Shown: piece after piece, positions 1 through 64,000 of the stretch | Position numbering within the stretch: position 1 is the stretch's first letter | Layout of the letters: each line of letters starts with the position of its first letter | Position numbers and translations under genes: made by a program | The notes under the pieces: generated by a model | Databases searched by the model: none | What the model was told of the DNA's origin: nothing | The model's input: only the letters and a program-made list of their open reading frames with translations | Assembly: GCA_963614875.1 (NCBI GenBank) | Contig: CAVEFC010000001.1 | Coordinates: forward strand, 99,808-163,807 | Direction: 5' to 3' | From: an uncultured Eubacteriales bacterium | Lineage (GTDB): Bacteria; Bacillota; Clostridia; Oscillospirales; CAG-272 | DNA: 64,000 bases

Positions 1-705
1 GGCTGCGACAGGGACAGCGTCGCCATTATCGAGCGGAAGGGAATAAAAATTGCCTTCGCCCAGATGACCTATTCGACAAACTGCGACGGCGAAAGCGATG
101 TTCCGCGCCTTTCGTTTTCTCTTGCGGAAAAGCTTATAAAAAAGGCAAAACAGCTTGCGGATATCGCCGTCATATGCGTTCATTTCGGCGATGAGTTCGA
201 TTCGGGACGCGCGATGAGCGTTTTTCCCGTAAGCGAAAAGCAGGAAGAATATGCTCGCTTTATGGCGGACTGCGGCGCGGATATAATAATCGGAACGCAT
301 CCGCACGTTATTCAGAGAACCGAATGGATACCGCGCGGCGACGGAGGAAAAACGCTCTGCGTTTATTCTCTCGGAAATTTTCTTTCGAATATGCGCTACG
401 GAGCGCAGATGCTCGGCGGTATGCTGACGGCGGAAATAGTAAAAGCCGACGGCAAGGTTTTCGTGCGGTCGCCGAAAATAATCCCGACCGTATGCCATTT
501 TGACGGCATGCACAAGGGATACAGAATATATCCTCTCTGCGATTATTCGGACAGGCTTTGCGCCGTTCACGGCACGGGCGACGAAAAAAACGAGCGCCGC
601 TTCTGTATGGAAACGCTGATAAATTATTACGAAAGCAATGTCGCGCCGGAATTCCGGTACGACAAATATATAAAGAAAGAAGAAGAAAAATATGATAAAT
701 CTTGA
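1..705 (+). CDS. CapA-family (metallophosphatase-like, poly-gamma-glutamate capsule synthesis type) protein, 5-prime end outside window
   Basis: Frame 1 is open from base 1 (GCDRDSVAIIERKGIKIAFAQM...). The pattern ICVHFGDEF...IIGTHPHVIQ...LGNFLSN is typical of the CapA/YwtB family. Confidence 0.6.
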   Translation, partial: GCDRDSVAIIERKGIKIAFAQMTYSTNCDGESDVPRLSFSLAEKLIKKAKQLADIAVICVHFGDEFDSGRAMSVFPVSEKQEEYARFMADCGADIIIGTHPHVIQRTEWIPRGDGGKTLCVYSLGNFLSNMRYGAQMLGGMLTAEIVKADGKVFVRSPKIIPTVCHFDGMHKGYRIYPLCDYSDRLCAVHGTGDEKNERRFCMETLINYYESNVAPEFRYDKYIKKEEEKYDKS

Positions 706-1738
706 GAAAGAAATACGTCAGCAGCCCGACGTGCTTTCCGATGTCGAAAAAGCGAACCGCGAAAAAATAACGGCTCTCGTGGCGCAAGCCAAAAAGAGAG
801 GAATCAAAAACGTTACGATTGCGGCGCGCGGAACATCGGATCACGCGGCTGTGTACGGACAGTATCTGCTTGCGATAACTGCAGGCATTCCGTGCGGACT
901 CGCAACTCCCTCCGCCGTATCGAAATACGGCGCGGATATCGACTATTCCGACCATCTTGTGATAGGCATTTCGCAGTCCGGAATGGCGGAGGACGTTATC
1001 TGCGTTATGGAAGACGCAAAAAAGCACGGCGCGCTTACGGCTTCCGTAACGAACGATGAAAGCTCTCCCCTTGCAAAAGCGGTCGATTTTTCGCTTTACT
1101 GCAACGCAGGCCCCGAAACAAGCATAGCGGCGACGAAAACCTTTACCTCGCAGCTTTACATAATGGCAATGCTCGCAGCCGAATGGGGAGGCGACGCCGA
1201 ACTTTACGCGGCGCTGAGAAAGCTTCCGGAAATCACATCGGACTTGCTTTGCGATATGCCGGCGGCGCTTGAACCCATAGCAAAAAAATACAAAGACCTT
1301 TCCGTAGCCTCCGTTCTCGGCAGAGGACTTCTCTACCCCATAGCGCTCGAAGGCGCGCTGAAAATTCTCGAAACAAACAAAATAAAAATGCGCGGATATG
1401 CCGTTTCGGACTTCCATCACGGTCCGAAGGCGCAGATAGGAAAAGGCGATCTTGCCATAATTCTTGCCTGCAATGGCAAAACGCTCGACGACGAAAAGGA
1501 AATATGCCGCGAGCTTCTCGCCGTAGGAGGCGATGTGCTTGTGATAACCGACCAAAGCGACGATTTCGGCTCGGCAACCGTTCTGCACGTTCCGACGTCG
1601 GATTACAGATATCCGGACGCTGTCACGGCGTTCTGCTGTGCAATTACGCTCCAGCTTCTTGCGCTGAAGCTCACCGAGGTGCGCGGGATAGATCCCGACG
1701 CTTCCGAGGTGCTTAAAAAAGTTACCGTAACGGTTTAA
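692..1738 (+). CDS. SIS-domain sugar-phosphate isomerase/aminotransferase-like protein (GlmS isomerase-half / FrlB-like)
   Basis: 348 aa with two SIS-type motifs (ARGTSDHAA...GISQSGMAEDV and a second half ending LALKLTEVRGIDPD). Overlaps the upstream stop by 14 nt. Confidence 0.7.
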   Translation: MINLEKEIRQQPDVLSDVEKANREKITALVAQAKKRGIKNVTIAARGTSDHAAVYGQYLLAITAGIPCGLATPSAVSKYGADIDYSDHLVIGISQSGMAEDVICVMEDAKKHGALTASVTNDESSPLAKAVDFSLYCNAGPETSIAATKTFTSQLYIMAMLAAEWGGDAELYAALRKLPEITSDLLCDMPAALEPIAKKYKDLSVASVLGRGLLYPIALEGALKILETNKIKMRGYAVSDFHHGPKAQIGKGDLAIILACNGKTLDDEKEICRELLAVGGDVLVITDQSDDFGSATVLHVPTSDYRYPDAVTAFCCAITLQLLALKLTEVRGIDPDASEVLKKVTVTV

Positions 1739-1765
1739 TTTATAACCAAAAGGAGATATAAAAAA

Positions 1766-3061
1766 ATGAACTTTTCAATGCTTCATCCCGCCGATCAAAT
1801 CGTTATGATCATGAACCGCCTTTATTACTACGGCATGACGACGACCACCGGCGGAAACCTTTCAATCATGGATTCGGACGGCGTGGTATGGATCAGCCCC
1901 TCGGGTATCGACAAGGGGAACCTTCGCCGCGAGGATATCATGCAGATCCGTCCGGACGGCACGATAATCGGTATTCATCGCCCGTCGGTCGAATATCCCT
2001 TCCACCTTGCGATCTACAAAAAGCGCCCCGACCTCAAAGCCGTGCTTCACGCGCATCCGCCGGCACTCGTTGCGTTCAGCATCGCAAGAGAAATTCCCGA
2101 TACGTCGATCATTCCCGACGCGCGCTTCCTCTGCGGCAACATCACAATGGCGCCCTATGCGCTTCCCGGCAGCAGCAAGCTCGGCGACAATATCTCGGCG
2201 GAATTTGAAAAAGGCATCAACACCGTAATGCTTGAAAATCACGGCGTTGTTATCGGCGCTCACGACCTTTTCTCAGCGTTTATGAACTTTGAAACGCTTG
2301 ACTACTGCGCAAGAGTTCAGATAAACGCCTCGACTCTCGGCGGCGAGATTCATTCGCTTTCCGAAAGACATATGAATCTTTACAAGATGAAAACTCAGCC
2401 CATACTCGATACCTTCAAGCCTACGGAGCATTCGAGCGAGGAGCTTCAGATCCGCCGCGATATGTGCGATCTTATTCACCGCGCATACGGCAATCAGCTT
2501 TTCACAAGCGGTCAGGGAACGTTCTCCTGCAAGCTTTCCGACGGTTCGATAATTATCACTCCTTATTCGAAGGACAGAAAATATCTTGAACCCGAGGATC
2601 TCGTCCTCATAAACAAGGACGGACAGTGCGAAGCCGGAAAAACTCCTTCACGCTCCATACTTCTCCACGAAAAAATCTACGCAAACGATCCCGCCATAAA
2701 AACGGTAATTATGGCTCATCCGCCGTTTATAATGGGCTTTGCCGTAACCGACGCCGAATTTGACGCGCGTCTGATTCCGGAAAGCTATATCGCACTCAAA
2801 ACGGTACGCAAATATCCTTTCGGCTCTTCCTTTATGCAGCCCGACCTGCTTGCAAAGGAAATTTCGATAAAGAACCCCGTGGTTATAATCGAAAACGATT
2901 GTATCATCGCCGCGGGAACTTCGCTTCTCAACGCATTCGATCGCCTTGAGGTAATGGAATACAGCGCAAAATCGCTCGTTGAGGTTGCCGCCATCGGAGG
3001 CAGGATCGTAAAGATCAGCGACGACGAGGTAAAAGAAATAGAAGTTGCATTCAATCTTTAA
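1766..3061 (+). CDS. Class II aldolase/adducin-family protein with duplicated domain
   Basis: 431 aa. N-half has GGNLSIM...HAHPPALVAFS and C-half has GQGTFSC...MAHPPFIMGFA, i.e. two tandem class II aldolase folds. An SD (aaaggag) lies upstream. Confidence 0.7.
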   Translation: MNFSMLHPADQIVMIMNRLYYYGMTTTTGGNLSIMDSDGVVWISPSGIDKGNLRREDIMQIRPDGTIIGIHRPSVEYPFHLAIYKKRPDLKAVLHAHPPALVAFSIAREIPDTSIIPDARFLCGNITMAPYALPGSSKLGDNISAEFEKGINTVMLENHGVVIGAHDLFSAFMNFETLDYCARVQINASTLGGEIHSLSERHMNLYKMKTQPILDTFKPTEHSSEELQIRRDMCDLIHRAYGNQLFTSGQGTFSCKLSDGSIIITPYSKDRKYLEPEDLVLINKDGQCEAGKTPSRSILLHEKIYANDPAIKTVIMAHPPFIMGFAVTDAEFDARLIPESYIALKTVRKYPFGSSFMQPDLLAKEISIKNPVVIIENDCIIAAGTSLLNAFDRLEVMEYSAKSLVEVAAIGGRIVKISDDEVKEIEVAFNL

Positions 3062-3096
3062 TAAACGTCAAGGATAATCACGGAGGGAACAGAACA

Positions 3097-4215
3097 ATGA
3101 AGGAATATTTCGGAGAGCTCAGCGTCATAGGAATGAAGGGCTGTGATAATTTTGTCCGTCGCGTGGACGAATATCTCTGCCAATGGCGCAAAAACGAGAA
3201 AAAAACGTATCTTGTGGAGGTTGACTGTCCGCGCTTCGGTACAGGTGAAGCAAAGGGTATAATCAATGCTTCGCTCAGAGGACACGACACTTTCATATAC
3301 GTAGATCCGTTCAACTACGGCGTGACGTACAATATGTACGGAATGGAGGTGCCGATGAGTCCTGACGATCATTTTCAGGATCTCAAGCGCATAATCTGCG
3401 CCAACGAAAAAAAGTCGCGCAGGGTATCGGTAATAATGCCGATGCTTTACGAGGGCAGACAGCACAAAAGAAACGCGCGCGAATCGCTCGACTGCGCCAT
3501 GGCGCTTCAGGAGCTTGTGAATATGGGCGTTTCAAACATACTCACCTTTGACGCCCACGATCCGCGCGTTCAGAACGCCATTCCCAACAACGGCTTTGAC
3601 AATGTAAGGACAACCTATCAGATGCTCAAGGCACTTGTCCGCGAGTTCCCCGATATAACCTTCGATCCCAAACAGCTGATGATAATCTCCCCCGACGAGG
3701 GCGCTATGGGACGCGGTATGTACTGCTCCTCGGTGCTCGGTCTTGAGCTCGGAATGTTTTACAAGCGCCGCAATTACACCGTGGTCATCAACGGCAAAAA
3801 CCCGATAGAAGCTCACGAATATCTCGGAAACAGCATCGAGGGGCGCGATGTAATAATCATAGACGATATGATTTCCTCCGGCGACTCCGCGATAGACGTT
3901 GCAAGAGAGCTTAAAAATCGCGGCGCAAGAAGAATATTTATGTTCGCCACCTTCGGACTTTTCTGCAACGGCTGCGATAATCTTGACCGCGCATATGAAG
4001 AAGGTATAATAACAAGAATCTTCACGACCAATCTCAACTATCGCACGCAGGATATTATCGACCGTCCGTGGTACACGGAGGTAAGCCTTTGCAAATATGT
4101 CGCTTATCTTATCGACACGATAAACAAGGACGAAACCATAAGCGACCTTCTCAACCCCGTTACAAGAATACATAACCTTGTTGACAGAGTAAGAGCAAAC
4201 GCCGCAAATCAGTAA
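3097..4215 (+). CDS. Ribose-phosphate pyrophosphokinase (PRPP synthetase) family protein, long form
   Basis: 372 aa. Prs-like N-terminal domain, FDAHDPRVQN, and the PRPP-binding loop VIIIDDMISSGDS. Confidence 0.7.
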   Translation: MKEYFGELSVIGMKGCDNFVRRVDEYLCQWRKNEKKTYLVEVDCPRFGTGEAKGIINASLRGHDTFIYVDPFNYGVTYNMYGMEVPMSPDDHFQDLKRIICANEKKSRRVSVIMPMLYEGRQHKRNARESLDCAMALQELVNMGVSNILTFDAHDPRVQNAIPNNGFDNVRTTYQMLKALVREFPDITFDPKQLMIISPDEGAMGRGMYCSSVLGLELGMFYKRRNYTVVINGKNPIEAHEYLGNSIEGRDVIIIDDMISSGDSAIDVARELKNRGARRIFMFATFGLFCNGCDNLDRAYEEGIITRIFTTNLNYRTQDIIDRPWYTEVSLCKYVAYLIDTINKDETISDLLNPVTRIHNLVDRVRANAANQ

Positions 4216-4272
4216 ATTTTTACGTCGGAGCATTTCCTTGCCCCGACAAAAACAATTGCGAGGTGTTTATTT

Positions 4273-5328
4273 ATGAAAAATTATCTTCTTCCGCCGGACG
4301 GAAGCTTCTTCAAAGCCAATATGCATTGCCACAGCGTTCTTTCCGACGGCAAATACACGGTAGAACAGTTGAAGGAGCTTTACAAAAACGCGGGATATTC
4401 CGTTGTTGCGTTTACGGATCACAACGTTCTTATCGACCATTCCGATCTTGCGGACGAAAGCTTTATGCCCATAACGGGCTATGAATACGACGTCTTTGCC
4501 GAACGCGGCGAGCGCTCGTACAGTCATACTCCGCTCGTACATATCTGCTTTTACGCAAAAGATCAGCATAATGACGTCATTCCCTGCTACAATCCGAGTC
4601 AGATATCGAATTCCCATGCCGATCTGCGCGAAAAGCAAAAATATTCCGGCACGCCGGACTACGTCCGCGATTACAAAAAGATAAACGAAACGATAGCCAA
4701 AACCTGCTCCGAGGGCTTTCTTGCAAGCCTGTGTCACCCGACATGGTCGGAACAGGATCTTGACGAATACAGAAATATCGAAGGCGTTTTCGCTATGGAG
4801 ATATTCAACTACGGCTGCTGGACGGAGGGCTACAACGAAATAAACGACCACGCATACGACGATCTTCTCCGCAGAGGAAAAAAGCTGTACTGCATAGCCT
4901 CCGACGACAATCACAACAATTTTCCGGCAGACGATCCGAAGTTCGATTCTCTCGGCGGATTTATAATGATAAAAGCGCCGAAGCTTGAATATTCCGCGAT
5001 TATGAAAGCGCTCGAAAACGGCGATTTCTATGCGTCGTCCGGCCCCGAAATCTACGAAATGTGGACGGAGGGCGAGGAGCTTCACATAAAAACGTCGCCC
5101 GCGGCAAGAATAGCCCTCACAACCTTCGGCAGACGGGCGTCTGTCTGTACTGGCAACAAAAAGGGCGAGCTTATCACCGAAGCCGTGCTGAAATGCTCCG
5201 GACTTTATGATCGCTATTGCCGCGTAACCGTTGACGACGGAAAAGGTCACTTTGCGTGGACGCGGGCTTATTTTGACTGCTGTAAGATGGAAAACGGTCG
5301 TTATGACGACGCTCCTTTCCGGAAATAA
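4273..5328 (+). CDS. PHP-domain metal-dependent phosphoesterase
   Basis: N-terminal MHCHSVLSDGKYT...VAFTDHN is the PHP histidinol-phosphatase-type metal motif. 351 aa. Confidence 0.65.
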   Translation: MKNYLLPPDGSFFKANMHCHSVLSDGKYTVEQLKELYKNAGYSVVAFTDHNVLIDHSDLADESFMPITGYEYDVFAERGERSYSHTPLVHICFYAKDQHNDVIPCYNPSQISNSHADLREKQKYSGTPDYVRDYKKINETIAKTCSEGFLASLCHPTWSEQDLDEYRNIEGVFAMEIFNYGCWTEGYNEINDHAYDDLLRRGKKLYCIASDDNHNNFPADDPKFDSLGGFIMIKAPKLEYSAIMKALENGDFYASSGPEIYEMWTEGEELHIKTSPAARIALTTFGRRASVCTGNKKGELITEAVLKCSGLYDRYCRVTVDDGKGHFAWTRAYFDCCKMENGRYDDAPFRK

Positions 5329-5371
5329 ACCTTTCTTTCAAAAAATTCTTTATATATTTTTCAAAAAAAGA

Positions 5372-5400
5372 TTGACTTGCAGCAGTTTTGAGTGTATAAT
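5372..5400 (+). promoter_or_regulatory. Sigma-A type promoter of the aromatic operon leader
   Basis: TTGACT (5372-5377), 17-nt spacer, TATAAT (5395-5400) preceded by a TG (extended -10). Confidence 0.6.
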
Positions 5401-5443
5401 ACAGGAAAAATTCAAACAAATGCTGCAAGGAGGATATCGTAAT

Positions 5444-5512
5444 ATGACACGCTTTTATTTTGCTATGCGATTTAATTATTATTATTTTACGACGTCCGCC
5501 CGTGAGCAATGA
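5444..5512 (+). CDS. Leader peptide MTRFYFAMRFNYYYFTTSAREQ (22 aa, 8 Phe/Tyr)
   Basis: AAGGAGG SD 8 nt upstream of the ATG. There are 4 Phe and 4 Tyr codons in 22. The stop codon abuts the first segment of a set of alternative hairpins upstream of the Phe/Tyr biosynthesis operon. Confidence 0.65.
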   Translation: MTRFYFAMRFNYYYFTTSAREQ

Positions 5513-5647
5513 TAAAGCCGCATAGCTTTGTATTTTTTGAATAAATACTTTGAAATGCCGCAAAGCTCACAGGATTGTGCTTTGCGGTATTTTTGCTTTT
5601 TACCGCAGGCATCGCTTTTGTGATATGCTTTGCGGTATTTTTCTTTT
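5513..5647 (+). promoter_or_regulatory. Transcription attenuator with alternative pairings and two tandem intrinsic terminators
   Basis: Segments are CCGCATAGC (5518-5526), CCGCAAAGC (5558-5566), GCTTTGCGG+T-run (5579-5601), ACCGCAGGCAT (5602-5612) and ATGCTTTGCGGT+T-run (5625-5647). Segment 1 can replace segment 2 in pairing with segment 3. Confidence 0.6.
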
Positions 5648-5665
5648 GTGAAAGGAAGTGCAGAT

Positions 5666-6853
5666 ATGTTACCGCAAAAAATGATTGAGCTCGGAAGTCA
5701 CAGCTCCGTTATAAGACAGCTTTTCGAGTACGGTAAAAAAAGAAAAAGCGAAATAGGAAGTGAAAACGTTTTCGATTTCAGCATAGGAAATCCGAGCGTT
5801 CCCGTGCCGAAAGCGGTGGACGACGCGCTCGTGTCGCTGATCGAAAGCGACGCGGATATTCACTGCTACACGTCGGCTGCCGGCGATATGTCGGCGAGAG
5901 CCGCGGTAGCCTCTTATCTCAACAAAACGTACGGCGCAAACGAAAAAGCCGAAAGAATATATCTTACCTCGGGCGCTGCCGCCGCGCTTGCGATATCGCT
6001 CGGCGCGCTTATATGCGACGGCGACGAGGTCATAGTTTTTGCGCCGTTCTTCCCCGAATACCGCGTGTTTGCCGAAAAAGCCGGCGCAAAGGTTATCGTC
6101 TGCCCGCCTTCCGCGGATTTTCAGATAGATTTTGAAGCGCTTGAAGCGCTTGTTTCGGAAAAAACAAAGGCGCTCATAATAAACTCTCCGTCAAACCCGT
6201 CGGGCGCGGTGCTTACGGAAGAAACGCTTTCAAGGCTCGGAGGGCTCCTCGATGAAAAATCGAAAAGCTACGGTCATCCGATATATGTAATATCCGACGA
6301 GCCCTACCGCGAGCTTGTTTACGACGGCAAAAAAACGCCGTACACGGCAAAATTCATAAAGAACACGATAAGCTGCTATTCGTTCAGCAAATCGCTTTCG
6401 CTTCCCGGCGAAAGAATAGGCTATATATGCGTATGCTCAGAATGTGCCGACGGCGACGGGCTTTTCCTCGGCGTGTGCGGCGCGGGACGCGCGCTCGGAT
6501 ACGTCTGCGCTCCGTCGCTTTTCCAGAAGATGATCCCGTCGATAATGGGAAAAACCTCCGACCTTTCGGCGTATAAAACAAACCGCAGGCTGCTTTACGA
6601 CGGTCTTACCTCGCTCGGCTTTGAAGCCGTGTACCCCGACGGCGCTTTTTATCTCTTTGTGAAATCGCCGGAGGAAGACGAGCTTAAATTCTGCGAAAAA
6701 GCCAAAAAGTATGAGCTTCTGCTCGTGCCTTCGGGCGATTTCGGTATCGGAGGATATGTAAGAATAGCCTACTGCGTATCGGAAAATGTGATAAAAGACT
6801 CTATGCCCGCGTTTGAAAAGCTGGCAAAGGAATACGGACTTTCAAAAAGGTAA
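5666..6853 (+). CDS. PLP-dependent class I aminotransferase (aspartate/aromatic aminotransferase type)
   Basis: SD aaaggaag upstream of ATG 5666 (the track start at 5630 is TTG inside the terminator). Contains NPSNPSG and the PLP-lysine motif SFSKSLSLPGERIGY. Confidence 0.8.
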   Translation: MLPQKMIELGSHSSVIRQLFEYGKKRKSEIGSENVFDFSIGNPSVPVPKAVDDALVSLIESDADIHCYTSAAGDMSARAAVASYLNKTYGANEKAERIYLTSGAAAALAISLGALICDGDEVIVFAPFFPEYRVFAEKAGAKVIVCPPSADFQIDFEALEALVSEKTKALIINSPSNPSGAVLTEETLSRLGGLLDEKSKSYGHPIYVISDEPYRELVYDGKKTPYTAKFIKNTISCYSFSKSLSLPGERIGYICVCSECADGDGLFLGVCGAGRALGYVCAPSLFQKMIPSIMGKTSDLSAYKTNRRLLYDGLTSLGFEAVYPDGAFYLFVKSPEEDELKFCEKAKKYELLLVPSGDFGIGGYVRIAYCVSENVIKDSMPAFEKLAKEYGLSKR

Positions 6854-6859
6854 ATTTTT

Positions 6860-7939
6860 ATGGAAAACAAACTTATTCAGGCACGGAACAGAATATCGGA
6901 AATAGACGTCAAAATGGCGGAGCTTTTCGAGGAGCGTATGCGCGCGTCGGAGGACGTTGCCGAATACAAGCGCAGATGCGGACTTCCGATAGAAGATCCG
7001 CAAAGAGAAGCGGAGCTTATCCGCAGGAATTCGCTTTATGTATCGCAGGAGCTCCGCCCGTATTACACAAGCTTTCAGCAGGACGTTATGAAGGCTTCGA
7101 AGGCCTATCAGCGCAGACTCATCAGCGGAGAAAAAATCGCCTATTGCGGCGAGGAGGGCGCGTTTGCGTTCTTCACGGCAAAAAAGCTGTTTCCGGACGG
7201 AATTCCCGTCGCAAAAAACAGCTTTGAAGAAGCGTATGCATCTGTTATGAGCGGCGAATGTGAGCTTGCCGTGATTCCCCTTGAAAACAGCTATGCGGGA
7301 GAGGTCGGTCAGGTAACGGATATGCTGTTTTCCGGACCGCTGTTTATAAACGCCGTGTACGATATAGCCGTCGAGCAGACGCTTATGGGCGTCAGAGGCG
7401 GGACAATATCGGACATAAAAAAGGTGATAAGTCATCCTCAGGCGCTGGCGCAGTGCGCAAAGTTCATTTCATCGCACGGCTGGGAAACGGAAACTGCGCA
7501 AAGCACTTCGTCCGCCGCGCTTGAAGTATCAAAAAAGGGCGATAAAAGTCTTGCCGCGATAGGCTGCGCTCAGGCAGCCGAGCTTTATTCGCTTTCCGTT
7601 CTCGAAAAGAACATAAACGAAAGCAGAGCGAACACCACGCGCTTCGGGGTTTTCTCGGGATCGGAAAACACCTCCGCCGGCAGACTGGAATCGGACGGCT
7701 TTGCGCTTGTGTTTACGGTAAAAAACGAAGCCGGCGCGCTTGCCGACGCGCTCGGCGTCGTCGGAAAGGCGGGCTTCAATATGAGAACGCTCCGCTCAAG
7801 ACCGCGAAAGGAGCTTGTCTGGAATTATTATTTCTATCTTGAAGCCGAAGGCGCGCTTCGCAGCGAAGCCGGAGAGAAAATGCTTTCAGAGCTTCGCATG
7901 TATTGCGACAGGCTCAAGGTAGTTGGAATATACAGATAA
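6860..7939 (+). CDS. pheA: Bifunctional chorismate mutase / prephenate dehydratase
   Basis: N-terminal chorismate mutase helix (ISEIDVKMAELFEERM), PDT domain (IAYCGEEGAFAF...PLENSYAGEV...THPQAL-like ISHPQALAQC), and C-terminal ACT domain. Confidence 0.85.
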   Translation: MENKLIQARNRISEIDVKMAELFEERMRASEDVAEYKRRCGLPIEDPQREAELIRRNSLYVSQELRPYYTSFQQDVMKASKAYQRRLISGEKIAYCGEEGAFAFFTAKKLFPDGIPVAKNSFEEAYASVMSGECELAVIPLENSYAGEVGQVTDMLFSGPLFINAVYDIAVEQTLMGVRGGTISDIKKVISHPQALAQCAKFISSHGWETETAQSTSSAALEVSKKGDKSLAAIGCAQAAELYSLSVLEKNINESRANTTRFGVFSGSENTSAGRLESDGFALVFTVKNEAGALADALGVVGKAGFNMRTLRSRPRKELVWNYYFYLEAEGALRSEAGEKMLSELRMYCDRLKVVGIYR

Positions 7940-7951
7940 AACGGAGGAAAT

Positions 7952-8953
7952 ATGACCGTAAAAGTTGAACTCGGAGAAAGATCCTACGATATAACAATAG
8001 AAAAAGGCGCACTTTCCCACGTGGAAAAATACATTTCGCCAAAAGGAAAAACGCTTATCGTCACGGACGACGGCGTGCCCTTTGAATATGTACGGTCTGT
8101 GGCGGAAAAATCCGAGCAGCCGACAGTAATAACCATTCCGCACGGAGAAGAAAGCAAATGCTTTGAAAATTACAGAATGCTGTGCTCCGCAATGCTGAAG
8201 GCTGGCTTTACGCGCAACGATAAAGTCGTAGCCGTCGGCGGAGGAGTCGTCGGGGATCTTGCCGGATTTGCGGCGTCCACCTATATGCGCGGAATAGATT
8301 TTTACAACATTCCGACAACGCTGCTTTCTCAGGTCGATTCGTCCGTCGGAGGAAAAACGGCGATAGATCTCGACGGAATAAAAAACATTGTGGGAACGTT
8401 TTATCAGCCGAAAGCCGTCATAATAGATCCGGACACGCTGAAAACCCTTGACCGCCGTCAGTTTGCGTCGGGTATGGCGGAGGCGCTGAAAATGGCGGCT
8501 ACATCGGACAAAGCCCTGTTTGAGCTTATAGAATCGGGCATAAACGGAGAAAACATAGGCGAGGTGATACGTCGGGCGCTGATTATAAAGGCGGACGTCG
8601 TTTCAAAGGACGAAAAAGAGGCGGGGCTTCGCCGTATACTTAACTTCGGGCATACGCTCGGACACGGAATAGAAAGCCTCGGCGGACTTTATCACGGCGA
8701 ATGTGTGGCGCTCGGAATGCTGTGTATGTGTTCCGAAAAGGTTTATCCGCGTCTTTTCGCCGCAATAAGCTCGCTCGGACTGAAAACAAAAATCCACGCG
8801 GACGCGGACGCGGTACTCAGCGCGGTTTCACACGACAAAAAAAGACAGGACGACACCGTGTGTGCTGTCTTTGTAAACGAAATAGGCACATATGAAATCA
8901 AAAAAGTCACGGCAAAAGACCTCAGACAAAGACTTTCAAAAGTGATATATTAA
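7952..8953 (+). CDS. aroB: 3-dehydroquinate synthase
   Basis: GGGVVGDLAGFAASTYMRGIDFYNIPTTLLSQVDSSVGGKT and the LNFGHTLGH motifs. Confidence 0.9.
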   Translation: MTVKVELGERSYDITIEKGALSHVEKYISPKGKTLIVTDDGVPFEYVRSVAEKSEQPTVITIPHGEESKCFENYRMLCSAMLKAGFTRNDKVVAVGGGVVGDLAGFAASTYMRGIDFYNIPTTLLSQVDSSVGGKTAIDLDGIKNIVGTFYQPKAVIIDPDTLKTLDRRQFASGMAEALKMAATSDKALFELIESGINGENIGEVIRRALIIKADVVSKDEKEAGLRRILNFGHTLGHGIESLGGLYHGECVALGMLCMCSEKVYPRLFAAISSLGLKTKIHADADAVLSAVSHDKKRQDDTVCAVFVNEIGTYEIKKVTAKDLRQRLSKVIY

Positions 8954-8967
8954 CAGGAGTTTTATTT

Positions 8968-10083
8968 ATGAAAAACACATTAGGTCAGAGCGTAACGGTA
9001 ACTGTTTTCGGAGAAAGTCACGGTGCTTATGTCGGCGCCGTACTCGACGGCTTGGCTCCCGGCATTGAAATCGATGAAAAATTCATCGCAGGAAGGCTTG
9101 CAAAGCGCCGTCCATCCGGCGCAATATCCACATCCAGAAAAGAAAAGGACGAATTCAGAATAATCAGCGGATATTTTGACGGTCACACCACGGGCTCGCC
9201 CTTGTGTATAATCATTCCCAACTCCGACGCAAGAAGCGCGGATTATATGCTGAATGCCGGACGCGCACGCCCCGGTCATGCGGATTATACCGCTTACCGA
9301 AAATATTACGGCTTTGAGGACTGGCGCGGCGGCGGTCATTTTTCGGGCAGAACAACGGCTGCGCTCGTAGCGGCGGGAGCAGTGTGCGAGCTTGCCCTCC
9401 GTATGCAAAACATCACCGTCGGCACGCATATTCTCAGGTGCGGCGGAGTAAGCGACAGCAAATTTGAAAATATGGCGGCGGAAATAGCCGCAATTGATAA
9501 AAAATCCTTCCCCGTTATATCGGACGCGGCGGGAAAGCTGATGAAAAAAGAAATTCTCGACGCCGCAAATGACGGCGACAGCGTCGGCGGAATTCTCGAA
9601 ACCGCGGTGCTCGGCGTTCCGGCAGGCGTGGGCGAGCCGTACTTTGACAGCCTTGAAAGCGTCATTTCTCACGCGGTGTTCTCCGTTCCGGCGATAAAGG
9701 GCGTACAGTTCGGCGCGGGCTTTGCGCTTGCCGATATGCGCGGAAGCGAAGCAAACGATCCGTTTATGATGGACGGAGACAAAATAGTGACAAAAACCAA
9801 CAACAGCGGCGGCATAAACGGCGGAATAGCAAACGGAATGCCGATAGTATTTTCCTGCGTGGTAAAGCCCACTCCCTCCATAAGCAAAGAGCAGGATACG
9901 GTTGAATTTCTTGAAAACAAAAACGACAGGATAGTCGTCACGGGCAGACACGATCCCGCAATAATTCACAGAGCCTGCCCCGTTATAAGCGCGGTGACGG
10001 CTATCGCCGTATGCGATATGCTTGCCGTAAGATACGGAACGGACTTCCCCCGTCGCGGAATGTCGGACGAAAAACTTTTCTGA
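8968..10083 (+). CDS. aroC: Chorismate synthase
   Basis: FGESHG, RPGHADY and GGGHFSGR signatures. Confidence 0.9.
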   Translation: MKNTLGQSVTVTVFGESHGAYVGAVLDGLAPGIEIDEKFIAGRLAKRRPSGAISTSRKEKDEFRIISGYFDGHTTGSPLCIIIPNSDARSADYMLNAGRARPGHADYTAYRKYYGFEDWRGGGHFSGRTTAALVAAGAVCELALRMQNITVGTHILRCGGVSDSKFENMAAEIAAIDKKSFPVISDAAGKLMKKEILDAANDGDSVGGILETAVLGVPAGVGEPYFDSLESVISHAVFSVPAIKGVQFGAGFALADMRGSEANDPFMMDGDKIVTKTNNSGGINGGIANGMPIVFSCVVKPTPSISKEQDTVEFLENKNDRIVVTGRHDPAIIHRACPVISAVTAIAVCDMLAVRYGTDFPRRGMSDEKLF

Positions 10084-10099
10084 TGAGAGGCACCCGAAA

Positions 10100-11344
10100 A
10101 TGATAACAGGTCTTGTCGGCGAAAAGCTCGGTCACAGCTTTTCGCGCGAGATACATTCGGCTCTGGGCGATACGTCGTACCGCAATTTTGAGCTGAAAAA
10201 GGACGAGCTTGCAAAATTTATATCCGAAAGAAATTTCGACGGAATAAACATTACCATTCCATACAAAACCGATGTGATTCCGCTTCTTGACGTCATAAGC
10301 GACGAAGCAAAAGCGATAGGAGCCGTCAACACCGCAGTAAATCGCCGCGGGAAGCTTTTCGGCTACAACACCGATTTTTTCGGAATGAGAGAGCTGATAA
10401 CAAAAAACCGTATTCCCGTAAAGGAAAACGCCGTGCTTATACTCGGCACGGGCGGAACGTCGCGCACGGCAAAAGCCGTAGCCGAAAGCCTCGGAGCTTT
10501 GAGCGTTGAAAAAGTCAGCCGCAATCCCGACGGCGAAGGCGAAATAAGCTATGCGGTGGCAAAGGAAAAATATTTTTCTCTGCCGGTTGTAATAATCAAC
10601 ACCACGCCGCTCGGAATGTTTCCGAATATTTTCACCTGCGCGATCGAACCCAAGGATTTTTCGCGTCTTCTCGGAGTGGTTGACGCAGTGTTCAACCCAT
10701 TGAGAACCGAGCTTGTCGTGAAAGCTGGAATGCAGGGCGCTTTGTCCTGCGGCGGACTTTATATGCTCACAGCGCAGGCGGTAAAGGCTTCGGAGCTGTT
10801 TTTCGACAGAAAATATCCCGACGGCACAACGGAAAAAATATATCGGGAGCTGCTCGAAAAAAAGGAAAACATCGTGCTTGTCGGTATGCCCTCGTGCGGA
10901 AAAACGACGATAGGAAAAATCATCGCCGAAAAAACCGGAAAAAGCTTTATCGACTGCGACCTGCTTTTTGAAAGCACCTTCGGCATTTCGCCCGCGGACT
11001 GCATAAAAGGCGAGGGCGAGGCGGCTTTCAGAAACAAAGAAAGCCTTGTGATACGCGATATCGCATCGAAAAATTCGTGCGTTATTGCAACGGGCGGCGG
11101 AGCTGTTCTCAGAGAAGAAAACGTTATAAACTTAAAGAAAAACGGAAAAATAATATTCATCGACCGCTCGCCAGAAAAGCTGACGGCAACGTCAGACCGT
11201 CCGCTTTCGCAAAGCCGTGAGCTTATAGAAAAGCGATATCGCGAGCGCTATGAAATATACTGCAAAGCGGCTGATATAAAGGTGGACGGAAACGGCTCGG
11301 CGGCAGACGTTGCAGCCACGATACTTTCAAAGGAGCGGAAATGA
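10100..11344 (+). CDS. aroE/aroK: Fused shikimate dehydrogenase / shikimate kinase
   Basis: N-half has INITIPYK...GAVNT...GTGGTSR (AroE). C-half has the Walker A motif GMPSCGKTT plus GGGAVL (AroK). 414 aa as a single ORF. Confidence 0.85.
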   Translation: MITGLVGEKLGHSFSREIHSALGDTSYRNFELKKDELAKFISERNFDGINITIPYKTDVIPLLDVISDEAKAIGAVNTAVNRRGKLFGYNTDFFGMRELITKNRIPVKENAVLILGTGGTSRTAKAVAESLGALSVEKVSRNPDGEGEISYAVAKEKYFSLPVVIINTTPLGMFPNIFTCAIEPKDFSRLLGVVDAVFNPLRTELVVKAGMQGALSCGGLYMLTAQAVKASELFFDRKYPDGTTEKIYRELLEKKENIVLVGMPSCGKTTIGKIIAEKTGKSFIDCDLLFESTFGISPADCIKGEGEAAFRNKESLVIRDIASKNSCVIATGGGAVLREENVINLKKNGKIIFIDRSPEKLTATSDRPLSQSRELIEKRYRERYEIYCKAADIKVDGNGSAADVAATILSKERK

Positions 11345-11784
11345 AAATACTCGTTATAAACGGTCCGAACATAAATATGCTCGGAATAAGAGAACCCGAT
11401 ATTTACGGCAGGGAAACCTTTGCCTCTCTTGAAAAAAAGATAAAGGCATATTGCAAAAGCAAAAATATCGGGGTAAAGCTTTTTCAGTCGAACTGCGAGG
11501 GGAAGCTTGTCACAAAAATTCAGCGCGCCTACAAAAAGTTTGACGGAATAATCATAAATCCCGGCGCTTACACGCATACAAGCATAGCCATTCCCGACGC
11601 GCTGAAAGCGGTCGCTGTTCCGACGGTCGAGGTACATATTTCGGACGTTGACGCGCGCGAGGATTTCCGCAAAATAAGCTATGTGCGCTCTGCGTGCTTT
11701 GCCACGATATCGGGGCACGGCACAAACGGCTATACGGAGGCTGTCGACGCGCTTATATCAAAGCTTTCCGGCGGTGCGAAATGA
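11341..11784 (+). CDS. aroQ: Type II 3-dehydroquinate dehydratase
   Basis: MKILVINGPNINMLGIREPDIYG...INPGAYTHTSIA...HISD hallmark. ATGA overlap with the upstream gene. Confidence 0.9.
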   Translation: MKILVINGPNINMLGIREPDIYGRETFASLEKKIKAYCKSKNIGVKLFQSNCEGKLVTKIQRAYKKFDGIIINPGAYTHTSIAIPDALKAVAVPTVEVHISDVDAREDFRKISYVRSACFATISGHGTNGYTEAVDALISKLSGGAK

Positions 11785-12992
11785 AAGTATATATAGGTAA
11801 AAAAGCGGCGTCGGGGATTTTCACGGCTCCGCCTTCGAAAAGCTTTTGTCACAGAGCGCTGATATGCGCCGCTCTTGCCGACGGCAAAAGCGTTCTTTAC
11901 GGGATGTACCCCTCGGACGACGCGCTTGCAACCGCCGCGTGTCTTTCGGCGCTCGGCGCGGATATCCGCTTCGACGGGGACAGGGCATACGTCTGCGGCT
12001 TTGACGCGCTCGGCGCAAAGGCAAAAGGCGCTCTTTTCTGCGGCGAAAGCGGAAGCACGCTTCGCTTTCTCACGGCGGTGGCGCTTCTTTCGCAAAACGA
12101 AACGGTGCTGACAGGCTCTGCGCAGCTTTTGCAAAGACCGCTTGCCGAATACGAAAAACTTTGTCTTTGTCAGAACCTTTTGTATAAAAAAGACGAAAAT
12201 TCACTTACCGTCCGCGGCAGACTTCCGGCAGGAACATATGAAATAAGCGCAGAGGTTTCAAGTCAGTTTGCAAGCGGACTTATGATGGCGCTTCCCCTGC
12301 TTTCATCCGACAGCAGAATAGTGCTGACGGGAAAAATCACAAGCCGTTCGTATCTTCTCATAACGGCGCAGGTGATGCGCGCGTTCGGCGCAGACGTTAC
12401 CGTCGGCGAAAGAGAAATATATATAAAGGGCAATTTCCGCTATGCTCCGCGGGAATACACAATCGAGGGCGACTGCTCGGGCGCGGCGTTTTTTGAAGCG
12501 ATGAACAGGCTCGACAGCAATATAAAAATAACGGGGCTCAATCCCGAAAGCGTTCAGGGCGACAGAATTTACGGAGAATATTTCGACAGGATATGCGCCG
12601 GCTCTGCCACGCTTGACATAACCGACTGTCCCGATCTTGCTCCGGTGCTTATGGCGCTCGGCGCGGCAAAAAGCGGCGTTACCCTGACGGGAACGGCACG
12701 TCTTCGCGCAAAGGAAAGCGACAGAGGCTCGGCTATGGCGCAGGAGCTTTCAAAATTCGGAATAAAAACGGAGCTGTACGAAAACTCTCTCACCGTATAC
12801 GGCGGCGGGCTTAAAGCTCCGACCGTACCGATATGCTCGCACAAGGATCACAGAATAGTAATGGCGTGCGCCGTTTTGCTTATGCTTACCGGCGGAGAAG
12901 CAGATAATGCCGAGGACGTAAAGAAGAGCTTTCCCGATTTTTTCGAAAGGCTTTCGGCTCTCGGCGCGGAGGTAAAAATCGTTGGAACTTAA
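11781..12992 (+). CDS. aroA: 3-phosphoshikimate 1-carboxyvinyltransferase (EPSP synthase)
   Basis: Start moved to ATG 11781, which forms an ATGA overlap with the aroQ stop. Contains PPSKS, GESGSTLRFL and RAKESDR motifs. Confidence 0.85.
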   Translation: MKVYIGKKAASGIFTAPPSKSFCHRALICAALADGKSVLYGMYPSDDALATAACLSALGADIRFDGDRAYVCGFDALGAKAKGALFCGESGSTLRFLTAVALLSQNETVLTGSAQLLQRPLAEYEKLCLCQNLLYKKDENSLTVRGRLPAGTYEISAEVSSQFASGLMMALPLLSSDSRIVLTGKITSRSYLLITAQVMRAFGADVTVGEREIYIKGNFRYAPREYTIEGDCSGAAFFEAMNRLDSNIKITGLNPESVQGDRIYGEYFDRICAGSATLDITDCPDLAPVLMALGAAKSGVTLTGTARLRAKESDRGSAMAQELSKFGIKTELYENSLTVYGGGLKAPTVPICSHKDHRIVMACAVLLMLTGGEADNAEDVKKSFPDFFERLSALGAEVKIVGT

Positions 12993-13836
12993 CAGCAATA
13001 CCAAAATACTTATCGTAGGTCTGGGCGTAATGGGCGGAGGCTATGCCAAAGCTCTTACAAAAAAGGGCTACAAAATAAAAGCGATAGACATATCGCAAAA
13101 AACGATAGACTATGCGCTTAAAAACAATTTCATCTCTTACGGCACGACAAAGGTCGAGCCTTCGCTTGTGTCGGAAGCCGATATAATAGTGTTTGCGCTT
13201 TATCCGCACACCTTCAAAAAATGGATAACCGATTATCAGAAATATTTCCGTTCTGGAATAATAATCACCGATGTTACGGGCGTAAAGGGCTGTATCGTTT
13301 ATGATATACAGTCGATTCTGCGCGAGGATGTCGAATTCATAGCGGCGCATCCCATGGCGGGACGTGAGCGTTCCGGCATCGAATACAGCGACGATAAGGT
13401 TTTTATCGGCGCAAACTACATTGTAACGCCGACCGCAAAAAACACGCGTCCGGCAATTGAGCTTTGCAAAAAGCTCGGATATGAGCTTGGCTTTGAGCAT
13501 ATTTCCGAAATAACGCCGGAGCTTCACGATGAAATGATAGCGTTTCTTTCACAGCTTACGCACTGCATAGCGGTAGCACTTATGACGGCGGGAGAAAATC
13601 CGCGTCTGCGCGATTATTCCGGCGACTCGTTCCGCGATCTTACGCGGATTGCAAAAATAAACGACGAAATGTGGAGCGAGCTTTTCCTGCTCAACCGCGA
13701 CGCGCTTCTGCGCGAAATGGACGCCTTTGAAAGAGAGTTCAAAAAGCTGAAAGCCTGCGTCGAATCGGGCGACAGAGAAACCATGCGCGAAATGATGAAA
13801 TGCTCCACCGAGCGCCGCGCTTTGTTTGATAAATAG
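12982..13836 (+). CDS. tyrA: Prephenate dehydrogenase
   Basis: TTG start with GGAGG 9 nt upstream. Rossmann motif IVGLGVMGGG and HPMAGRE catalytic motif. Confidence 0.8.
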   Translation: MELNSNTKILIVGLGVMGGGYAKALTKKGYKIKAIDISQKTIDYALKNNFISYGTTKVEPSLVSEADIIVFALYPHTFKKWITDYQKYFRSGIIITDVTGVKGCIVYDIQSILREDVEFIAAHPMAGRERSGIEYSDDKVFIGANYIVTPTAKNTRPAIELCKKLGYELGFEHISEITPELHDEMIAFLSQLTHCIAVALMTAGENPRLRDYSGDSFRDLTRIAKINDEMWSELFLLNRDALLREMDAFEREFKKLKACVESGDRETMREMMKCSTERRALFDK

Positions 13837-13871
13837 ATTTTTTTCATATACACGAAAGGACCGATAAAAAA

Positions 13872-14900
13872 ATGAATATGGAATTCAGAAGAAAGCTGCC
13901 TATTCCGAAGGAAGTAAAGGAGATGTATCCTATCTCCGAGGAGCTTATAAAAATAAAAGAGCAGAGAGATAACGAAATAAAAGCCGTATTTTCCGGCAAA
14001 AGCGATAAATTCATTCTTATAATAGGACCTTGCTCCGCCGACAGCGAAGCTCCCGTTCTCGAATATGTCACACGTCTTAAAAAAGTGGCGAATCAGGTAT
14101 CCGACAAGCTCGTAATAATTCCCAGAGTATATACAAACAAGCCGAGAACCGTCGGCGACGGCTATAAAGGAATGCTTCATCAGCCCGATCCTTCCGGCAA
14201 TCCCGATATACTCAAGGGTATAATCGCCATTCGTGAGCTTCACACAAGAGTTCTTCGCGAAACGGGACTTTCCACAGCCGACGAAATGCTTTATCCCGAC
14301 AATCACCGTTATCTTTCGGATCTTCTTTCGTATATTGCGGTAGGCGCAAGATCTGTCGAAAATCAGTTTCACCGTCTTACAGCCAGCGGTCTTGATATTC
14401 CCGTCGGTATGAAAAACCCCACAAGCGGCGACCTTTCGGTAATGCTCAATTCCATAACGGCAGCTCAGCATCCTCACGTTTTCATTTACAGAGGGTGGGA
14501 AGTGAAAAGCAAAGGCAACGAATATACGCACGCCATTCTGCGCGGATATGTAAACAAGCACGGCGAATCTCAGCCCAACTATCATTACGAGGATCTTGTT
14601 TTCCTTGCGGAGCATTATGCCGCGCACGACCTCAAAAACAAAGCCGTAATAGTTGATACAAACCACGCAAACTCCGGCAAGCGCTGGTTCGATCAGATAA
14701 GAATCGCAAAGGAAGTGCTTTCCTCCTGCCGTCAGAACGACGAAATAAAAAATATGGTGAAAGGTCTTATGATTGAAAGCTATCTTGAAGACGGCGCTCA
14801 GAAAATAGGCGAAGGCATATACGGAAAATCCATCACCGATCCCTGTCTCGGCTGGGAGAAAACCGAAAAACTCATTTTTGAAATCGCCGACCTCCTCTGA
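13872..14900 (+). CDS. aroF: 3-deoxy-7-phosphoheptulonate (DAHP) synthase, class I
   Basis: IIGPCSADS, KPRT, GARSVENQ and DTNHANS motifs. 342 aa. Confidence 0.85.
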   Translation: MNMEFRRKLPIPKEVKEMYPISEELIKIKEQRDNEIKAVFSGKSDKFILIIGPCSADSEAPVLEYVTRLKKVANQVSDKLVIIPRVYTNKPRTVGDGYKGMLHQPDPSGNPDILKGIIAIRELHTRVLRETGLSTADEMLYPDNHRYLSDLLSYIAVGARSVENQFHRLTASGLDIPVGMKNPTSGDLSVMLNSITAAQHPHVFIYRGWEVKSKGNEYTHAILRGYVNKHGESQPNYHYEDLVFLAEHYAAHDLKNKAVIVDTNHANSGKRWFDQIRIAKEVLSSCRQNDEIKNMVKGLMIESYLEDGAQKIGEGIYGKSITDPCLGWEKTEKLIFEIADLL

Positions 14901-14928
14901 CCTTCTTTTCTTCGAGAAGAAAAGAAGG
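14901..14928 (+). terminator. Hairpin immediately after the DAHP synthase stop
   Basis: CCTTCTTTTCTTC-gag-AAGAAAAGAAGG perfect stem. There is no clean T-run, so function as a terminator is uncertain. Confidence 0.4.
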
Positions 14929-14984
14929 CAAAAGAAGCTTCAATTAAATTGCTTTGTGCAGATTTTTCGGTATCTGCACAGACA

Positions 14985-15170
14985 GGGTTATTAAAAATCT
15001 GCATATCGCAAAGTTTCTTTTGCTTTTTTTATAAGTTCCGTCTGCGCAGGGATTAAAAACTCTGTATATCGTCACCGATAACCGAAATTCTTTTGCTTTT
15101 TTTATAAGTTCCGTTCGCGCAGGTATTAAAAACTCTGTATATCATTCCCGATAACCGAAGTTTCTTTTGC
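14985..15170. repeat. About 3 tandem copies of a ~65-73 bp unit
   Basis: The unit GG(G)ATTAAAAACTCTGTATATC..CCGATAACCGAA.TTCTTTTGCTTTTTTTATAAGTTCCGT.GCGCA is seen at about 14985, 15049 and 15121. The first copy lacks the CCGATAACCGAA block. Confidence 0.75.
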
Positions 15171-16239
15171 CTACTTTTCTTTTCCAAAGAAAAGTATGGC
15201 GGCGGCGGAGACGACGGATTTTGTTTATGTGACGTTCAAAGCTGCCGTCCGAAAGAAGCGCGGCTATAACATACTGTTCAAGCACCGGCACGGTGCAGGA
15301 ATAAAAGCCGAGCTTTTTGTAAAATTCATCGGCGAGCTTATCCGAAAGGAGCATATATCCCACACGCACGGACGGAGAAACGGTTTTTGAAAACGTGTTT
15401 ATATAAATAACTCTGCCCTCGGTATCGCCCGCGAAAATCGTTTCAAAAGGTTTTGCAAAAAGCGAAAATTCGGATTCATAATCGTCTTCGATTATATATC
15501 CGTCCCGCTCTGAAGCCCACCTGATATATTCCGCCTTTTTTGAAGCGGAAGCCGACACCCCCGTGGGATAGCTTCTGTACGGCGTGACATGAAGCACATC
15601 GGCGCGCGAATTCCAAAGCGCCTGCGAATTTATTCCGTCATTGCAAAGAGAAAGTCCCTCCGTTTTTACGCCCTTTGCCGCATAAACGCTTTCTATTTTT
15701 TCATACGAAGGCTTTTCAATACCGAAAATTTTGTTTCTGCCGAGCAGCTCCGTAACCATTCCGTAAAGATATTCCGCCCCCGAACCGATTATTATCTGTT
15801 TTTCGGAAACCTCAATGCCCTTGTTGCGACGCAGATAGGCTTTTATCGCGGTTTTAAGCTCGCTTATGCCCGTGGGCGAAGATTTTTTCATAAGCTCCTC
15901 CCCGTATTCGCTGAGGATAAAACGCACCTCTGCCGCAAATACCGAAAACGGAAAGCTTTCCGCAGGCACGGTTTCCGGCGGAGCGTGCTTTTCTTTTATG
16001 CCTGCGTCAGCCGAGCGGTAAACGGCTTCCGTAGTGTATTCAACGTAATATCCGCTCCGCGCCTTTGCCGTTATATAGCCTTCGCTTTCAAGAATTTCGC
16101 ACGCGTGCTCAACCGTTATCACGCTTACGTTCATCGTATCGGACAGTGTGCGCTTGGACGGAAGCTTCTGTCCGTATTTTATCGCGCCCGAAACAATATC
16201 TCCCTTTATTTTTTCGTAAACCCACATATATTTTTTCAT
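15142..16239 (-). pseudogene. MocR/PdxR-type GntR regulator (wHTH plus aminotransferase-fold domain), apparently 3-prime truncated
   Basis: N-terminal GntR wHTH (KLPSKRTLSDTMNVSVITVEHACEILESEGYI), then an AT-fold domain. The ORF is only 365 aa and its last ~18 codons (HTFLWKRKVGKRNFGYRE) are read from the hairpin/tandem-repeat DNA. Confidence 0.6.
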
Positions 16240-16340
16240 AAAATCTGACCTTATAAAAATATGATAATCTGGTTATTTCAATATTACCACCTTTATTATA
16301 TAATGCTTTGCGTAAATGTCAATACAAAGGAGCTGTCTTT

Positions 16341-16856
16341 ATGAAAGAATATACTTTTTCCACGCGGAAGCTGTGCTATGTGGCGCTTTTTACCGCACTG
16401 AATATAATAATGAGCTCGTTCGGAGTTCCCGTCCCGGGCGGACATCTGTATCTCAACGATATAGTAATCTGCTTTGCCGCGCTTCTTTTCGATCCGTTTT
16501 CGGCTTTTATAGTCGGAGGCGTCGGCGCGTTTTTCGGCGACCTTATATTTTATCCGACGCCTATGTTTGTATCGCTTGCGACGCACGGACTTCAGGCTGT
16601 CGTTATTTCGCTTATAGCCGGCAGAAAAGAAAATCTGCCAAAGCTCCCGCGCGCCGCTCTTGCCGTGTTTGTCGGCGCGATAATAATGGTCACGGGATAT
16701 TCTCTCGGACGTGCGTTTATTTACAGCACGCCCGAATATGCAATAATCAAGCTTCCCTATCAGATATTGCAGGCGGCGGCAGGCGCTGTGCTCGGCGTGA
16801 TACTGCTCTATAAAACTCCGGTAAGACGCCTTGTTTATAAGATACCGAAAAGCTGA
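16341..16856 (+). CDS. ECF transporter S component (substrate unknown)
   Basis: ATG 16341 with an aaaggag SD. About 171 aa with ~6 TM segments and a small hydrophobic S-component-like sequence. Divergent from the MocR-type regulator. Confidence 0.6.
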   Translation: MKEYTFSTRKLCYVALFTALNIIMSSFGVPVPGGHLYLNDIVICFAALLFDPFSAFIVGGVGAFFGDLIFYPTPMFVSLATHGLQAVVISLIAGRKENLPKLPRAALAVFVGAIIMVTGYSLGRAFIYSTPEYAIIKLPYQILQAAAGAVLGVILLYKTPVRRLVYKIPKS

Positions 16857-16906
16857 AATCCCGACATAAAAATACCGCAGGAAAATTTTCCTGCGGCGTT
16901 TTTTTG

Positions 16907-18283
16907 TTAAAGAGAAAGCATATGCGATGCAAACATAAAATACAGCATAAGCGAAACCGCGTCCACGATTGTCGTTATTACCGGACTTGCGACAACGGCA
17001 GGATCAAGCTTTACAGCCTTTGCCGCGATGGGAAGCGTACATCCGATAAGCTTTGCGAAAATAACCGTTGCAAAAAGCGTAAGACAGACGACTCCCGAAA
17101 TTGCAAATCCGTATGAATTGAACGGAATCGTTTTGAGCAGAAGCATTTCGACAAGCATAATTTTCACAAAGTTTGCCGCGGCAAGCGTTCCGGCGCAAAG
17201 CGTCGCGACGCGAAGCTCCTTGCGTATCACAAGGAATACATCCTTCGGCGCAATATCGCCGAGCGCCATCGCACGAACCACCGTTACGGTAGCCTGCGAG
17301 CCGCTGTTTCCGCCCGTATCCATAAGCATCGGGATAAACGCCGTCAGAGCGGTGCAGGCGGCAAGCGCGTTTTCAAAGCCGGAGATTATCATTCCCGTAA
17401 AGGTTGCCGAAACCATCAGTATCAGAAGCCACGGAATTCTTTGCTTCCACGTTTCTATCGTTCCGGTTTTGAGATACGGCTTTTCGGACGGCGACATAGC
17501 AGCCATTTTTTCCATATCCTCGGTCGCCTCGTCCTCGATTACTTCCATTGCGTCGTCTATCGTTACTATGCCCACAAGACGCTGCTCTGCGTCAACGACG
17601 GGAAGCGCAAGATAGCCGTATTTTTTTATCTGTCCCGCGACGAATTCTTTGTCGTCCGTCGTATGCACTTCTATGAAATTGTCGTGCATAATGTCTTCTA
17701 TTTTCGTATCGGAGGACGAAACAAGCAGTCTTTTTACGGAAACCACGCCTATCAGCTTGCGGTTTTCCGTCACATAACAGGTATATACCGTTTCCTTGTC
17801 GAGCCCTTCCCTGCGGATATGCTCAAACGCTTCGGCAACCGTCATTGTTTTTTTCAGCGAAATATATTCCGGCGTCATTATGCTGCCGGCGCTGTCTTCG
17901 GGATAAAGAAGAAGCTCGTTTATTGCTTTTCTTCTCTCCGGACTTGAGTTTTTCAGAATTCTCGCAACGACGTTTGCCGGCATTTCTTCAATAAGGTCGG
18001 CGGCGTCGTCCATTTCCATATCCTCAACTATTTCGGTAAGCTCGGTATCGCTCAGATTCTTTATCAGCGTTTCCTGAACGTCGGGCGTCATATACGCGAA
18101 CGCATCTGCCGCCGTTTCTTTTTTCAGAAGTCTGAAAACAACCGTTACCTGTTTTTCATCCAGCCCGTTCACAGCCTCGGCTATGTCCACCGGATTTACG
18201 TCGTCAAGCTTTTCGCAAAGCTCCTTGAAGCGTTTGTTTTCGATAGCATCCGCTATCATTTCAGTCAAATTTTTTTCTTCCAT
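16907..18283 (-). CDS. mgtE: Magnesium transporter MgtE
   Basis: N-domain, tandem CBS pair (LIGVVSVKRLL.., LVGIVTIDDAMEVIEDE), C-terminal 5-TM domain with DTGGNSGSQ. Start set at ATG 18283 (SD aaagaggtg). Confidence 0.9.
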   Translation of the reverse strand: MEEKNLTEMIADAIENKRFKELCEKLDDVNPVDIAEAVNGLDEKQVTVVFRLLKKETAADAFAYMTPDVQETLIKNLSDTELTEIVEDMEMDDAADLIEEMPANVVARILKNSSPERRKAINELLLYPEDSAGSIMTPEYISLKKTMTVAEAFEHIRREGLDKETVYTCYVTENRKLIGVVSVKRLLVSSSDTKIEDIMHDNFIEVHTTDDKEFVAGQIKKYGYLALPVVDAEQRLVGIVTIDDAMEVIEDEATEDMEKMAAMSPSEKPYLKTGTIETWKQRIPWLLILMVSATFTGMIISGFENALAACTALTAFIPMLMDTGGNSGSQATVTVVRAMALGDIAPKDVFLVIRKELRVATLCAGTLAAANFVKIMLVEMLLLKTIPFNSYGFAISGVVCLTLFATVIFAKLIGCTLPIAAKAVKLDPAVVASPVITTIVDAVSLMLYFMFASHMLSL

Positions 18284-18299
18284 GTCACACCTCTTTCCG

Positions 18300-18549
18300 A
18301 AAAGGCGCGGCAAAATAAAAAGATCGCCGCAAGCCTTCTCTGTCTGATAAACCGAAAGCTATGTGCGATCATCGGAAGCTTTTATACAGCCCGTGCGGAT
18401 CAGTTTGTCCACAGCGAAAAAACCTCGGCTCGCGGGGCAAACAAACACATATAGGCAGTAAAAATACTTCGTCCGACCGAACTGCTACTTCCCGCGTCCA
18501 TCGATTTTTTCACCTCAGCTTTTTTTCTTGAATTTCGGGCTTTCGCCCA
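18300..18549 (-). promoter_or_regulatory. Long structured 5-prime leader of mgtE, possibly an M-box (Mg2+) riboswitch with a terminator
   Basis: ~265-nt leader between the predicted promoter and the start. Its 3-prime part, GGGCUGUAUAAAAGCUUCCGAUGA, resembles the conserved M-box 3-prime strand (GUGCUAAAGCUCUACGA). A terminator-like AAGGCttGCGGC...GCCGCGCCTTTT lies at ~18306-18345. The middle of the consensus was not recognised. Confidence 0.35.
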
Positions 18550-18555
18550 TACTGA

Positions 18556-18584
18556 ATTTTACCCGTTTTCAAGCGATTTGTCAA
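18556..18584 (-). promoter_or_regulatory. Predicted mgtE promoter
   Basis: On the minus strand: TTGACA, 17 nt, TAAAAT. Confidence 0.45.
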
Positions 18585-18599
18585 TATTTTTTTCTGATA

Positions 18600-18628
18600 T
18601 TGTCAAAAGATATTATTTGTGATACAAT
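18600..18628 (+). promoter_or_regulatory. Predicted deoB-cdd promoter
   Basis: TTGTCA, 17 nt, TACAAT with an upstream TG. Confidence 0.4.
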
Positions 18629-18650
18629 AAATCCGAAAGGGAGGATTTTT

Positions 18651-19817
18651 ATGAAAAGAATTTTTCTTACAGTGCTTGACAGCTTCGGCATAGGCAGGGC
18701 CCGTGACGCCGCCGCTTTCGGCGACGAAGGCTCGGATACGCTCGGCTCGCTTATGAAAACCGAAGGCTTTACCCTTGACACACTGAAAAAGCTCGGACTT
18801 CTTAATATCGACGGCGTAAGCCGCAGGGGATATCCTCCGTGCGACTCTCCCACAGGCGCATATGCGCGGGTGGAGGAGCGTTCCGCCGGAAAGGATACCA
18901 CAATAGGTCATTGGGAAATAGCGGGAATTTATTCTCCCTCACCGCTTCCCGTTTTTCCAAACGGCTTCCCAAAAGAAATTATTGATGAATTTTCGCGCCT
19001 TACGGGCAGAGATGTGCTCTGCAACAAGCCATATTCCGGAACGGAAGTGATAAAGGATTACGGAAAAGAGCATATGAAAACCGGCGCGCTTATAGTTTAT
19101 ACCTCGGGCGACAGCGTATTTCAGATAGCCGCTCACGAAAGCGTCGTGCCGATAGACGAGCTTTATCGCTACTGCGAAATCGCACGGAAGCTTCTTACGG
19201 GCAAATACTGCGTGGGCAGAGTTATAGCAAGACCGTTTGAAGGCGAATATCCTTTTGTGAGAACGTCGCGCCGTCACGATTTTTCGGCGCCGCCTCCGTC
19301 GGATACGCTTCTTGACGTGCTTAAAGCTCAGGGCTATGATACCGTATGCATAGGCAAAATAGGCGATATTTTTGCCGGCAGAGGCACGACAAGCTCGGTA
19401 CGGACATCATCAAACGACGACGGTATGAACAAGCTTATGGAAGCGCAGAAAACCGATTTTCACGGGCTTTGCTTTGTAAATCTTGTGGATTTCGATTCGT
19501 CCTTCGGTCACAGAAGAAACGCGGTAGGATATGCGCAGGCAATAATGCATTTTGACGCACGCATCGCACCGTTTATCGAAAATATGCGCGATGACGACGT
19601 GCTTATGATCACCGCCGATCACGGCTGCGATCCAATGTATAAAGGCACCGATCACACAAGAGAAAATGTTCCGCTTCTTATCTGCGGCAAAAAAATAAAG
19701 CCGGAAAATCTCGGCACGCTCAGCACATATTCAGATATCGCGGCAACCGTGGCGGATATGCTCGGCGCGGATTATCATCTCTGCGGAGAAAGCTTTTACG
19801 GGAGGATCAGAAGATGA
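18651..19817 (+). CDS. deoB: Phosphopentomutase
   Basis: ATG 18651 with an aaagggagg SD. Contains MKRIFLTVLDSFGIG...GSDTLG...GHWE...ADHGCDP (alkaline-phosphatase-superfamily DeoB pattern). Confidence 0.85.
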   Translation: MKRIFLTVLDSFGIGRARDAAAFGDEGSDTLGSLMKTEGFTLDTLKKLGLLNIDGVSRRGYPPCDSPTGAYARVEERSAGKDTTIGHWEIAGIYSPSPLPVFPNGFPKEIIDEFSRLTGRDVLCNKPYSGTEVIKDYGKEHMKTGALIVYTSGDSVFQIAAHESVVPIDELYRYCEIARKLLTGKYCVGRVIARPFEGEYPFVRTSRRHDFSAPPPSDTLLDVLKAQGYDTVCIGKIGDIFAGRGTTSSVRTSSNDDGMNKLMEAQKTDFHGLCFVNLVDFDSSFGHRRNAVGYAQAIMHFDARIAPFIENMRDDDVLMITADHGCDPMYKGTDHTRENVPLLICGKKIKPENLGTLSTYSDIAATVADMLGADYHLCGESFYGRIRR

Positions 19818-20206
19818 GTATAGATTATAAAATGCTTGCCGCAAAGGCAACAGAGGCAAGCAAAAACGCTTATGCGCCTTATTCGCATTTCCCCGTCGGC
19901 GCGGCTTTGCTTGCGGAAAGCGGCAGGATATATCTCGGCTGCAATATTGAAAATTCGTCCTTCGGGGCGACAATCTGCGCCGAAAGAACGGCAATGTCGA
20001 AAGCCATCTCCGAGGGCGAAAAGAAGTTTGCGGCGCTCGCCGTCGCTGCCGATCACGGCGACGAATATATCGTTCCGTGCGGCATCTGCCGGCAGTTCAT
20101 ATGCGAATTCTGCCCGCCCGAATTCCCCATAATTCTTGTAAAATCAGAGGATGATTTCAAAATCTCCTCTCTCGGCGAGCTTCTTCCGTCAGGCTTTGTG
20201 CTTTAA
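19814..20206 (+). CDS. cdd: Cytidine deaminase
   Basis: Zinc motifs CAERTA and PCGICRQ. 130 aa. ATGA overlap with deoB. Confidence 0.85.
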   Translation: MSIDYKMLAAKATEASKNAYAPYSHFPVGAALLAESGRIYLGCNIENSSFGATICAERTAMSKAISEGEKKFAALAVAADHGDEYIVPCGICRQFICEFCPPEFPIILVKSEDDFKISSLGELLPSGFVL

Positions 20207-20213
20207 GGTGAAA

Positions 20214-20247
20214 ACAAAAAATCTCCGCTCGCGCGGAGATTTTTTTA
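20214..20247. terminator. Bidirectional intrinsic terminator between cdd and uxuA
   Basis: AAAAAATCTCCGC-tcgc-GCGGAGATTTTTTT. Confidence 0.8.
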
Positions 20248-20255
20248 TATTCCAT

Positions 20256-21302
20256 TTATTTTCTGTCCTTTTCGACAGCTTCAAACAAGCCGCCGAGGTA
20301 CACTGCGCCAAGCGCGCGATCATACAGGCCGTAGCCGGGCTTTCCGTCCTCGCCCCAGATATTTCTTCCGTGATCGGGGCGGACATATCCGTCAAAGCCG
20401 TTTTCCACAAGCGCTTTTACAACGCCGTACATATCAATGCTTCCGCCCTCCGTGCGATGACCGCATTCTTCAAACGAGCCGTCATCTTCTATATGCACGT
20501 TGCGGAGATGTGCAAAATGAATTCTTCCCTGCGCGGCATATTTTGCGGCAAGCTTCGGCATATTGTTCTTTTTCGAGCATCCGAGCGAGCCTGTGCAAAG
20601 CGTCAGACCGTTTGCAAGCGACGGAACAAGTGAAAACATTCTGTCAAGATTTTCTTCACAGGTAATTATTCTGGGAAGATCGAATATGGGATACGGCGGA
20701 TCATCGGGATGAATGGCAAGCTTTATACCGACTTCCTCGGCAATGGGTATAACCTTTTTAAGAAAATATTCAAGGTTTTTCCACAGTCCTTCTTCGCCTA
20801 TTGCTTTATAAGCGTCGATAAGAGAACGTATTTCGGCTTTTGTATAGCTGTCATTCCAGCCGGGCAGACTGAGATCTCCCTCCGCCGGATTGAGTGTTTT
20901 AAGATCTTCAAAAAACATTGCAAGCGATGTCGAGCCGTCTTTGTTTTTATATTTGAGATTGGTTCTTGTCCAGTCGAAAACAGGCATAAAATTATAGCAT
21001 ACAACCTTTATTCCCGCTTCCGCACACACGCGCATATCCTTGCAGAAAAGCTCAATATATTTATCCTTATCGGGCGTACCGAGCTTTATTTCTTCGCAAA
21101 CGGGTATCGATTCGATAACTTCAAATTCAAGTCCGTTTTTTTCACATTCGCGGCGGATCTTCAGAAGATCTTCAAGCTTCCATTCTTCTCCCGCAGCGAC
21201 TTCATAATCCGCGGAGCAGATGCCCGTCATTCCGGGAATCTGACTTATATATTCAAGCGGTACTATATCGTTTCCCGCCGACCAGCGAAATATCATTTTC
21301 AT
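20256..21302 (-). CDS. uxuA: Mannonate dehydratase
   Basis: MKMIFRW... N-terminus and a TIM-barrel xylose-isomerase-like pattern typical of UxuA. 348 aa. Confidence 0.75.
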   Translation of the reverse strand: MKMIFRWSAGNDIVPLEYISQIPGMTGICSADYEVAAGEEWKLEDLLKIRRECEKNGLEFEVIESIPVCEEIKLGTPDKDKYIELFCKDMRVCAEAGIKVVCYNFMPVFDWTRTNLKYKNKDGSTSLAMFFEDLKTLNPAEGDLSLPGWNDSYTKAEIRSLIDAYKAIGEEGLWKNLEYFLKKVIPIAEEVGIKLAIHPDDPPYPIFDLPRIITCEENLDRMFSLVPSLANGLTLCTGSLGCSKKNNMPKLAAKYAAQGRIHFAHLRNVHIEDDGSFEECGHRTEGGSIDMYGVVKALVENGFDGYVRPDHGRNIWGEDGKPGYGLYDRALGAVYLGGLFEAVEKDRK

Positions 21303-21388
21303 AATTTTTTCTCCTGACTTTTGTTTTTTATAATTTTATCACAACAAAAGAGAAGTTGCAAGTATTTATTTAAAAACAGCTATGTGAA

Positions 21389-21616
21389 TCAGACTTTGAA
21401 AATATCTTCATACGAAACGGAGAGAATTGATTTTATAAGAATAATTTCGTCCGGATAAAGATGCCTTTGTCCTACTTCAATCTTGGCAATTGCACTTCTT
21501 GTAATATCGCAACCGTGAAGCTGAAGGCAAGCCGCAAGTGTTTCCTGTGTTATGTTTGCCTTTTCCCTAAGTTTTTTTATGTTGTTTCCTACAATTTTCT
21601 CTGTTTTTCGATTCAT
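21389..21616 (-). CDS. XRE-family HTH transcriptional regulator
   Basis: 75 aa with IKKLREKANITQETLAACL...SAIAKIEVGQR. Confidence 0.7.
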   Translation of the reverse strand: MNRKTEKIVGNNIKKLREKANITQETLAACLQLHGCDITRSAIAKIEVGQRHLYPDEIILIKSILSVSYEDIFKV

Positions 21617-21734
21617 TTTTGCCTCTTTTTATATATTTTCTTAATCCACGTGTTGACAATAGTATACTGGCGTGATATAATAAGTCTGCACCTATATAGG
21701 TGCAAAAATAAAAAATATCAAAGGAGAAACAACA

Positions 21735-22076
21735 ATGAAAAAAATCGCACTCGCACTCGCTCTTACAATTATTGTCTCCGCCATTGTGATCTCGCTTGCA
21801 GGTTGCGGCGCCAAAGGCAGTAGCAAATTCATCGGAACTTGGGAACTTCAGAGTGGCTCTCTTACATTCAGCAAGGAAATAACCTTTAAAAGTGGCGGAA
21901 AATATGTAGAAGTCAACGGCGCCGGCTTTGATGATGAGGGCAGCTACAGCGTCAAAAGCGACACAGAGGTTGAGATAAACTACCTTAAGTACAACTATAA
22001 GTTTGATGGCGACACTCTCACACTTTATTATGCTATCGGCAGTGATGGTCTATCTGCAACATACAAAAAGAAATAA
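21735..22076 (+). CDS. Small lipoprotein
   Basis: Signal peptide plus lipobox (VISLAGC). 113 aa. Confidence 0.6.
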   Translation: MKKIALALALTIIVSAIVISLAGCGAKGSSKFIGTWELQSGSLTFSKEITFKSGGKYVEVNGAGFDDEGSYSVKSDTEVEINYLKYNYKFDGDTLTLYYAIGSDGLSATYKKK

Positions 22077-22386
22077 TCCGCATATCGTCTGTAAAAACAG
22101 GCAATAAAAACTTCCTCCTATGGTAGAACAGAAATATATCTGCCACAGGAGGAGGTTTTATTTCGGGAAGCTATCGCTGCTTTTTTCCCTGAACAACGCC
22201 GCAACTATTGATTTTTTTCATCGTCAAAAATTGCCACTTATAAAAATATATCTGACGAAAATAATAATATCGGACAAAGCAAAAAAACGTGCCGCGTCCG
22301 ATATGGCGCTTCAAACGGCGATGCCTTCGGGCGCGCAAAATGAAGATGCCTGTCAAACGATTATATTTTTTTAGGAGAACATTCAG

Positions 22387-22641
22387 ATGGCAAGCAATAA
22401 ATCTCTCGTTCCCGAGGCTAAGGAAGCCCTCAGCAGATTCAAAATGGAAGCTGCCGGCGAAGTTGGCGTAAATCTTAAGCAGGGCTACAACGGTGACCTT
22501 ACTGCCAAGCAGGCAGGCTCCGTCGGCGGTCAGATGGTTAACAATATGAACCCCGTACGAACTATGAAATTCGACCGCCACAACAGAATATCACAGGGAC
22601 ACAAAATAACCGTCAGGTACTCGTTTTCCCTTACCGTATAA
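22387..22641 (+). pseudogene. ssp: Alpha/beta-type small acid-soluble spore protein gene, 3-prime end displaced by element insertion
   Basis: Residues 1-51 (MASNKSLVPEAKEALSRFKMEAAGEVGVNL...KQAGSVGGQMV) fit the SASP consensus. After codon 51 the sequence (NNMNPVRTMKFDRHNRISQGHKITVRYSFSLTV) is unrelated to SASPs. Confidence 0.75.
22521..22560 (+). other. attL junction (core AA at 22540-22541)
   Basis: Host ssp sequence runs up to GGTCAGATGGTT-AA, then element sequence CAATATGAAC-CCCGTACG. Shares 16 of 24 positions with attR around the core. Confidence 0.65.
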
Positions 22642-22766
22642 GACATTTGGAATATCAGTACATAATTTTTAATTATTGCCTGAGTATAAAATCCCTTGTT
22701 TGCGCATATACTGATGATGGGAGAAAATCCCGCCGGGGAAATGAAATGTTTTTTCGATAAAGGGTA

Positions 22767-22795
22767 TTGCATTTTCTTCGGAAGTATGGTATAAT
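22767..22795 (+). promoter_or_regulatory. Sigma-A type promoter upstream of the DUF3800 gene
   Basis: TTGCAT, 17 nt, TATAAT with a TGG extension. Confidence 0.55.
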
Positions 22796-22840
22796 ACAAA
22801 CAAAGAAGATGGGCTGGTCTCCGGACCCGGGTCCACCTGC

Positions 22841-22869
22841 GGCGGGGATGTTCCCCGCCATTTTCTTTA
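22841..22869 (+). terminator. Terminator-like hairpin in the DUF3800 leader
   Basis: GGCGGGG-atgtt-CCCCGCC followed by ATTTTCTTT, only ~12 nt before the ATG. Preceded by the palindrome GGACCCGGGTCC. Confidence 0.4.
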
Positions 22870-22881
22870 AGAGGAGTGTAA

Positions 22882-23568
22882 ATGATGAGCGAACTCAGTA
22901 TATTCGTTGACGAATCGGGCGATTTCGGCACATACGAGCCTCATGCGCCGTTCTATTTGTTTACACTCGTATTTCATGACCAGCGCAGCTCAATTGAAGC
23001 TCAGATAAGACATTTGGAACATGGACTTGCAGACATCGGCTTTGATGTGAAGCATTGCTTCCATGCCGGTCCCATCATACGCCGCGAGGAAGATTATCAA
23101 AATCTTTCAATCACAGAGCGCAGAAAGTGCCTTAACCGTATTCTGACATTCGCTAAAAATTGCGATATATCCTACATCACTTTTTCGGTTGAGAAAAAGC
23201 ACATGTCGGATTCAATCGGCTTGACGGTTGCGCTATCAAAGCAGCTTTCTGCATTTATACGCGGAGAATATGCTTTCTTTGCGCAATTTGACAAGATTAT
23301 CGTTTATTATGATAACGGACAAGTTGAACTGAACAAGCTTCTGGCTTCAGTTTTCGCCGTCATGCTTCCGCAAGCGGAATTCCGAAAGGTGCTTCCTGCC
23401 GATTACAGATTATTTCAGGTTGCCGACCTCTTTTGCACATTGGAGCTTGTCTGCTTGAAAGACGAACACCATATCATGTCAAAATCCGAAGAGGCTTTTT
23501 TCGGCTCAATGAGAGATATGCGAAAGAATTATCTCAAGCCGATGTACAGAAAACGCTATATACACTGA
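22882..23568 (+). CDS. DUF3800-domain protein
   Basis: N-terminal LSIFVDESGDFG motif typical of DUF3800. 228 aa. Confidence 0.6.
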   Translation: MMSELSIFVDESGDFGTYEPHAPFYLFTLVFHDQRSSIEAQIRHLEHGLADIGFDVKHCFHAGPIIRREEDYQNLSITERRKCLNRILTFAKNCDISYITFSVEKKHMSDSIGLTVALSKQLSAFIRGEYAFFAQFDKIIVYYDNGQVELNKLLASVFAVMLPQAEFRKVLPADYRLFQVADLFCTLELVCLKDEHHIMSKSEEAFFGSMRDMRKNYLKPMYRKRYIH

Positions 23569-23585
23569 AAATTAAAGAATATAAT

Positions 23586-23619
23586 AAAAATCGCTGCCTG
23601 ACAAGCAGCGATTTTCTTT
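23586..23619. terminator. Bidirectional terminator between convergent genes
   Basis: AAAAATCGCTGC-ctgacaa-GCAGCGATTTTCTTT. Confidence 0.7.
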
Positions 23620-23997
23620 CTATCCTTTTACCATTGTGTCGAAGCAGAAAAGAGCAGCCGAGAAACCGAGGGAAACCACGGTAGAGTCGGTTGATATTAT
23701 TCCTGCCATGTAGCATATGCAGACAGCAGTCATTACACCGGCGGAAAAAATCCGAATCAGTTCACTTTTGATGGTTGACAGAAATGTCGGTGGCGGTTCC
23801 GACTCTGCTATCTTCTGCTCGACCGGTAAACCGAGCAGGTCGATAAGTTTCTCCAAATGCTCTTCGCATGGCGCAGACAAGCCACGCTCCCATTTTGAAA
23901 CCGCCTTTCCCGATATTCCGAGCATCGCACCAAGTTCTGATTGCGTCAACCCGCGTTCTTTCCTTTTTTGTAATATCAGATTGCTTATATTATCCAT
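23620..23997 (-). CDS. XRE-family HTH regulator with C-terminal membrane segments
   Basis: LQKRKERGLTQSELGAMLGISGKAVSKWERG, then a hydrophobic tail. 125 aa. Confidence 0.7.
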   Translation of the reverse strand: MDNISNLILQKRKERGLTQSELGAMLGISGKAVSKWERGLSAPCEEHLEKLIDLLGLPVEQKIAESEPPPTFLSTIKSELIRIFSAGVMTAVCICYMAGIISTDSTVVSLGFSAALFCFDTMVKG

Positions 23998-24099
23998 ATC
24001 AACCTCCGTAAACTGTTTGGTTGAATATAGTATTGACCAAATTAAATGAAAATCTGCAAAGTTGATTGATGCAGCGATATTTGGTGCACATAAGCAGTC

Positions 24100-24148
24100 A
24101 GTTATCGGGGCATATTTTTACAAAGTTAAGATTTATGCCCCGATAACT
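24100..24148. repeat. 14-bp perfect inverted repeat
   Basis: AGTTATCGGGGCAT (24100-24113) and ATGCCCCGATAACT (24135-24148). Confidence 0.8.
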
Positions 24149-24178
24149 TGGCAAATCAATATATAAGCCCACCTTCTT

Positions 24179-25099
24179 TCAGATCTCAGACCAATCGATG
24201 AACACATAAAGATAATAATCCTCAAGGGTTGCCGGAACATTTGCCGCCGTTTCCGTCGGTCTGATATCCGAAAGAACCCGCAACCTGACGGATTGCAAAT
24301 CGTCCTCATCGCGCGCAATGCTTATCACGCGGTGCTTTTCCTGCATGGAAAAAATATCTTTTTCGCTTACGGGTATGCTCCATACCTTGCCGTCGATTTT
24401 TTTGATCAGCTCATGCGGAGGAGCTTTTTCAATTATAACGCCATTTTTCAGCATGATAATATCACGCGCGATGAACTCAACGTCGCTCACAACATGCGTT
24501 GCGATTATGACAATTTTGTTCAACGCTATCTGCGAAATATAATTCCGTATGGCGATTCTCTGCTTTGGGTCAAGCCCAGCTGTCGGTTCGTCGAGTATAA
24601 GGATTGAAGGGTTACCGAGAACTGCCTGCGCGAGCGCAAGTCGTTGCTTCATTCCGCCGGACAGCGCTCCGATTCTGCGTTTTGAAACGTCGTCCAGCTC
24701 AACCGCAATAAGTATTTCGTTTATCTGTTCGGCTATATATTGCTTTCTTTCTTTTGTCCCGAGCTCACAGCCGACGTCCTTTAAGGTTGCCATATACCAC
24801 ATAAAGCTTTCAACGGTGAAGTTCGGATAAAACCCCGGATACTGCGGCATAAACCCCAGCTTTTTTCGGAATTCTGCGCCGAGCTTTTTTATGTTTTCCG
24901 GAGCTTTCCCGTCGTCACCGAAGAAAATCTCGCCGGAATCGGCTTTCAGATTATCTGTAATAATATTCATAAGCGTCGATTTCCCCGCTCCGTTAGGGCC
25001 CAAAAGCGCATATATTCCGGGCTGAAAATCTGCGGAAAAGCAGGAAAGCGCCTGATTTTTACCGTATGCCTTGCTTAACTCTTTAATGGATAAAATCAT
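24179..25099 (-). CDS. ABC transporter ATP-binding protein
   Basis: Walker A GPNGAGKST, signature LSGGMKQR, Walker B ILILDEP. 306 aa. Confidence 0.9.
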   Translation of the reverse strand: MILSIKELSKAYGKNQALSCFSADFQPGIYALLGPNGAGKSTLMNIITDNLKADSGEIFFGDDGKAPENIKKLGAEFRKKLGFMPQYPGFYPNFTVESFMWYMATLKDVGCELGTKERKQYIAEQINEILIAVELDDVSKRRIGALSGGMKQRLALAQAVLGNPSILILDEPTAGLDPKQRIAIRNYISQIALNKIVIIATHVVSDVEFIARDIIMLKNGVIIEKAPPHELIKKIDGKVWSIPVSEKDIFSMQEKHRVISIARDEDDLQSVRLRVLSDIRPTETAANVPATLEDYYLYVFIDWSEI

Positions 25100-27429
25100 A
25101 ATCTTCCTCCTTTATGTATGCGTCTGAGCGAAAAAGTGAAAGAACAGCCGACGAAGATAAATACAATGGCATACGCTATGGCAAACCATGCATATACAGC
25201 CGAAGGCGTTGTCTCCGCCGAAAGACGATACAACGAATCGGCGTCCGTCAATTTGCTTATGTCGATATAACCGAAAAATTTCACCCCCGCCGCCTGCAGA
25301 AGTCCTGGGGCGAATATAAATATCGCCGACGTCACATACGCGGATAAATTGTCCTTTATAAAGTATGATATCGCAAAGCATGCCGAGGCGGCAAGCACCG
25401 CTCCGAGGAGCGAAAATGCAAACACAGAGCCGATGTATTGCCCAAACGATAAAGATGTTTGAGCAAAGGCGTATCGTGTCATACTGACAAGCAATGCGCC
25501 TTTCGGAGGCATACCCAACTTCACGGCAAAGCAAACAAGATCAATTGCTTTGAGCAAAACTGTTGCCGAAACCGCATAGATCAGGGTAAACAGATATTTC
25601 GCCATGAATGTGTCTGTTCTGCCCTTAAGAGTCGTGCCAAGCAAAAATGACGGCGATGACGACGATGATGTCTTTCGGCGCTCCATCGAAAAGCCGCTGA
25701 TACTCAAAACGCACAGAAACGCTATCAGTATCCAGTCCGTTCCGGCACCAAGATATTTATAACAATACAGTTCGTTTACAAATGACCCCGTGACGCCCTT
25801 ATTATACAGCGAGCCGAGATATCCCGATTGCTTCATAATGTCGCCGAGCACACGGATTTTCATCTGTGCAGCCGAATAATCGGCGCAATATACAAGATAA
25901 TCATCTATCGACATTTTTTTGGAAAAATACGCCTCTGTGTGTTCGCCGTATTTTTCAACAATGGCATTACAGTTATCATATTCGTCTCTCAGATATGCCG
26001 CTTTTTCGCTTGAATATTCCCCTTCGATTTCGGCAATATATCCGGTGTATATGCGGTTATATGACGTGTCGTCAATCTCAAAATAGCTTGCGGCATAGGC
26101 GCATTTTATGATAACAACCGCGGCAAGTAGGAAAATTATCCATATACGTTTGCGTTGCTCAAAAGATAAAAGGCTTGTATCATACAACGTCGCCTTTTTA
26201 CGCACTTCTTTCAAGCTACGCGCTTTTTCGTTCTTTCTTGCAGAAGCTCTCCTTTTGCGCGCCGAATTGCTTACACGGGCAAAACCGAAACGGTTGACAA
26301 AAAACGCGGCGACAAGAAGAATAGCTCCCGATAATATGCTGACCGGTATTATCGATACCGGATGAGCTATAATATCCAAAGCGCGATATCTCGAAAAGAG
26401 TTCTTTCAGATTGAATATCGACCAGAAGTTTATATATTTCGCCTGTCCCGACTTTATAAAATCGGCGGAGGACATAAGAAAACCTCCGAAAAGAAGCACT
26501 GCGCCACCTATAATTCCCGCTGTGAATTTTCTCGCGACAGATGATATCGCCAGAACGACAGACGAAAAAACCGCAACCGTCAGCATTCTTATAACAAGCG
26601 TAATTAGCAGATATCCCGCTATGCTTATGTTGTACGGGCAAAGCAGAAACGCATCGACCGACTGTATCGGCACAAAAGGATCAGAAAAGCCGAGCGCCGC
26701 CCACGTTGCCAAAAGCGACGAAAGATTGAACGCCTCCGTCAGCACGGCGCCTGAAATCATCGCGGCAAGGTATTTCGCCGCCGCTGTATTCTCCCTACCC
26801 TTTGCACAGGCCTTTTCTATTGCATAAAAGCCTGTATGATAATCGTTCACCGCAATCCACACAGAGCAGATCAAAACAGCGGCAAACACGAAAATAATTT
26901 CCGTACCAATACCGAAATATTCGTTCCAGCCGACAACGATCCCGTCGCCGAGCGAAATGTTTTCGTTCAGCGCCGAATATCTTTTTATCACCTGCTTCTG
27001 ATAGCGGTAATTATATGTATTAACATCTCCTTTTGAGTTTTCCGTCTGCTTTATTATGTTTGAAGACTGAGTTATTATCAGGTTCATCCTGCTGTGATAA
27101 TTTTTGTCCGCGTCAATAAACGAACAGACATACTCAAACAGCGAAATATCTTCAATAATTCCTTCACCGTATACGCTTTCCGTCACTCCGTCGTCCGACG
27201 AATAGAAATTATTTTCAATACGCTCCTTTTCTTTGTAAAACAGCTCTGGGTCGGATTTATACAGCGAATATACCGTAGCCGCCTGCCCGATATATCTGTT
27301 CGAGCGCGAATTTGTTTTCGCGGAAATTCCGCAGAAAACCGCATTTGCAATCAGCAAAGCGATGGCAAACATTATCAGATACAGCTGAGAGCACAGCTTT
27401 TTTATCTCGTAATATACGGTGGGTTTCAT
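25096..27429 (-). CDS. Large polytopic ABC-2-type permease-like membrane protein
   Basis: 777 aa with many hydrophobic segments in two blocks separated by a soluble region. Overlaps the ATPase start by 4 nt. Confidence 0.6.
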   Translation of the reverse strand: MKPTVYYEIKKLCSQLYLIMFAIALLIANAVFCGISAKTNSRSNRYIGQAATVYSLYKSDPELFYKEKERIENNFYSSDDGVTESVYGEGIIEDISLFEYVCSFIDADKNYHSRMNLIITQSSNIIKQTENSKGDVNTYNYRYQKQVIKRYSALNENISLGDGIVVGWNEYFGIGTEIIFVFAAVLICSVWIAVNDYHTGFYAIEKACAKGRENTAAAKYLAAMISGAVLTEAFNLSSLLATWAALGFSDPFVPIQSVDAFLLCPYNISIAGYLLITLVIRMLTVAVFSSVVLAISSVARKFTAGIIGGAVLLFGGFLMSSADFIKSGQAKYINFWSIFNLKELFSRYRALDIIAHPVSIIPVSILSGAILLVAAFFVNRFGFARVSNSARKRRASARKNEKARSLKEVRKKATLYDTSLLSFEQRKRIWIIFLLAAVVIIKCAYAASYFEIDDTSYNRIYTGYIAEIEGEYSSEKAAYLRDEYDNCNAIVEKYGEHTEAYFSKKMSIDDYLVYCADYSAAQMKIRVLGDIMKQSGYLGSLYNKGVTGSFVNELYCYKYLGAGTDWILIAFLCVLSISGFSMERRKTSSSSSPSFLLGTTLKGRTDTFMAKYLFTLIYAVSATVLLKAIDLVCFAVKLGMPPKGALLVSMTRYAFAQTSLSFGQYIGSVFAFSLLGAVLAASACFAISYFIKDNLSAYVTSAIFIFAPGLLQAAGVKFFGYIDISKLTDADSLYRLSAETTPSAVYAWFAIAYAIVFIFVGCSFTFSLRRIHKGGRL

Positions 27430-27469
27430 AACCGCTGCCCTTTCTTTTTTTTGAATGTACCTTTGTTTT

Positions 27470-28615
27470 TTATTTCGGCACTTTGGTTTCTTCTCCCGTT
27501 TTCAGATTCTGTGCAATCCGGCGCGACACGGGACTGCCCGACGAATAATCGGTTTCCGTATATACAATATAATTGTCACCAAGTGCGATATAGCATCTTG
27601 AAATCTCTTTATCCTGAAGATCATAAACCTCTCTTGACGAGCCGGTTTCAAACGAATATTCGTAAAGAATATGCGAATACTCTTCCACAGCCGAGCCTAC
27701 TTCGCGCGGCTCGGAAAGATAATAATAAAACTTATCGCCGCAGTTCATTCCCATACTTACGTTTGACAATATCTTTTCCTTCTTTGAAACATCGGAAATC
27801 GGACAGCTGATAATATCCACCGTCATATACGACGCCCCGTCAAACTCCGTTGCCTGAAGGTTATCGCAATATACGATGTAATCATTTGCAATAAACATCT
27901 CTGCTCTCAGGACGATGTTGAAAAGATACTGCGTGTCATCAAGTGCCAAAGAGCATGAAAAAAGCTGTCCGGCAGAGTCAATAAAATAAATACGGTTTTT
28001 ATACACTGTCTCAACACGATAAGACTTCTTATCCGGGTTCTCCATTTTCTTATAACCGCTACCGTCTTTGCCCATCACATGAATATTTGTTCCGTGCTCC
28101 CCTTCGTTTGTCGTATATATTATCCAATCACCGTAAATAGCCAGCGACTGTATATTTTCTGCAATTTCATCCTGTATCACGGTCACTTTGTTTGTGCCTG
28201 TATCAAATGATGTGATCTGATAGAAATTTTTCATTCTGTTTGTTTGCTTGTCAATAGCATATTTGTAATATGCTCCAATCAACACATGCTTGTCATTGTT
28301 TTCTTTGGTTGCTTTCGGATCGACCGCAAAATAAACCGCCGGAGAGAATATATTTGCAAACGGATTTTCTTCGCCGGATGCAAGAACATCTCCATAAAGC
28401 GGAAGTCCCGTCGTCTGAACGTTTGTCAGATCCTGATATTTTATCGAAAACGTGCTTGTGTCATAATAATAAAGAATGTTATCATAAAGATAAATGTTGA
28501 AGCCCTTGGCGCAGACGTCGTCTGTGCTCTGCTCCGGCTTTGAGCACGCGGAAAAAACAAATGCCAAAAGAATAAAAATCGCGAGCAGACATATAGTAGC
28601 TTTGTATTTCTTCAT
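27470..28615 (-). CDS. Lipoprotein, probable beta-propeller (DUF5050-like)
   Basis: Signal peptide plus lipobox (VFSAC). Repeated YY/IYY..D motifs. 381 aa. Confidence 0.5.
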   Translation of the reverse strand: MKKYKATICLLAIFILLAFVFSACSKPEQSTDDVCAKGFNIYLYDNILYYYDTSTFSIKYQDLTNVQTTGLPLYGDVLASGEENPFANIFSPAVYFAVDPKATKENNDKHVLIGAYYKYAIDKQTNRMKNFYQITSFDTGTNKVTVIQDEIAENIQSLAIYGDWIIYTTNEGEHGTNIHVMGKDGSGYKKMENPDKKSYRVETVYKNRIYFIDSAGQLFSCSLALDDTQYLFNIVLRAEMFIANDYIVYCDNLQATEFDGASYMTVDIISCPISDVSKKEKILSNVSMGMNCGDKFYYYLSEPREVGSAVEEYSHILYEYSFETGSSREVYDLQDKEISRCYIALGDNYIVYTETDYSSGSPVSRRIAQNLKTGEETKVPK

Positions 28616-28723
28616 AAATATCTCCTTGCCACAAAATCAGTAATAAATGAGCCAAAAAACGTTTCTGTGCAAATAGCGGAGGTTGTAAAATCATAGATAT
28701 ACAGCCTCCGCACGAGCTATGTA

Positions 28724-29191
28724 TTAATTAAAAACAGAAATTTCAATACTGGGAGGATTAAACGACACAGTTGAGCCCGGAACGGTCGCATAATATGTCC
28801 CTTTCAAAAATGTGATCCCGCTTTCCTGAGAGAGGCGAACATCTTCAGTGCGGATGAATTGGCCTATAATAACCCGATCCTGTGAAGCAACAATAGGAGT
28901 AAGCAACGTTACACCCGATCCTGTGACAATTATTTGCATATCAAGCAAAGTATAGGTCGGTGTGCCGTTTCCCGTCGGGTCAAATCTGTTTGTCGCAAAA
29001 ATTCTTTGAAAAGCATATACGCCAGATTCCGTATATTTGTTTGCCTGGAGAGAGCCCAACACCGTAAACGTCGGGTCATCCGTATTGCGTGTATACTCCA
29101 TATAATGCATAGCATTTGCCGTAACGCAAAATGCAAACATAGAAATAATCAGCAGAGTAGCTGTAATGATTCTGAACAAATTCTTTTTCAT
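28724..29191 (-). CDS. Secreted protein of unknown function
   Basis: N-terminal signal peptide (MKKNLFRIITATLLIISMFAFCVTANA). 155 aa. SD gaaagga. Confidence 0.5.
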   Translation of the reverse strand: MKKNLFRIITATLLIISMFAFCVTANAMHYMEYTRNTDDPTFTVLGSLQANKYTESGVYAFQRIFATNRFDPTGNGTPTYTLLDMQIIVTGSGVTLLTPIVASQDRVIIGQFIRTEDVRLSQESGITFLKGTYYATVPGSTVSFNPPSIEISVFN

Positions 29192-29491
29192 GGTTATGAT
29201 TTCCTTTCAAATAAATTTTTAATTTTTCCTTCGGTAAGCGGATAACCAAAACTCGAGATTGCCTGATTATCCGCCCCAACAAATGATTTGCAGGCGATGA
29301 CCAGCGGAAGCGAAAACGCCCGTCAATCGCGAAAAAACAACACATTCGACATACTTCTTCAGCGAAATCATCTTCAACACCCCCACCCGAATGATATATC
29401 GTGCGCAGTGCTTGCAACAATGTTTTATGTTCACAATATTTCCAATATTATATTATCATATATTGTGGCATTTGTCAATTAAGTTCAACAA

Positions 29492-29635
29492 ATATTTTGT
29501 TGTAAGCAATGTTGGCAACGCGGTGTTTGCCAAACTTTGACGAGCACTCATTCTATTCGCTACTTCATACTACCACGCGAAATCAATTTTGTCAAGTATA
29601 TTTTGTCACAAGCAATATTGACAACACGATATTTG
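29492..29635. repeat. Two diverged 38-bp direct repeats upstream of padR
   Basis: Copies at 29492-29529 and 29598-29635 match at 30 of 38 positions. Most differences are G-to-A. Confidence 0.75.
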
Positions 29636-29646
29636 TATGATATAGT
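29603..29646 (+). promoter_or_regulatory. padR promoter with overlapping palindromic operator
   Basis: TTGTCA-N10-TGACAA palindrome (29603-24). TTGACA (29618-23), 17 nt, TATAGT (29641-46). Confidence 0.55.
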
Positions 29647-29685
29647 AGATTTACACTATTAAGCGCTTAAATAGGTGAAAGAAAA

Positions 29686-30060
29686 ATGATACAAAGAAAC
29701 GACATTGAAGAAAACCTCAAAAGGGGAATTCTCGAAATGCTCATTCTGAAAATGCTGTCGCAAGAGGATATGTACGGCTATCAGATGATAAACGAAATGA
29801 ATATAAGAGGAAAGGGGCTGATAGACATCAAAGAGGGGTCTTTGTACGGTCCCCTATATCGACTCATCGGCAAAAACTATATTTCCGAAAACAAAGTCCT
29901 TGTAGGAAAGCGCAGAACGCGCGTTTATTACCACCTTGAACCACTTGGAGTCGAATATTTAGACACGATAATCGATGTATATTCAAAAATCATCGAGGGT
30001 GTAAATCTGATTATGAATTATTCTGCAGAGGAAAAACAAAATGAAGAAAACAATCAATAA
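29686..30060 (+). CDS. PadR-family transcriptional regulator
   Basis: GILEMLILKMLSQEDMYGYQMINEM...GSLYGPLYRL is the PadR wHTH pattern. Confidence 0.85.
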   Translation: MIQRNDIEENLKRGILEMLILKMLSQEDMYGYQMINEMNIRGKGLIDIKEGSLYGPLYRLIGKNYISENKVLVGKRRTRVYYHLEPLGVEYLDTIIDVYSKIIEGVNLIMNYSAEEKQNEENNQ

Positions 30061-30409
30061 AGATATTAAAAAGTATTGCTCCGAAGTGAAAAAGCTGCTC
30101 GCTTGTCCGGGTGGTATAAAATTTGCATTCATATCGGAGCTTAAAAACAGAATTTATGAATATATCGAAGAACACCCTGATGATGAAATAACAATCAACG
30201 ATATTGAAAACAGGTTCGGCACACCCAAGGACATTGCATCATCATTTGCGTCGGCAGAAGATATGCAGCGCCTGCACAAAAAGGCAAAGAAATACACATT
30301 TTATAAGATATTATCGGTAGCTCTTTTGCTGACGCTTATTCTTACCATATACATATTAGCATATCTTGTTACCAATGAGTACACAATTATTGTTACAAAT
30401 GATTTTTAA
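30041..30409 (+). CDS. Membrane-anchored PadR-associated protein (DUF1700-like)
   Basis: Overlaps the padR end. Soluble N-domain (ELKNRIYEYIEEHPD...FGTPKDIASSF) plus one C-terminal TM, the usual gene partner of PadR. Confidence 0.5.
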   Translation: MKKTINKDIKKYCSEVKKLLACPGGIKFAFISELKNRIYEYIEEHPDDEITINDIENRFGTPKDIASSFASAEDMQRLHKKAKKYTFYKILSVALLLTLILTIYILAYLVTNEYTIIVTNDF

Positions 30410-30433
30410 AAACTATTCTTGAGGAGAATTCCT

Positions 30434-30937
30434 ATGAAAAAACATATATTTTCAATTTTACTAACATTCTTTCTTGTGTTTACATCAATGCTATCTTCTT
30501 TCGCCGCAAGCAATGTTATACCAAACACTTCAAAATCAACTGCCACCATATATTTAAATGACGGAAGATATATTGTGGTAACACTCATAACAGATGATAT
30601 ATCTTCATTATCACTTAATTCAAGGCAATCAACATCTTTTACAAAAATCGGAAACAAGTTTGCTACTTGTTATGACAAGAATAATAATCTCGAATGGAAA
30701 TATACTTTATCTGCTGAATTTTCTGTAGTAGAAGGAGTTTCGGCAACCTGCACAAACGCTACATATACACAAACAATTTACGCAAGCGGCTGGTCTTTCA
30801 GTAATGGCAATGCCACAAAATCCGGTAACACTGCATATGGCGCAGGAACTTTCAAGAAAAAAGTGTTATTCGTGACGACAAACACTGTAAATATCGACAT
30901 AAACATTTCCTGTGACGCATACGGCAACCTTTCATGA
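30434..30937 (+). CDS. Secreted protein of unknown function
   Basis: ATG 30434 with a gaggag SD. Signal peptide MKKHIFSILLTFFLVFTSMLSSFA. Confidence 0.5.
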   Translation: MKKHIFSILLTFFLVFTSMLSSFAASNVIPNTSKSTATIYLNDGRYIVVTLITDDISSLSLNSRQSTSFTKIGNKFATCYDKNNNLEWKYTLSAEFSVVEGVSATCTNATYTQTIYASGWSFSNGNATKSGNTAYGAGTFKKKVLFVTTNTVNIDINISCDAYGNLS

Positions 30938-31057
30938 TGTAGGTTTATTTGAAATTTGCAATATTTTATTGAGCGATAACGCCAGATCCTTTTTTAATCC
31001 CAAAATTTGTATCAAATAATTCAAGGCATGAGAAAAGCGATATATAACAATTGTAGA

Positions 31058-31933
31058 TCAGTGTATTGTATTTACTTTGAACATACAGATACTATAATTG
31101 TTACTCTTCTCCATAAACTCTACAGTTATTTGATTTATATACATCCTGCTCAGCGCCGAACTGCCGAGATACGCCTCCACATTCGTCACGGGCAGGACGC
31201 ACCAATCGCTGTCGGTTGGTTTGTTGGCGATATAGTATTCAAGCAGTGTCCTTGTTACATTCAGGGGAACAGACTTCGGTGTAACCTCCGCAAGCCACTT
31301 TTCCTGTTCGGCGGTCAATCGGATAGATTCTGTCCGAAGCGCGCCAAGCTCCAGTGCATCGGCAATCACATCATCAAAACGAAGGATCAGGTCGCCTTTC
31401 GTGCCTTCCGCGAAGATCGATATCTGAAACTGAATGACCTTTTTCCGCCATGCGTCTTCGAGCTTTTCCATGTTGTCGGCAAGTTTATGTGTGGCTTTGC
31501 CCACTTTGTCGCGGTTGGTGTTTATGAAATCCGCGATGCCGCGCAGGTGGCGGATATACCATCCACAGCCGTTCTTGTCTATAAGTTCGGGAAACGCATC
31601 GTGAAGCTCACGGAAATCTGTTTTGAGCTGCCACTCCGCCTTTGGGGTGGCATTCTTTCTGTCAGGGATACTGCACCATGCGCAGAGAGCACGGCGGGCA
31701 TCGTCGGTGCGCTCATACGGATCACCGCCTTTCGGTGTCCCGTCCGGGTTGTGAAAGAGATATCCCCTCGCAAGGACAGTCAATATCCGCGCGAAACCGT
31801 AGTTTTCCATGAGCATATCCAGGGTAAACCGACCGAGAAAGCCGTTGTCCTTCTTGTTTCGGACGGCATAGGTCGGTTCTTTGGTATAGGAGAGAAACTC
31901 TGCCCATTCGTTTGTTATTGATTCCTCTATCAT
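31058..31933 (-). CDS. Hypothetical protein, translationally coupled partner of the RdRP/YonO-like polymerase
   Basis: 291 aa. Its start ATG overlaps the polymerase stop (ATGA). I recognised no family. Confidence 0.6.
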   Translation of the reverse strand: MIEESITNEWAEFLSYTKEPTYAVRNKKDNGFLGRFTLDMLMENYGFARILTVLARGYLFHNPDGTPKGGDPYERTDDARRALCAWCSIPDRKNATPKAEWQLKTDFRELHDAFPELIDKNGCGWYIRHLRGIADFINTNRDKVGKATHKLADNMEKLEDAWRKKVIQFQISIFAEGTKGDLILRFDDVIADALELGALRTESIRLTAEQEKWLAEVTPKSVPLNVTRTLLEYYIANKPTDSDWCVLPVTNVEAYLGSSALSRMYINQITVEFMEKSNNYSICMFKVNTIH

Positions 31934-34900
31934 CCGTTTCCGCCTCCGATCAGATAAAATTCCGCTTCTTCAAGCAGTACATCAAAGATAAAATCCCGCC
32001 TGTCCATCGCCTCGGCATAGCGGATCGCCTGAAACGGCGGCGTGATCTTTGCAAGGCACAACCGACAGGCGGTGGCTACCGCCTCACGGTAATCCACGCC
32101 CGGCAAACGGGTGTGGTAAGCGTCGATCATAGCTGTCATTTCGGGCGTGTCGTTTTTGTAGTGCAGTTTGCTTTTGTCAGCCAACCTGTTGGTGTCGTCA
32201 ATATCGCAGATAATGTCACCGAACACCCGGTACCCGCCCATGCGGAAATCCGAGAACAAGCCGTCATACGCCCGAAAAGCCTCTTCGGGTAGGTATTCTT
32301 GTAGAAAGGATAAACGCTCCTCCGGCTTCATGAAATGCCACTGTTCGGCTCGCAGCGCGTCACGGACGGTCTTAATTCGGGCGGCGGCGATTCCCGTGAA
32401 CAGTGCATACAGGCTGTCGGTATCATAGGTGTTTTCCTGATTCCGCATGGTCAGAATACGGTCAATGTCCCGGCGCTTGGAATTGCCCGGCGTCGGGTGC
32501 TTGCGCGACCGAATGCGTCGCAGGCAATGGTCATAGGTGTCGATAAGTTCCCGAATCGGCTGGAACAGTGACGGGTCAAGATTATCTTTCCAATTCGAAT
32601 GCCTGGCAAAAGTGAACAGTTCTGCGGATGGCGCAGGTTTTATCACTTTTCGCGGCGTGTGCTTTTTCAGCATGTGGGCATAGTATGGCAGCTTCTCTAC
32701 ATTTGCCGTGACGCTCTCCCAGTCTGTCCCGTCGATATAATCCTTCATTTGTTCCGCAAAGGTGTCCTCATACCATGCAGGGCGATCTTCCGCATCCTCA
32801 AGCAGTCGCTTGTATTTCAGATACCGGCTGCATGGCTTGTCGTCAGTGTGCAGGTATGCCGACAGGTCGGGCTTGATACCGCTTTTGGCAGAGTCGATCT
32901 CAAGTCCCGTCAGGATAGCAAGCGTTTCGCTTTCCTGTCTGCACTTTTCCTTGATGTCGGCATCTGCATTTTCATCGTAAGCGAGAATACTGCGGTCAAG
33001 CGCGGCATTGGAAATCTGCCCGACGCGCGAGGAAAAGGTGCTCTTGACTGCCTCAAACCGAGCGTGCAGGTCATTTGCATCCCACAACTGCGGTTCGGCG
33101 GTCGGAATACTGAGCAGGGGCAGATTGTTACGGCTTGCGAATCTGTCTTCAAATGGATTTGCCGTTTCCTTATAGTGAGAGGCAATGCTTTCACAGATCA
33201 CCGGCTCATAGATCACCTTTACCATATCCCCGTCATAGTCCGCCCCGCCGAGCCGTTCGGCAATGAGCGACCACGGTTCTACCATTACGACACCGGACAG
33301 GTGCGAAAGATACCGACGGCGGATGCCATGTTCATGGCTTTGCGGATATACCACGACCTCCTCGTTCTTTGCAATATGCGGATTGCGTAGGATCGCCGTC
33401 ATGTGACTGCCGGTCAGTCCGTATGCGGTTGTATAGCGGCAACGCGCGTCAAGCAACTCCCGGTAGATTTCCTCCGCATTTCTGTTGCCGTCTGTATAGG
33501 GTTTTAGCAGTTCGGCAAGAAACAAGGTCAGATCCGCCGAAAGATAGGCAACCCCTCCGCGCACGAGCAGATTGCCGCGGGCAAAATTCCGCAAAACGGT
33601 ATTTGCGGCGCGGTCAAGCTCCCGCCGGTACTCTTTTTCCGCGAGCAAAAGGTCATTGCGGTGAAGCATCCCGGCAAGGCGGTAACCCCGGCTTCTCGGA
33701 TTTTTCGGTGCATGGTCGACATAGTAGTCAAATTGAAACCATTCGTCGTTGAGAAGGCGATAGTAGATCTCCTCGGTCGTTTTGGTCAGCCACGCTCCGG
33801 TATCGCTGTCGTTTTGTTCGTCCTCTTTGTCCATACGGTCTTTCATCCAATCAAACGGCAAGCCAACCGGTCTGAACTGTTCACCACTCAGAGCGAGCGT
33901 AGAAAGGAACTGATAGTTCAGATCGGTAGACTGTTCACTATCCGTGCGGTTCACACCCGTAATATACAGCGTGTGACGGTAGGCGCGCAGGCGTTTCAGA
34001 TATTCCGAAAAGGACAGCCCGTTTTCCGTCATCCAACCGCATCCCTTGAATTGGCTCCTCGTCAGAATCATCCGGACGCGTTCAATAGGATGCTCCACAC
34101 CCCACAGATCCGTGATTTTCGTGACGGTTGCCTCACGGAACAGTCCGTGAAAGTCCACCTCATGCACCATGCCCTTGATATACGGCATCCGGATCTGGAA
34201 CGAGGTATGAATGTGCTTTCCGCAGTACAACCGATCGATCTCTTCCGCAAGCGCAGGGGAAAGAATGCCTTCGCCGTCAAACAGCGTGACTTTTACATCG
34301 CTCTTTTTCTCCACTCTCTCGTAGTTGCGAACATCGCCGATACCTGTCCTATCTTCCACGGTAATGACATCCACATCCGGATAGACAGCCGTCGGATTGT
34401 CGATGACAACGATCGCATCCTTGTCCCACAGCATATCCGTTTCAATGCGTGTTCCGCTCGAAAACAGCAGACCGTTATAGGCGTAGAGCTTGGACAATTG
34501 GCAAACGCCAAGTGTCATGCCGACTGTCATACGGCGGGAAAGCTCCTCATATATATCCGCGCGGACAAAAGAAAGCATAGCGCTGCGGCTCATACTGCCC
34601 GAGCGTTCAAAGGCGAGATAGCGTGCGTCTCCCTGACCGAAGTTCAATGTAATCCCCTCCGGGGAAAACATGGCTTCGGTCTTTTTTTGCATGAGCGCCG
34701 CTTTCGGGTTATCCGCATCCCGATCAAATATTCCTTTGAAGTCAAGATAGAGTATTACATCCGCAAGATCGGAGATCGGCGTGTCCGAGGTGGATTGCTT
34801 GTATTTCTCCCCGCGGAGGATGCACATAGCCTGAAAGAAAATGGCGTTGTCCTCCTGCCAGGTATCACCGTCTCCCATGATGATGCTTTTCGTCTGCGCC

Positions 34901-35001
34901 GGCGTCAGTGCAAAAGAATAGGTGCCCTGATCGATTGGTTTAGCATAGGGCAGCATAGCCTGCACCGACAGTCGCCGTATAAGATATCTGAGTTTCGCCA
35001 T
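31930..35001 (-). CDS. Two-barrel RNA polymerase homologue of the eukaryotic-type RdRP / phage YonO family
   Basis: Start set at the second ATG (35001), which has GGAGG 5 nt upstream. Motifs: SFQIRMPYIKGMV (34165-34200), RNPH (33376-33387), GGADYDGDMV with DYDGD at 33226-33240, VGQISNAAL (32998-33024), LEIDSAKSG (32878-32904). Confidence 0.8.
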   Translation of the reverse strand: MAKLRYLIRRLSVQAMLPYAKPIDQGTYSFALTPAQTKSIIMGDGDTWQEDNAIFFQAMCILRGEKYKQSTSDTPISDLADVILYLDFKGIFDRDADNPKAALMQKKTEAMFSPEGITLNFGQGDARYLAFERSGSMSRSAMLSFVRADIYEELSRRMTVGMTLGVCQLSKLYAYNGLLFSSGTRIETDMLWDKDAIVVIDNPTAVYPDVDVITVEDRTGIGDVRNYERVEKKSDVKVTLFDGEGILSPALAEEIDRLYCGKHIHTSFQIRMPYIKGMVHEVDFHGLFREATVTKITDLWGVEHPIERVRMILTRSQFKGCGWMTENGLSFSEYLKRLRAYRHTLYITGVNRTDSEQSTDLNYQFLSTLALSGEQFRPVGLPFDWMKDRMDKEDEQNDSDTGAWLTKTTEEIYYRLLNDEWFQFDYYVDHAPKNPRSRGYRLAGMLHRNDLLLAEKEYRRELDRAANTVLRNFARGNLLVRGGVAYLSADLTLFLAELLKPYTDGNRNAEEIYRELLDARCRYTTAYGLTGSHMTAILRNPHIAKNEEVVVYPQSHEHGIRRRYLSHLSGVVMVEPWSLIAERLGGADYDGDMVKVIYEPVICESIASHYKETANPFEDRFASRNNLPLLSIPTAEPQLWDANDLHARFEAVKSTFSSRVGQISNAALDRSILAYDENADADIKEKCRQESETLAILTGLEIDSAKSGIKPDLSAYLHTDDKPCSRYLKYKRLLEDAEDRPAWYEDTFAEQMKDYIDGTDWESVTANVEKLPYYAHMLKKHTPRKVIKPAPSAELFTFARHSNWKDNLDPSLFQPIRELIDTYDHCLRRIRSRKHPTPGNSKRRDIDRILTMRNQENTYDTDSLYALFTGIAAARIKTVRDALRAEQWHFMKPEERLSFLQEYLPEEAFRAYDGLFSDFRMGGYRVFGDIICDIDDTNRLADKSKLHYKNDTPEMTAMIDAYHTRLPGVDYREAVATACRLCLAKITPPFQAIRYAEAMDRRDFIFDVLLEEAEFYLIGGGNG

Positions 35002-35027
35002 GGAGACCTCCGTAATTGTTTTTTTAT

Positions 35028-35056
35028 AGTATACCATAGATTGCCGAGAAAATCAA
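35028..35056 (-). promoter_or_regulatory. Promoter of the polymerase operon
   Basis: Minus strand: TTGATT (35056-35051), 17 nt, TATACT (35033-35028) with a TGG extension. Confidence 0.6.
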
Positions 35057-35299
35057 TTTGTATCTTTATAACTACTCCCATATTGTTAAGAAAATGCAAA
35101 AGCAAACAAACTGGTATCTGTATAAAAATGGCGTAACAAGCGGAACAGATAAAACTCCGGTTGCCGGTTTTTGTTTCGTTTGTTACGCCAAATTCAGATA
35201 AGCAGGTGCTTTCTTTTCGCAGAATTGTATTTATAAATACTGCTCACATATCATCGGAAAGGAGGAAAAGCGAATGATAGAAATTGCGGACAATATACA

Positions 35300-35460
35300 C
35301 GGGTCGTAGCGAGACGACTTCCCGCTTCAGCGGGGCAAGCAGAGCGTTTGGACTCCCACCGCCAAAGGCGGTCGGAGCCAAACGCATTATTTTTTCGGGC
35401 GGAAGCCCGAACCCACTTGCCTTTTCTTTGAGAAAAGAAAAGGGTAAGCCAAAAGAAACG
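35300..35460 (+). promoter_or_regulatory. Highly structured intergenic region upstream of mobC; candidate oriT
   Basis: Consecutive hairpins: GTCGT..ACGAC, CCCGC-ttca-GCGGG, a long stem GCGTTTGG..CCGCC-aaa-GGCGG..CCAAACGC (35344-35385) followed by a T-run, TTCGGGC-gga-GCCCGAA, and CTTGCCTTTTCTTT-gag-AAAAGAAAAGGGTAAG. Confidence 0.35.
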
Positions 35461-35497
35461 AATTTAATTATATCAATTTTCAGAGAGGTGATTTACA

Positions 35498-35842
35498 ATG
35501 GCGACCAAAGGTCGCAAACGAAACAGAAAAAAGTCCTTTTGGGTGACAGACAGCGAATGGAAAGCAATTGAAAAGATTGCCGCCGGTATCGGCATGGGCA
35601 TCGGTGAATATCTTCGCATCTCTGCACTCGGCAAGACAATCTATCAGATTGAAGAATTGAAGCCGGTTCTTCATGAGCTGAAATGTATCAGCCGCAATCT
35701 CAATCAGCTTACCATGCTTTCACATCAGGGCGTGGTGCGGACGGTCAATCTGACCGCAACGGCGGATGGCATCGGTCGGTGCTTTGAGGCAATCAACAAG
35801 CTGTACGCCGACACCGATGCGGTGATACAGGGTGGAGGTTGA
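35498..35842 (+). CDS. mobC: MobC-type relaxosome accessory protein (ribbon-helix-helix)
   Basis: KKSFWVTDSEWKAIEKIAA...LKCISRNLNQLTMLSHQG is typical of MobC/bacterial mobilisation proteins. Immediately upstream of the relaxase. Confidence 0.75.
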   Translation: MATKGRKRNRKKSFWVTDSEWKAIEKIAAGIGMGIGEYLRISALGKTIYQIEELKPVLHELKCISRNLNQLTMLSHQGVVRTVNLTATADGIGRCFEAINKLYADTDAVIQGGG

Positions 35843-35848
35843 TGTTCT

Positions 35849-38002
35849 ATGGCAACCGTTATTTTCATCAAGGAGAGCAAGCAGACGCCGAGTGCCATGC
35901 GCGGTTGTATCCGTTACTGCGTGCAGGAGAATAAAACCGTTGACGAAAACGGGAGGCAGTATGTCGGCGGTGTCAACTGCCTCGGTCAGCACGCTTATCA
36001 AGAATTCATGGCAACCAAAAATCTTTACGGCAAAGCCGATGGCACTTACTTCTATCAGTATGTGCAGTCATTTCTGCCGGGGGAAATTCAGTCTTACGAA
36101 GAAGCTCACCGCATCGGTCTGGAATTTGCCGGGAATTCCTTTCAAGGATATGAGGTCTTGGTTGCCACGCATCTGGACGCTTACGATGACGGCGGCGTTC
36201 AGAGAGTACACAACCATTTTATTGTCAATTCGGTCGGCTTTGAGGACGGCAGGAAGATTCACTTCACGCCGAACACCTTGCAGGAACTGCGGAAGATCAG
36301 CGATGACATCTGCCGTGACCACGGTCTGTCTGTGCTGCCTCCGTCGGAGCGCAGAAACGGTCAGGGCATCGGTACGCGGGAGTACCATGCAACGATGAGA
36401 GGCGAGGGATGGAAGTTCGGGCTGATCAATGACATTGACACTGCCATGACGCAGGCAGGCGACAGACGCGAGTTTTGTGATATCCTTGCTTCTGTCGGTT
36501 ATTCCGTTACCTGGACGGAGGAAAGAAAATATATCACATTCACCTGTCCGAACGGGCGCAAGGTTCGTGACAACAAATTACACGACAACAAATATACCAA
36601 GGAGAATTTAGAGTATGAATTCAGAATACGAAAACAAATTACAGAACACGCCGGCAGTCAGTTCCATGGACAAACTGAAAGCAGCATCCAGAACGGCAGT
36701 CAAGACAATCGAGGAAACACCGTATCAGCCGATTGTTTATGCGATTCCGAAGGAGGATTGGAACGCCTTTCGGGAATGGACGAAACAGGCGGTGACATTT
36801 CAACCCACGCTGTATCAGCAGATAGCGGCACTGACGACCAAGAAGGAATCAGAGGCTTACACGGACGAGATATGGAGCGAAATCCGGAATTGGGCGGAGG
36901 AGGTGACCGGAAACGTGCAGAAAACAGCGGAGAGCATTGTGCCGAGAGTGCAGACGCTGTTGAATCAGAACAAGGAGCTACTCGAACAGGATGGGAGGAT
37001 GCGCGAGCAGTTTATCTCAGGTCTCGACTTGAAGGAAACCAATCGCATCAAAGAATTCAAAGATCTGCTTATGGGTATGAAGCGGTGGATCATCACGGCG
37101 ATTGCATCGACCATCGGCGGTTCGGCGATTTTAAGTACGGTGATCTGTCTTCTGATGAGATAACAGCGTTCTTCAAAAGCGAACGGAAAGAAACCGACCT
37201 GCCCGATGACGAACCGACAGAAACGGAAGATCTGACACAGAGAAAATACAATGATCTGCGGGAGCAGGCGGAGCTTGGTAACCTATATGCCGGGTGCCGT
37301 CTCTCCTGTATTTTGTTTGACGAGGACAGTCCGTACTACGATGCGTACGGCGGCGCATATTACCTTGAATCCTCCGCAAAGCAGGGCTACCATGTGGCGC
37401 AGTATCGGCTCGGCAAGATGATCTATGAGGGTGGTTATTACCGTCGTATTCCCGAGAACGCCGAGTATTGGCTTTTGCTGTCCGCAAGGCAGAACAACCC
37501 GTATGCCGAGGCATTGCTGGGGCGATTGTACCTCATCGGAGATTTTCTACACCTTGACCGCAAGGCTGGCGTCGATCTTCTGTACGATGCAATACGCCAT
37601 GGGAACGCTCACGCTGCATATACGCTCGGCAAATATTACGCCGACGGAAAGTACCTGAAAAAAGACATTCCGAAAGCTGTCGCGCTTTTGGAGCAGGCGG
37701 CGCAGATGGGCGACCTTCATGCGGAGTACAGGCTCGCCAAGATCTATCTCTTTGAGTCGGACTGTTTTGATTGGCAGAAAGCCGTGGAGTATCTGAACAC
37801 GGCTGCGCACAAGGGCAACGAAAATGCCTATCGGGCATTGCAGAACATGAGCCAAAGCACGGTGATCTCTATCACCACCGGCATTGCCGACCTGGTCGGC
37901 GATCTGTCTGCTGTGTTCGATGAAAGACCGGCGGTGGAGGATTGCACTACCATGCCGGAACGCAGGGAAAGGAAGAAATATGAGTATGAGCAGAGTTTAT
38001 AG
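35849..38002 (+). CDS. Relaxase/mobilization nuclease fused to a C-terminal Sel1-like repeat domain
   Basis: N-terminal relaxase domain with HLDAYDDGGVQRVHNHFIVN (His-triad type). Low-complexity middle. Multiple Sel1/TPR-like repeats from ~37270 (AQYRLGKMIYEG..., AAYTLGKYYADG..., AEYRLAKIYLFE...). Confidence 0.7.
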   Translation: MATVIFIKESKQTPSAMRGCIRYCVQENKTVDENGRQYVGGVNCLGQHAYQEFMATKNLYGKADGTYFYQYVQSFLPGEIQSYEEAHRIGLEFAGNSFQGYEVLVATHLDAYDDGGVQRVHNHFIVNSVGFEDGRKIHFTPNTLQELRKISDDICRDHGLSVLPPSERRNGQGIGTREYHATMRGEGWKFGLINDIDTAMTQAGDRREFCDILASVGYSVTWTEERKYITFTCPNGRKVRDNKLHDNKYTKENLEYEFRIRKQITEHAGSQFHGQTESSIQNGSQDNRGNTVSADCLCDSEGGLERLSGMDETGGDISTHAVSADSGTDDQEGIRGLHGRDMERNPELGGGGDRKRAENSGEHCAESADAVESEQGATRTGWEDARAVYLRSRLEGNQSHQRIQRSAYGYEAVDHHGDCIDHRRFGDFKYGDLSSDEITAFFKSERKETDLPDDEPTETEDLTQRKYNDLREQAELGNLYAGCRLSCILFDEDSPYYDAYGGAYYLESSAKQGYHVAQYRLGKMIYEGGYYRRIPENAEYWLLLSARQNNPYAEALLGRLYLIGDFLHLDRKAGVDLLYDAIRHGNAHAAYTLGKYYADGKYLKKDIPKAVALLEQAAQMGDLHAEYRLAKIYLFESDCFDWQKAVEYLNTAAHKGNENAYRALQNMSQSTVISITTGIADLVGDLSAVFDERPAVEDCTTMPERRERKKYEYEQSL
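36615..37163 (+). CDS. Embedded +1-frame ORF, MobB-like (coiled-coil protein with C-terminal TM anchor)
   Basis: AAGGAG SD 8 nt upstream of the ATG. 182 codons with protein-like composition and a terminal hydrophobic helix (WIITAIASTIGGSAILSTVICLLM). The overlapped relaxase frame is low complexity here. Confidence 0.5.
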   Translation: MNSEYENKLQNTPAVSSMDKLKAASRTAVKTIEETPYQPIVYAIPKEDWNAFREWTKQAVTFQPTLYQQIAALTTKKESEAYTDEIWSEIRNWAEEVTGNVQKTAESIVPRVQTLLNQNKELLEQDGRMREQFISGLDLKETNRIKEFKDLLMGMKRWIITAIASTIGGSAILSTVICLLMR

Positions 38003-38085
38003 TATCACATTTTTATTATCTGAATTATTTTCTCTTGAAGGGAGGAAAATATATCTGAACAATCCTGAAAGAACGAGGTAACCGG

Positions 38086-38265
38086 ATGGGGAAAGTTATA
38101 ACTGACGAAGAACGCGAAAAACGCATGGCAGAGGATATGTGGCTTAATTATTTCAATCGTTATCTGTTTGAGAGCGGTACAATCTCAGAGAAAGAATACA
38201 AGAGAATGACCGAAAAGATTGCCGCAAGAAAAGCAAAACGCTATCCTGAAAGGGACGCAAGGTGA
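38086..38265 (+). CDS. Small conserved-looking protein (59 aa), not in the supplied ORF track
   Basis: ATG 38086 with GAGG 8 nt upstream. Translation: MGKVITDEEREKRMAEDMWLNYFNRYLFESGTISEKEYKRMTEKIAARKAKRYPERDAR. Lies just upstream of the recombinase. Confidence 0.5.
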   Translation: MGKVITDEEREKRMAEDMWLNYFNRYLFESGTISEKEYKRMTEKIAARKAKRYPERDAR

Positions 38266-38309
38266 GCGGGTTCACCTCGGAGTGCTTAAAGCACTCCGAT
38301 ACATAAATG

Positions 38310-38334
38310 TTTGTCAAAGATATTATTTGACAAA
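38310..38334. promoter_or_regulatory. Perfect 9-bp inverted repeat (candidate operator) upstream of the recombinase promoter
   Basis: TTTGTCAAA-gatatta-TTTGACAAA. Confidence 0.5.
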
Positions 38335-38348
38335 TTTCGATTTCTGTA

Positions 38349-38377
38349 TTGCAATATAAGGTCGATTGTGGTATAAT
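38349..38377 (+). promoter_or_regulatory. Recombinase promoter
   Basis: TTGCAA, 17 nt, TATAAT with a TGG extension. Confidence 0.55.
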
Positions 38378-38423
38378 GCAATCAATAGATAATGATAAAA
38401 CGAATTTACGAAAGGGCGATGAT

Positions 38424-40112
38424 ATGGATATCTTAAATATCAGAGCATTATTACGAACCAAATCAATATATGATATCCCCCTGCGGGTCACATATTACGC
38501 GCGCGTTTCTTCTGAAAGTGATGAACAGCTCAACTCACTCGATAACCAGATTGCATATTATGAAGACTTGATCAGGAGAAACCGCGCATGGACATATGTT
38601 CCGGGTTATGTTGACGAGGGGCTTTCCGGTATCTCTACAAAGAAGAGAAAACATTTCAATGAGATGATTGCTGATGCTAAGGAGGGTGCATTTGACCTAA
38701 TTATAACAAAGGAAATTTCCCGATTTGCCCGTAATACGCTTGACTCTCTGCAATATACAAGAGAATTGCTCGGATGGGGAGTGGGCGTATTTTTTCAAAA
38801 CGATAACATCAATACGCTTGATGAAGATGCAGAGCTTCGGCTTACAATTATGTCCTCCATCGCGCAGGATGAGCTTCGCAAGCTCTCCTCGCGTGTCAAA
38901 TTCGGGCATCAGCAAGCTATCAAGTCCAATGTGGTTCTTGGCAACAGCCGTATCTTCGGATATAAAAAGGATGAAAAACGCCTTGTCATTGACGAAAGCC
39001 AGGCGCCGATGGTGCGCGATTTGTTCAGGCTTTACGCGACAGGCGAATACAGCATGAAGCAACTCGAAACGCTGTTTTACGAACAGGGGTACCGTAATTA
39101 CAACGGCAACAAAATTGCTCATACCACAATGTCGGGTATCATATCCAATCCGAAATATAAGGGCTATTATGTGGGCAACAAGGTTCGTATTGTGGATATG
39201 TTTACAAAAAAGCAGAAGTTTTTGCCTCCTGAAGAATGGGTCATGTTTAAAGATGAAACAGGAGAAATTGTCCCCGCCATCGTATCCGAGGAACTATGGG
39301 ATAAAGCAAATGAGGTATTGACCCGCAGAAGTGAGGATGTTAAAAACCGTCAGGGTATCTGCAACCACGCCAATCTCCTGACAGGAAAATTATACTGCGC
39401 CCATTGCGGTGCCGCATATTACCGCCGTGAATCCAAAAGCAAGGACGGCACGGTCAATTCCAAATGGGTCTGCTCCGGAAAGATAAACAACGGTGCTGAT
39501 TCCTGCCCATCTTTCCCAATCTACGAGGATGAGATTAAGCCCATCCTGTTTGAGGTGTTCAGCGAAACACGGGTGGATGTGGAAGCCCTGCTTGCAAACT
39601 ACGAGGAAATGTTCCGGTCAATGGAAGCAGATGATGAAACCGCGGGGCAGATGGAAGAACAAAAGCGGATTATAGCACTTGCCGACCAAAAGAAAAATAA
39701 ACTTCTCGAGCTTGTAACGACAGGCGCCATTACGACGGCAAATTTCAAATCCATGACCGCCTCATGCGACAGGGAAGCGGAGGAAGCGCAGAAAACGCTC
39801 ACGGAACTTGAAGAGCAACTGTTTACAAAAGAGGAATACCGCAAGCACATCGGCGAGGTAAAAGCAAGACTCGATGCTGCTGTCCGTGACGCAAGCACAG
39901 GTATGATTACAAACGAATTTGTTGCCCAATATATTGATAAAATCATAGTCACATCAGACGGAAATGATACAGCGAAGCTTGAAATCAAGATATTTACGGG
40001 CAAAAACACGGAAAAATGGCTCAAAAAGCTCAGTGAACGACATCGGGGTCGTACGGGTGTCATGTCTAAGAAAATGATCGAGTCATATGAAAATTCGATC
40101 AAAACAAAGTAA
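38424..40112 (+). CDS. Large serine recombinase (TnpX/SpoIVCA-type)
   Basis: Catalytic domain YARVSSESDEQLNSLDNQ...ISRFARN, recombinase domain, Cys-rich zinc ribbon (CAHCGAAYY...WVCSG) and a coiled-coil. The last 15 codons are host ssp sequence. Confidence 0.9.
   Translation: MDILNIRALLRTKSIYDIPLRVTYYARVSSESDEQLNSLDNQIAYYEDLIRRNRAWTYVPGYVDEGLSGISTKKRKHFNEMIADAKEGAFDLIITKEISRFARNTLDSLQYTRELLGWGVGVFFQNDNINTLDEDAELRLTIMSSIAQDELRKLSSRVKFGHQQAIKSNVVLGNSRIFGYKKDEKRLVIDESQAPMVRDLFRLYATGEYSMKQLETLFYEQGYRNYNGNKIAHTTMSGIISNPKYKGYYVGNKVRIVDMFTKKQKFLPPEEWVMFKDETGEIVPAIVSEELWDKANEVLTRRSEDVKNRQGICNHANLLTGKLYCAHCGAAYYRRESKSKDGTVNSKWVCSGKINNGADSCPSFPIYEDEIKPILFEVFSETRVDVEALLANYEEMFRSMEADDETAGQMEEQKRIIALADQKKNKLLELVTTGAITTANFKSMTASCDREAEEAQKTLTELEEQLFTKEEYRKHIGEVKARLDAAVRDASTGMITNEFVAQYIDKIIVTSDGNDTAKLEIKIFTGKNTEKWLKKLSERHRGRTGVMSKKMIESYENSIKTK
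40049..40088 (+). other. attR junction (core AA at 40068-40069)
   Basis: Element arm CGTACGGG-TGTCATGTCT-AA, followed by host GAAAATGATCGAG.... Confidence 0.65.
40070..40112 (+). pseudogene. ssp: Displaced 3-prime end of the ssp gene (encodes ..KKMIESYENSIKTK*)
   Basis: Joining 22387-22541 to 40070-40112 gives ...GSVGGQMVKKMIESYENSIKTK. This matches the SASP consensus GS(V/Y)GG.MVK(K/R)M(I/V)E and gives a 65-aa length. Confidence 0.7.
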
Positions 40113-40141
40113 GGTATAGTAACGCTATAACTTTATAAAAG

Positions 40142-40175
40142 AAAAAGCTCTCCGATTTTTTTCGGAGAGTTTTTT
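40142..40175 (+). terminator. Intrinsic terminator (original ssp terminator, now also serving the recombinase)
   Basis: AAAAAGCTCTCCGA-tttttt-TCGGAGAGTTTTTT. Confidence 0.8.
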
Positions 40176-40251
40176 CTCTGAAGTGAATAAAGCGGAATAT
40201 AAAGGCAAGAATATAAAAAACAAAACTACATACAAAAGGAGAAATCTTGAA

Positions 40252-40833
40252 ATGAAATTTATAACGATATTTGCCGCGCTTGTTCTTTGCCTATGTATGA
40301 TATGTTCTTTTATTCCCTCTCAGAGCGATATGCAGATATACACAGACACCGTAAGACTTCATGTGATAGCCGAATCGGACGACAGTGCCGATCAGCTTAT
40401 AAAGCTTTCCGTAAGAGATGAGGTTGTGGAATATCTGTCAGAGCTTGCGAAAGAGGCGCAAAGCGCAAATGAAACGATAAAAATAATAAATGACAACATT
40501 GACGATATCCGCCGCGTTGCCGACGGCGCACTTGAAAGGCTCGGCTCGGACGCAAAAACCGAAGTGGTGCTTTCAAGCGAATATTATCCTACCCGCAGCT
40601 GTGAAAACATTCGTCTTCCGGCGGGAACTTATACCTCTCTTAAAATAAAAATAGGAAAAGCGCAGGGACATAACTGGTGGTGCGTGCTTTATCCTCAGCT
40701 TTCGCGCGGAAGCGTTTCGGCAAACGATACGCTTATAAGAACGGGATTTTCTTCCGATCAGATAGAGCTTCTTACCGGAAACGAAAAAATAAAATATAAG
40801 CTCAGATTCAAAATACTTGAATTGTTCGGCTAA
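40252..40833 (+). CDS. spoIIR: Stage II sporulation protein R
   Basis: ATG 40252 with an aaaaggag SD. Contains VRLHVIAESDDSADQLIKLSVRDEV...GHNWWCVLYP, the SpoIIR hallmark. Confidence 0.85.
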   Translation: MKFITIFAALVLCLCMICSFIPSQSDMQIYTDTVRLHVIAESDDSADQLIKLSVRDEVVEYLSELAKEAQSANETIKIINDNIDDIRRVADGALERLGSDAKTEVVLSSEYYPTRSCENIRLPAGTYTSLKIKIGKAQGHNWWCVLYPQLSRGSVSANDTLIRTGFSSDQIELLTGNEKIKYKLRFKILELFG

Positions 40834-40932
40834 AAAAACAGGCGGCTCTTTTTTTCAAAGAGTCGCTTGTTTTTAACTTTTAATTGATTTTTTCTTTTTT
40901 CTGTGATAAAATATCTCCGGAGGGGATAACGG

Positions 40933-41520
40933 ATGGAACTTGAAAAGATTGTTGCGGCAAATATCACCGAGCTTCGCAAAAGCAAACAATGGACTCAGCT
41001 CGAGCTTGCCGAAAAGCTGAATTATTCTGATAAATCAATATCTAAATGGGAACGCGGAGACGGACTTCCCGACCTTAAAACGCTTTGCAAAATGGCGGAG
41101 CTTTTTTCCGTTTCGCTTGATTTTTTTGTTACGGAGGGCGCTCCCGAGCAGCTTGAAAAATATTCCGCACCGAAGGAAGAAAAGGGTTACAGACTTGTAA
41201 TAGCGCTGCTTACGGCAGTCGGCTTTTGGACGGCGGCAACGGCATTTTACATATATTTTATGATATACAAAAGCATAAACGCATGGACGCTTTTTGTCTG
41301 GCCGGTACCGCTGTCGTTTGCGGTAATGTACCGTTTCAATATGAAATGGGGCAAGAAATGGCTCGGACTTGTCTGCTCGTCGGGCTTTTGCTGGACGCTC
41401 CTTGCGGCGTTTTATCTGCAATTTTTAAGCTATAATTTCTGGCTTTTGTTCGTTGTCGGAGCGCCGATACAGGCTGCGCTCGTGCTTTGGTGGATAGTCG
41501 TCGTAAAATACAAAAAATAA
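40933..41520 (+). CDS. XRE-family HTH regulator with C-terminal multi-TM domain
   Basis: ITELRKSKQWTQLELAEKLNYSDKSISKWERG plus ~4 hydrophobic helices. Confidence 0.7.
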   Translation: MELEKIVAANITELRKSKQWTQLELAEKLNYSDKSISKWERGDGLPDLKTLCKMAELFSVSLDFFVTEGAPEQLEKYSAPKEEKGYRLVIALLTAVGFWTAATAFYIYFMIYKSINAWTLFVWPVPLSFAVMYRFNMKWGKKWLGLVCSSGFCWTLLAAFYLQFLSYNFWLLFVVGAPIQAALVLWWIVVVKYKK

Positions 41521-41603
41521 CGGATTTTTTCTTTGCCGCAGACCGTGGCTCTGCGCAGAACAAAATAGCAAAAAGCACCGCAAAAGCGGTGCTTTTATTG
41601 TTT

Positions 41604-42908
41604 TTACAGCACAAGCGCTATTACCGAAAGCGCCGCAAGTATCGTCGGCACGGATATTATCGCGCCGTATTTTACAAACTGCCCAAAGCCGAGCGTCACC
41701 TTGTAGCGCTTCAGAAGCGACATCCACATAATTCCCGCAAGCGCGCCGACGGGCGTAAGAAACGCGCCTATGTTCGAGCCCGCTATCGTGCCGTATGCGG
41801 CGGAGGTCAGAAGCTCTTCCGGAAGCGTTTCCATAACGGGAACAAAAAGCACGCTCATGGGAATATTGTTTATCAGATTTGCCGCAAGCACGGAGGAAAT
41901 TCCGTAGGAAAAAACAACGTTTTTTTCTCCGAGAAGCTCACCCAGAAGCTCCGTCGCTCCGCTGTCGCGCAGAGCGCAGACTATGACAAACATCGAAAGC
42001 ACAAACGGTACAAGATGCCACGGCGCGCGGCGCAGACATCCGCAAAGCTCCGCGGGGCGTCGCCTCTGAATTGCCGAGATGACCGCCGCAAGAGCAAAAA
42101 GCAAAAGCGCGGATGACAGCGACACTATCCACATTTCGATACCGAAATACGAGCCGACCGCCATTATCAGCGTGCAGACGGAAAGTATCGAAAGTCCCAT
42201 TATGAGAAGCGGCTTGTTTTTTATTTTCACTTCTTCCACATCGGTTTTCTCTATCGGCGCGGAAAGACTTTTTGAAAAGCACAGCCACAGCATTTCGAGC
42301 GCGACAAGTCCCGCCGCAAGCGTGGGCAAAAGCATTACTTTAAGATAGGAGATAAAATCTATTCCCACCGCCGAAGAAATATAAATATTCGTCGGATTGC
42401 CTATTATCAGCGCCATACTCCATGTGTTTGCCGCTATGAATTCCGCAATAAGATACGGAACGGGATCTATTTTCGCGTGCGACGCAAAATAGCATATAAA
42501 CGGCGTAAACGTAAGAATTATTATATCGTTTGAGGTAAATACCGTCAGCACGGAAACGGTTATGTAAAGATAAAAGAAAAGCCGCTTGCGGCTTCTGCCG
42601 GCTTTTTTCAACGCTATCGCGGCGATGTAGCCGAAAAATCCCACCTCGTCAAGAAAAACGGAAAGCACCGTCATTGAGATGAAAAGCGTAAGTATTTTCA
42701 AAGGGTTTACCGCGTCGTCCGAGGTAAACGCCGACAATATTTTTTCCGGCTCCGCACAGCCGCAGGCAATCATAACGACAGCCCCCGCCAGAGCGACAAG
42801 GCAATAGCTGTCAAGCTTAAGTCTGCCTATTTTAAGCGAGGGCTTAAAAAGTATCGAAAGTATCATAAACACGCAGGTAACCGCGCAGATGATAATTGAA
42901 GCTGCCAT
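41604..42908 (-). CDS. ArsB/NhaD-superfamily (citrate-transporter-like) permease
   Basis: 434 aa and polytopic. Motifs FTSNDIIILTFTP and GSNIGAFLTPVGALAG are typical of this ion-transporter family. Confidence 0.6.
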   Translation of the reverse strand: MAASIIICAVTCVFMILSILFKPSLKIGRLKLDSYCLVALAGAVVMIACGCAEPEKILSAFTSDDAVNPLKILTLFISMTVLSVFLDEVGFFGYIAAIALKKAGRSRKRLFFYLYITVSVLTVFTSNDIIILTFTPFICYFASHAKIDPVPYLIAEFIAANTWSMALIIGNPTNIYISSAVGIDFISYLKVMLLPTLAAGLVALEMLWLCFSKSLSAPIEKTDVEEVKIKNKPLLIMGLSILSVCTLIMAVGSYFGIEMWIVSLSSALLLFALAAVISAIQRRRPAELCGCLRRAPWHLVPFVLSMFVIVCALRDSGATELLGELLGEKNVVFSYGISSVLAANLINNIPMSVLFVPVMETLPEELLTSAAYGTIAGSNIGAFLTPVGALAGIMWMSLLKRYKVTLGFGQFVKYGAIISVPTILAALSVIALVL

Positions 42909-42938
42909 TTTTTCGTATCTCCGAAAGTCTTGCGTAAT

Positions 42939-43748
42939 TTACTTTCTCAGCGTGAGCTTTATCTGCTCCGTGCGGGAAAGTCCCATTGGCTTTACATATT
43001 CCGCCATTGCCGAATCAAATTCTTTTCCGTATTCCAGCTCCGACGGAGAATGAGCGTCACAGCCGAAAATAACCGTATTTCCTACCTCCGCGGCTATGCG
43101 GAAAAAGTCCTTTCTCGGATAATGACGGTTTGCCCTTATTCCCAGAAAATTTATTTCAAGCGGAATTCCGAGCCGTTTTATATTTTCGCACATATATCTC
43201 ATATGCTTTTCGTATATTTTTTCGTCGCCCGTGAACCTGAAAATATCGGGATGCGCGATATACGCATACTTTCCGCTCGAAAGTCCCTCCGTCACCTGGT
43301 TTACATACCTTTCAAGGTCTTTTTCTTCGGTATATATATCGCAGCTGCCGGTGCCGTCGTATTCGTTGCCGAGATAATGCTGCCCCATTATAAGATAATC
43401 CACCGGATATCCCGAAAGAAAATCCACAAGCTTTCCGAAGTGCTTCGGATAATATTCGGCTTCAAGCCCTATGAAAATATCAATATCGTTTTTGTATTCC
43501 CCGCGCAGTGCGAGAAGCGAGCTTACATATCCGTCAAGCTCCTCGGGGCGCATACGGAAATGAGAATAATAATCCCCGTCGAAAAAATACGGGCTGTGAT
43601 CGGAAAAGCCGAGCGTTTTTATTCCCTGCTCTATTGCTTTTTCAACATATTCCCTGTCCTGCCCGACTGCGTGATGACAGCGGAACGTATGAGTATGAAA
43701 ATTTGCCGAAAGTCTGTCTTCGCTCGGATTTTTGTTTCCAACAATCAT
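42939..43748 (-). CDS. PHP-family histidinol-phosphatase-like protein
   Basis: Start set at ATG 43748 (ATGA overlap with the tdk stop). Contains FHTHTFRCHHA...GFSDH...HPD. Confidence 0.7.
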   Translation of the reverse strand: MIVGNKNPSEDRLSANFHTHTFRCHHAVGQDREYVEKAIEQGIKTLGFSDHSPYFFDGDYYSHFRMRPEELDGYVSSLLALRGEYKNDIDIFIGLEAEYYPKHFGKLVDFLSGYPVDYLIMGQHYLGNEYDGTGSCDIYTEEKDLERYVNQVTEGLSSGKYAYIAHPDIFRFTGDEKIYEKHMRYMCENIKRLGIPLEINFLGIRANRHYPRKDFFRIAAEVGNTVIFGCDAHSPSELEYGKEFDSAMAEYVKPMGLSRTEQIKLTLRK

Positions 43749-44344
43749 TTTTCTGCCTCTGCTTTTGATTTTTTCTGACGGCTTATCGCTTCCCGCCAGC
43801 AACGATGGCACATCGCAACGTAGCTGTCATTTCCGCCGAGGAAAACCTGCTCTCCCTCGGTAAGAACGTTGCCGCTTCCGTCAAGCCTTGCGTTTACTAT
43901 CGCCTTTGAGCCGCAACGGCATATCGTTTTTATTTCGGTTATGGAATCCGCCACCTCAAAAAGTCGGCGGCTTCCCGGAAAAAGCTTTGTCCTGAAATCC
44001 GTGCGGAGTCCGAAGCAAAGCACGGGAAGCTCCCTGTCGTTTACAAGATTGCGTAGCTGATCTATCTGCTTTTCCGTGAAAAACTGACATTCGTCGGCAA
44101 TTATAACGTCGCAGTCGCCGTGATTTTTATATTCCTTTTCTATATTCATACCGGCAGGAACAGCCTGCGCCTCAGCCGAAAGTCCTATGCGCGACCGGAC
44201 GGTGCTTTCGCCGTCGCGGTTGTCGGTTGAAGGCTTTATCAGCCATACCTTCATTCCGCGTTCCTCGTAATTGAATTTCGTTATCAGGGCGTTGGCGGTT
44301 TTTGAGCTGCCCATCGCTCCGTATTTGAAATACAGCTTTGCCAT
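43745..44344 (-). CDS. tdk: Thymidine kinase
   Basis: GAMGSSKT P-loop, IADECQFF, and C-terminal zinc motif CRCG...CHRCW. Confidence 0.9.
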   Translation of the reverse strand: MAKLYFKYGAMGSSKTANALITKFNYEERGMKVWLIKPSTDNRDGESTVRSRIGLSAEAQAVPAGMNIEKEYKNHGDCDVIIADECQFFTEKQIDQLRNLVNDRELPVLCFGLRTDFRTKLFPGSRRLFEVADSITEIKTICRCGSKAIVNARLDGSGNVLTEGEQVFLGGNDSYVAMCHRCWREAISRQKKSKAEAEK

Positions 44345-44507
44345 ATTGCGTTCCTTTGCGTTTTTTATTTTACATTCAGATTTTACAATATTTTGCGCCC
44401 GATGTCAACGCGATTTGCAAATTGAACGCAAAATATTTTTTGTTTTTGTTATTGACTTTTTCTTTTGTAAAATATATACTCTTATCCGTAATCGAAAATC
44501 GGCGGTG

Positions 44508-45068
44508 ATGATATTGAGCAAAGCAAAAACAAGCATAAGAACGTGCGTGAATGTCGGCGTTTCGGCGGCAATAATCGCCGTCTGCTCGCAGATAAGCATT
44601 CCGTCGGCTGTGCCGTTCACGATGCAGACGTTTGCGGTGTTTACCGTCGTCGGACTTTTCGGAATGTGGCAGGGAACGTGCGCCGTGGCGATATATATCG
44701 CGCTCGGCGCGCTCGGACTTCCCGTTTTTTCGGGCTTCAAGGGCGGAATAGGCGCTCTTGTCGGAGCGACGGGCGGATATATTTTCGGATTTCTTGCGCT
44801 TGCGCTGATAATGGGCGCAATGATAAAAGCAAAGCCGGATAATATCCCTTGGGCGTTTTTTTCAATGGCAGTCGGACTTTTCGCCTGCTATGCCTTCGGC
44901 AGCGCGTGGTTTTACTTTTTCTACGCCGCAAAGGGCGAGGCAAAAAGCGTCTGGGGAATTCTTCTTTCGTGCGTTTTTCCTTATCTTCTTCCGGACGCGG
45001 CAAAAGCCGCGCTTTCTCAGCTTATCGTCCGCAGATGCAAAAAATATATTAAAAAACAATCCTCATAA
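44508..45068 (+). CDS. bioY: Biotin transporter BioY
   Basis: IPSAVPFTMQTFAVF...GLPVFSGFKGG...GATGGYIFGF, the BioY signature. Start chosen at ATG 44508. Confidence 0.8.
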   Translation: MILSKAKTSIRTCVNVGVSAAIIAVCSQISIPSAVPFTMQTFAVFTVVGLFGMWQGTCAVAIYIALGALGLPVFSGFKGGIGALVGATGGYIFGFLALALIMGAMIKAKPDNIPWAFFSMAVGLFACYAFGSAWFYFFYAAKGEAKSVWGILLSCVFPYLLPDAAKAALSQLIVRRCKKYIKKQSS

Positions 45069-45110
45069 AAAACCGTCCCGCAAAGCTTTTCTGCGGGACG
45101 CTTTTATTTT

Positions 45111-45455
45111 TCAGAACACCACCGTAAGCAGCATTTTGAAGCGCTCCTCGCCGTACACGGCGTGCGGAACGTTTCTCGGCATCACGATGCTTTCTCCCTC
45201 GCAAAGATAATATTCACTGCCGTCGATTGTAAATCTGCCCTTGCCGTCAAGCACTGTCACGAGCGCATCTCCACCCGAGGAATGTGTGCTTATTTCTTCT
45301 CCCTTTTCAAAAGCAAAAAGCGTAAGACTTACGTTTCCGTTCTGGGCAAGAGTTTTGCTCACCACCTGACCGTCTCTGTATTCGACCTCGTTTTTAAGAC
45401 AGAGCTTTGTCTGCTTTTGTATATTTTTTATTGGCGTGCTTTCAAATATTTTCAT
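45111..45455 (-). CDS. Cupin-domain protein
   Basis: 114 aa. GEEISTHSSGGDALVTVLDG...PRNVPHAV is the cupin two-motif pattern. Confidence 0.7.
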   Translation of the reverse strand: MKIFESTPIKNIQKQTKLCLKNEVEYRDGQVVSKTLAQNGNVSLTLFAFEKGEEISTHSSGGDALVTVLDGKGRFTIDGSEYYLCEGESIVMPRNVPHAVYGEERFKMLLTVVF

Positions 45456-45606
45456 AAAAAATTCCGCTCCTTTCAGTGTATTGCAATATTTATTTTACTC
45501 TTTTCGCGAAAAAAATCAATACTTAAGAATTTATATTTGACAATTGACCTTTTGATTTGTTTGTGCTATTATATACTCACAATTCAATTGTTTTTGGGAG
45601 ATGCTT

Positions 45607-46965
45607 ATGAAAATAATTATTGCCGGAAGCGGAAAGGTCGGCTATACGCTTACGCGTCAGCTTTCGTCGGAAGGCTATGATGTCACGGTTATCGACAAGG
45701 ACAGCGACGTGCTTCAGAACGTAATGGAGCATTACGACGTTATGGCTGTGTGCGGTAACTGCGCCACTAAAAGCATACTTGTATCGGCAGGAGCTTCGGA
45801 TGCGGATCTTCTCATAGCCGCAACGGGCGAGGACGAGGTAAATCTTCTCTGCTGTGCCGTGGCTCATAAAATAAATCCCGCCATACATACCATAGCGAGA
45901 ATCCGCAACCCCGAATACAGCGAACAGATATACGGCATGCGCGACGTTTTCGCGCTTTCGATGGCGATAAATCCCGAAAAGCAGGCTGCGCTTGAAATAG
46001 AAAGACTGCTCAAATACCCGGGATTTCTCAATCGCGACACCTTTGCAAAGGGCAAGGTTGAAATAGTCGAGCTTAAAATAGACGCGGAAAGTCCGCTCTG
46101 CAACGTTCCGCTCAAAAAAATGGGCGATATAGTAAAATGCAGAGTGCTTGTGTGCGTTGTCCTCCGCAACGGAGAAGCGATCGCGCCGGACGGCAATTTC
46201 GTCCTTTCCGAAGGCGACAGAATATTCGTCACCGCGCCCGTAAACGAGCTTACCGCGCTTCTTTCCGGACTCGGAATCGTGACGAAAAAGGTTAAAAACG
46301 TAATAATCTGCGGCGGCGGCAGAATAGGCTATTATCTTGCCATGCGACTCAGCCGCGACGGATTTTCGACAAAGATAATCGAAAACGATTACAAAAAATG
46401 CGCCGAAATTTCGGCGGCGCTTCCCGATATTGACGTTATCAACGGCGACGCGTGCAATCACGACCTTCTCAAAAGCGAAGGTATTTCAAAGTGCGACGCG
46501 CTCGTAACGCTCACCGGCTTTGACGAAATGAATATGATAATTTCACTTTACGGAAGAAACAAGGGCGTAAAGCAGACGGTTACAAAGCTTTCAAGGCTGA
46601 AAAACAGCGGCATACTCGGCGATATCCCGCTCGGAAGCGTAATCTGTCCGAACGAGCTTTGCTGCAATACCATAGTTCAGTATGTCCGCGCGATGAAAAA
46701 TCAGACCGGAGCCGCGCTTGCCGTGCATTTCATTGCGGACAGACGCGCCGAAGCGATAGAATTCCGCGTTGACGATTCGACAATTCACTGCGGAGAGCCG
46801 CTCAAAAATCTCAGAACGAAGAAAAACGTGCTTGTTGCGTGCATAACGCGCGGCGGAGAAACGGAAATCCCGAGCGGCGATTCGTTTTATCAGAAGGGCG
46901 ATTCCGTTGTGGTCGTAACGACGGGCACAAACACAATATATCAGCTCAGCGATATCTTTGCGTAA
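45607..46965 (+). CDS. trkA: Trk system potassium uptake protein TrkA
   Basis: Two Rossmann/RCK halves (MKIIIAGSGKVG..., VIICGGGRIGYY...). Start at the ATG after a gggag SD. Confidence 0.85.
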   Translation: MKIIIAGSGKVGYTLTRQLSSEGYDVTVIDKDSDVLQNVMEHYDVMAVCGNCATKSILVSAGASDADLLIAATGEDEVNLLCCAVAHKINPAIHTIARIRNPEYSEQIYGMRDVFALSMAINPEKQAALEIERLLKYPGFLNRDTFAKGKVEIVELKIDAESPLCNVPLKKMGDIVKCRVLVCVVLRNGEAIAPDGNFVLSEGDRIFVTAPVNELTALLSGLGIVTKKVKNVIICGGGRIGYYLAMRLSRDGFSTKIIENDYKKCAEISAALPDIDVINGDACNHDLLKSEGISKCDALVTLTGFDEMNMIISLYGRNKGVKQTVTKLSRLKNSGILGDIPLGSVICPNELCCNTIVQYVRAMKNQTGAALAVHFIADRRAEAIEFRVDDSTIHCGEPLKNLRTKKNVLVACITRGGETEIPSGDSFYQKGDSVVVVTTGTNTIYQLSDIFA

Positions 46966-46977
46966 AAGAGGCGGGAT

Positions 46978-48432
46978 ATGAACTACAAAGTAATAGGTAA
47001 GATAATTTCTCAGATACTTGCCATAGAAGCCGCGCTTATGCTGCCTGCGGTAATCATAAGCGTGTGCGACGGAGAAACAAACGCGGCGAAGGCTTTTCTT
47101 CTGACAATGGGCATAACGTTTGTTTTCAGCGGAATATTTGCGCTTTTGTCACGCAATGCGAAAAAGGGCTTTTATGCAAGAGAGGGCCTTGTCTGCGTCG
47201 GACTCGGCTGGATATTTTTAAGTCTTTTCGGTTGTCTGCCGTTTGTCATTTCCGGAGAAATACCTCATTTTGTCGACGCGCTTTTTGAAATAGTTTCCGG
47301 CTTTACGACAACAGGCTCATCAATTCTCGAAAACGTCGAGCTGCTTACAAGAGGTATGCTTTACTGGAGAAGCTTCAGCCATTGGCTCGGCGGAATGGGC
47401 GTGCTTGTATTCATTCTCGCCGTGCTTCCCAAAAGCAAGGACAGCGGCGGATTTTCGCTTCATCTGCTGAAAGCCGAAAGCCCGGGGCCCGACGTCGGAA
47501 AGCTTATGCCAAAGCTCGGTCAGACGGCGCTCACGCTTTATTCCATATACATAGGTCTGACCATTATAAATTTCGTTGCGCTCATAATCGCAAAAATGCC
47601 TTGGTTTGACGCGCTCTGCACGACGTTCGGAACGGCAGGCACGGGCGGCTTCGGAATAAAGGTTGACAGTATGGCAGGCTATTCGCCCGCGATACAGATA
47701 ATTACCACTGTATTTATGCTGCTTTTCGGCGTAAATTTCAACTGCTATTACTGGCTTTTGCTCCGCAATTTCAGAAGCGTTTTCAAAAACGAAGAGCTAA
47801 GGCTCTATCTCGGATCGTTTGTCGCGGCGACGGCTCTCATCACGATAAACACTCTGAAAATGTTCTCCTCCGTCGGAGAAGGACTTCGCCACGCGGCTTT
47901 TCAGGTGTCGAGCATAATGACAACCACCGGCTTTGCAACGACAGACTTCAATAATTGGCCGGCATTTTCAAAGGCTGTAATTCTTCTGCTTATGATAATG
48001 GGCGCCTGCGCCGGAAGCACCGGCGGCGGCTTCAAATGCGCGCGCGTGCTTATAATTTTCAAAAATCTGAAAAGAAACATAAAGAAAATGCTTCATCCTC
48101 AGAGCGTGCAGATTATCCGCGCGGACGGAGAGCCCCTGCGCGAAAGCGTTGTCGAAGGCACAAACGTTTATCTTATCGCTTATTCTTTTATCGCCGTGGC
48201 AAGCTTTCTTATAGTTTCAATCGACGGTTTTTCCGTCGAAACAAACCTTTCGGCTGTCCTTTCGTGCTTCAACAATATAGGTCCTGGACTTGACGTCGTC
48301 GGTCCTATGGGGAATTTCTCCGGCTACGGAATTTTTTCAAAGCTTGTGCTGACGCTCGATATGCTTGCCGGCAGACTTGAAATATTCCCCATTCTCGTGC
48401 TTTTCTCGGGCAGAACGTGGAAAGCTCACTGA
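46978..48432 (+). CDS. trkH: TrkH-family potassium uptake membrane protein
   Basis: 484 aa and polytopic, with repeated selectivity-filter-like motifs (SGFTTTGSS, TAGTGGFG, MTTTGFAT, GSTGGGFK). Confidence 0.85.
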   Translation: MNYKVIGKIISQILAIEAALMLPAVIISVCDGETNAAKAFLLTMGITFVFSGIFALLSRNAKKGFYAREGLVCVGLGWIFLSLFGCLPFVISGEIPHFVDALFEIVSGFTTTGSSILENVELLTRGMLYWRSFSHWLGGMGVLVFILAVLPKSKDSGGFSLHLLKAESPGPDVGKLMPKLGQTALTLYSIYIGLTIINFVALIIAKMPWFDALCTTFGTAGTGGFGIKVDSMAGYSPAIQIITTVFMLLFGVNFNCYYWLLLRNFRSVFKNEELRLYLGSFVAATALITINTLKMFSSVGEGLRHAAFQVSSIMTTTGFATTDFNNWPAFSKAVILLLMIMGACAGSTGGGFKCARVLIIFKNLKRNIKKMLHPQSVQIIRADGEPLRESVVEGTNVYLIAYSFIAVASFLIVSIDGFSVETNLSAVLSCFNNIGPGLDVVGPMGNFSGYGIFSKLVLTLDMLAGRLEIFPILVLFSGRTWKAH

Positions 48433-48456
48433 TCTGAAAAGGAAGGTACTGCGGTT

Positions 48457-49401
48457 TTGATTTTTTATATAATCGCCGGAATATTGCTGTTTATAATCAT
48501 TGCTTATGCGGTTTTTATCGCCGCTACGTTTCATATGGCGGTCGGCCGCGCCGATAATTTTCCGGATATTTTTTCCGAAAACAGCGCAAAAGAGCTGCAC
48601 ATAAACGAAAAATTTCTTCCCGAAATACGCAGGGGCGCGGAATTTATAAAAAGTCTGCCGTCCGAAGACGTTTTTATCGTAAGCTATGACGGTCTTCGTC
48701 TGTACGGAAGGCTGCTTTGCGCGGAAAACGCGAAAGCCACGGTTATTCTTTTTCACGGGTTCCGTTCGTTTCCCGAATTTGAATTTGCAAACGTGGCTGA
48801 AAAATATCATAATATGGGGTATAATCTTCTGCTTGTCACTCAGCGCGCTCACGGAAAAAGCGAAGGAAAATATATCACCTTCGGACTTAAAGAGCGGTTT
48901 GACTGCGTAAAATGGGCAGAATACATCGCAGGGCGCTTTCCGTCCCTGCCGATAGTGCTTGAAGGGCTTTCGATGGGCGCGACAACCGTGCTTATGGCAA
49001 GCAATCTTGACCTGCCGAAAAACGTGAAATGCATAATCGCCGACTGCGGCTTTACCTCGCCGAAGGAAATTTTCGATCACGTTGCGAAAAATATGTATCA
49101 TCTTCCGCCCGCGCTTTGCGTGCCGGCATTCGCATATCTTTTCGGAAAGGAAACGGGGCTCAAAGCCGACAGCTTTTCAACCGTTGACGCGCTCGGAAAA
49201 ACCTCTTTGCCCGTGCTTTTCATTCACGGTGAAGCCGATAACTTTGTCCCCTGCGAAATGTCGCGCAGCGGCGCTGAGGCGTGCGCTTCGGAGCATACTA
49301 TCGTAACTGTTCCCGGCGCTTCGCACGGAAGAAGCTACCTTGTAGACCGCGAAAAATGCGACAAAGCCCTCGACACTTTTCTTGATAAATATGTGGGATA
49401 A
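48457..49401 (+). CDS. Alpha/beta hydrolase with N-terminal membrane anchor
   Basis: HGFRS, nucleophile elbow GLSMGA, and C-terminal IHGEADNFVP...SH. Confidence 0.7.
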   Translation: MIFYIIAGILLFIIIAYAVFIAATFHMAVGRADNFPDIFSENSAKELHINEKFLPEIRRGAEFIKSLPSEDVFIVSYDGLRLYGRLLCAENAKATVILFHGFRSFPEFEFANVAEKYHNMGYNLLLVTQRAHGKSEGKYITFGLKERFDCVKWAEYIAGRFPSLPIVLEGLSMGATTVLMASNLDLPKNVKCIIADCGFTSPKEIFDHVAKNMYHLPPALCVPAFAYLFGKETGLKADSFSTVDALGKTSLPVLFIHGEADNFVPCEMSRSGAEACASEHTIVTVPGASHGRSYLVDREKCDKALDTFLDKYVG

Positions 49402-49403
49402 AA

Positions 49404-49438
49404 CAAAAAAACCGCTCGGACGAGCGGTTTTTGTTTTT
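49404..49438. terminator. Bidirectional intrinsic terminator
   Basis: AAAAAAACCGCTC-ggac-GAGCGGTTTTTGTTTTTTT between convergent genes. Confidence 0.8.
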
Positions 49439-51517
49439 TTATTCTTCTGCGTTTGCTTTTGCATCGGCAATTATCTTGTCGGCAACCATCGGAGGAACGT
49501 CCTCATAGCGTTCAAACTTCATTGTATAAGTTCCTCTGCCCTGAGTAATGGCGCGGAGCTGAATTGCAAAGTCTGACATTTCGGCTATCGGAGCTTCGGC
49601 TTCAAGCATCTGCTCACCTTTTCTTTCGGTGGGAGTCATTCCGAGAACTCTGCCGCGACGCTTTGTAAATGCGGACATTATATCGCCGAGCATTTCGGAG
49701 GGAGCATAAACCTTTACGTTTGCAACAGGCTCAAGAAGAACGGGGTTGGCTTTCATAAGGCCTTCCTTGTATGCAAGAGAGGCTGCTATCTTGAACGCCA
49801 TTTCCGAAGAGTCAACGGGGTGATATGAACCGTCGTAAAGGTCGGCTTTCAGGTAAACAACGGGGTAGCCTGCAAGAACGCCCTTCTGCATCGATTCGAG
49901 AAGTCCTTTTTCGACTGCGGGGTTGAAGTTCTTCGGTACGGTGCCGCCGACAACGGATACTTCAAAGGTAAGACCTTCCGTTTCGCCGGGAGAGAAGCGT
50001 ATATGAACGTCGCCGTACTGACCGTGACCGCCGGACTGCTTCTTGTGCTTGCCCTGAACGTCGCTGCGACCTCTGATCGTTTCTCTGTAAGCAACTCTCG
50101 GCTGTTCGAGATCAACCGATACACCGAAGCGCGATTTGAGCTTTGAAACGATTACGTCTATGTGTATATCGCCCTGTCCCGAAACGAGCATCTGCTTTGT
50201 TTCGGCATTGTTTTCATATTTGATTGAGGGATCTTCTTCTATAAGTCTTGCTATACCCTGCGCGATCTTGTCCTCTTCGCCCTTGCCCTTGGATACTATC
50301 GCTCTCTGATAGAAGGATTCGGGATATACTATCTTCTTGTAGGGCTTTGCGTTGGGCTCGGCGGAAAGCGTATCGTTTGTGTTGGTGTTTGCAAGCTTTG
50401 CGGTAACGCCTATATCGCCGCAGCAAAGCGTATCGACCTCTGTCTGCTTCTTTCCGCAGATTGTATAAATGTGCGCGAATTTTTCCGTCTGATCGGTTCT
50501 GAGGTTTTTAAGCTCGGTGCCGCTCTTGAGCTCACCGCTCATAACCTTGAAGAACGACATTTTTCCCACGAACGGATCGGCAATCGTCTTGAATACGAAT
50601 ATCGAAGGCTCGCCCGTTTCGGACATTGTCTTTTCGTGCTCCGTGCCGTCGTCATCGACAACGATTTCACCCTTGTGGAAGAGCGGATTCGGGAACGTGC
50701 CGACGATGAAATCCATAAGAGATTCTATTCCGCAGAGGTTTGTTGCGGAGCCGCAGAATACGGGCGCTATCGTGCCTGTACGAACGCCTTCGTGAACGGC
50801 TTTCATTGCTTCCTCTCTTGAAATTTCCTCTCCGCCGAAGTATTTTTCCATAAGATCGTCGCTTGTTTCCGCAATGGACTCCATAAGCATCGTATGGAAT
50901 TTTTCAATTCTTTCGTTGTTTTCCTCGGGAATTTCGATTTCCTTGCCAGCGTTGCCCTTTCCGAAGCCGAACGCCTTCATATCTATAAGGTCAAGCAGAC
51001 CTACGATGCTGTCGCCCTTGAGAACGGGAATGACAACGGGACATACGCTGTTTCCGAACATTTCGTGAAGCTCTTTGAAAACGTGACCGAAGCGCGCTTC
51101 GGGATCGTCGCACTTGTTGATGAAGAACGCTCTCGGAACGTGACGGTCGGTTACGTTTCTCCACGCAATTTCCGTGCCGACTTCAACGCCGGCTTTTGCG
51201 TTTACAACTATAAGAGCCGCGCCCGTAACACGAAGCGCCTGAACGACCTCGCCGGAAAAATCAAGATATCCGGGAGTGTCGATTATGTTTATTTTCGTGC
51301 CTTTATAATTTACCGGAGCAATCGATGCCGAAAGAGAGAAGCCGCGCTTGATCTCTTCGGGATCGTAATCGCAGACGGTGTTGCCGTCAGTAGGATTGCC
51401 CAGACGGTCTGTTCCTTTCGTAAGATAAAGCATTGCCTCCGCAAGCGAAGTTTTACCGTCGGCGCTGTGACCGAGAAGGCATACGTTGCGAATGTCTTTT
51501 GTAAGTACTTTTCCCAT
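49439..51517 (-). CDS. Elongation factor G family GTPase (stand-alone paralogue)
   Basis: G1 GHSADGKTS, G3 DTPGYLDF, G4 NKCD, and EF-G domains II-V. Not in an rpsL-rpsG-fusA context. Confidence 0.8.
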   Translation of the reverse strand: MGKVLTKDIRNVCLLGHSADGKTSLAEAMLYLTKGTDRLGNPTDGNTVCDYDPEEIKRGFSLSASIAPVNYKGTKINIIDTPGYLDFSGEVVQALRVTGAALIVVNAKAGVEVGTEIAWRNVTDRHVPRAFFINKCDDPEARFGHVFKELHEMFGNSVCPVVIPVLKGDSIVGLLDLIDMKAFGFGKGNAGKEIEIPEENNERIEKFHTMLMESIAETSDDLMEKYFGGEEISREEAMKAVHEGVRTGTIAPVFCGSATNLCGIESLMDFIVGTFPNPLFHKGEIVVDDDGTEHEKTMSETGEPSIFVFKTIADPFVGKMSFFKVMSGELKSGTELKNLRTDQTEKFAHIYTICGKKQTEVDTLCCGDIGVTAKLANTNTNDTLSAEPNAKPYKKIVYPESFYQRAIVSKGKGEEDKIAQGIARLIEEDPSIKYENNAETKQMLVSGQGDIHIDVIVSKLKSRFGVSVDLEQPRVAYRETIRGRSDVQGKHKKQSGGHGQYGDVHIRFSPGETEGLTFEVSVVGGTVPKNFNPAVEKGLLESMQKGVLAGYPVVYLKADLYDGSYHPVDSSEMAFKIAASLAYKEGLMKANPVLLEPVANVKVYAPSEMLGDIMSAFTKRRGRVLGMTPTERKGEQMLEAEAPIAEMSDFAIQLRAITQGRGTYTMKFERYEDVPPMVADKIIADAKANAEE

Positions 51518-51875
51518 ATATCTACTCCTTGAATAATATTGTTTAGTTCGCTTTTCCGTCTTTTTGAACAGAATTACAAAAATTCAACATATATATTATA
51601 TAACTTTTGTTAGAAATTATCAAGATAAATTTGATTTTTTAACATTCGGCATATTGGCAGAAAAAGATATTTTATATTTGTGAAATATTTACATAATCCC
51701 GCCCTTTTCCGCGATTTTCAAAGCAAAAACCCGTATTTATGTCTCTGCGTGCGCTTTTGCGGTATAATATCGCGCACAGAAGAAATAATACCTTTGTTTA
51801 CATTCTTTCTATTGACAAAGAAGAAACCGGAAGCTATAATATGATTGCAAAAATATTTACGGAGGTAAAGCTGTA

Positions 51876-52079
51876 ATGGAGATCACAAAGCAATCGGTAA
51901 TAGGCGATGTTCTTGACTTCGCTCCCGAAACGGCTGAATTCTTTTTTGAAATCGGTATGCACTGTCTCGGATGCCCCATGTCGAGAGGCGAAACAATAGA
52001 GCAGGCGTGCGCCGTTCACGGCACTGACGCGGACGAGCTTGTCAAAAAGCTCAAAGCGGCTGTTGCGGACAAAAAATAA
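51876..52079 (+). CDS. DUF1858-type small protein (hybrid-cluster-associated redox disulfide domain)
   Basis: 67 aa. IGDVLDFAPETAEFFFEIGMHCLGCPMSRGETIEQAC is the characteristic motif. Confidence 0.7.
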   Translation: MEITKQSVIGDVLDFAPETAEFFFEIGMHCLGCPMSRGETIEQACAVHGTDADELVKKLKAAVADKK

Positions 52080-52146
52080 TTTTCAAAAGCAGAAGGCTTC
52101 CCCCGATTCCGCAAGGTTACCGGGGGAAAACTTTTAAGGGAGCGTT

Positions 52147-52836
52147 ATGACAAATTTTCAAAAGCCCGATCCGCGCCTTTTTGCAGCGGCGAAGCTTGTG
52201 CGCGGCGACTTTATAATAGACGTCGGGACAGACCACGCGATTCTTCCCGTGTATCTGTGCCTTTCGGGAAAAATATCACGGGCGATAGCCTCGGACATAA
52301 ACCGCGGTCCGCTTGAGCGCGCAAAAAAGAATATTGAAAGAAACGGTCTTTCGGATAAGATAGAAGCCGTGCTTACCGCCGGTCTTTGCGGACTTGACGA
52401 CCGCTCTCCCACCGATATAGTTATCGCCGGAATGGGCGGAATAATGATAAAGGATATAATTTCCACGTCCGCGCTTGCAAAAAAAGCGCACCTTGTTCTT
52501 CAGCCGATGACTCACGCCCATATTCTGCGCGGATATCTCACGGAAAACGGCTTTGACATCTGCGAGGAGCGTCTTGCCCGTGCTGACGGCAGAGTTTACG
52601 TTATAATATCGGCGCAGTATACGGGAAAGGGCTGCGATTATTCCGAAGCGGAGCTTTATTCGGGACGCTTTACGGATGAATACAAAAGCAAAAACTCCGC
52701 GCTTTGCTCGGAGCATTACGAAAAACTGCTTTCTACGCTCAAAAAGAAAACCGAGCTCGGCGGCGACGAAAAAGCCGCAGTGCTTTACGCAAAAATAAAC
52801 GAAATGAAAAAGGAGCTGCCATTATGTCAACAGTAA
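52147..52836 (+). CDS. trmK: tRNA (adenine22-N1)-methyltransferase
   Basis: DVGTDHAILPVYL...ASDINRGPLERA...IAGMGG pattern of the TrmK/YqfN family. Confidence 0.75.
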   Translation: MTNFQKPDPRLFAAAKLVRGDFIIDVGTDHAILPVYLCLSGKISRAIASDINRGPLERAKKNIERNGLSDKIEAVLTAGLCGLDDRSPTDIVIAGMGGIMIKDIISTSALAKKAHLVLQPMTHAHILRGYLTENGFDICEERLARADGRVYVIISAQYTGKGCDYSEAELYSGRFTDEYKSKNSALCSEHYEKLLSTLKKKTELGGDEKAAVLYAKINEMKKELPLCQQ

Positions 52837-53597
52837 AGGATATTTATTCATACCTTGACGGACTTTATCCCCGCTCGCTTTCGTGCGAATGGGACAACGA
52901 CGGACTTATGGTCTGTCCCGATTCAGAAAAGGAAGTAAAAAAGGTGCTGCTTGCGCTCGACGTCACGCAAAGGGTGGCAGACGAAGCGATAAGCGGCGGC
53001 TTTGACCTTATAATATCGCACCATCCTCTTATTTTCCGTCCGCTCCGTCAGCTTTCGGAGGAATATGCCGGAGCGCTTATCCCTATGAAGCTGTTTTCCG
53101 CGGGAATTTCCGTGATCAGCCTTCATACGCGCTTTGACGCCGGCGAAGGCGGAATAAACGATACTCTCGCCGCGCTTCTCGGTCTTGACGTTATCTCCGC
53201 TTTCGGTTCGGAGGGCGAAAAATGCGGCAGACTTTGCATAGCCTCAGAAACAACGGCGCACGGACTATGCGAAAAAATAAAGGAAACGCTCGGCGCGCCG
53301 TGCGTGCTTTGCGGAAATCCCGAAAAGGAAATCCGCACGGCAGCGCTTCTCGGCGGCGACGGAAAAAGCTTTATAAGCGAAGCGATAAAGGTCGGCGCCG
53401 ACGCCTTTGTGACGGGAGCGTCGGGCTATAATGCCGCGCTCGAAGCCGCAGACAGAGGTCTTGCCGTTATCGACGCGGGACACTATCACACGGAATTTCT
53501 TCCGCTCGTGACGAAAATGAAATCGCTTTTTTCGTCCGCCTTTGCGGATGTTTCCGTCACGGTATCGGGCGCGGGCTGTGAAATTTCGTGCTTTTAA
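52824..53597 (+). CDS. Nif3-like dinuclear metal centre protein
   Basis: ATG 52824 (aaaaggag SD, overlaps the trmK end). Contains WDNDGL...ISHHPLIF...HT..D and the conserved trmK-nif3 gene pair. Confidence 0.8.
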   Translation: MSTVKDIYSYLDGLYPRSLSCEWDNDGLMVCPDSEKEVKKVLLALDVTQRVADEAISGGFDLIISHHPLIFRPLRQLSEEYAGALIPMKLFSAGISVISLHTRFDAGEGGINDTLAALLGLDVISAFGSEGEKCGRLCIASETTAHGLCEKIKETLGAPCVLCGNPEKEIRTAALLGGDGKSFISEAIKVGADAFVTGASGYNAALEAADRGLAVIDAGHYHTEFLPLVTKMKSLFSSAFADVSVTVSGAGCEISCF

Positions 53598-53639
53598 GCC
53601 CTGAATTGTTACAGTTGTGTTTCAGGCGGAAAATGTGTA

Positions 53640-53668
53640 TTGACAAACCGTAAATATAATATTACAAT
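53640..53668 (+). promoter_or_regulatory. Promoter of the ABC exporter leader
   Basis: TTGACA, 17 nt, TACAAT. Confidence 0.5.
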
Positions 53669-53716
53669 AATAAATACGGTTTTTGCCGTAATATCGGAAA
53701 AAAGGGAGGTGCCACA

Positions 53717-53788
53717 ATGGACAAAGCAAGTGCAAAATCAAAGTTTTTATCGCAGGGTATGATAGGCGCCTTCGGAACGGATTTCTGA
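53717..53788 (+). CDS. 23-aa leader peptide MDKASAKSKFLSQGMIGAFGTDF
   Basis: Strong SD AAAGGGAGG 7 nt upstream. Followed by two hairpins, the second a terminator, upstream of a heterodimeric ABC exporter. Confidence 0.5.
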   Translation: MDKASAKSKFLSQGMIGAFGTDF

Positions 53789-53812
53789 AAGCACATATCT
53801 TTACGTGCTATC

Positions 53813-53839
53813 GGCGCAGCCCTACGGCTGCGCCTTTTT
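53813..53839 (+). terminator. Intrinsic terminator in the ABC exporter leader
   Basis: GGCGCAGCC-ctac-GGCTGCGCC-TTTTT. Preceded by the hairpin AGCAC..GTGCT (53790-53809). Confidence 0.7.
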
Positions 53840-53887
53840 CATACGCGCACGAAAGTGCAAAAAAATTTTCATCACAGGTAATTTTTT

Positions 53888-55741
53888 ATGGATTCAAACA
53901 AAACAAAAAAACAGACAAAGGCGGAAATCCGCGCGCAAAAGCGTGCGCGCCTGAAAATGACCGCAGGCTTTATGCACGGCTCGGTCGGATTCTTTATAAT
54001 AAGCATTGTTTCCGCGCTTATAGTCGCGCTGATCGATACCATAAGCCCGAAAATAATAAGCGTAACGGTTGACAGCGTGCTCGATACGAAAGCTCCCGAG
54101 CTTCCGCAGTTTATAATATCCGCTGTCGATTCGCTCGGCGGCTTCGGATTTTTCCGCACGCACCTTTATTATATCGCGCTGCTTATAGTTGCGCTGGCGG
54201 TGATCACGGCGATATTTCAGTACTGCAACAGAGTGTTCAACTCCAAGGGTGCCGAAACGCTTGTAAAAAATATGCGTGACAGCATTTTCTCGCACATAGA
54301 GCGTCTGCCGTTTTCGTGGCATATGAAAAATCAGACGGGCGACATTATACAGCGCTGTACCTCTGACGTCGATACGATAAAGCGATTCCTTTCCGATCAG
54401 CTCACTTCGCTTTTCAGAATAGTTATAATGCTTGTGCTTTCGCTTTACTATATGTTTTCGATGAACGTAAAGCTTGCGATAATCGCCTCGGCTTTTATGC
54501 CGGTAATAATCGCGTATTCGGCGCTTTTCCACGGAAAAATAGGCAAAAGCTTTGAGCTTTGCGACGAAAACGAAGGAACTCTTTCCGCAATCGCTCAGGA
54601 AAATCTTACGGGCGTGCGCGTGGTGCGCGCCTTCGGCAGAGAAAGCTACGAGCGCGAACGCTTTGACCGTCAGAACGAAAAATATACGTCACTCTGGGTA
54701 AAGCTTCACAGAACGTTTTCGGTTTTCTGGTCCTCGTCGGATCTGCTTTCCGGAATTCAGGTGATGTGCATAGTTATAGTGGGCGCGGTTATGTGCGTAA
54801 ACGACGACGGACTTACGGCGGGTAAGTACATAGCGTTCATATCGTACAATTCAATGCTTATGTGGCCGATACGTCAGCTCGGAAGAATGATATCGGAAAT
54901 GAGCAAAACCGGCGTTTCGCTCGGAAGAATATATCAGATAATGTCCGCAGAAGAGGAACACGACAAGCCCGACGCCGTAACTCCCGATATGCACGGCGAT
55001 ATCCGTTTTGAAAACGTAAGCTTTGCGTATGATGGCTGTCCCGAAATACTTTCCGGCATCGATTTTGAAGTGAAAGCCGGAACGACTCTCGGAATTCTCG
55101 GCGGAACGGGATCGGGAAAGTCAACGCTTATGTATCTGCTTGACCGTCTGTACGATATTCCCGAAAACTGCGGCAGAATAACGATAGGCGGCGTTGACAT
55201 CGCCGATATGAAAGCCGGCTGGGTAAGAGAAAACGTGGGAATAGTGCTTCAGGAGCCGTTCCTTTTCTCGCGCTCGATAGCCGATAACGTCGGCATAACG
55301 CAGAAAAGCACAAGCCTTCCCGAAATCCGCGACGCAGCAAGAGTCGCCTGCCTTGACGACACGGTAATGTCGTTTTCAAAGGGCTACGATACCTTTGTCG
55401 GCGAAAGAGGCGTGACGCTTTCCGGCGGTCAGAAGCAGAGAGCGGCGATCGCCCGTCTTGTAGTTCAGAAAACGCCGATAATGGTCTTTGACGATTCGCT
55501 TTCGGCTGTGGATACGGAAACCGACAGCAAAATACGCCGCGCGCTTTCCGAAAATCTCGGAAAATCCACCGTGATTCTGATATCGCACAGAATAACGACG
55601 CTTATGCACGCGGAAAAAATTATAGTTCTCGATCACGGCAGGGTGGTTGAAAACGGCACACATTCCGAGCTTGTAGCCCGCGACGGACTTTACAAGCGTA
55701 TATACGACATACAGACGAAGGGAGCGGAGGAAGCGGTATGA
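53888..55741 (+). CDS. ABC exporter, fused permease/ATPase subunit (type I exporter half-transporter)
   Basis: 6-TM domain plus an NBD with GGTGSGKST, LSGGQKQR and MVFDDSLSAVD. Confidence 0.85.
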   Translation: MDSNKTKKQTKAEIRAQKRARLKMTAGFMHGSVGFFIISIVSALIVALIDTISPKIISVTVDSVLDTKAPELPQFIISAVDSLGGFGFFRTHLYYIALLIVALAVITAIFQYCNRVFNSKGAETLVKNMRDSIFSHIERLPFSWHMKNQTGDIIQRCTSDVDTIKRFLSDQLTSLFRIVIMLVLSLYYMFSMNVKLAIIASAFMPVIIAYSALFHGKIGKSFELCDENEGTLSAIAQENLTGVRVVRAFGRESYERERFDRQNEKYTSLWVKLHRTFSVFWSSSDLLSGIQVMCIVIVGAVMCVNDDGLTAGKYIAFISYNSMLMWPIRQLGRMISEMSKTGVSLGRIYQIMSAEEEHDKPDAVTPDMHGDIRFENVSFAYDGCPEILSGIDFEVKAGTTLGILGGTGSGKSTLMYLLDRLYDIPENCGRITIGGVDIADMKAGWVRENVGIVLQEPFLFSRSIADNVGITQKSTSLPEIRDAARVACLDDTVMSFSKGYDTFVGERGVTLSGGQKQRAAIARLVVQKTPIMVFDDSLSAVDTETDSKIRRALSENLGKSTVILISHRITTLMHAEKIIVLDHGRVVENGTHSELVARDGLYKRIYDIQTKGAEEAV

Positions 55742-57585
55742 ACGATCAGAAAACAAACGATAAAAAGCAATACGTTTCTCTTCCCTTTTTCGGACTGCCG
55801 AAGGTGGCGAAATTCCTTTACAAATACAGAGCGTGGATGATAATTATGATAACCTGCGGACTTCTTGGTTCGGCGGGAGACATAGTCATTCCGCTGTTTC
55901 AGAGATACGCGCTGAATCACATCGAGGACGGAAAATTCATTGCAAATCTTGTGCCGTTCATAGTGCTTTACGTGTTTACTCTTGCGGGAAAAATAATAAC
56001 CGACTTTGTTTCTTCCTTTCTTGCCGGAAAGGTTGAGCTTTCCGTCGGACGCGATCTCCGCAAGCTGAGCTTCGACCATTTGCAGACGCTTTCCTTTTCT
56101 TATTTCAATCAGAACAGCGTAGGCTACGTTCACGCAAGAATAATGAGCGATACCTCGCACATAGGCGAGCTTGTTTCGTGGGTGATAATGCAGGGAGTAT
56201 GGAATCTTTCGTATCTTGTCGGCGTTGTTATAGTTATGTTTTCGATAAACGTGAAGCTCACGCTTCTTGTAATGACTATAATTCCGCTTATCACGGTGCT
56301 TTTTGCAATATTCCAGAAAAAGCTTGTAAACGAAAACCGCCATATCAGAGAAGTAAACTCAAAAATAACGGGTAACTTCAACGAAGGCATCACGGGTGCG
56401 AAAACAATAAAAACCCTTGTGATCGAAGACAAAATCAAGGACGACTTTGTAAACGTCACAAAGGAAATGAAGCGCAGCTCGGTTATGGCTCAGCGCTACC
56501 GCGCAATTCTCGCAACGACAATAGGCTTTGCGTCGTCGATCGCGCTTGCCATAGTAGTATGGAAGGGCGGCGAGCTTTCGCTTCTCGGCGTCGATTCGAT
56601 AGGTTATATGGAAATAGGAACGCTTTCGGTGTTTATGTCCTATGCGCTCGGAATTATGGAGCCTATCCGCTGGATAGTGGATATGATATCCGACCTTGTG
56701 CGCGAGCAGGTAAATATAGAACGTCTTACAAAGCTGCTCGAAACAAAATCAGACGTTACCGACACGCCCGAAGTGATTGAAAAATACGGCGATACGTTCT
56801 CTCCCAAAAAAGAAAACTGGGAAGAGCTTTACGGCGATATAGAATTCCGCGACGTCAGCTTCAGATATCCCGACGGCGACGAATATATCCTTGAGCATTT
56901 CAATCTTAAAATCCCGCGCGGATCGAATATTGCGATAGTCGGCGAAACGGGCGCGGGAAAATCGACGCTTGTAAATCTTGTGTGCCGCTTCTACGAGCCG
57001 ACGTCCGGTCAGGTGCTTATAGACGGCAGGGACGCGAGAGAAAGAAGTCAGCTCTGGCTTCACAGCAATATAGGCTATGTGCTTCAGACTCCGCACCTTT
57101 TCTCCGGAACGATACTTGAAAATCTCCGCTACGGCAAGCCCGATGCTACGATTGATGAAATAAACGCCGCGCTGAAAAGAGTTTCCGCGGACGGCGTTGT
57201 CGCAAAAGCCGAAAAGGGACTCGATACAGACGTCGGCGAAGGCGGCGATCTGCTTTCCACCGGCGAAAAACAGCTTATTTCATTTGCGCGCGCAATAGTT
57301 GCCGACCCGAAAATACTCGTCCTTGACGAAGCAACGGCGTCTGTCGATACGCTCACCGAGCAGAATATTCAGCACGCGATAAACGAAGTTATCCGCGGCA
57401 GAACCTCGATAATGATAGCGCACCGTCTTTCCACCGTTCGCGACGCGGATATTATCCTCGTTGTAAGCGACGGAAAAATAGTTGAGCGAGGAAGCCATTC
57501 CGAGCTTATGAAAAAGCGCGGTCATTACTACAAGCTTTATACCCGTCAGTACGAAGAAGACGTAACGAAAAGCGTTTTAAGCTAA
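55738..57585 (+). CDS. ABC exporter, fused permease/ATPase subunit (partner half-transporter)
   Basis: ATGA overlap with the upstream gene. NBD with GETGAGKST, LSTGEKQL (degenerate signature) and LVLDEATASVD. Confidence 0.85.
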   Translation: MNDQKTNDKKQYVSLPFFGLPKVAKFLYKYRAWMIIMITCGLLGSAGDIVIPLFQRYALNHIEDGKFIANLVPFIVLYVFTLAGKIITDFVSSFLAGKVELSVGRDLRKLSFDHLQTLSFSYFNQNSVGYVHARIMSDTSHIGELVSWVIMQGVWNLSYLVGVVIVMFSINVKLTLLVMTIIPLITVLFAIFQKKLVNENRHIREVNSKITGNFNEGITGAKTIKTLVIEDKIKDDFVNVTKEMKRSSVMAQRYRAILATTIGFASSIALAIVVWKGGELSLLGVDSIGYMEIGTLSVFMSYALGIMEPIRWIVDMISDLVREQVNIERLTKLLETKSDVTDTPEVIEKYGDTFSPKKENWEELYGDIEFRDVSFRYPDGDEYILEHFNLKIPRGSNIAIVGETGAGKSTLVNLVCRFYEPTSGQVLIDGRDARERSQLWLHSNIGYVLQTPHLFSGTILENLRYGKPDATIDEINAALKRVSADGVVAKAEKGLDTDVGEGGDLLSTGEKQLISFARAIVADPKILVLDEATASVDTLTEQNIQHAINEVIRGRTSIMIAHRLSTVRDADIILVVSDGKIVERGSHSELMKKRGHYYKLYTRQYEEDVTKSVLS

Positions 57586-57597
57586 AAATAAATTAAA

Positions 57598-57631
57598 ACT
57601 CCGACAGCGGTAAAACCTGTCGGAGTTTTTT
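57598..57631. terminator. Bidirectional intrinsic terminator
   Basis: ACTCCGACAG-cggtaaaac-CTGTCGGAGT-TTTTT. Confidence 0.8.
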
Positions 57632-57658
57632 GTGATATTGATGCCTGCGCCGCAGACT

Positions 57659-58945
57659 TTATCCTGTTTTCATATCGGCGTCGTCCGGCGTGTTGATTTT
57701 CTTTATTTTCGCGCCGACCGAGCGAAGCTTTGACACTATATTGTCATATCCGCGCTCTATGTAATGAACATCCTCTATTTCCGTTCTTCCCTCGCAGGAA
57801 AGGCCTGCTATAACCATGGCGGCTCCTGCGCGAAGGTCTACCGCCCTTACGCAAGTGCCCGTAAGCGCCGATCCGCCCTCGACGACGGCAAGTTTGCCGT
57901 CAACCTTTATCGCCGCGCCCATTCTGCGAAGCTCATCTACATAGCGGAAGCGACCGTCCCATATGGTTTCGGAAATATGGCTTGTTCCATGCGCAAGACA
58001 CATAAGCGTGGCTATCTGCGGATTCATATCCGTCGGAAAGCCCGGATAGGGAAGCGTTTTTACGTTTGCCGGAAGAAGCTCTCCTCTGCGCGTGACAAGC
58101 ACCGCGTCATCATACTCTTCAACCTCAGCGCCCATTTCGCAAAGCTTTGCGGTTATGGCTTCAAGGTGCTTCGGAATTACATTGTCTATATAAAGTCTGC
58201 CGCCCGTTGCCGCTGCGGCGACCATAAACGTGCCCGCTTCTATCATATCGGGAATTATAGTATATGTGCAACCGTGAAGCTTTTCCACGCCTTTTATTTT
58301 TATCACATCGGTGCCCGCTCCCGTGATGTTCGCTCCGCAGTAGTTCAGGAAGTTTGCAAGATCAACTATGTGCGGCTCTCTTGCGGCGTTTTCGATAACG
58401 GTTACGCCGTCGCAGAGCACGGATGCGATTATCGTGTTTATCGTCGCTCCGACGGTGACGCAGTCAAAAAAGATGCCCGCGCTTTTTACTCCGTTTTCGG
58501 TGACAGCGTCCATAAATCCGCCCCCGACGTTTACCGTCGCGCCCATAGCCGTAAAAGCCTTGACGTGCTGATCTATCGGGCGCGAACCGAAATCGCATCC
58601 GCCGGGAAGTCCGACCTTTGCCGAGCCGAAGCGCGCAAGACACGCCCCCGCAAGATAGTACGACGCGCGCATCTTTCTTGCAAGCTCGATCGGAACGACC
58701 TTGTTTTTTACTTTTCTCGTGTCTATTTCCACGGAATTTTTTCCGACCGCGCGGATTTTTGCCCCTATGCTCGAAAGCATTTCAAGCGACTGTCTGACGT
58801 CGCTTATCTGAGGAAGATTATCTATAATACAAACGTCGGCGACCGCTATACACGCAAAGATCACGGCAACGGCGGCATTTTTCATACCGCTTATTTCAAC
58901 CTTGCCGCTCAGCCTTGCTCCGCCGTCGATCACTATCTTTTCCAT
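57659..58945 (-). CDS. murA: UDP-N-acetylglucosamine 1-carboxyvinyltransferase
   Basis: ISGMKNAAVA, GGCDFGSRPIDQH (active-site Cys loop) and FPTDMNPQ. Confidence 0.9.
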   Translation of the reverse strand: MEKIVIDGGARLSGKVEISGMKNAAVAVIFACIAVADVCIIDNLPQISDVRQSLEMLSSIGAKIRAVGKNSVEIDTRKVKNKVVPIELARKMRASYYLAGACLARFGSAKVGLPGGCDFGSRPIDQHVKAFTAMGATVNVGGGFMDAVTENGVKSAGIFFDCVTVGATINTIIASVLCDGVTVIENAAREPHIVDLANFLNYCGANITGAGTDVIKIKGVEKLHGCTYTIIPDMIEAGTFMVAAAATGGRLYIDNVIPKHLEAITAKLCEMGAEVEEYDDAVLVTRRGELLPANVKTLPYPGFPTDMNPQIATLMCLAHGTSHISETIWDGRFRYVDELRRMGAAIKVDGKLAVVEGGSALTGTCVRAVDLRAGAAMVIAGLSCEGRTEIEDVHYIERGYDNIVSKLRSVGAKIKKINTPDDADMKTG

Positions 58946-59014
58946 ATGCCAAAACCTTTCGGAAGTCTTTGTTATAAATTATATTTGGTCAGGGGACAAA
59001 TTGCAACAGCTTTT

Positions 59015-59929
59015 TTACTTTTTTATGCCGTCGATCATATTGTAGCTGTGAACGGTTCCGTCGGAATAGATGAGGTTCACCGTCGGGACATAATATTCCG
59101 GATTATCGCCGAGGCGATAGATGTCATAGGAATAATAAAGCTCGGAAAGCGAAAGTCTGCCAGTCCTGCCCGAAGAAAGATACACGTCAGCCCAGCGTTT
59201 TTCGTCAAAAAGCACCGTCAGAAGATCAACGCAGTCGGTTTTCAGCTTTTCGTCCGGCAGAAGAAGCGATATGCTTCCCTCTCCCGAAAGCACCTCTCCC
59301 GCTTCATTTACAAGAAGATAAAACGCCCGTGACGTCTGCATTTCCCCCATATACTGCAAAAACATCGCAATGTAATATCCCGTGTCGCGATCCGTATAAA
59401 GCCTGTAAAGCTCCGCGTGCGAAGGCTTTGCGCCTTTGTTTGCGGAAAGCGCGTTTATATCGTCAAAGCAGATGATGCTTTTCATTGCGGTTTCAAGCTT
59501 TTCGGTGTATTTATCTATCATAAACACCGCGGATACCGTTCCCGATTCCATAAGCGAAACCGGCATGGGAGCGTCCTCTGCGGCGCGGTATTCAAAGCTG
59601 CCGTCACTGCCGAAGCTCCATTTTCCGCAGTCGCCCGAAGCCGTGTATTTTTCTCCGTCGCGGCTTACGCTTCCGAAAAGTCTGAGCGCGGACAAAAGCT
59701 CCGCCTCCTCCGAAGTACGCATATATGCCGGCACCAATATCTTTTTGGCGCGGAGAATATCCTCATTTACGGATATTCCGCTTTCCGAAAGCAGCTCCGT
59801 AACGGAGCTTATTTCTTTTTCGGAATAGTAGTTCATTCTTTTGTACTGTCTGTAAACCTCCGTGCCGAAGAACACGTTCATTATAAGAAGCACGGCTATG
59901 GCAAAGGTTTTAAGATTTTTCCAGCTCAT
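59015..59929 (-). CDS. YycI-like two-component regulatory protein
   Basis: Start set at ATG 59929 (ATGA overlap with the upstream stop). MSWKNLKTFAIAVLLIMNVFF N-terminal TM. Position is fourth in a walR-walK-yycH-yycI-type operon. Confidence 0.55.
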   Translation of the reverse strand: MSWKNLKTFAIAVLLIMNVFFGTEVYRQYKRMNYYSEKEISSVTELLSESGISVNEDILRAKKILVPAYMRTSEEAELLSALRLFGSVSRDGEKYTASGDCGKWSFGSDGSFEYRAAEDAPMPVSLMESGTVSAVFMIDKYTEKLETAMKSIICFDDINALSANKGAKPSHAELYRLYTDRDTGYYIAMFLQYMGEMQTSRAFYLLVNEAGEVLSGEGSISLLLPDEKLKTDCVDLLTVLFDEKRWADVYLSSGRTGRLSLSELYYSYDIYRLGDNPEYYVPTVNLIYSDGTVHSYNMIDGIKK

Positions 59930-61347
59930 TTGCCGCTCACCTCCGTCGCGCAGGCAAAAAGCCATTCCGCACCCGAAGCCTTGTCGTCGCCCGTCGCCGT
60001 ATAAAACGGAACAAGTCTTCCCTCTCCGCTCTGCTCTATCGAATAAATATCCGAATACCACTTCTGCGGACAGGCGCTGTATCTTTTTGTCGATTGCGCC
60101 GTAAGCAGTCTTATCTCCGCAAAGATAAGCTTTCCTCCTCTGAACTCAAAGCGCAGAAGGTCGGCTTCCTCCTCCACCGAAAGCGATATGTTGTTGCACG
60201 AATATCCGAACAGCACCTCTACGTTTTCGCCGTTTTTATATATCCCGCGAAGCTTGAGCTTTGCCTCGCCCGCGTCGGTATTTGCGGCGTCGATAAGCTT
60301 TACAGCCGTGCCGACGTAGTCGTAAGCGGCATAATCTCCGAGCCTTACGCCCATACTCACGCCGCCCGTATCGCCCGTCACGGTATAAATTACCCTCCCG
60401 TCGCGATAGATTTTTACGTTATGTCCTTCTTCCATATACGAAACGGCGCCGTCGCTTTCGTCATATCTCACCGATTTTTCGTAGTTTATGCCGAACGCCC
60501 CCGCAATGTACGATATGGCGCTCTGATCCTCCGTTATGTCCCTGCCGGAAATAAATATTTCCGGCGCGGAAAAATCCTCCGTTTTTATAAACATACCGCT
60601 GCGGCAGCTGCCGCCGTCAAAATCAAACGAAAACGCCCCCGTCATATTATATGAAAATATTCTGTCTCTGTTAAAATACACGTCAAGATAGCTTTTCGGA
60701 ACGGAAGCCGATTCAAAAAGATAATATCCGCCGTGGCGGTTTCTCGCTATCACCGAATAGGCGTAAAGCAGCGCGGTTATTCTGTTTCCGTTTATGTCGG
60801 TGCTTTCCGTTACGGTCGGATTCCCCGAAGGATATATTATAAGCTCGCTTATGAATTCATCGCCGACGTTTTTCGTTATCTCGTCGGGAAAAGTCATAAA
60901 ATATATAAGCGAGCGCGGAAGCTCGCCGCGAAAGCTCATATAAACGCAGTCGCCGGAAAGAGCGCGCTCCCAGCTGCGCTCGCCAGCGGCGCTGTCAAGC
61001 TCGGAAACTTTTCCGTTTTCGCCGAGCGTTTCCGAAAAATAAACCGAAAAGCTTTTGTAAAGCGTTTCGATTCTTGCGTCCTCCGTGTCGGAGACCATTC
61101 CCCTGCGTCTGCCGTCGGAGGAGCAAACGCCTATAAATTCGGGAACAACCTGCGACCTGTCAAAATATTTTGCGTATTCGTTTTTCGACGACTGAACCTT
61201 GAGCGCCGACATCATTGTTTTGGAAAACTCTGCCGATCTCACCTTTCCGAAGCCGAATATATAAACGACGCAAAGACAGATCAGCGACACGAGCAGCACA
61301 GCCGTGACGATTGTTTTTATAAGTTCAAGCGTTTTGTTTTCGCTCAT
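59926..61347 (-). CDS. YycH-like two-component regulatory protein
   Basis: Start set at ATG 61347 (MSENKTLELIKTIVTAVLLVSLICL, single N-terminal TM). Directly downstream of the kinase. Confidence 0.55.
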   Translation of the reverse strand: MSENKTLELIKTIVTAVLLVSLICLCVVYIFGFGKVRSAEFSKTMMSALKVQSSKNEYAKYFDRSQVVPEFIGVCSSDGRRRGMVSDTEDARIETLYKSFSVYFSETLGENGKVSELDSAAGERSWERALSGDCVYMSFRGELPRSLIYFMTFPDEITKNVGDEFISELIIYPSGNPTVTESTDINGNRITALLYAYSVIARNRHGGYYLFESASVPKSYLDVYFNRDRIFSYNMTGAFSFDFDGGSCRSGMFIKTEDFSAPEIFISGRDITEDQSAISYIAGAFGINYEKSVRYDESDGAVSYMEEGHNVKIYRDGRVIYTVTGDTGGVSMGVRLGDYAAYDYVGTAVKLIDAANTDAGEAKLKLRGIYKNGENVEVLFGYSCNNISLSVEEEADLLRFEFRGGKLIFAEIRLLTAQSTKRYSACPQKWYSDIYSIEQSGEGRLVPFYTATGDDKASGAEWLFACATEVSGK

Positions 61348-61379
61348 ACCGCCGATTGTCCTTTCATTTGTTTTCCGGC

Positions 61380-63185
61380 TTATACCGCCGTTTCCGAGCC
61401 TACCGTTTCCGGCAGCTTTGCATTGTAAGGAAGCCTTACATATACCTTTGTTCCCTCGCCCACCTTGGATTCGAGCCATATCTGACCGCCGTGAGCGTCA
61501 ACTATTTCCTTTGCTATCGCAAGTCCGAGTCCCGTTCCGCCGGTATCGGAGGTGCGCGCCTTTTCGACGCGGTAAAAGCGCTCGAAAATTCTCGGTTGAT
61601 CCTCTTCGGGAATTCCGACGCCGTTATCCTTTACGCTTATCACCGCAAAATCCGGCTCCGCGCTTGCGGAAATATCTATTCTTCCGCCGTCGGGCGTGTA
61701 TTTCACCGCGTTTGCGATTATATTTATAAGCACCTGCTGAAGCTTTTCCTTATCTCCCGTGACAGGCGGAATGTTTTCTTCGCAGGAGCAGGTAAGCACA
61801 TGACCGTGATTTCCCGCTTCGACCGACATTATATCGTACAGTCTGCGGCAGAAGTCGCTCACCTCAAACGTTTCTATCTTCCACGCGGTGCGGTTGTTGT
61901 CAAGGCGCGAAAGCACAAGAAGCTCGCTTACGATCCTCGTCATTCTGTCGCATTCCTCAACCGCCATCTGAAGAAAATTCTTCTTCGATTCCGCGTCGAG
62001 CTGAGGATATTCGAGCACGGTTTCCACCGCGCCCTTTATGCTCGTAAGCGGCGTGCGAAGCTCGTGAGAAACGTCCGCAACGAATTCCCTGCGCGATTTG
62101 TCAAGCTCATATCTGCCGGTGTTGTCGTGAATAACGCACATAATGCCGGCATTTTCCTTTTCGCTCTGCGTATATCTGAACTCGGCAAACGTTATGTCAA
62201 GCGCTTTGCCCTCGAAAATAACGTCGCTTATGACGTAATTTTTGCTTTCCCTGTACTTGCCGGAAACGTCACGGTAATCTATCTGCAGAACGCGCATCAT
62301 ATGCGAAAACGAAAATTCGGAGTTTTCGTCGTAGCCGAAAAGCTTTTTCGCCGTTTTGTTTATATGCATCAGCTTTCCCTGACTGTCAAAGGCTATAACC
62401 GCGTCGTTGAGGTACAAAAACAGCGTTTCGAACTTTTCTCTTTCGCCGGATATTTCGTCAAGCGTGTTTTTAAGCACGTTTTTCATATTGTTGAACGTAA
62501 CCGAAAGCGTGCCTATCTCGTCGTTTGAATTTACCTTTACCTCCTCAGAAAATTCGCCCGCGGCAATTCTTCCCGCGCTGACGGTAAGGGCGCGTATGGG
62601 CGCGGTTATTGCTTTTGCAAGGAAAAACGACAGCACTATCGCCACAAGCATACCGAAGAATATCGCCTGAACGGTTATCTGGAATATCATCTCGGAAAAA
62701 AGACGTACCTCCTCCTGAGAGTCCTTGACGTAAATAATGCAGCTTTTTCCGTCGTTTTCAAGATATACGGCGTAATCTATATAGCTTGTCCAATATTCTT
62801 TTTCGTCGCCGACTCCGCCCGAAAGCGCCGTGACTATGTTCGGCGTTATTTCAAGCTCCTTGCCGAGCTCCGTATCGGAGCCGTCAAGCATTGCGCCGCT
62901 CATATCGAGAATGTAATAGTTTCTGTATTTGCTTATTCCGAGCGTTCCCGAATAGGCGCGGAGGATTTCGTTCTGCTTTGCGGAGAAATTATCCTCCGTC
63001 ATTGCGGAGCGAAGCTCCGAAACAAGTCCGCCGTCGGAGGCGAGCGCCGTTTTCATTTCGGTCTGGAAATCGCTTGAATAAAATCTGTTCGAGCTGACGA
63101 TAAGCACCGCGCTTATCGCCGCCATAAGCGTCACCGTGAAAACGACGAATATAAGGATTATTTTGAAATGCAGATTTTTATACAT
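61380..63185 (-). CDS. walK: Sensor histidine kinase, WalK/VicK-like
   Basis: Two TM segments flanking an extracellular domain, HAMP, PAS, the HisKA H-box SHELRTPLTSI, and HATPase (GTGLGLAI). Confidence 0.75.
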   Translation of the reverse strand: MYKNLHFKIILIFVVFTVTLMAAISAVLIVSSNRFYSSDFQTEMKTALASDGGLVSELRSAMTEDNFSAKQNEILRAYSGTLGISKYRNYYILDMSGAMLDGSDTELGKELEITPNIVTALSGGVGDEKEYWTSYIDYAVYLENDGKSCIIYVKDSQEEVRLFSEMIFQITVQAIFFGMLVAIVLSFFLAKAITAPIRALTVSAGRIAAGEFSEEVKVNSNDEIGTLSVTFNNMKNVLKNTLDEISGEREKFETLFLYLNDAVIAFDSQGKLMHINKTAKKLFGYDENSEFSFSHMMRVLQIDYRDVSGKYRESKNYVISDVIFEGKALDITFAEFRYTQSEKENAGIMCVIHDNTGRYELDKSRREFVADVSHELRTPLTSIKGAVETVLEYPQLDAESKKNFLQMAVEECDRMTRIVSELLVLSRLDNNRTAWKIETFEVSDFCRRLYDIMSVEAGNHGHVLTCSCEENIPPVTGDKEKLQQVLINIIANAVKYTPDGGRIDISASAEPDFAVISVKDNGVGIPEEDQPRIFERFYRVEKARTSDTGGTGLGLAIAKEIVDAHGGQIWLESKVGEGTKVYVRLPYNAKLPETVGSETAV

Positions 63186-63203
63186 TTTTTGTCCTTTCGT
63201 CCT

Positions 63204-63923
63204 TTATGCCGGAATATAATAGCCCTTTGTTCTCTTTGTCAGTATGTATTCCGGCTCGGCGGGCTTATCCTCTATTTTTGAGCGCAGGCGCGACATCGTA
63301 ACGTCCACCGTGCGTATTCCTCCGAAGAAATCCTCATAGCCCCAGACTTTTTCAAGCAGCTCCTCGCGCGAAAAAAGCTCGTCGGGGTGCGATGCAAGAA
63401 ACACAAGCACTTCAAATTCCTTGCGCGAAAGCTCTATTTCTCTGCCGTCCTTGGTGACGCGGAAATTTTTCGTATCTATCGTAAGTCCGCGTATGACTAT
63501 AAGTCCCTCCGCCGCGGCGGGCTGCCTCAGCTCGACAAATTCTCCGGAGCTTCGTCTTATGTTGGCTTTTATGCGCGCCAAAAGCACCTTTATCGAAAAA
63601 GGCTTTGTGACATAATCGTCCGCGCCGAGATCAAGCCCCATAACTTTATCTATTTCTTCTTCCTTTGCCGTGACCATTATTATGGGCGTGGAAAGCTTTT
63701 TTCTTACTTCGCGGCATACGGAAAAGCCGTCCCTTTTCGGAAGCATTATATCAAGAAGAATGAGATCGAAATTTCCTGTGAGCGCTTTTTCAAGACCTTC
63801 CTCTCCGTCGAAAGCCGTATCGCACAGATATCCCGCCATCAGAAGATTCACTTCAAGCACCTTCGATATGCGCTTTTCGTCCTCAATCACAAGAATTTTC
63901 TTTTTTGCAGAGGTTTCGTCCAT
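63204..63923 (-). CDS. walR: OmpR-family response regulator, WalR-like
   Basis: Receiver domain (ILVIEDE...LDIMLP...DDYVTKPF) plus a winged-helix output domain (RKEFEVLVFLASHP...RTVDVTMSRLRSKIE). Confidence 0.8.
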   Translation of the reverse strand: MDETSAKKKILVIEDEKRISKVLEVNLLMAGYLCDTAFDGEEGLEKALTGNFDLILLDIMLPKRDGFSVCREVRKKLSTPIIMVTAKEEEIDKVMGLDLGADDYVTKPFSIKVLLARIKANIRRSSGEFVELRQPAAAEGLIVIRGLTIDTKNFRVTKDGREIELSRKEFEVLVFLASHPDELFSREELLEKVWGYEDFFGGIRTVDVTMSRLRSKIEDKPAEPEYILTKRTKGYYIPA

Positions 63924-64000
63924 AATGACTTTCCTTTCGGTGATTTATTTTGTCGCGCCGTCGCCGTAAAGCATATACGCGCAGAGAAGATCCACCACAA

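Follow-up and report, generated by a model that had tools for sequence, protein, structure and literature searches.

How does a bacterium match a single operon of nine genes, which supplies both phenylalanine and tyrosine, to its need for these two amino acids? The operon (5666–14900) lies in a 64,000-nt stretch of DNA from an uncultured Eubacteriales bacterium (assembly GCA_963614875.1, contig CAVEFC010000001.1, positions 99,808–163,807 of the forward strand), which is called the window hereafter; all the features described below are on its forward strand. In Firmicutes, aro, phe and tyr genes are usually controlled by T-box leaders. The leader of this operon is read here, with a probability of roughly three in four, as a ribosome-mediated (leader-peptide) transcription attenuator, through which expression of the operon would follow how much charged tRNA-Phe and tRNA-Tyr is available. 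This reading, which draws on modelled RNA folds, raises two questions. First, is it phenylalanine and tyrosine that the leader senses? Second, which pairings of the leader RNA would let a ribosome decide between termination and readthrough?

The operon and its leader peptide gene

All nine genes 3′ of the leader were assigned by Pfam. The first encodes a class I/II aminotransferase (5666–6853) and is followed by pheA (CM_2, PDT and ACT domains; 6860–7939), aroB (DHQ synthase; 7952–8953), aroC (chorismate synthase; 8968–10083), an aroE–aroK fusion (Shikimate_dh_N and SKI; 10100–11344), aroQ (DHquinase II; 11341–11784), aroA (EPSP synthase; ending at 12992), tyrA (prephenate dehydrogenase; 12982–13836) and, as the last gene, that of a DAHP synthase (13872–14900). 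Together they hold the shikimate pathway, pheA, tyrA and an aminotransferase, and trp genes are absent. An earlier reading made from the letters of this DNA (the sequence-only reading) had described the operon as nine genes for Phe and Tyr synthesis, and the Pfam assignments bear this out.

A sigma-70-type promoter, TTGACT (5372–5377) and TATAAT (5395–5400) separated by 17 nt, agrees with the consensus at 11 of 12 positions; neither strand of the region 4800–6200 has another sigma-70-like site. Its TTGAC...GAGTGTATAAT is kept in both clades of related leaders, and the leader transcript probably starts near 5407. The SD sequence AAGGAGGA (5427–5434) precedes an ATG at 5444, from which the leader peptide gene MTRFYFAMRFNYYYFTTSAREQ runs for 22 codons (5444–5512) to a TGA (5510–5512) and an in-frame TAA (5513–5515, the end of the gene if the second stop is counted). 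With four Phe and four Tyr, 8 of the 22 residues of the peptide are aromatic end products of the operon. Their codons lie at 5453–5461 and 5471–5488 and are concentrated in this frame, which has 8 of them where the other two have 1 and 4 and where shuffles lead one to expect 3.1 (p = 0.0004). Codons enriched for the amino acids that the operon makes are a defining mark of leader-peptide attenuators. Promoter, SD and a Phe/Tyr-rich frame of 22 codons free of Trp had all been pointed out by the sequence-only reading, whose listed sequence features were all found where it had placed them or within a few bases. Two other start codons were considered and rejected. The small ORF from ATG 5556 (MPQSSQDCALRYFCFLPQASLL) has no SD, and its frame is shifted by a 1-nt deletion in the related leader L002; the in-frame ATG at 5420 likewise lacks an SD, and in relatives a stop follows two codons on. 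The GC content of the leader is 36.7%, against 47.4% for the window. In the window's remaining long intergenic gaps no biased mini-ORF was reported, at a threshold that would miss even the Phe/Tyr leader.

Phe/Tyr codons in related and unrelated leaders

Sixteen further leaders (downstream aminotransferase 55–95% identical) fall into two clades and make, with the window, a set of 17. An SD-bearing ORF in the 5′ leader, a second mark of the attenuator class, is present in the window, in every one of the 16 relatives and in other families. The 16 relatives also retain the Phe/Tyr richness of this ORF, GCUAUGCG, CGCAUAG with a U-run, and both terminators (T1 and T2, below), and GCU-AUG-CGA codons flanked by Phe/Tyr runs are common to all of them. 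GCTATGCGATT is invariant in 17 of 17 leaders from both clades while the remaining peptide diverges, and so is CGCATAG, followed by its U-run. Changes within the leader ORF stay in frame, namely a TAC insertion (L003/L005), replacement of F4 by Y or C, and synonymous changes; they retain Phe/Tyr codons or, like the TAC insertion, add one. At the amino-acid level a core, YYAMRFYYY, is kept across the two clades. The conservation check proposed by the sequence-only reading thus came out in its favour, the frame being kept in 16 relatives and Phe/Tyr mini-ORFs recurring in unrelated leaders. A genome search for the pattern GCTATGCGATTT-N-CGCATAG returned 52 stretches, 14 of which are real leaders (five of them previously in the set); the remaining matches, in Proteobacteria, Bacteroidota and others, are chance occurrences inside genes or repeats.

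At least four further leader families of unrelated sequence (types L006, L007/L008, L009, L011 and L096) precede the same operon, aminotransferase–pheA–aroB–aroC, and the gene order downstream of the Phe/Tyr leaders is identical at the related loci. These unrelated types also encode a Phe/Tyr-rich mini-ORF with an SD, followed by a terminator, and their in-frame Phe/Tyr enrichment has p values of 0.0008–0.035. In 11 leaders the in-frame Phe/Tyr counts exceed both the off-frame counts and those of nucleotide shuffles, and Trp occurs in none of the leader peptides. Pairing of the SD with the 3′ part of the ORF is seen in the MFE folds of several unrelated families, most clearly in L006, L009, L011 and L096.

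Could the Phe/Tyr bias be a by-product of U/A-rich hairpins and U-runs, in a leader that senses translation in general? The leader is indeed AT-rich, its Phe/Tyr codons in the window are all UUU or UAU, and a hairpin with a U-run around the regulatory codons (the 1:2 hairpin, below) resembles a translation checkpoint. Base composition, however, does not account for an enrichment that is confined to the reading frame and holds against shuffles in 11 leaders. UAC and UUC are also used in relatives, the inserted TAC adds a Tyr codon in frame, and Phe and Tyr are exactly the two end products of an operon that has no trp genes, behind leader peptides that have no Trp. General sensing is accordingly regarded as highly improbable.

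Searches for other RNA classes leave the leader without a known family. In 4800–6200, the hits of an Rfam cmscan at E ≤ 10 were confined to models of eukaryotic miRNAs and snoRNAs and are due to chance, and the Rfam leader models (Phe, Trp, His, Leu, Thr, and Lactococcus leu/phe) did not match the leader. Over the whole window, only DUF3800-XI reached its gathering score, and in nine related loci Rfam found only T-boxes, all of them away from the Phe/Tyr leaders. As the sequence-only reading had expected, the T-box model RF00230 has no match on the leader at E ≤ 10 in the 1.4-kb search. T-boxes scoring 99–110 bits were found elsewhere in L007, L011, L119 and L149, which shows that the model is sensitive in these taxa. 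Control by TRAP would call for 9–11 (G/U)AG triplets with 2–3-nt spacers overlapping an antiterminator; 5407–5665 contains only 3 GAG/UAG triplets, no two of which are at the required spacing.

Alternative pairings and the position of the ribosome

Two intrinsic terminators, a third mark of the class, separate the leader ORF from the first structural gene. T1 (5555–5601) pairs 5555–5566 with 5579–5590 and 5568–5569 with 5576–5577, has a folding energy of −19.7 kcal/mol and runs into the U-run UUUUUGCUUUUU (5590–5601). T2 (5601–5648) pairs 5601–5615 with 5620–5637, at −18.4 kcal/mol, and is followed by the U-run UUUUUCUUUU (5638–5647). Both terminators had been recognised by the sequence-only reading, and both are missed by a simple terminator scan because of their bulges and loop size. 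The fold of the 259-nt leader has a z-score of −5.1 against dinucleotide shuffles. Upstream of the terminators, the MFE folds contain a helix, P1, whose 5′ strand (5421–5442) includes the SD and whose 3′ strand (5487–5508), formed by the final codons of the leader ORF, is an anti-SD. Within this 3′ strand, GUGAGC (5502–5507) is at the same time the outermost 5′ strand of a predicted antiterminator, AT1.

The pivot of the leader is segment 2 (5517–5538), which consists of GCCGCAUAGC and the U-rich UUUGUAUUUUUU and has two possible partners. The first is segment 1, GCUAUGCG (5462–5469), the Ala-Met-Arg codons between the two Phe/Tyr runs, which is perfectly complementary to CGCAUAGC (5519–5526), the part of the pivot just before its U-run. 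This 1:2 hairpin has an energy of −18.7 kcal/mol and is the MFE structure in 9 of 9 representative leaders tested after removal of the SD region; in the fold models, it and its U-run look like a pause site or a first terminator (T0). Since segments 1 and 2 never vary, the 1:2 pairing is without covariation support, and what keeps the Ala-Met-Arg-Phe motif constant could be the peptide and not the RNA pairing. Another hairpin, AUAAAGC/GCUUUGU (5512–5531), was tried as a functional T0 and dropped for the conserved 1:2 pairing because it is broken in L005/L128, where AAAGC is changed to AUUGC. The second partner of the pivot is the base of the T1 5′ strand, in AT1 (5502–5570). AT1 covers the whole of that strand and is built of the helices GUGAGC:GCUCAC (5502–5507 with 5565–5570), GC:GC (5517–5518 with 5560–5561), GCAU:AUGC (5520–5523 with 5555–5558) and GUAUUU:AAAUAC (5530–5535 with 5543–5548). 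It is the MFE structure before the 3′ strand of T1 has been transcribed, with the ribosome absent or stalled at the Phe/Tyr codons. In the thermodynamic model without a ribosome, P1 and AT1 are favoured over the 1:2 hairpin. Farther downstream, the 3′ strand of T1 (5577–5589) can pair with the 5′ strand of T2 (5601–5612) in an anti-T2 hairpin, C:D (5577–5612; 12 bp, −15.1 kcal/mol).

The leader thus offers two mutually exclusive sets of helices, P1+T1+T2 and AT1+C:D, and each is kept across the relatives. Pairing was scored on a 17-sequence alignment built from sequence only, against slid helices and 500 shuffles. P1+T1+T2 has 76.5% of cells paired (35–53% when slid, a contrast inflated because the helices were taken from the window sequence) and a covariation of 0.229; AT1+C:D has 75.4% (33–52% when slid, with the same inflation) and 0.222. 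None of the 500 shuffles scored as high in either case. Both sides of the pair change in 6 pairs of P1 (69.6% of cells paired), 4 of T1 (90.3%), 8 of T2 (70.8%) and 4 of C:D (70.8%); the sequence-only reading had suggested looking for compensatory changes. In subclade Ib, the upper stem of T1 is changed from CACA/UGUG to CUCGC/GCGAG. The AT1 helices are 66–85% paired, with GCA:UGC invariant in 17 of 17 leaders and a clade-wise C-G/U-A swap. C:D can form in all 17 leaders, hiding 7–12 of the 10–15 nt of the T2 5′ strand (z from −1.9 to −7.5). When chimeric duplexes were used to look for clade-specific C:D complementarity, subclade IIc alone stood out; this comparison is non-discriminating because all clades share the CCGCA/GCGG core.

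Given how strong T1 and T2 are, always forming the equilibrium fold, and given the YYAMRFYYY core common to two clades, the mini-ORF might be thought an independent small gene, for a hydrophobic micropeptide or an sRNA, which carries its own tandem terminators while the operon lives on leak-through or an unrecognised promoter. There is, however, no promoter-like site from 5400 to the first gene, and the U-run of T2 ends 17 nt before the first ATG (5666), a distance too short for a second promoter. AT1 and C:D are conserved to the same degree as the terminators. The peptides of the other families are unrelated to this one and resemble it in Phe/Tyr richness only, and the element keeps a constant position relative to the same operon. 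We find this explanation hardly credible.

A motif of the CCGCA(A/U)AGC / GCUUUGCGG / CGCAUAG type occurs five times in the leader. This recurrence would suit a trans-acting factor that chooses the fold through CCGCA(A/U)AGC / GCUUUGCGG or CGCAUAG, the mini-ORF being incidental or a translation checkpoint. The candidates considered were a Phe/Tyr-sensing RNA-binding protein and uncharged tRNA acting through an undescribed kind of leader. The invariance of GCTATGCGATT and CGCATAG, which leaves their mutual pairing without proof from covariation, and the fact that thermodynamic simulations of clade I and of the other families yield no clean switch with ribosome position, would fit such a factor too. 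A motif-specific factor does not explain, however, why leaders of unrelated sequence that have none of the motifs still carry Phe/Tyr-rich ORFs before the same operon. The repeats are fully explained by the pairing of each strand with two partners, since a chain of alternative pairings itself entails the recurrence of CCGCA(A/U/G)(A/G)GC and GCUUUGCGG along the leader. Moreover, the leader has no T-box, other Rfam family or TRAP array, and no candidate regulator gene adjoins the operon, the gene upstream of the leader encoding a PHP-domain protein (Pfam). A trans-acting factor is therefore judged very unlikely.

How would the ribosome choose between the two sets? The sequence-only reading had proposed folding the leader with and without a mask on the stop-proximal strand. 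Under such ribosome masks T1, or a nested B:E/C:D superstructure, is the MFE fold in every state, and equilibrium folding does not discriminate; the switch must consequently be kinetic. Folds of the pre-T1 transcript and barrier estimates were used instead, so that co-transcriptional kinetics is approximated by a barrier heuristic. On these estimates, AT1 (−17.3 kcal/mol) is reduced to a residue of −4.9 kcal/mol when a ribosome stands at the stop codon, and the findpath barrier from AT1 to T1 falls from 12.6 to 3.9 kcal/mol, in keeping with the earlier claim that a ribosome at the stop codon favours T1.

Simulated sequestration of the T1 5′ strand differs between the clades. In clade II the strand is paired upstream at about 0.8 in the free leader and with stalls at most of the Phe/Tyr codons, against 0.17–0.48 with a ribosome at the stop codon. 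In clade I, to which the window belongs, the ribosome at the stop gives a small or inconsistent shift; in the window sequestration goes from 0.59 to 0.60, because GCUUUGU (5525–5531) still pairs with 5560–5566. The ribosome-mask simulation of L006–L009 showed no clear difference between stalled and stop states. In 13 of the 17 leaders the distance from the stop codon to segment 2 is −4 to +9 nt; in the other four, all of clade II, the stop codon is 18 nt upstream of that segment, beyond the ribosome footprint.

The pairing by which the sequence-only reading had the choice made was a different one. Its segment 1, CCGCATAGC (5518–5526), corresponds to our pivot without the U tract, and its segments 2 and 3 are CCGCAAAGC (5558–5566) in the 5′ strand and GCTTTGCGG (5579–5587) in the 3′ strand of T1, the latter followed by UUUUUGCUUUUU. 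The stop codon had been said to abut that segment 1; a gap of 5 nt follows the TGA, and the segment does fall inside the footprint of a terminating ribosome. The antiterminator was to arise by pairing of CCGCAUAGC (5518–5526) with GCUUUGCGG of the T1 3′ strand (5579–5587), here A:C. The complementarity is genuine, extending over 9 positions with one U-U mismatch, and the duplex has an energy of −15.0 kcal/mol in the window and −12.4 to −17.3 kcal/mol across clades I and IIc. A conformer in which A:C is forced reaches −17.1 kcal/mol, near AT1, and the masking of CCGCAUAGC by a ribosome at the stop is a logical step in the AT1 model as well. The A:C stem, however, ends at the last nucleotide of T1 and is followed by T1's own U-run, which makes it a terminator-shaped hairpin with a larger loop and not an antiterminator. 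The competing segment 2 is nearer to segment 3, pairs with it perfectly and adds an upper stem of 2–4 bp, and T1 is always the MFE over A:C. A:C also has to wait until segment 3 is transcribed, about 20 nt later than the formation of AT1; it leaves T2 intact; and in subclade IIb it is weak (−4.8 to −5.7 kcal/mol, with A:B at −8.9 to −10.6). We therefore hold A:C unlikely as the antiterminator. What stands of the proposed pheL/trpL-like logic is its predicted outcome, with termination when the ribosome reaches the stop and readthrough when it stalls at Phe/Tyr codons.

Returning to the attenuator with AT1, the predicted course would be as follows. With no ribosome on the Phe/Tyr region, GCUAUGCG would pair with CGCAUAGC, and the resulting 1:2 hairpin with its U-run would probably pause or terminate RNA polymerase and so keep transcription in step with translation. 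When Phe-tRNA and Tyr-tRNA are both ample, the ribosome would reach the TGA–TAA and cover 5495–5524; the pivot would then be blocked, the T1 5′ strand left free and T1 formed, and any polymerase that escapes would meet T2. When either charged tRNA is scarce, the ribosome would stall at the Phe/Tyr codons that flank segment 1 and mask that segment. During the stall 5502–5535 would pair with 5543–5570 as AT1, ahead of the synthesis of the T1 3′ strand, and this strand, left idle, would pair with the T2 5′ strand as C:D, which would disable T2 and allow the operon to be transcribed.

A more elaborate version, to which we give somewhat less than even odds, is a three-stage "domino" attenuator in which a single ribosome stall would shift all the pairings by one register. 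The 1:2 hairpin, T1 and T2 would then be three hairpin and U-run units in series. Segment 2 would go with the T1 5′ strand and the T1 3′ strand with the T2 5′ strand, leaving the T2 3′ strand unpaired, so that one stall would defeat two or three terminators simultaneously; the 1:2 unit would at the same time be a checkpoint for pausing or termination that holds RNA polymerase and ribosome together, in a phylum in which the two are generally regarded as uncoupled. Under the domino scheme, the unrelated leader families would point to a repeated origin or rebuilding of Phe/Tyr leader peptides among Oscillospirales-like Clostridia of the gut.

Significance and comparison with known systems

If the attenuator is confirmed, the whole Phe/Tyr supply line of a group of gut Clostridia, abundant and for the most part uncultured, is under ribosome-mediated attenuation, which replaces T-box or TRAP control of the shikimate pathway, pheA, tyrA and the aminotransferase. 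It would also follow that the leading ribosome keeps up with RNA polymerase here, possibly aided by the pause hairpin. In Bacillus subtilis transcription and translation are reportedly uncoupled, which makes ribosome-mediated attenuation less obvious in Firmicutes, and the leader, once confirmed, would bear on the debate about transcription–translation coupling in this group. For annotation, an SD, a Phe/Tyr-rich mini-ORF, GCUAUGCG...CGCAUAG with a U-run, and tandem terminators would then form a recognisable signature of an element that Rfam does not at present see. The chain of tandem terminators would, if confirmed, be a compact natural design for tight control of two terminators by a single input.

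Like a T-box, the leader would attenuate transcription in response to tRNA charging, from a 5′ position and with an intrinsic terminator at its end; unlike one, it lacks the T-box fold, the specifier loop and the T-box sequence. Mixed leader peptides are known from the enterobacterial multivalent attenuators of ilvGMEDA (Leu/Val/Ile) and thr (Thr/Ile). There, as would be the case here, one peptide combines several kinds of codons and shortage of any of the amino acids relieves termination; those attenuators are, unlike this one, proteobacterial, have a single terminator and concern other amino acids.

The pheL–pheA attenuator of Escherichia coli and other γ-proteobacteria is represented in Rfam as Phe_leader (PMC3082878). 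The present leader shares with it a short ORF with end-product codons, a stop beside the pivot segment, predicted pairings of the 1:2, 2:3 and 3:4 kind, and an intrinsic terminator before a chorismate mutase–prephenate dehydratase gene. In contrast to pheL–pheA, with which it has no sequence or covariance-model similarity, it appears to use Phe and Tyr codons jointly (four of each), its host belongs to the Clostridia, and the whole shikimate pathway with pheA, tyrA and the aminotransferase lies downstream instead of pheA alone. It also has two serial terminators, a predicted second-stage antiterminator, and a third hairpin with a U-run around the regulatory codons.

Upstream of Acholeplasma aroF, the predicted Phe-codon uORF uORFC-13-1 and an intrinsic terminator have been proposed to act by ribosome-mediated attenuation (PMC8632094). 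The two share the predicted uORF with Phe codons, the terminator directly 3′ of it and the shikimate-pathway gene that follows, and the lineage of uORFC-13-1 is related to the Firmicutes. By its description, on which the comparison is based, uORFC-13-1 has a U-run coding for at least one Phe, one terminator and aroF only, whereas the peptide of the window mixes Phe and Tyr; lineage and sequence differ as well. His-leader attenuators have been predicted in the Bacillus cereus group, Peptostreptococcaceae and Erysipelotrichales (PMC2965389, PMC9413887). They are, like this leader, attenuators in place of a T-box, known from comparative genomics only, each a short ORF that bears a run of cognate codons and precedes antiterminator and terminator hairpins that form as alternatives. 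They differ in amino acid, operon and sequence, and tandem terminators do not figure in the passages that describe them. The sequence-only reading had called ribosome-mediated attenuation unusual for Firmicutes; uncommon it is, but its rarity was overstated, for leader-peptide attenuators had previously been predicted there, and this leader would be a further example.

Leader anatomy and the downstream operon

The evidence, computational throughout, gives a probability of roughly three in four that the leader is a Phe/Tyr-sensing leader-peptide attenuator. Every element listed by the sequence-only reading (promoter, SD, ORF, repeats and hairpins) is present on direct reading of 5100–5900, all on the + strand. 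The promoter, TTGACT-17-TATAAT (5372–5400), scores 11 of 12 against the consensus, and a promoter scan of 4800–6200 found no other promoter-like site. It is followed by the SD AAGGAGGA (5427–5434) and the mini-ORF MTRFYFAMRFNYYYFTTSAREQ (ATG 5444, TGA 5510–5512, then an in-frame TAA). Downstream lie strand A, CCGCATAGC (5518–5526), its copy with one mismatch, strand B, CCGCAAAGC (5558–5566), and strand C, GCTTTGCGG (5579–5587), with a U-run after it. Strands B and C belong to the first terminator, T1. The second terminator, T2 (5601–5615 : 5620–5637, strands D and E), has its own U-run and ends 17 nt upstream of the first-gene ATG at 5666. The free energies of T1 and T2 are −19.7 and −18.4 kcal/mol, and the whole-leader fold is 5 SD better than shuffles. 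A simple terminator scan detected neither hairpin, because of their bulges and loop length.

According to Pfam, the operon consists of nine tightly packed co-directional genes: class I/II aminotransferase, chorismate mutase–prephenate dehydratase–ACT, aroB, aroC, an aroE-aroK fusion, type II dehydroquinase, aroA, prephenate dehydrogenase and DAHP synthase. Trp genes are absent from it. With this content, the operon leads from central metabolites to Phe and Tyr. Since there is no other promoter and no room for one, it can be expressed only via readthrough of two strong terminators. The fusion joins shikimate dehydrogenase (N-terminal domain) and shikimate kinase in one 414-aa ORF (10100–11344, +), matched full-length in three related operons (L144, L146 and L155). 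The longest aroA ORF (GTG 11694) overlaps the aroQ end by about 90 nt (11694–11784), and translation probably begins at a later codon. Elsewhere in the window, the sole Rfam match at gathering score is a DUF3800-XI RNA (22810–22856, +; 53.8 bits, E=4e-09), unrelated to the attenuator.

Frame and conservation of the mini-ORF

Eight Phe/Tyr codons fall in the mini-ORF frame; the other frames have 1 and 4, and nucleotide shuffling predicts 3.1 (p=0.0004). Relatives were collected with the aminotransferase as query, one genome per species. All five close relatives (82–95% identity) carry the same leader, and its differences respect the frame: F4 is replaced by Y or C, AAT by AAC, and an inserted TAC triplet provides a fifth Tyr. 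At 52–62% identity, the leaders (L006, L007/L008, L009, L011 and L096) are unrelated in nucleotide sequence, and each has an SD, an F/Y-rich ORF (for example MYFANSYFYYFTSASFLCNNF, MNSYYRFYYSFIPFRPTA, MFNFSIQFFYFINTDCPHTVKTKF and MLFNKGYYFYYFSQGCLTSFENA) and a terminator, all ahead of one shared gene order, AT-pheA-aroB-aroC... In-frame F/Y enrichment in these families has p from 0.0008 to 0.035, and Trp occurs in none of their leader peptides. Ten further leaders, from a scan of metagenomes and a DNA-pattern scan, form a second clade (clade II; the window's is clade I), with peptides of the form ...(Y/F)Y(Y/F)AMRFYYY..., such as MMKTTYYYAMRFYYYTASL. The DNA-pattern search also matched ~27-nt direct-repeat arrays (...CTCTAGGCTATGCGATTTCGGA...) at the ends of two contigs, L110 and L118, of one MAG (RUG11810); these arrays are unrelated to the attenuator.

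At the level of sequence, these comparative data are the decisive evidence for a real mini-ORF, the conservation of which had been proposed as a check. Because F/Y richness is kept across unrelated sequences, it would be neither a chance ORF nor one conserved only as RNA. All eight F/Y codons (5453–5488) end in U (UUU, UAU); across 18 window genes, 53% of Phe codons are UUU and 55% of Tyr codons are UAU. Structural constraints towards AT richness could account for the U endings, as could a choice of codons read by wobble.

Alternative pairings in the leader RNA

Folding with and without strand A masked, as the sequence-only reading had suggested, does not discriminate: at equilibrium T1 forms at every ribosome position. 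Attenuators normally decide kinetically, so an equilibrium terminator is expected. The transcript was therefore folded as it stands before synthesis of the T1 3′ strand (5407–5572). Without a ribosome, or with a stall at any F/Y codon, the T1 5′ strand is held in an antiterminator, AT1, a long imperfect hairpin of −17.3 kcal/mol comprising GUGAGC:GCUCAC (5502–07:5565–70), GC:GC (5517–18:5560–61), GCAU:AUGC (5520–23:5555–58) and an apical GUAUUU:AAAUAC. A ribosome with TGA in the A site (footprint 5495–5524) reduces it to −4.9 kcal/mol, and the refolding barrier into T1, by a direct-path estimate, is 12.6 kcal/mol from AT1 versus 3.9 from the remnant. The terminating ribosome would thus hide strand A, whose predicted partner is the T1 5′ strand, in keeping with the attenuation logic first proposed.

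The antiterminator itself had been assigned to A:C pairing, and this assignment is unlikely. A:C has the same register straight before the same U-run, which is the shape of a terminator; it would leave T2 intact; and in subclade IIb it is weak (−4.8 to −5.7 kcal/mol, versus −8.9 to −10.6 for A:B).

Pre-T1 sequestration of the T1 5′ strand in the window changes little with the ribosome on the stop codon (0.59 to 0.60), as it does in the window's clade, because GCUUUGU still pairs with GCAAAGC; in clade II it falls from about 0.8 to 0.17–0.48 with the stop-codon footprint masked. Ribosome-mask simulation on the other leader families revealed no clear switch. In L007/L008, the terminator's inner 5′ portion, CUUUUCCGCUUUUCAAAA, is the complement of the SD region, CUUUUGAAAGGGAAG; the antiterminator of this family may be the leader's own ribosome-binding region, wired differently from the window's.

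A further strand lies inside the ORF. The Ala-Met-Arg codons amid the F/Y runs read GCUAUGCG (5462–5469), the perfect complement of the pivot CGCAUAGC (5519–5526). Both are invariant in 17/17 leaders of the two clades, as is CGCAUAG followed by a U-run, while the remaining peptide, stop position and terminators vary. Their hairpin (1:2) has −18.7 kcal/mol and is the MFE in 9/9 representative leaders once the SD region is unavailable; without a ribosome, AT1 together with P1, a helix joining the SD region to the final codons of the ORF, is thermodynamically favoured over it. A stall on most flanking F/Y codons masks the ORF-internal strand at least partly, and the stop codon lies 18 nt upstream of the pivot in four clade II leaders. 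The 1:2 hairpin would correspond to the pause hairpin (also 1:2) of trp, with polymerase held or terminated until a ribosome arrives, and its pairing would keep the pivot off the T1 5′ strand. P1 is conserved with compensatory changes. Several unrelated families, with L006, L009, L011 and L096 as the clear cases, have a P1-like pairing in their MFE folds; P1 may limit re-initiation.

The T1 3′ strand can also pair with the T2 5′ strand (C:D; 12 bp, −15.1 kcal/mol). This is possible in 17/17 leaders (z −1.9 to −7.5), sequesters 7–12 of the T2 5′ strand's 10–15 nt and is retained although the clade II terminator sequences differ. When AT1 captures the T1 5′ strand, the idle T1 3′ strand would disable T2, and this chain would explain the motif reuse that was spotted earlier. 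The three-stage pairing scheme as a whole we offer as tentative, somewhat short of an even chance on the folding models.

Both folds were scored on a sequence-only MAFFT alignment of the 17 leaders. These are related to one another, the helices scored come from the window sequence, and 1:2 offers no variation for such a test. P1+T1+T2 has 76.5% of cells paired (35–53% with partners slid) and a covariation score of 0.229 (≤0.128 slid), and AT1+C:D has 75.4% (33–52% slid) and 0.222, with 0/500 shuffles as high in either case. T1 alone reaches 90% paired. Within AT1, GCA:UGC is invariant in 17/17 leaders, next to a clade-wise C-G/U-A swap, with several compensatory changes in the apical helix. 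Two mutually exclusive folds conserved equally well are what a switch is expected to show.

The T1 5′ strand is perfectly complementary to the T2 3′ strand too (GCCGCAAAGC / GCUUUGCGGU, 5555–5637), so the full-length MFE is a nested B:E enclosing C:D (−51.6 kcal/mol, 5501–5650) and not two separate terminators. The clade II T1 loop holds a copy, GCAGAAUGCC, of the T2 5′ strand. The B:E/C:D complementarity may be a duplication relic or a stabilising 5′ structure on the readthrough mRNA. In clade II (L028, L108, L115, L119, L155 and L156), the first ~25 nt of the transcript form a small GCGG...CCGC hairpin whose loop and stem show compensatory variation; the window's clade has no such hairpin. 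The 3′ strand of the hairpin, CCGCAUA, repeats the pivot motif once more and could also pair with the ORF GCUAUGCG.

Relation to known leader classes

As the sequence-only reading had expected, no T-box was found on the leader: cmscan at E≤10 gave nothing but chance matches to eukaryotic miRNA and snoRNA models. In nine related loci, Rfam returned only T-boxes (99–110 bits), all away from the aro leaders. The T-box model is thus sensitive in these taxa, which leaves the aro leaders outside the T-box class. Those near aro leaders are at 2409–2650 (−) in L007, 2217–2473 (−) in L011, 7667–7911 (−) in L119 and 1445–1692 (+) in L149; the two in L007 and L011, on the opposite strand immediately upstream of the leaders, would serve a divergent gene. 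Three GAG/UAG triplets occur in the window's leader, and none has the spacing of a TRAP site.

The control had been called unusual for Firmicutes, a claim that should be softened. Comparative genomics has already predicted leader-peptide attenuators there, namely those of the His-leader type in the B. cereus group, Peptostreptococcaceae and Erysipelotrichales (PMC2965389, PMC9413887) and uORFC-13-1 in Acholeplasma, where a uORF with Phe codons and then a terminator precede aroF (PMC8632094). Our literature search found no published description of this attenuator. As judged from sequence comparison, what is new is a putative two-clade family in at least 15 species-level genomes (the window's included) and two metagenome contigs, with several sequence-unrelated sister leaders beside it; new as well is that it targets the shikimate-Phe-Tyr operon as a whole. 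The predicted tandem-terminator chain, if it exists, which we consider slightly doubtful, would be a further novelty.

The leader is homologous to none of the Rfam leader families. Functionally, it resembles a pheL-type attenuator; the predicted partner of its pivot is the terminator 5′ strand, as in trpL and pheL, and its probable multivalent sensing, of Phe plus Tyr, is like that of the ilv and thr leaders.

Follow-up and report, generated by a model that had tools for sequence, protein, structure and literature searches.

Integrative mobilizable elements (IMEs) with a serine recombinase are known from the Bacillota, an example being IME_Rho_tet of gut Clostridia (PMC12904643; reviewed in PMC5704250). 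The element described here, which interrupts an alpha/beta-type SASP gene (ssp), resembles them in its terminal serine recombinase, its relaxase and relaxosome accessory protein without a mating pore, its variable cargo, the use of a small conserved ORF as target and its wide spread among gut Clostridia. It differs in that IME_Rho_tet targets mostly MAFF2 ORFs, in that attP lies inside the recombinase ORF and the C-termini of recombinase and target are exchanged, and in that it carries no resistance gene.

Elements with a large serine recombinase that split a sporulation-specific gene in-frame, and rebuild it by precise excision, form a second related group, namely skin in sigK, SPbeta in spsM, vfbin in spoVFB, vrin in spoVR and gin in gerE (PMC4191935, PMC5595907, PMC5025042). 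The arrangement at ssp is similar, but these elements reside in mother-cell genes and are excised only in the terminal mother cell, a logic that is not transferable to ssp because SASPs are forespore proteins. Unlike them, the ssp element appears to be mobilizable, is polymorphic within species and has recently been transferred between species, and no developmental control was detected for it.

An attP inside an ORF of the element is also found in myxophage Mx8, where it lies in the integrase gene (PMC6070905), and in mycobacteriophages such as BPs, where it lies in the repressor gene and makes immunity dependent on integration (PMC4557955). There, as here, the integrated and free forms encode different protein isoforms; unlike there, the host partner at ssp is itself protein-coding in the same frame, so that both proteins swap tails. 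The Mx8 integrase belongs to the tyrosine-integrase family, whereas the enzyme here is a large serine recombinase.

Tn4451/Tn4453 (TnpX) and Tn5397 (TndX) are mobilizable or conjugative transposons of clostridia. Like the ssp element they have hosts among the Clostridia and a large serine recombinase, and they form a circle on excision and need other elements for transfer, as is proposed here; a TnpV gene is present in one relative of the ssp element (L121). Their choice of target is relaxed, in contrast to the strict site-specificity of the ssp-element family, and their relaxase is of another family than the MobA/VirD2 type; no DUF4368 domain was detected by Pfam in the recombinase of the ssp element. 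A TndX-like clade is mentioned in PMC10083194.

In agreement with the preliminary description, which had known of no element in an ssp gene, a literature search yielded no paper in which ssp is described as the target of an integrating element or as containing an element. The best explanation of the locus, with a probability of about 0.75, is an ordinary site-specific insertion by an IME that disables one SASP gene, other copies being assumed to compensate. The element looks like a horizontally spreading hitch-hiker and not like a developmental gene switch.

The interrupted ssp gene and its empty sites

The window, that is, the whole 64-kb stretch of DNA that was analysed, has a single ssp gene, which is interrupted at 22540-41 and 40068-69 by an element of 17,528 bp (Table 1). 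The recombinase ORF terminates in ...GVMSKKMIESYENSIKTK and a stop, and it is in the same codon phase as the ssp ORF at the common AA. When the halves are rejoined, a 65-aa protein results that covers positions 1-58 of the 59 of the SASP profile (Pfam), with an E value of 1.3e-29 compared with 3.9e-23 before joining. Uninterrupted metagenome genes encode proteins (P0002-P0005) that are 100% identical to the reconstruction, their residues 1-51 matching the ssp 5' part. Codon phase, profile gain and these identical proteins confirm the split and rejoinable gene proposed in the preliminary description, and the stem-loop and the spoIIR match confirm its placement of a terminator and spoIIR directly downstream.

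Table 1. Coordinates of the ssp element, its attachment sites and the flanking host genes in the window
Feature	Position	Strand	Basis or remark
ssp ORF, occupied state	22387-22641	+	Pfam SASP (PF00269) positions 1-51 of 59, then 33 unrelated codons
ssp 5' part	22387-22541	+	51 codons plus AA (bases 1-2 of codon 52); ends ...GSVGGQMV
attL	22519-22560	+	attB half GGTCAGATGGTT, core AA 22540-41, attP half CAATATGAAC CCCGTACG
Element	22542-40069		
Native recombinase C-terminus, fused to ssp	22542-22641	+	last base of junction codon, 32 codons, stop
DUF3800-XI RNA motif	22810-22856	+	Rfam RF02975, 53.8 bits (gathering score 37.8)
DUF3800 protein	22882-23568	+	Pfam PF12686; conserved left-end module
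HTH_3 (XRE-type) regulator	23620-23997	-	Pfam PF01381, E 4e-13; conserved left-end module
Variable cargo	24179-30937	both	Pfam search of ORFs
Cargo, ABC ATPase	24179-25099	-	Pfam
Cargo, 777-aa protein	25096-27429	-	without family match (Pfam)
Cargo, 381-aa protein	27470-28615	-	
Cargo, 155-aa protein	28724-29191	-	
Cargo, PadR	29686-30060	+	Pfam
Cargo, DUF6120	30041-30409	+	Pfam
Cargo, 172-aa protein	30419-30937	+	
291-aa partner of RdRP-family protein	31058-31933	-	
1035-aa RdRP-family protein	31930-35037	-	Pfam PF05183, E 3.6e-15
Candidate oriT (putative)	35344-35385	+	inverted repeat upstream of nikA-like gene, beside relaxase operon
NikA-like relaxosome accessory protein	35498-35842	+	Pfam PF21983, E 2.7e-14
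MobA/VirD2-type relaxase, C-terminal Sel1 repeats	35849-38002	+	Pfam PF03432, E 6e-29
Conserved 59-aa ORF	38086-38265	+	directly upstream of recombinase gene; without family match
Recombinase promoter, sigma-70-type	38349-38377	+	TTGCAA, 17 bp, TGgTATAAT
Large serine recombinase, integrated state	38424-40112	+	562 aa from ATG 38424; Pfam Resolvase, Recombinase, Zn_ribbon_recom
attR	40039-40081	+	attP half CGTACGGG TGTCATGTCT, core AA 40068-69, attB half GAAAATGATCGA
ssp 3' part	40070-40112	+	G completing junction codon 52 (AAG, K), codons 53-65 (KMIESYENSIKTK), stop
ssp terminator hairpin	40148-40169	+	CTCTCCGA...TCGGAGAG, then T run
spoIIR	40252-40833	+	Pfam PF09551, E 7e-41; host gene, synteny anchor

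The predicted empty site, a 65-aa ssp beside spoIIR, was found in L004-L006 and L125, where spoIIR follows the intact gene directly and the DNA alignment runs unbroken across the junction. In one host species L004, L005 and L006 are empty and L055 and L057 occupied; in a second, L125 is empty and L051 and L127 (Eubacterium sp. CAG:841) are occupied. The flanks of empty and occupied sites are 98-99% identical in both species, with a 3-bp TAA overlap. Uninterrupted genes beside spoIIR encode the identical 65-aa SASP.

The break falls in the most conserved motif of the SASPs and aligns with GSVGGEIT|KRLV of SspC (PDB 2z3x). Cut after residue 51 and extended by 33 element-encoded residues, this SASP copy is most likely inactivated. 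SASPs are known to be redundant, so that a cell with other, compensating ssp genes would tolerate the insertion. In one MAG two different ssp genes are occupied (L076 and L096), which, should there be few ssp copies, would come at a cost if the insertion were a simple knock-out, and all contigs found for the window's own lineage are occupied (L001-L003, L102, L126). Both observations would be easier to accommodate if the insertion were reversible, as in a developmentally regulated intervening element, which the recombinase and a putative directionality factor would excise to restore ssp for SASP synthesis. The precise, in-frame split, whose excision would restore a perfect gene, fits such a role, as do the small conserved ORF adjoining the recombinase gene, a position that some directionality factors occupy, and the restoration of other sporulation genes by serine-recombinase elements (PMC4191935, PMC5595907, PMC5025042). 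However, the documented cases all concern mother-cell genes, and the mother-cell genome is discarded (PMC4191935). Excision at ssp would have to occur in the forespore, since SASPs are made there, and the circle, which does not replicate, would be lost unless the spore carried it along and it reintegrated on germination. Neither an attP nor an attB junction of the element was found for its own lineage in the contig collections. We regard developmental excision as unlikely, also in view of the gene content and distribution described below.

Attachment sites and the exchange of C-terminal tails

The deduced attP is CGTACGGG-N10-AA-N10-CCCGTACG. The identity common to attL, attR and attB is TAA, within which AA is the symmetric, non-palindromic choice for the crossover. 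The earlier count of 16 identities in 24 positions between attL and attR holds by hand count, and the empty sites, dozens of independently occupied sites and the attP of a relative bear out the crossover at AA and the attB and attP as reconstructed. The 8-bp perfect inverted repeat noted before is present in the deduced attP but varies within the family, in which the left arm is CGTACGGG, CGTATGGG or CGTGCGGG and the right arm CCCGTACG or CCCATACG; one MAG combines left arm CGTACGGG with right arm CCCATACG. Five contigs of a relative, from at least three samples (L121-L123 among them), carry attP in the form CGTACGGG-TGTCACGATG-AA-CAATATGAAC-CCCGTACG, and in all five the recombinase ORF crosses the junction into the 33-codon tail. 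Searches of genome, metagenome and viral contig collections gave neither a circle of this very element nor its attP junction.

Because the recombinase ORF contains attP, the two proteins exchange their C-terminal ends on integration. That of the recombinase, a conserved stretch of 33 residues, is replaced by a 14-residue SASP end, the last 14 codons of the gene in the integrated state being the ssp 3' end. The 33 residues fused to ssp, N NMNPVRTMKFDRHNRISQGHKITVRYSFSLTV and a stop, had been described as a non-SASP tail, which left out that they are the recombinase's own conserved C-terminus when attP is intact. In L121-L124 the recombinase ORF continues without a break into the tail, and relatives of the recombinase with as little as 27% identity still have it, among them a full-length enzyme of 580 aa. 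Of 55 copies, 54 have 33 codons beyond the junction, and dN/dS of the tail outside the att half-site is 0.04-0.2, indicating purifying selection. The swap may have a regulatory effect.

The open frame and its purifying selection could also be read as a sign that the insertion is near-neutral, the hybrid 84-aa protein still acting as a DNA-binding spore protein and the tail being kept partly for that purpose. Arg, Lys and His are frequent in the tail, and hybrids are abundant in the databases, P0313 alone occurring on 112 contigs. Such a function is nevertheless very improbable, given the position of the break inside the conserved motif and a proline that the tail brings four residues past the junction, and the conservation of the tail is explained without any SASP role because it is kept at the C-terminus of distant recombinase relatives.

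The recombinase promoter has 10 of 12 consensus matches plus the TG extension, and its -35 and -10 hexamers are kept in all eight aligned relatives, with a few substitutions in the spacer. This sigma-70-like promoter argues against developmental control. A scan found no sporulation-sigma consensus near the recombinase gene or the 59-aa ORF, but it had no power, having missed the ssp promoter too.

Gene content, target specificity and spread

The element has the make-up of an IME, with a large serine recombinase, a NikA-like protein, a MobA/VirD2 relaxase, which is kept in relatives, and variable cargo; no ORF of the element matches a mating-pore or coupling protein (Pfam). By analogy with other IMEs, the element would be excised to a circle, nicked by the NikA-like protein and the relaxase, and transferred through a mating pore borrowed from another element. 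An oriT and a directionality factor were not identified as such in the element. The 59-aa ORF, a candidate directionality factor or regulator, was found in all relatives examined, and a 79-aa homologue recognised by eye adjoins a 54%-identical recombinase in L154. The genes of the left-end module (DUF3800 and HTH_3) also occur in L051, L057 and L059; the RNA motif that precedes the DUF3800 gene coincides in part with a terminator-like hairpin at 22841-22859. The RdRP-family gene and its partner recur as a pair in L052-L056, L058 and L117-L119, while none of L051-L060, L114 and L117 matches the variable cargo at the DNA level. Versions of the element of 10.3 kb and 17.5 kb differ in cargo.

For integration, the large serine recombinase would have joined the attP that its own gene carries within the 3' end to an attB in ssp, where ...GGQMV|KKMIE... 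of the conserved DNA-binding helix is encoded, with the crossover at the dinucleotide AA. As this attB belongs to one of the coding stretches most highly conserved among spore-forming Clostridia, many species are open to the family, and it can occupy more than a single ssp copy in a genome. Relatives of the element do use the same ssp site in at least 51 species of gut Clostridia: the attL junction is present in 51 species-representative genomes, always after GGQMV, and the N-terminal halves cut there comprise at least 37 distinct SASP sequences. All of the best 120 recombinase homologues end in a SASP C-terminus, with differing sequences, and SASP-tailed homologues occupy at least five different genomic contexts. 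Even the 54%-identical recombinase ends ...SKKMIKAYEESMK.

This specificity bears on whether the element could be what is left of a prophage, or a serine transposon with low target specificity (Tn4451 or Tn5397 type), that came to lie in ssp by chance. A large serine recombinase at one end, the TnpV gene beside attP in L121 and a related fragment filed in GenBank as 'Bacteriophage sp.' would suit that origin. It is the least probable alternative, as the insertion point is the same in the 51 species and the best 120 homologues, no phage structural or packaging gene was found in the element (Pfam), and the relaxase is of the MobA/VirD2 type. The fragment filed as phage is chromosomal and carries the same SASP-tailed recombinase. 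Chance landing in ssp is already contradicted by the site-specificity data.

Insertion by a mobile element, the reading preferred here, agrees with the distribution among hosts. Recombinases that are 98-100% identical, in modules 96-97% identical at the DNA level, sit in hosts whose flanks are only 76-88% identical or unalignable, implying horizontal spread. No evidence was found for the likeness to skin and other developmentally excised elements that had been drawn initially; the intact relaxase and NikA-like genes, the polymorphism within species and the near-identity of the recombinase module across diverged hosts all oppose it. An identical 587-aa product (P0133) is encoded in two host species.

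Structure of the interrupted gene and its attachment sites

The ORF that opens the ssp gene matches profile positions 1-51 of the 59 in PF00269 (alpha/beta-type SASP) and then runs on for 33 unrelated codons, while a recombinase ORF of 562/587 aa, about 17.5 kb downstream of this 5' part, closes with ...GVMSKKMIESYENSIKTK* at 40112. The codon phase of the two ORFs is the same at the AA they share (22540-41 and 40068-69). Rejoined at this point, ssp encodes 65 aa that cover PF00269 positions 1-58 of 59, and the Pfam E-value improves from 3.9e-23 to 1.3e-29. Only this reconstructed product matches the SASP profile over its full length, with the conserved GSVGG..V(K/T)(K/R)(M/L)(V/I) helix covered; the match of the integrated 84-aa ORF ends at position 51. 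The reconstructed SASP can be aligned to SspC (PDB 2z3x), with the break inside a motif, between GSVGGEIT and KRLV. In the protein search, P0002-P0005, all products of uninterrupted genes, are 100% identical to it over all 65 residues. The preliminary description had read the gene as split and its halves as rejoining to a 65-aa SASP, and both the extended Pfam match and the identical proteins bear this out; together, the reconstruction and these proteins indicate that precise excision would restore an interrupted sporulation ORF. The 64-kb window holds this one ssp copy. P0001, from a 738-bp ENA contig, is a 95-aa SASP in which about 30 residues are repeated internally; the repeat could be genuine or could stem from the assembly.

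An uninterrupted 65-aa ssp beside spoIIR, which the preliminary description had proposed to look for in relatives, is present in four contigs (L004-L006 and L125), where spoIIR directly follows the intact gene. At these empty sites the reconstructed DNA aligns across the junction without a gap. Two host species are found in both states. In the first, L004, L005 and L006 are empty, whereas L055, L057 and L119 carry the insertion (L055 and L057 entered the flank comparison, and L119 is assigned from its neighbouring genes); in the second, L125 is empty and L051 and L127 (Eubacterium sp. CAG:841) are occupied. The flanks of the empty and occupied members of a pair are 98-99% identical, and in both species the alignments overlap by exactly TAA. 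The flanks of the window lineage are about 88% identical to those of CAG:841. All contigs seen of the window's own lineage (L001-L003, L102, L126) are occupied and no empty site was found in it; the nearest one, L125, is 87-94% identical to the window and comes from the Eubacterium sp. CAG:841 species. Both L102 and L126 come from a MAG (H07689-L1_cleanbin_000002) binned as Sphaerochaetaceae; since they are 94-97% identical to the window and L126 encodes SpoIIR adjoining the recombinase, the bin is mis-binned or mislabelled.

The att sites are short, with a 2-bp non-palindromic core and a symmetric attP, and the TAA overlap comes from the comparison of empty with occupied sites. The crossover is predicted to be at AA, which makes attP symmetric and is non-palindromic, as expected of a serine recombinase core. 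The identity of attL and attR at 16 of 24 positions and the deduced attP, CGTACGGG-N10-AA-N10-CCCGTACG, agree with the preliminary description; its perfect 8-bp arms are not a constant of the family, across which arm variants exist. Compensating changes between the two arms were considered and rejected, as the variants show no consistent pairing and no co-variation. A search of genome_contigs, metagenome_contigs and viral_contigs did not find the exact attP junction of the window element. Relatives that carry attP were found with a chimeric query joining the recombinase end to the tail, which led to P0241 and P0242, in both of which the recombinase C-terminal region is continuous with a homologue of the 33-codon tail. 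The attP contigs (L121-L123 and two more places, from at least three samples) read CGTACGGG-TGTCACGATG-AA-CAATATGAAC-CCCGTACG, exactly the predicted architecture, so that the 8-10-AA-10-8 layout is deduced for the window and observed in L121-L123. For the attP of these relatives, only Logan contigs gave a match; the JGI and GTDB collections lack it. Beyond attP these contigs carry TnpV, PhdYeFM/ParE and an HTH gene; at the left end of L121 (733-2328), TnpV, the PhdYeFM/ParE toxin-antitoxin pair and the HTH gene replace the DUF3800 module.

Features of the interrupted ssp locus and of the inserted element (window positions)
Feature	Position	Strand	Remarks
ssp ORF, integrated state	22387-22641	+	PF00269
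DUF3800-XI RNA motif	22810-22856	+	Rfam, 53.8 bits; directly upstream of the DUF3800 gene, left end; overlaps a terminator-like hairpin
RdRP-family protein (1035 aa) and partner (291 aa)	31058-35037	-	PF05183, E 3.6e-15
Conserved small ORF, 59 aa	38086-38265	+	just upstream of the recombinase gene
Recombinase promoter, sigma-70-type	38349-38377		TTGCAA, 17 bp, TGgTATAAT
Terminator hairpin	40148-40169		downstream of the ssp 3' part
spoIIR	40252-40833		PF09551; after the terminator hairpin
attB junction			GGTCAGATGGTTAAGAAAATGATCGAG
attP junction (window element)			GGTGTCATGTCTAACAATATGAACCCCGTACG

Gene content and spread of the element

The left end of the element consists of a DUF3800 gene, with its RNA motif ahead, and an XRE-type regulator. 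A cargo block encodes an ABC ATPase, PadR, DUF6120 and a 172-aa protein, together with three proteins without a Pfam match and two without an NCBIfam match. The RdRP-family protein and its partner come next, and on the right side are a NikA-like protein (PF21983), a MobA/VirD2 relaxase (PF03432) with Sel1 repeats, the 59-aa ORF and the recombinase gene. The element thus has its own relaxase and NikA-like protein as well as its own integration/excision module, with defined ends at the attachment site. Among the scanned ORFs of at least 100 aa in 22542-40069 (Pfam/NCBIfam; five ORFs of 155-777 aa have no Pfam match), there are no type IV secretion, coupling protein or phage structural genes. From its gene content, 22542-40069 is classed as an integrative mobilizable element (IME), whose mobilization is predicted. 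An inverted repeat is, as a guess, the candidate oriT. A phage origin was rejected; just one 'phage' record comes close, and it is a chromosomal fragment under the wrong label.

Both end modules are retained in relatives, with DUF3800 and the regulator on the left and the NikA-like protein, relaxase, 59-aa ORF and recombinase on the right; what lies between them is exchanged. L051 and L057 are 10.3-kb versions, others have an added DUF927 gene, and L059 carries trypsin-like and Band_7 genes. Neither the RdRP-like protein nor its 291-aa partner has a match in NCBIfam, PADLOC or PDB; the two genes are found together again in related elements, mostly accompanied by a DUF927 gene, which this element lacks. 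YonO, an SPbeta protein, is an RNA polymerase with this fold.

Each of the 120 best recombinase homologues, all of them 98% identical or more, closes with a SASP C-terminus. These C-termini vary (...ESYENSIKTK, ...ESYENSIK, ...EKYENDIKASK, ...QSYETGMQGK, ...EKYENDLKNGNR), and the 120 homologues occupy at least five different genomic neighbourhoods. The attL junction is found in 51 genuine species-representative genomes, where the SASP N-terminal halves, long and short in type, fall into at least 37 distinct sequences, all cut after GGQMV; a further 44 species representatives have the exact 27-nt attB without an interruption. Hosts with flanks that are 76-88% identical or unalignable have recombinase modules that agree at 96-97% in DNA, and one 587-aa product (P0133) is identical in two host species. 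Near-identical recombinase modules in different host species are indirect evidence of transfer to new cells with a conjugative helper. By these comparisons the family is strictly ssp-specific, widespread and horizontally mobile. In the MAG JAZODV01, two different ssp genes, one of short type and one of long type (L076 and L096), each carry an element of the family with a different tail variant; as two paralogues are occupied in one MAG, ssp is multi-copy in at least some hosts.

The mislabelled 'phage' record (L154, GenBank MT837325.1, 7121 bp, filed as 'UNVERIFIED: Bacteriophage sp.') comes from a bacterial chromosome, and the ORFs beside its recombinase gene resemble host housekeeping genes. 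This recombinase, 54% identical, also ends in a SASP C-terminus (...SKKMIKAYEESMK), so that the choice of target is old within the clade.

In spore-forming Clostridia of the gut, ssp genes emerge as a site at which mobile elements of one family land widely: the insertion is carried by at least 51 species representatives and by metagenome contigs in the hundreds. At ssp, a mobile element would exploit a highly conserved gene that, by established knowledge of SASPs, is expected not to be expressed in vegetative cells. Where no other ssp copy compensates and the element does not excise, carriage may weaken the protection of spore DNA. TnpX/TndX-type transposons (Tn4451, Tn5397) use many target sites, whereas the insertions of this family share a single ssp site across 51 species and all 120 best homologues. 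Serine-recombinase IMEs of gut Clostridia are a known kind (PMC5704250, PMC12904643); the new variations are ssp as the target, the scale of at least 51 species and the reciprocal exchange of protein tails. The literature search found no paper on ssp as an attachment site or on an interrupted ssp gene, in line with the preliminary description, which knew of no element in a forespore-expressed ssp gene.

The recombinase, the exchange of C-termini and the question of a developmental switch

The recombinase has a catalytic domain (PF00239, E 1.2e-28, residues 49-194) with the serine motif YARVSSESDEQ, followed by PF07508 Recombinase (E 3.6e-19) and a zinc ribbon (PF13408, E 3.2e-12). By its catalytic and Recombinase/zinc-ribbon domains and by its att sites, the enzyme is a large serine recombinase, predicted to carry out attP x attB integration and, given a directionality factor, excision. 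The preliminary description rightly saw the tail at attL as non-SASP, and did not see that it is a conserved recombinase C-terminus. Since the contigs of P0241 and P0242 run the recombinase into this tail, it is the recombinase's native C-terminus. Its length is 33 codons in 54 of 55 copies, and beyond the att half-site its dN/dS is about 0.04-0.2 (dS above 1). Recombinase relatives as distant as 27% identity, among them a full-length 580-aa protein, conserve it, R, R, H and Y being invariant.

Throughout the clade attP lies within the recombinase ORF, and because the tail is the native C-terminus, integration exchanges the C-termini of both proteins, the SASP receiving the recombinase tail and the recombinase the SASP tail. 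Many of the 84-aa 'SASP' and 560-587-aa 'recombinase' proteins in the databases are hybrids made by integration. In the myxophage Mx8, attP inside the integrase gene alters the enzyme (PMC6070905), a precedent by analogy with which the recombinase here may be affected; the integration-dependent immunity of mycobacteriophages (PMC4557955) follows a related logic. With attP inside its ORF, the recombinase would carry the 33-residue tail in the free element and the SASP tail in the integrated one. A natural large serine recombinase with well-defined attB and attP, whose C-terminus differs between the two states, bears on directionality control.

The switch between these two isoforms could serve as a built-in sensor of whether the element is integrated and tip the enzyme towards integration or excision, a proposal linked to a reversible cycle of forespore excision. 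In such a cycle the element may excise in the forespore, restoring ssp for spore DNA protection, persist as a circle inside the spore and insert again when the spore germinates; no earlier case would then be known of a forespore gene with a reversible intervening element in the germ line. We consider this linked pair of proposals improbable, and the reversible excision itself of low probability, kept alive by the apparent fixation in the window lineage and by the double occupancy in one MAG. The alpha/beta SASPs are made in the forespore under sigma-G in Bacillus and Clostridium, and the interrupted PF00269 gene belongs by established knowledge to this forespore family and not to the mother-cell genes. 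The intervening elements skin, SPbeta, vfbin, vrin and gin all lie in mother-cell genes and are excised in the mother cell only, so that the germ line retains them (PMC4191935, PMC5595907, PMC5025042). Their logic does not carry over to ssp, as SASPs are forespore proteins; of the features of the skin, SPbeta and gin type, the ssp insertion has the interrupted ORF that precise excision would restore and lacks the mother-cell setting. The mobilization genes, the polymorphism within species and the recent spread between species point instead to an ordinary mobile element.

A scan for sporulation-sigma consensus sequences (sigma F, G, E and K) gave no match upstream of ssp itself and is thus uninformative for the element. 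The boxes of the sigma-70-type recombinase promoter are kept in relatives; the upstream region is near-identical in all of them, and this conservation shows only that sigma-70-like boxes are kept. The 59-aa ORF, which has no NCBIfam match, is a candidate directionality factor, by its position only, or a candidate regulator. It always lies directly upstream of the recombinase gene, and L059 has two tandem copies of it. A 79-aa version, alike by eye, is found in L154 (6149-6388, minus strand) beside the 54% identical recombinase. In L126 and L127, the two closest species representatives, the recombinase segment before the att half-site differs and is 11 residues longer (...ASARSADRSPQLAGRTGVMS).

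Follow-up and report, generated by a model that had tools for sequence, protein, structure and literature searches.

A single-chain RNA polymerase of the two-barrel type and a partner protein of about 290 residues are encoded side by side, on an integrative mobilizable element (IME), in the 64-kb stretch of DNA analysed here (the window). Comparison with related loci leaves little doubt that this pair is a core module of a very large IME family from gut and rumen Clostridia, and not the cargo that the sequence-only reading had taken the polymerase to be; polymerase and partner are the most conserved block of the family, and it is the real cargo that varies. As to function, we tentatively favour, by analogy with other mobile elements, the view that the pair makes RNA primers on the single-stranded DNA of the element.

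Identity and active site of the polymerase

The polymerase gene occupies positions 31930–35001 of the window on the (−) strand and was characterised by Pfam, BLASTP, AF2 and Foldseek. Its product contains all five landmark motifs from which membership of the RdRP/YonO family had been proposed, in the order given (SFQIRMPYIKGMV, RNPH, GGADYDGDMV, VGQISNAAL and LEIDSAKSG), and the profile, structural and loop-conservation checks suggested with that proposal bear it out. The protein matches the Pfam RdRP profile (PF05183) with 56.1 bits (E 3.6e-15), above the cutoff of 23.8 bits, and matches YonO by BLASTP (2e-14) and tblastn (about 4e-9). Its AF2 model (pLDDT 85, pTM 0.80) has RDR2 and QDE-1 as its sole significant Foldseek matches (E 4e-15 to 4e-11, probability 1.0), with a sequence identity of 12–15% and TM of 0.38–0.47. 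In an alignment of 46 sequences with identities down to 23%, residues D588/D590/G591/D592 of the DxDGD loop are invariant, as are R539/P541/H542, Q269/R271/K276/G277 and D703/K706. Given the Pfam E-value, more than 1400 homologues and 1291 representative clusters, chance resemblance is far exceeded. We conclude that the protein is very probably a single-chain two-barrel member of the eukaryotic-RdRP/YonO superfamily of RNA polymerases, and that its active site, judged from sequence and predicted structure, is complete and conserved.

The reading frame stays open from 31930 to 35037 (−), a span of 1035 codons, and the likely start is the ATG at 35001, which yields the 1023 residues noted earlier. 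This start is favoured because a Shine-Dalgarno sequence, GGAGG (35007–35011), lies 5 nt upstream, because the homologues are 1015–1023 residues long, and because the alternative upstream ATG at 35037 falls within a promoter-like site. That site, a sigma-70-like candidate at 35028–35056 (−) with the sequence TTGATT-17-(TG)TATACT and a TG-extended −10, had been described as the gene's own strong promoter. The sequence is indeed there; with a consensus score of 9/12 and a chance-level background of 5.6 comparable sites in shuffled sequence of the region, it is a plausible promoter whose strength is unproven.

The partner protein

The partner gene (291 residues; 31058–31933, (−) strand) is translationally coupled to the polymerase gene, its start overlapping the polymerase stop codon by 4 nt, and had been overlooked in the earlier reading. 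Together they make up a two-gene operon. More than 2600 homologues of the partner were found, none with a name or a Pfam family, and we assign it to an uncharacterised family. Its AF2 model (pLDDT 90.6, pTM 0.90) predicts a new alpha-helical fold with a winged-helix-like C-terminal domain; the resemblance of the C-terminal ~85 residues to winged-helix DNA binders comes from weak wHTH matches (E about 0.5) that are not significant. The best match among viral models is to a protein named 'RNA polymerase subunit' in UniProt (E 0.025, probability 0.87). Divergent partner homologues still follow polymerases of only 28–36% identity, and the pairing is therefore ancient.

Organisation of the element

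The non-phage context of the polymerase is confirmed: the gene lies in an IME of ~17.5 kb (22540–40068), which is inserted in a spore-protein (SASP) gene. Its left and right crossover cores, both TAA, are at 22539–22541 (attL) and 40067–40069 (attR), accompanied by the imperfect inverted repeats CCCGTACGA at 22552–22560 and TCGTACGGG at 40049–40057 respectively. Divergent from the polymerase, as had been observed before, are the (+)-strand genes for a NikA/MobC-like relaxase accessory protein (35498–35842; PF21983, 2.7e-14) and a MobA/VirD2-type relaxase of 717 residues with C-terminal Sel1/TPR repeats (35849–38002; PF03432, 6e-29). A Pfam search detected no primase domain in the relaxase, in agreement with the earlier reading. 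They are followed by a large serine recombinase, the integrase (38349–40112, (+); Resolvase, Recombinase and Zn_ribbon_recom domains), whose reading frame continues past attR into the SASP gene that serves as target, at its 3′ end.

DNA similarity to relatives spans exactly the segment from partner to recombinase (31130–40103), and the cargo differs. In this copy the variable cargo (22542–31057), which is not conserved in relatives, comprises DUF3800 with its RNA motif, an ABC ATPase with proteins of 777, 381 and 155 residues of no known function, and PadR-DUF6120 with a 172-residue ORF; its GC content is 0.36–0.45, compared with 0.51–0.54 in the element core. One related locus carries TnpV and CAT.

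The polymerase-partner pair adjoins an oriT-like region and diverges from the nikA and relaxase genes. Nearest the polymerase is a strong hairpin with 19-nt arms (35129–35190), retained at the site that a DUF927 helicase gene occupies in relatives; in this copy the helicase gene, whose place would be between 35083 and 35099, is absent. The oriT-like core itself, upstream of nikA (35318–35412), has two to three hairpins around an invariant GGGCAAGCAGAG-N-GTTTGG (35333–35351) that is unique within the window. Elements whose NikA proteins are about 50% identical share this conserved core, which folds as single-stranded DNA at −34.6 kcal/mol (z = −7.0); its hairpins are kept, with few informative changes. 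Apart from this core, no sso-like or template element conserved past close relatives was found.

Conservation of the neighbourhood

The survey of homologue contexts covered 146 non-redundant Clostridia loci, with the partner scored in 122 and the upstream 6 kb in 72. The partner adjoins the polymerase in 117 of the 122 (96%). Mobility genes lie within 6 kb upstream of the polymerase in 70 of 72 loci; relaxases are found there in 60 (83%), divergent from the polymerase wherever present, and integrases in 61 (85%). The phage (YonO-like) relatives stand apart: 1 of 41 loci has the partner, and none of 34 has a relaxase. Relaxases of the MobA/VirD2 or MobL type interchange, as do serine and tyrosine integrases, and the position and orientation of the polymerase relative to the relaxase are fixed over about 55% sequence divergence.

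This fixed placement, across different relaxase and integrase families, speaks against a selfish or hitch-hiking pair with no role in the element life cycle, or a polymerase fold recruited non-catalytically. Chromosomal YonO-like proteins have been termed enigmatic (PMC2919709), as might befit such a pair, but intact copies of the genes occur in hundreds of species, and even between deeply diverged members no metal-binding or basic residue of the active site varies. We regard this explanation as highly improbable.

A helicase-like ATPase, of the DUF927/Cch-like or AAA_25/DnaB-like type, is encoded within 6 kb upstream in 26 of the 72 loci (36%) and often directly adjoins the polymerase. In some relatives the adjoining gene encodes a DUF927 P-loop protein, and in two loci (L159 and L036) AAA_25/DnaB_C ATPases lie directly upstream. 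No primase is present among the 25 commonest of the 41 Pfam families found in 103 neighbouring ORFs, which leaves room for a rare one.

Proposed function

Transcription or priming on the transferred strand, as envisaged in the sequence-only reading, is compatible with the conserved neighbourhood and favoured by it. Polymerase and partner would act together as a complex, using the DNA of the element itself as template for RNA, and the winged-helix-like C-terminus of the partner would supply DNA-site recognition. The likeliest job would be primer synthesis on the single-stranded form of the element. Rolling-circle replication driven by the relaxase, and conjugative transfer, would give rise to this form, which would have to turn double-stranded before the serine recombinase could integrate it. 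With an RNA polymerase of its own, the element would depend neither on host RNAP acting at an sso nor on a DnaG/AEP primase. For this copy, which has no helicase gene, the host would have to supply a helicase. Polymerase action might be confined to the donor, and not occur in the recipient before second-strand synthesis.

Several observations support primer synthesis. Such elements are known to need priming of the second strand, for which others use host RNAP acting at an sso, the host's primase or a primase of their own (PMC4595007), and QDE-1 uses DNA as well as RNA templates (PMC9508822). DUF927 is the Cch/SaPIbov1-Rep helicase type, which elsewhere partners a polymerase and small-protein primase in serine-recombinase elements (PMC10061031, PMC7581432). 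The DUF927 and AAA_25/DnaB_C neighbours, the lack of a recurrent conventional primase, the primase-free relaxase and, weakly, the partner's C-terminus point the same way. The case is weakened by the minority of loci that have a helicase, by the non-significant winged-helix assignment, by the lack of an sso-like element beyond the oriT-like core, and by YonO, the sole characterised bacterial-world relative, being a transcriptase of double-stranded DNA and not a primase.

YonO is also the basis of the main rival, which we consider possible but rather unlikely: an element-specific, YonO-like transcriptase acting on double-stranded element DNA, with the partner as a sigma-like promoter-specificity factor. 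Its targets could be the nikA-relaxase-recombinase operon or post-excision genes, and the element could then be expressed in many hosts without relying on their sigma factors or regulators. YonO, a detectable homologue, transcribes the late genes of SPbeta (PMC5467207); the partner resembles DNA-binding proteins at its C-terminus (a weak match) and has the 'RNA polymerase subunit' viral match; and the strongly conserved non-coding core upstream of nikA could be a promoter instead of, or besides, an oriT. However, the conserved motif occurs once in the element, so that at most one operon could depend on it, the polymerase gene's own promoter candidate is of the ordinary sigma-70-like kind, and phage YonO-type enzymes function without this partner. 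A role in replication or transfer accounts better than gene expression does for the replicative-type helicases and varied relaxases that recur as neighbours. The small size of the elements, and variable cargo genes that run both ways, also count against a transcriptase.

A conflict system, as the sequence-only reading had also suggested, appears improbable. It would produce antisense RNA, double-stranded RNA or a nucleotide signal, either protecting host or element against phages or competing elements or countering host defences. Members of the eukaryotic RdRP family amplify silencing RNAs, and defence and anti-defence genes are frequent near the oriT of mobile elements; an AbiEii toxin gene lies near one polymerase locus (L081) and a NERD/UvrD-like helicase near a distant member (L210). 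PADLOC, however, gave no match for polymerase, partner or neighbours, and no partner of Argonaute, Dicer or nuclease type is conserved. Only the partner protein is an invariant neighbour, with relaxase and integrase next; such a pattern is a signature of element maintenance and not of a shuffled defence island.

Comparison with known systems

SPbeta, the Bacillus prophage that carries YonO, integrates through a large serine recombinase into a sporulation-related gene, as does the present element. YonO is likewise a homologous single-chain two-barrel polymerase on a Firmicutes mobile element, a DNA-dependent RNA polymerase that transcribes double-stranded phage DNA (PMC5467207). The two enzymes share about 23–25% identity, in the catalytic core only (residues ~120–640); YonO has 835 residues and gives no Pfam RdRP match at E ≤ 1, compared with 56 bits here. 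Past the stretch that matches phage relatives, the IME clade continues for about 280 residues in a helical C-terminal region, and it is paired with an obligate partner that those relatives lack; its setting is a relaxase-bearing IME, not a phage.

QDE-1 of Neurospora and plant RDR2 share the DxDGD loop and motif order, with DYDGD in QDE-1 and here. Unlike these eukaryotic enzymes, the present polymerase is bacterial, has no Dicer or Argonaute context, adjoins a conjugative relaxase and is paired with a bacterial-only partner.

A parallel in layout is the CcPol-MP-Cch2 module of SCCmec, like the related PolA-SSB-helicase modules a set of polymerase, small partner and helicase, and likewise on a serine-recombinase element (PMC7581432, PMC10061031). 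In such modules the small partner gives the polymerase a new activity, and the helicase is self-loading and of the COG3378 or DUF927 type (PMC7581432, PMC10061031). CcPol belongs to the A family of DNA polymerases and MP is an SSB with an OB fold; neither is homologous to the two-barrel polymerase or its alpha-helical, winged-helix-like partner. The helicase here, moreover, is transcribed in the divergent direction, is found in only about a quarter to a third of the loci and is missing from this copy. The pair would be analogous, not homologous, to the CcPol-MP(-Cch2) primase-helicase module, with a putative primase activity.

A similar role belongs to sso-directed priming by host RNAP, a multisubunit enzyme (PMC4595007). 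The plasmid-encoded conjugative primases RSF1010 MobA/RepB′, RP4 TraC and ColIb Sog have the role proposed here and are encoded near oriT and the relaxase, but their DnaG/Toprim or AEP folds are unrelated to the two-barrel polymerase. Serine-recombinase IMEs of the Tn4451/Tn4453 type in Clostridia likewise combine integrase, relaxase and oriT with no conjugation apparatus; we know of no polymerase gene in those described.

The system had been thought undescribed. In fact a 2010 paper had listed YonO-like proteins in Firmicute chromosomes (PMC2919709), and a 2017 paper had noted them (PMC5467207); for the partner, the linkage to elements and the role, we found no description in the literature. 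An RNA polymerase of the type used in eukaryotic silencing is, with its partner, very probably a core part of hundreds of mobilizable elements, and the pair may make their primers or transcripts.

Identity and fold of the polymerase

The polymerase gene occupies positions 31930–35001 on the minus strand, within a frame that is open without interruption from 35037 to 31930, and its translation contains, in the order given by the sequence-only reading, all five of the motifs that had pointed to an RdRP/YonO-type enzyme. Translation likely starts at the ATG at 35001, because GGAGG lies 5 nt 5' of it, because the resulting length of 1023 aa agrees with that of homologues (1015–1023 aa), and because the in-frame ATG at 35037 sits within a promoter-like site. 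This site (TTGATT-17-TATACT with a TG-extended −10 box; 35056–35028, minus strand) is a plausible promoter for the gene, but the data do not bear out its earlier description as strong; it matches the consensus at 9 of 12 positions, and ∼5.6 sites as good are expected by chance in the region.

The Pfam RdRP profile, PF05183, matches residues 229–758 of the polymerase with 56.1 bits (E = 3.6e-15; gathering cutoff 23.8), and is present in every homologue among the matches listed. A sequence search against PDB chains and a search of NCBIfam gave no match, and matches in PHROGs were limited to two families of unknown function. In an alignment of 46 full-length family members, extending down to 23% identity, residues D588, D590, G591 and D592 of the DYDGD loop (within GGADYDGD) are invariant in 46/46 sequences, as are R539, P541 and H542 of the RNPH motif, Q269, R271, K276 and G277 of QIRMPYIKG, and D242, D703 and K706. 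The invariant features of the superfamily include basic residues from the other barrel, an R..P motif and an additional Asp (PMC2919709); judged from the alignment, the polymerase has these in Q269/R271/K276/G277, R539/P541/H542 and D242.

An AlphaFold2 model built from the same alignment (pLDDT 85.3, pTM 0.80) was compared with the PDB using Foldseek, and matched only plant RDR2 and fungal QDE-1, in 21 chains, with E-values of 3.7e-15 to 4e-11 and probability 1.0. The TM scores for these matches are only 0.38–0.47, as expected for multi-domain proteins, and the next matches, multisubunit RNAPs included, have E > 0.3. The assignment to the RdRP/YonO superfamily thus stands, both on profile and fold similarity and on conservation of the DxDGD loop.

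An obligate partner protein

The polymerase had been recognised from sequence, but the gene directly downstream had been overlooked. This gene (31058–31933, minus strand), the start of which overlaps the polymerase stop by 4 nt, encodes a 291-aa protein that we refer to as the partner. Its homologues number more than 2600; those listed carry no Pfam domain and are named only "hypothetical protein". The partner has no match in Pfam, PHROGs or PADLOC, its profile gives only chance-level matches against PDB sequences, and a tblastn search of 50,697 phage genomes found no match.

The AlphaFold2 model of the partner (pLDDT 90.6, pTM 0.90) likewise has no Foldseek match in the PDB or BFVD at E ≤ 1e-3. 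Its last ∼85 residues form four helices and a β-hairpin and weakly match winged-helix DNA-binding proteins, namely PagR, SmtB/ArsR and the C-terminal domain of CodY, with probabilities up to 0.87 and E ∼0.5, below significance. The best sub-threshold matches in BFVD, A0A8S5PM02 and A0A8S5P5W3, are leads only; one is a gut siphovirus protein with the UniProt name 'RNA polymerase subunit' (E = 0.025) and the other an uncharacterised siphovirus protein (probability 0.97, E = 0.032). On these model comparisons, some phages might carry a very divergent counterpart of the partner.

The partner lies directly 3' of the polymerase in 117 of 122 non-redundant loci. For each of four polymerases of only 28–36% identity (P0144, P0148, P0150 and P0163), the next gene overlaps the polymerase gene and encodes a divergent homologue of the partner (hmmsearch 5e-26 to 5e-6; hhalign 88–98%), which argues that the pairing is old. 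That the partner is obligate, translationally coupled and co-evolving with the polymerase strongly suggests that the two form a two-subunit enzyme.

The integrative mobilizable element

The ends of the element can be read from the gene that it interrupts. An ORF at 22387–22641 begins as an α/β-type SASP but departs from one beyond "...GSVGGQMV" at 22539; the C-terminal part that it lacks, KKMIESYENSIKTK followed by the stop, is found at 40068–40112, fused in frame with the end of the recombinase ORF, which crosses attR such that its last 15 codons are those of the SASP gene. Rejoining the two halves restores a full-length SASP (PF00269, 1.3e-29). A TAA core is common to both junctions, and imperfect inverted repeats, CCCGTACGA and TCGTACGGG, lie just inside them. 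The junctions and the rejoined SASP place the element at ∼22540–40068, in agreement with the 17.5 kb proposed earlier.

The insertion target is thus a gene for spore DNA protection, and it lies beside the host gene spoIIR (from 40183). Intervening elements in sporulation genes are known, for example SPbeta in spsM, and the SASP insertion recalls these. Eubacterium sp. CAG:841 and a second assembly have the same flanking DNA beside the recombinase end of the element, and in a further relative a SpoVT_C domain stands at the end of the ORF for a related recombinase, which suggests, from sequence, an element inserted in spoVT.

Pfam assigns the plus-strand genes upstream of the polymerase to a NikA/MobC-like protein (nikA; 35498–35842), a MobA/VirD2-type relaxase with Sel1 repeats (PF03432; 35849–38002) and a large serine recombinase (38349–40112). 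In these assignments the relaxase shows no primase domain, as noted earlier. Upstream of nikA is a conserved core of ∼95 bp (35318–35412) with two to three hairpins around an invariant GGGCAAGCAGAG-N-GTTTGG motif that is unique in the window; folded as ssDNA it has a free energy of −34.6 kcal/mol (z = −7.0), and relatives show few informative substitutions. We read this core as a candidate oriT. A possible Frpo-like ssDNA promoter at 35002–35300 was discarded; the region does fold better than shuffled sequence (z = −4.2), but owing to a single hairpin outside the −35 and −10 boxes.

With an integrase, a relaxase, an oriT-like core and defined ends in a chromosomal target, the element is an integrative mobilizable element (IME). 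Neither T4SS genes nor phage structural genes were found when its ORFs were scanned with Pfam, so that the earlier impression of a setting outside any phage is borne out.

The remainder of the element is of different character. At its left end a DUF3800 gene (22882–23568) is preceded immediately by a DUF3800-XI RNA motif (22810–22856; RF02975, 53.8 bits against a cutoff of 37.8), the one real match of an Rfam scan that found nothing relevant at the polymerase region. Two cargo blocks together lie in 24179–31000; the first has an ABC-type ATPase (24179–25099) and, upstream of it, three ORFs (777, 381 and 155 aa), none of them matched in Pfam, PHROGs or PADLOC, and the second has PadR–DUF6120 and a 172-aa ORF. 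The GC content of 0.36–0.45 in the cargo, compared with 0.51–0.54 in the polymerase–relaxase core, indicates that the element is a mosaic.

A conserved core module

The sequence-only reading had described the polymerase as cargo. DNA similarity to relatives spans exactly 31130–40103, from the partner through the recombinase, whereas the stretch from 22.5 to 31.1 kb is not common to them, and the polymerase–partner pair must instead be regarded as a core module of the element.

A profile scan of species-representative genomes, scored with iterated HMMs, gave at least 581 loci, and the best-matching are almost all from gut and rumen Clostridia; a few bear the labels Porphyromonadaceae, Sphaerochaetaceae or Bacteroidaceae, although such labels on MAGs are unreliable. 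The non-redundant set comprises 146 loci, with denominators of 122 for the partner and 72 for loci with 6 kb of upstream sequence; all counts are ORF-level HMM matches in a sample biased toward relatives of the query. Within 6 kb upstream there is a relaxase in 60/72 loci, an integrase in 61/72 and a helicase-like ATPase in 26/72, and some such mobility gene in 70/72. The relaxase is always on the strand opposite to the polymerase. Where a PF03432 relaxase is missing, the same position is taken by MobL relaxases, tyrosine integrases, other serine recombinases or AAA_25/DnaB_C ATPases. When 103 upstream ORFs in 20 diverse loci were classified with Pfam, the prevailing families were Relaxase, MobL, Phage_integrase, Resolvase/Recombinase, NikA, MobC and ParB, and none of the 25 commonest was a primase family. 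The linkage is kept whichever of the unrelated relaxase or integrase families is present, and so points to the ssDNA or replication lifestyle as such.

A search for sister elements starting from the relaxase found only seven near-identical loci. Some genomes hold two different copies of the element (L006 and L016 in URUL01; L024 and L162 on contig CAJTGJ010000009.1), and one Ruminococcus assembly has two polymerases, 95% and 51% identical to the window protein. At the locus of the distant homologue P0144 (L210), the pair adjoins a ThiF-family gene and a NERD/UvrD-like helicase, not a relaxase; across the whole family, therefore, the pair is not confined to relaxase-bearing elements.

In 19 of the 72 loci a 584-aa gene lies between the polymerase gene and nikA (for example L001, 8132–9886, a DUF927 P-loop helicase gene), its product having Walker A (GKTGSxKST) and Walker B (CIDDYHP) motifs. 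DUF927 is matched by 9 of the 19 members (best E = 2.2e-5), and one member also matches the Cch HTH domain. In the window this gene is cleanly missing between 35083 and 35099, within a gap of 497 bp, and the 19-bp-stem hairpin that follows the helicase gene in relatives is retained at 35129–35190.

DUF927 helicases are of the Cch type of SCC elements and the SaPIbov1-Rep type (PMC10061031). Where an element has a large serine recombinase, a helicase of this kind is found together with CcPol-MP, a primase made of a polymerase and a small partner (PMC7581432). The CcPol-MP-Cch2 locus combines polymerase, small partner and helicase; here a DUF927/AAA_25 helicase-like gene lies upstream in 26/72 loci, with none in the window. 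The proteins themselves differ, CcPol being an A-family polymerase where ours has the two-barrel fold, and MP an OB-fold SSB where our partner is α-helical, resembles a winged helix at its end and lacks an OB fold.

Relationship to YonO and the eukaryotic RdRPs

The polymerase has a direct sequence relationship to YonO, both in tblastn matches to SPbeta-like phages (∼4e-9) and in pairwise BLASTP against annotated YonO (2e-14; 25% identity over 269 aa). Stronger tblastn matches are to genes annotated "RdRP" in gut Firmicute phages, such as Thomasclavelia phage TR-TP1 (3e-41), and to an uncultured faecal phage (2e-54). PF05183 is matched by IME-clade proteins at 40–57 bits and by the Thomasclavelia phage protein (L086, 1200–3794) at 69 bits, but is not reached at E ≤ 1 by YonO from a B. 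subtilis plasmid (L220, 2602–5109), nor matched by the 1388-aa P0144. Annotation by this profile therefore splits the superfamily unevenly, and the IME clade lies nearer to the eukaryotic-type profile than does the characterised bacterial-world enzyme.

In other respects the window protein differs from YonO. The YonO family comprises stand-alone proteins of ∼800–870 aa from phages and prophages, with no dedicated partner, whereas the window protein has 1023 aa, an obligate partner gene and a setting with relaxase, NikA and serine recombinase. The phage relatives align only to residues ∼115–730, beyond which the window protein extends C-terminally. Of 47 relatives on viral contigs, one is close and 46 are 20–27% identical and matched only in the catalytic core; the partner was found in 1/41 of such loci and a relaxase in 0/34. 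C. perfringens plasmids (35–39 kb), C. botulinum plasmids (∼210 kb) and one B. pumilus plasmid encode unannotated proteins with 22–26% identity to the N-terminal half of the window polymerase; these plasmids are all typed as non-mobilizable and may be phage-plasmids.

YonO transcribes dsDNA (PMC5467207). The main alternative to the function proposed below is that the polymerase is likewise a transcriptase, with the partner as its specificity factor. The winged-helix-like C-terminus of the partner, although below significance, gives it the look of a DNA-binding protein and accords with such a role; we consider this reading possible but rather doubtful. Eukaryotic RNAi RdRPs, for their part, work with Dicer/Argonaute-type machinery, of which no family occurs among the conserved neighbours here. 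In PADLOC neither gene of the pair nor any of five neighbours has a match, and with no positive support for a defence or RNA-amplification module, as once suggested, we regard that reading as improbable.

Proposed function

The genomic comparisons place, in IMEs, an intact two-barrel polymerase and its obligate partner at a fixed position beside a putative oriT and a relaxase, often together with a helicase of replicative type and with no primase recurring among the neighbours. Such a pair would make RNA on the element's own DNA, and we tentatively favour, at somewhat less than even confidence, the synthesis of primers on the single-stranded form of the element. Single-stranded DNA arises in relaxase-driven rolling-circle replication and transfer, and has to become double-stranded before a serine recombinase can act. 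Priming is favoured because IMEs pass through ssDNA that needs this conversion, because the relaxase has no primase domain, because the adjacent helicase parallels the CcPol-MP-Cch2 module, and because QDE-1 can use DNA templates (PMC9508822).

Known routes of priming are host RNAP at an sso, the host primase and element-encoded primases (PMC4595007). A more specific proposal, which we offer as speculative and on balance unlikely, is that the pair is an unrecognised mobile-element replication enzyme, in which a two-barrel RdRP-type polymerase and a DNA-recognition subunit prime the complementary strand of DNA undergoing conjugative mobilisation or rolling-circle replication. If so, it would constitute a fourth route, beside host RNAP at sso, host primase and the DnaG/AEP primases of elements. 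Given its better match to the RdRP profile than that of YonO, the IME clade would then be a candidate for the prokaryotic stock of the RNAi polymerases, and the puzzling ability of QDE-1 to copy ssDNA would be tied to an ancestral primase-like function.

Biological significance

The superfamily was described, and YonO linked to RdRPs, by Iyer et al. 2003, as cited in PMC2919709, where the chromosomal "YonO-like" proteins of Firmicutes were called enigmatic in 2010; in 2017 it was speculated that they transcribe specific gene sets (PMC5467207). The literature that we searched held no description of the obligate partner, of its and the polymerase's constant place next to relaxase and oriT in IMEs, of the helicase association or of the clean split from a partner-less phage clade, and no proposed role in transfer or replication. 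What we describe is neither categorically new nor a mere further member of the family: the enzymes belong to a known family, and what is newly defined is the two-component system that sits at the core of the element.

The enigmatic YonO-like proteins thereby gain a concrete setting, as the obligate two-protein core unit of mobilizable elements at no fewer than 581 loci. Should the pair prime DNA synthesis, or serve as a portable transcription system, conjugative transfer would have a new solution to one of its basic problems, the establishment of the element in many hosts, which bears on gene flow in the gut microbiome. A compact RNA polymerase with its own specificity subunit could also have value as a tool. 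The pair would, in addition, offer a simple and tractable bacterial relative of the RNA-silencing polymerases, and would inform both their origin and the meaning of the DNA-templated activity of QDE-1.
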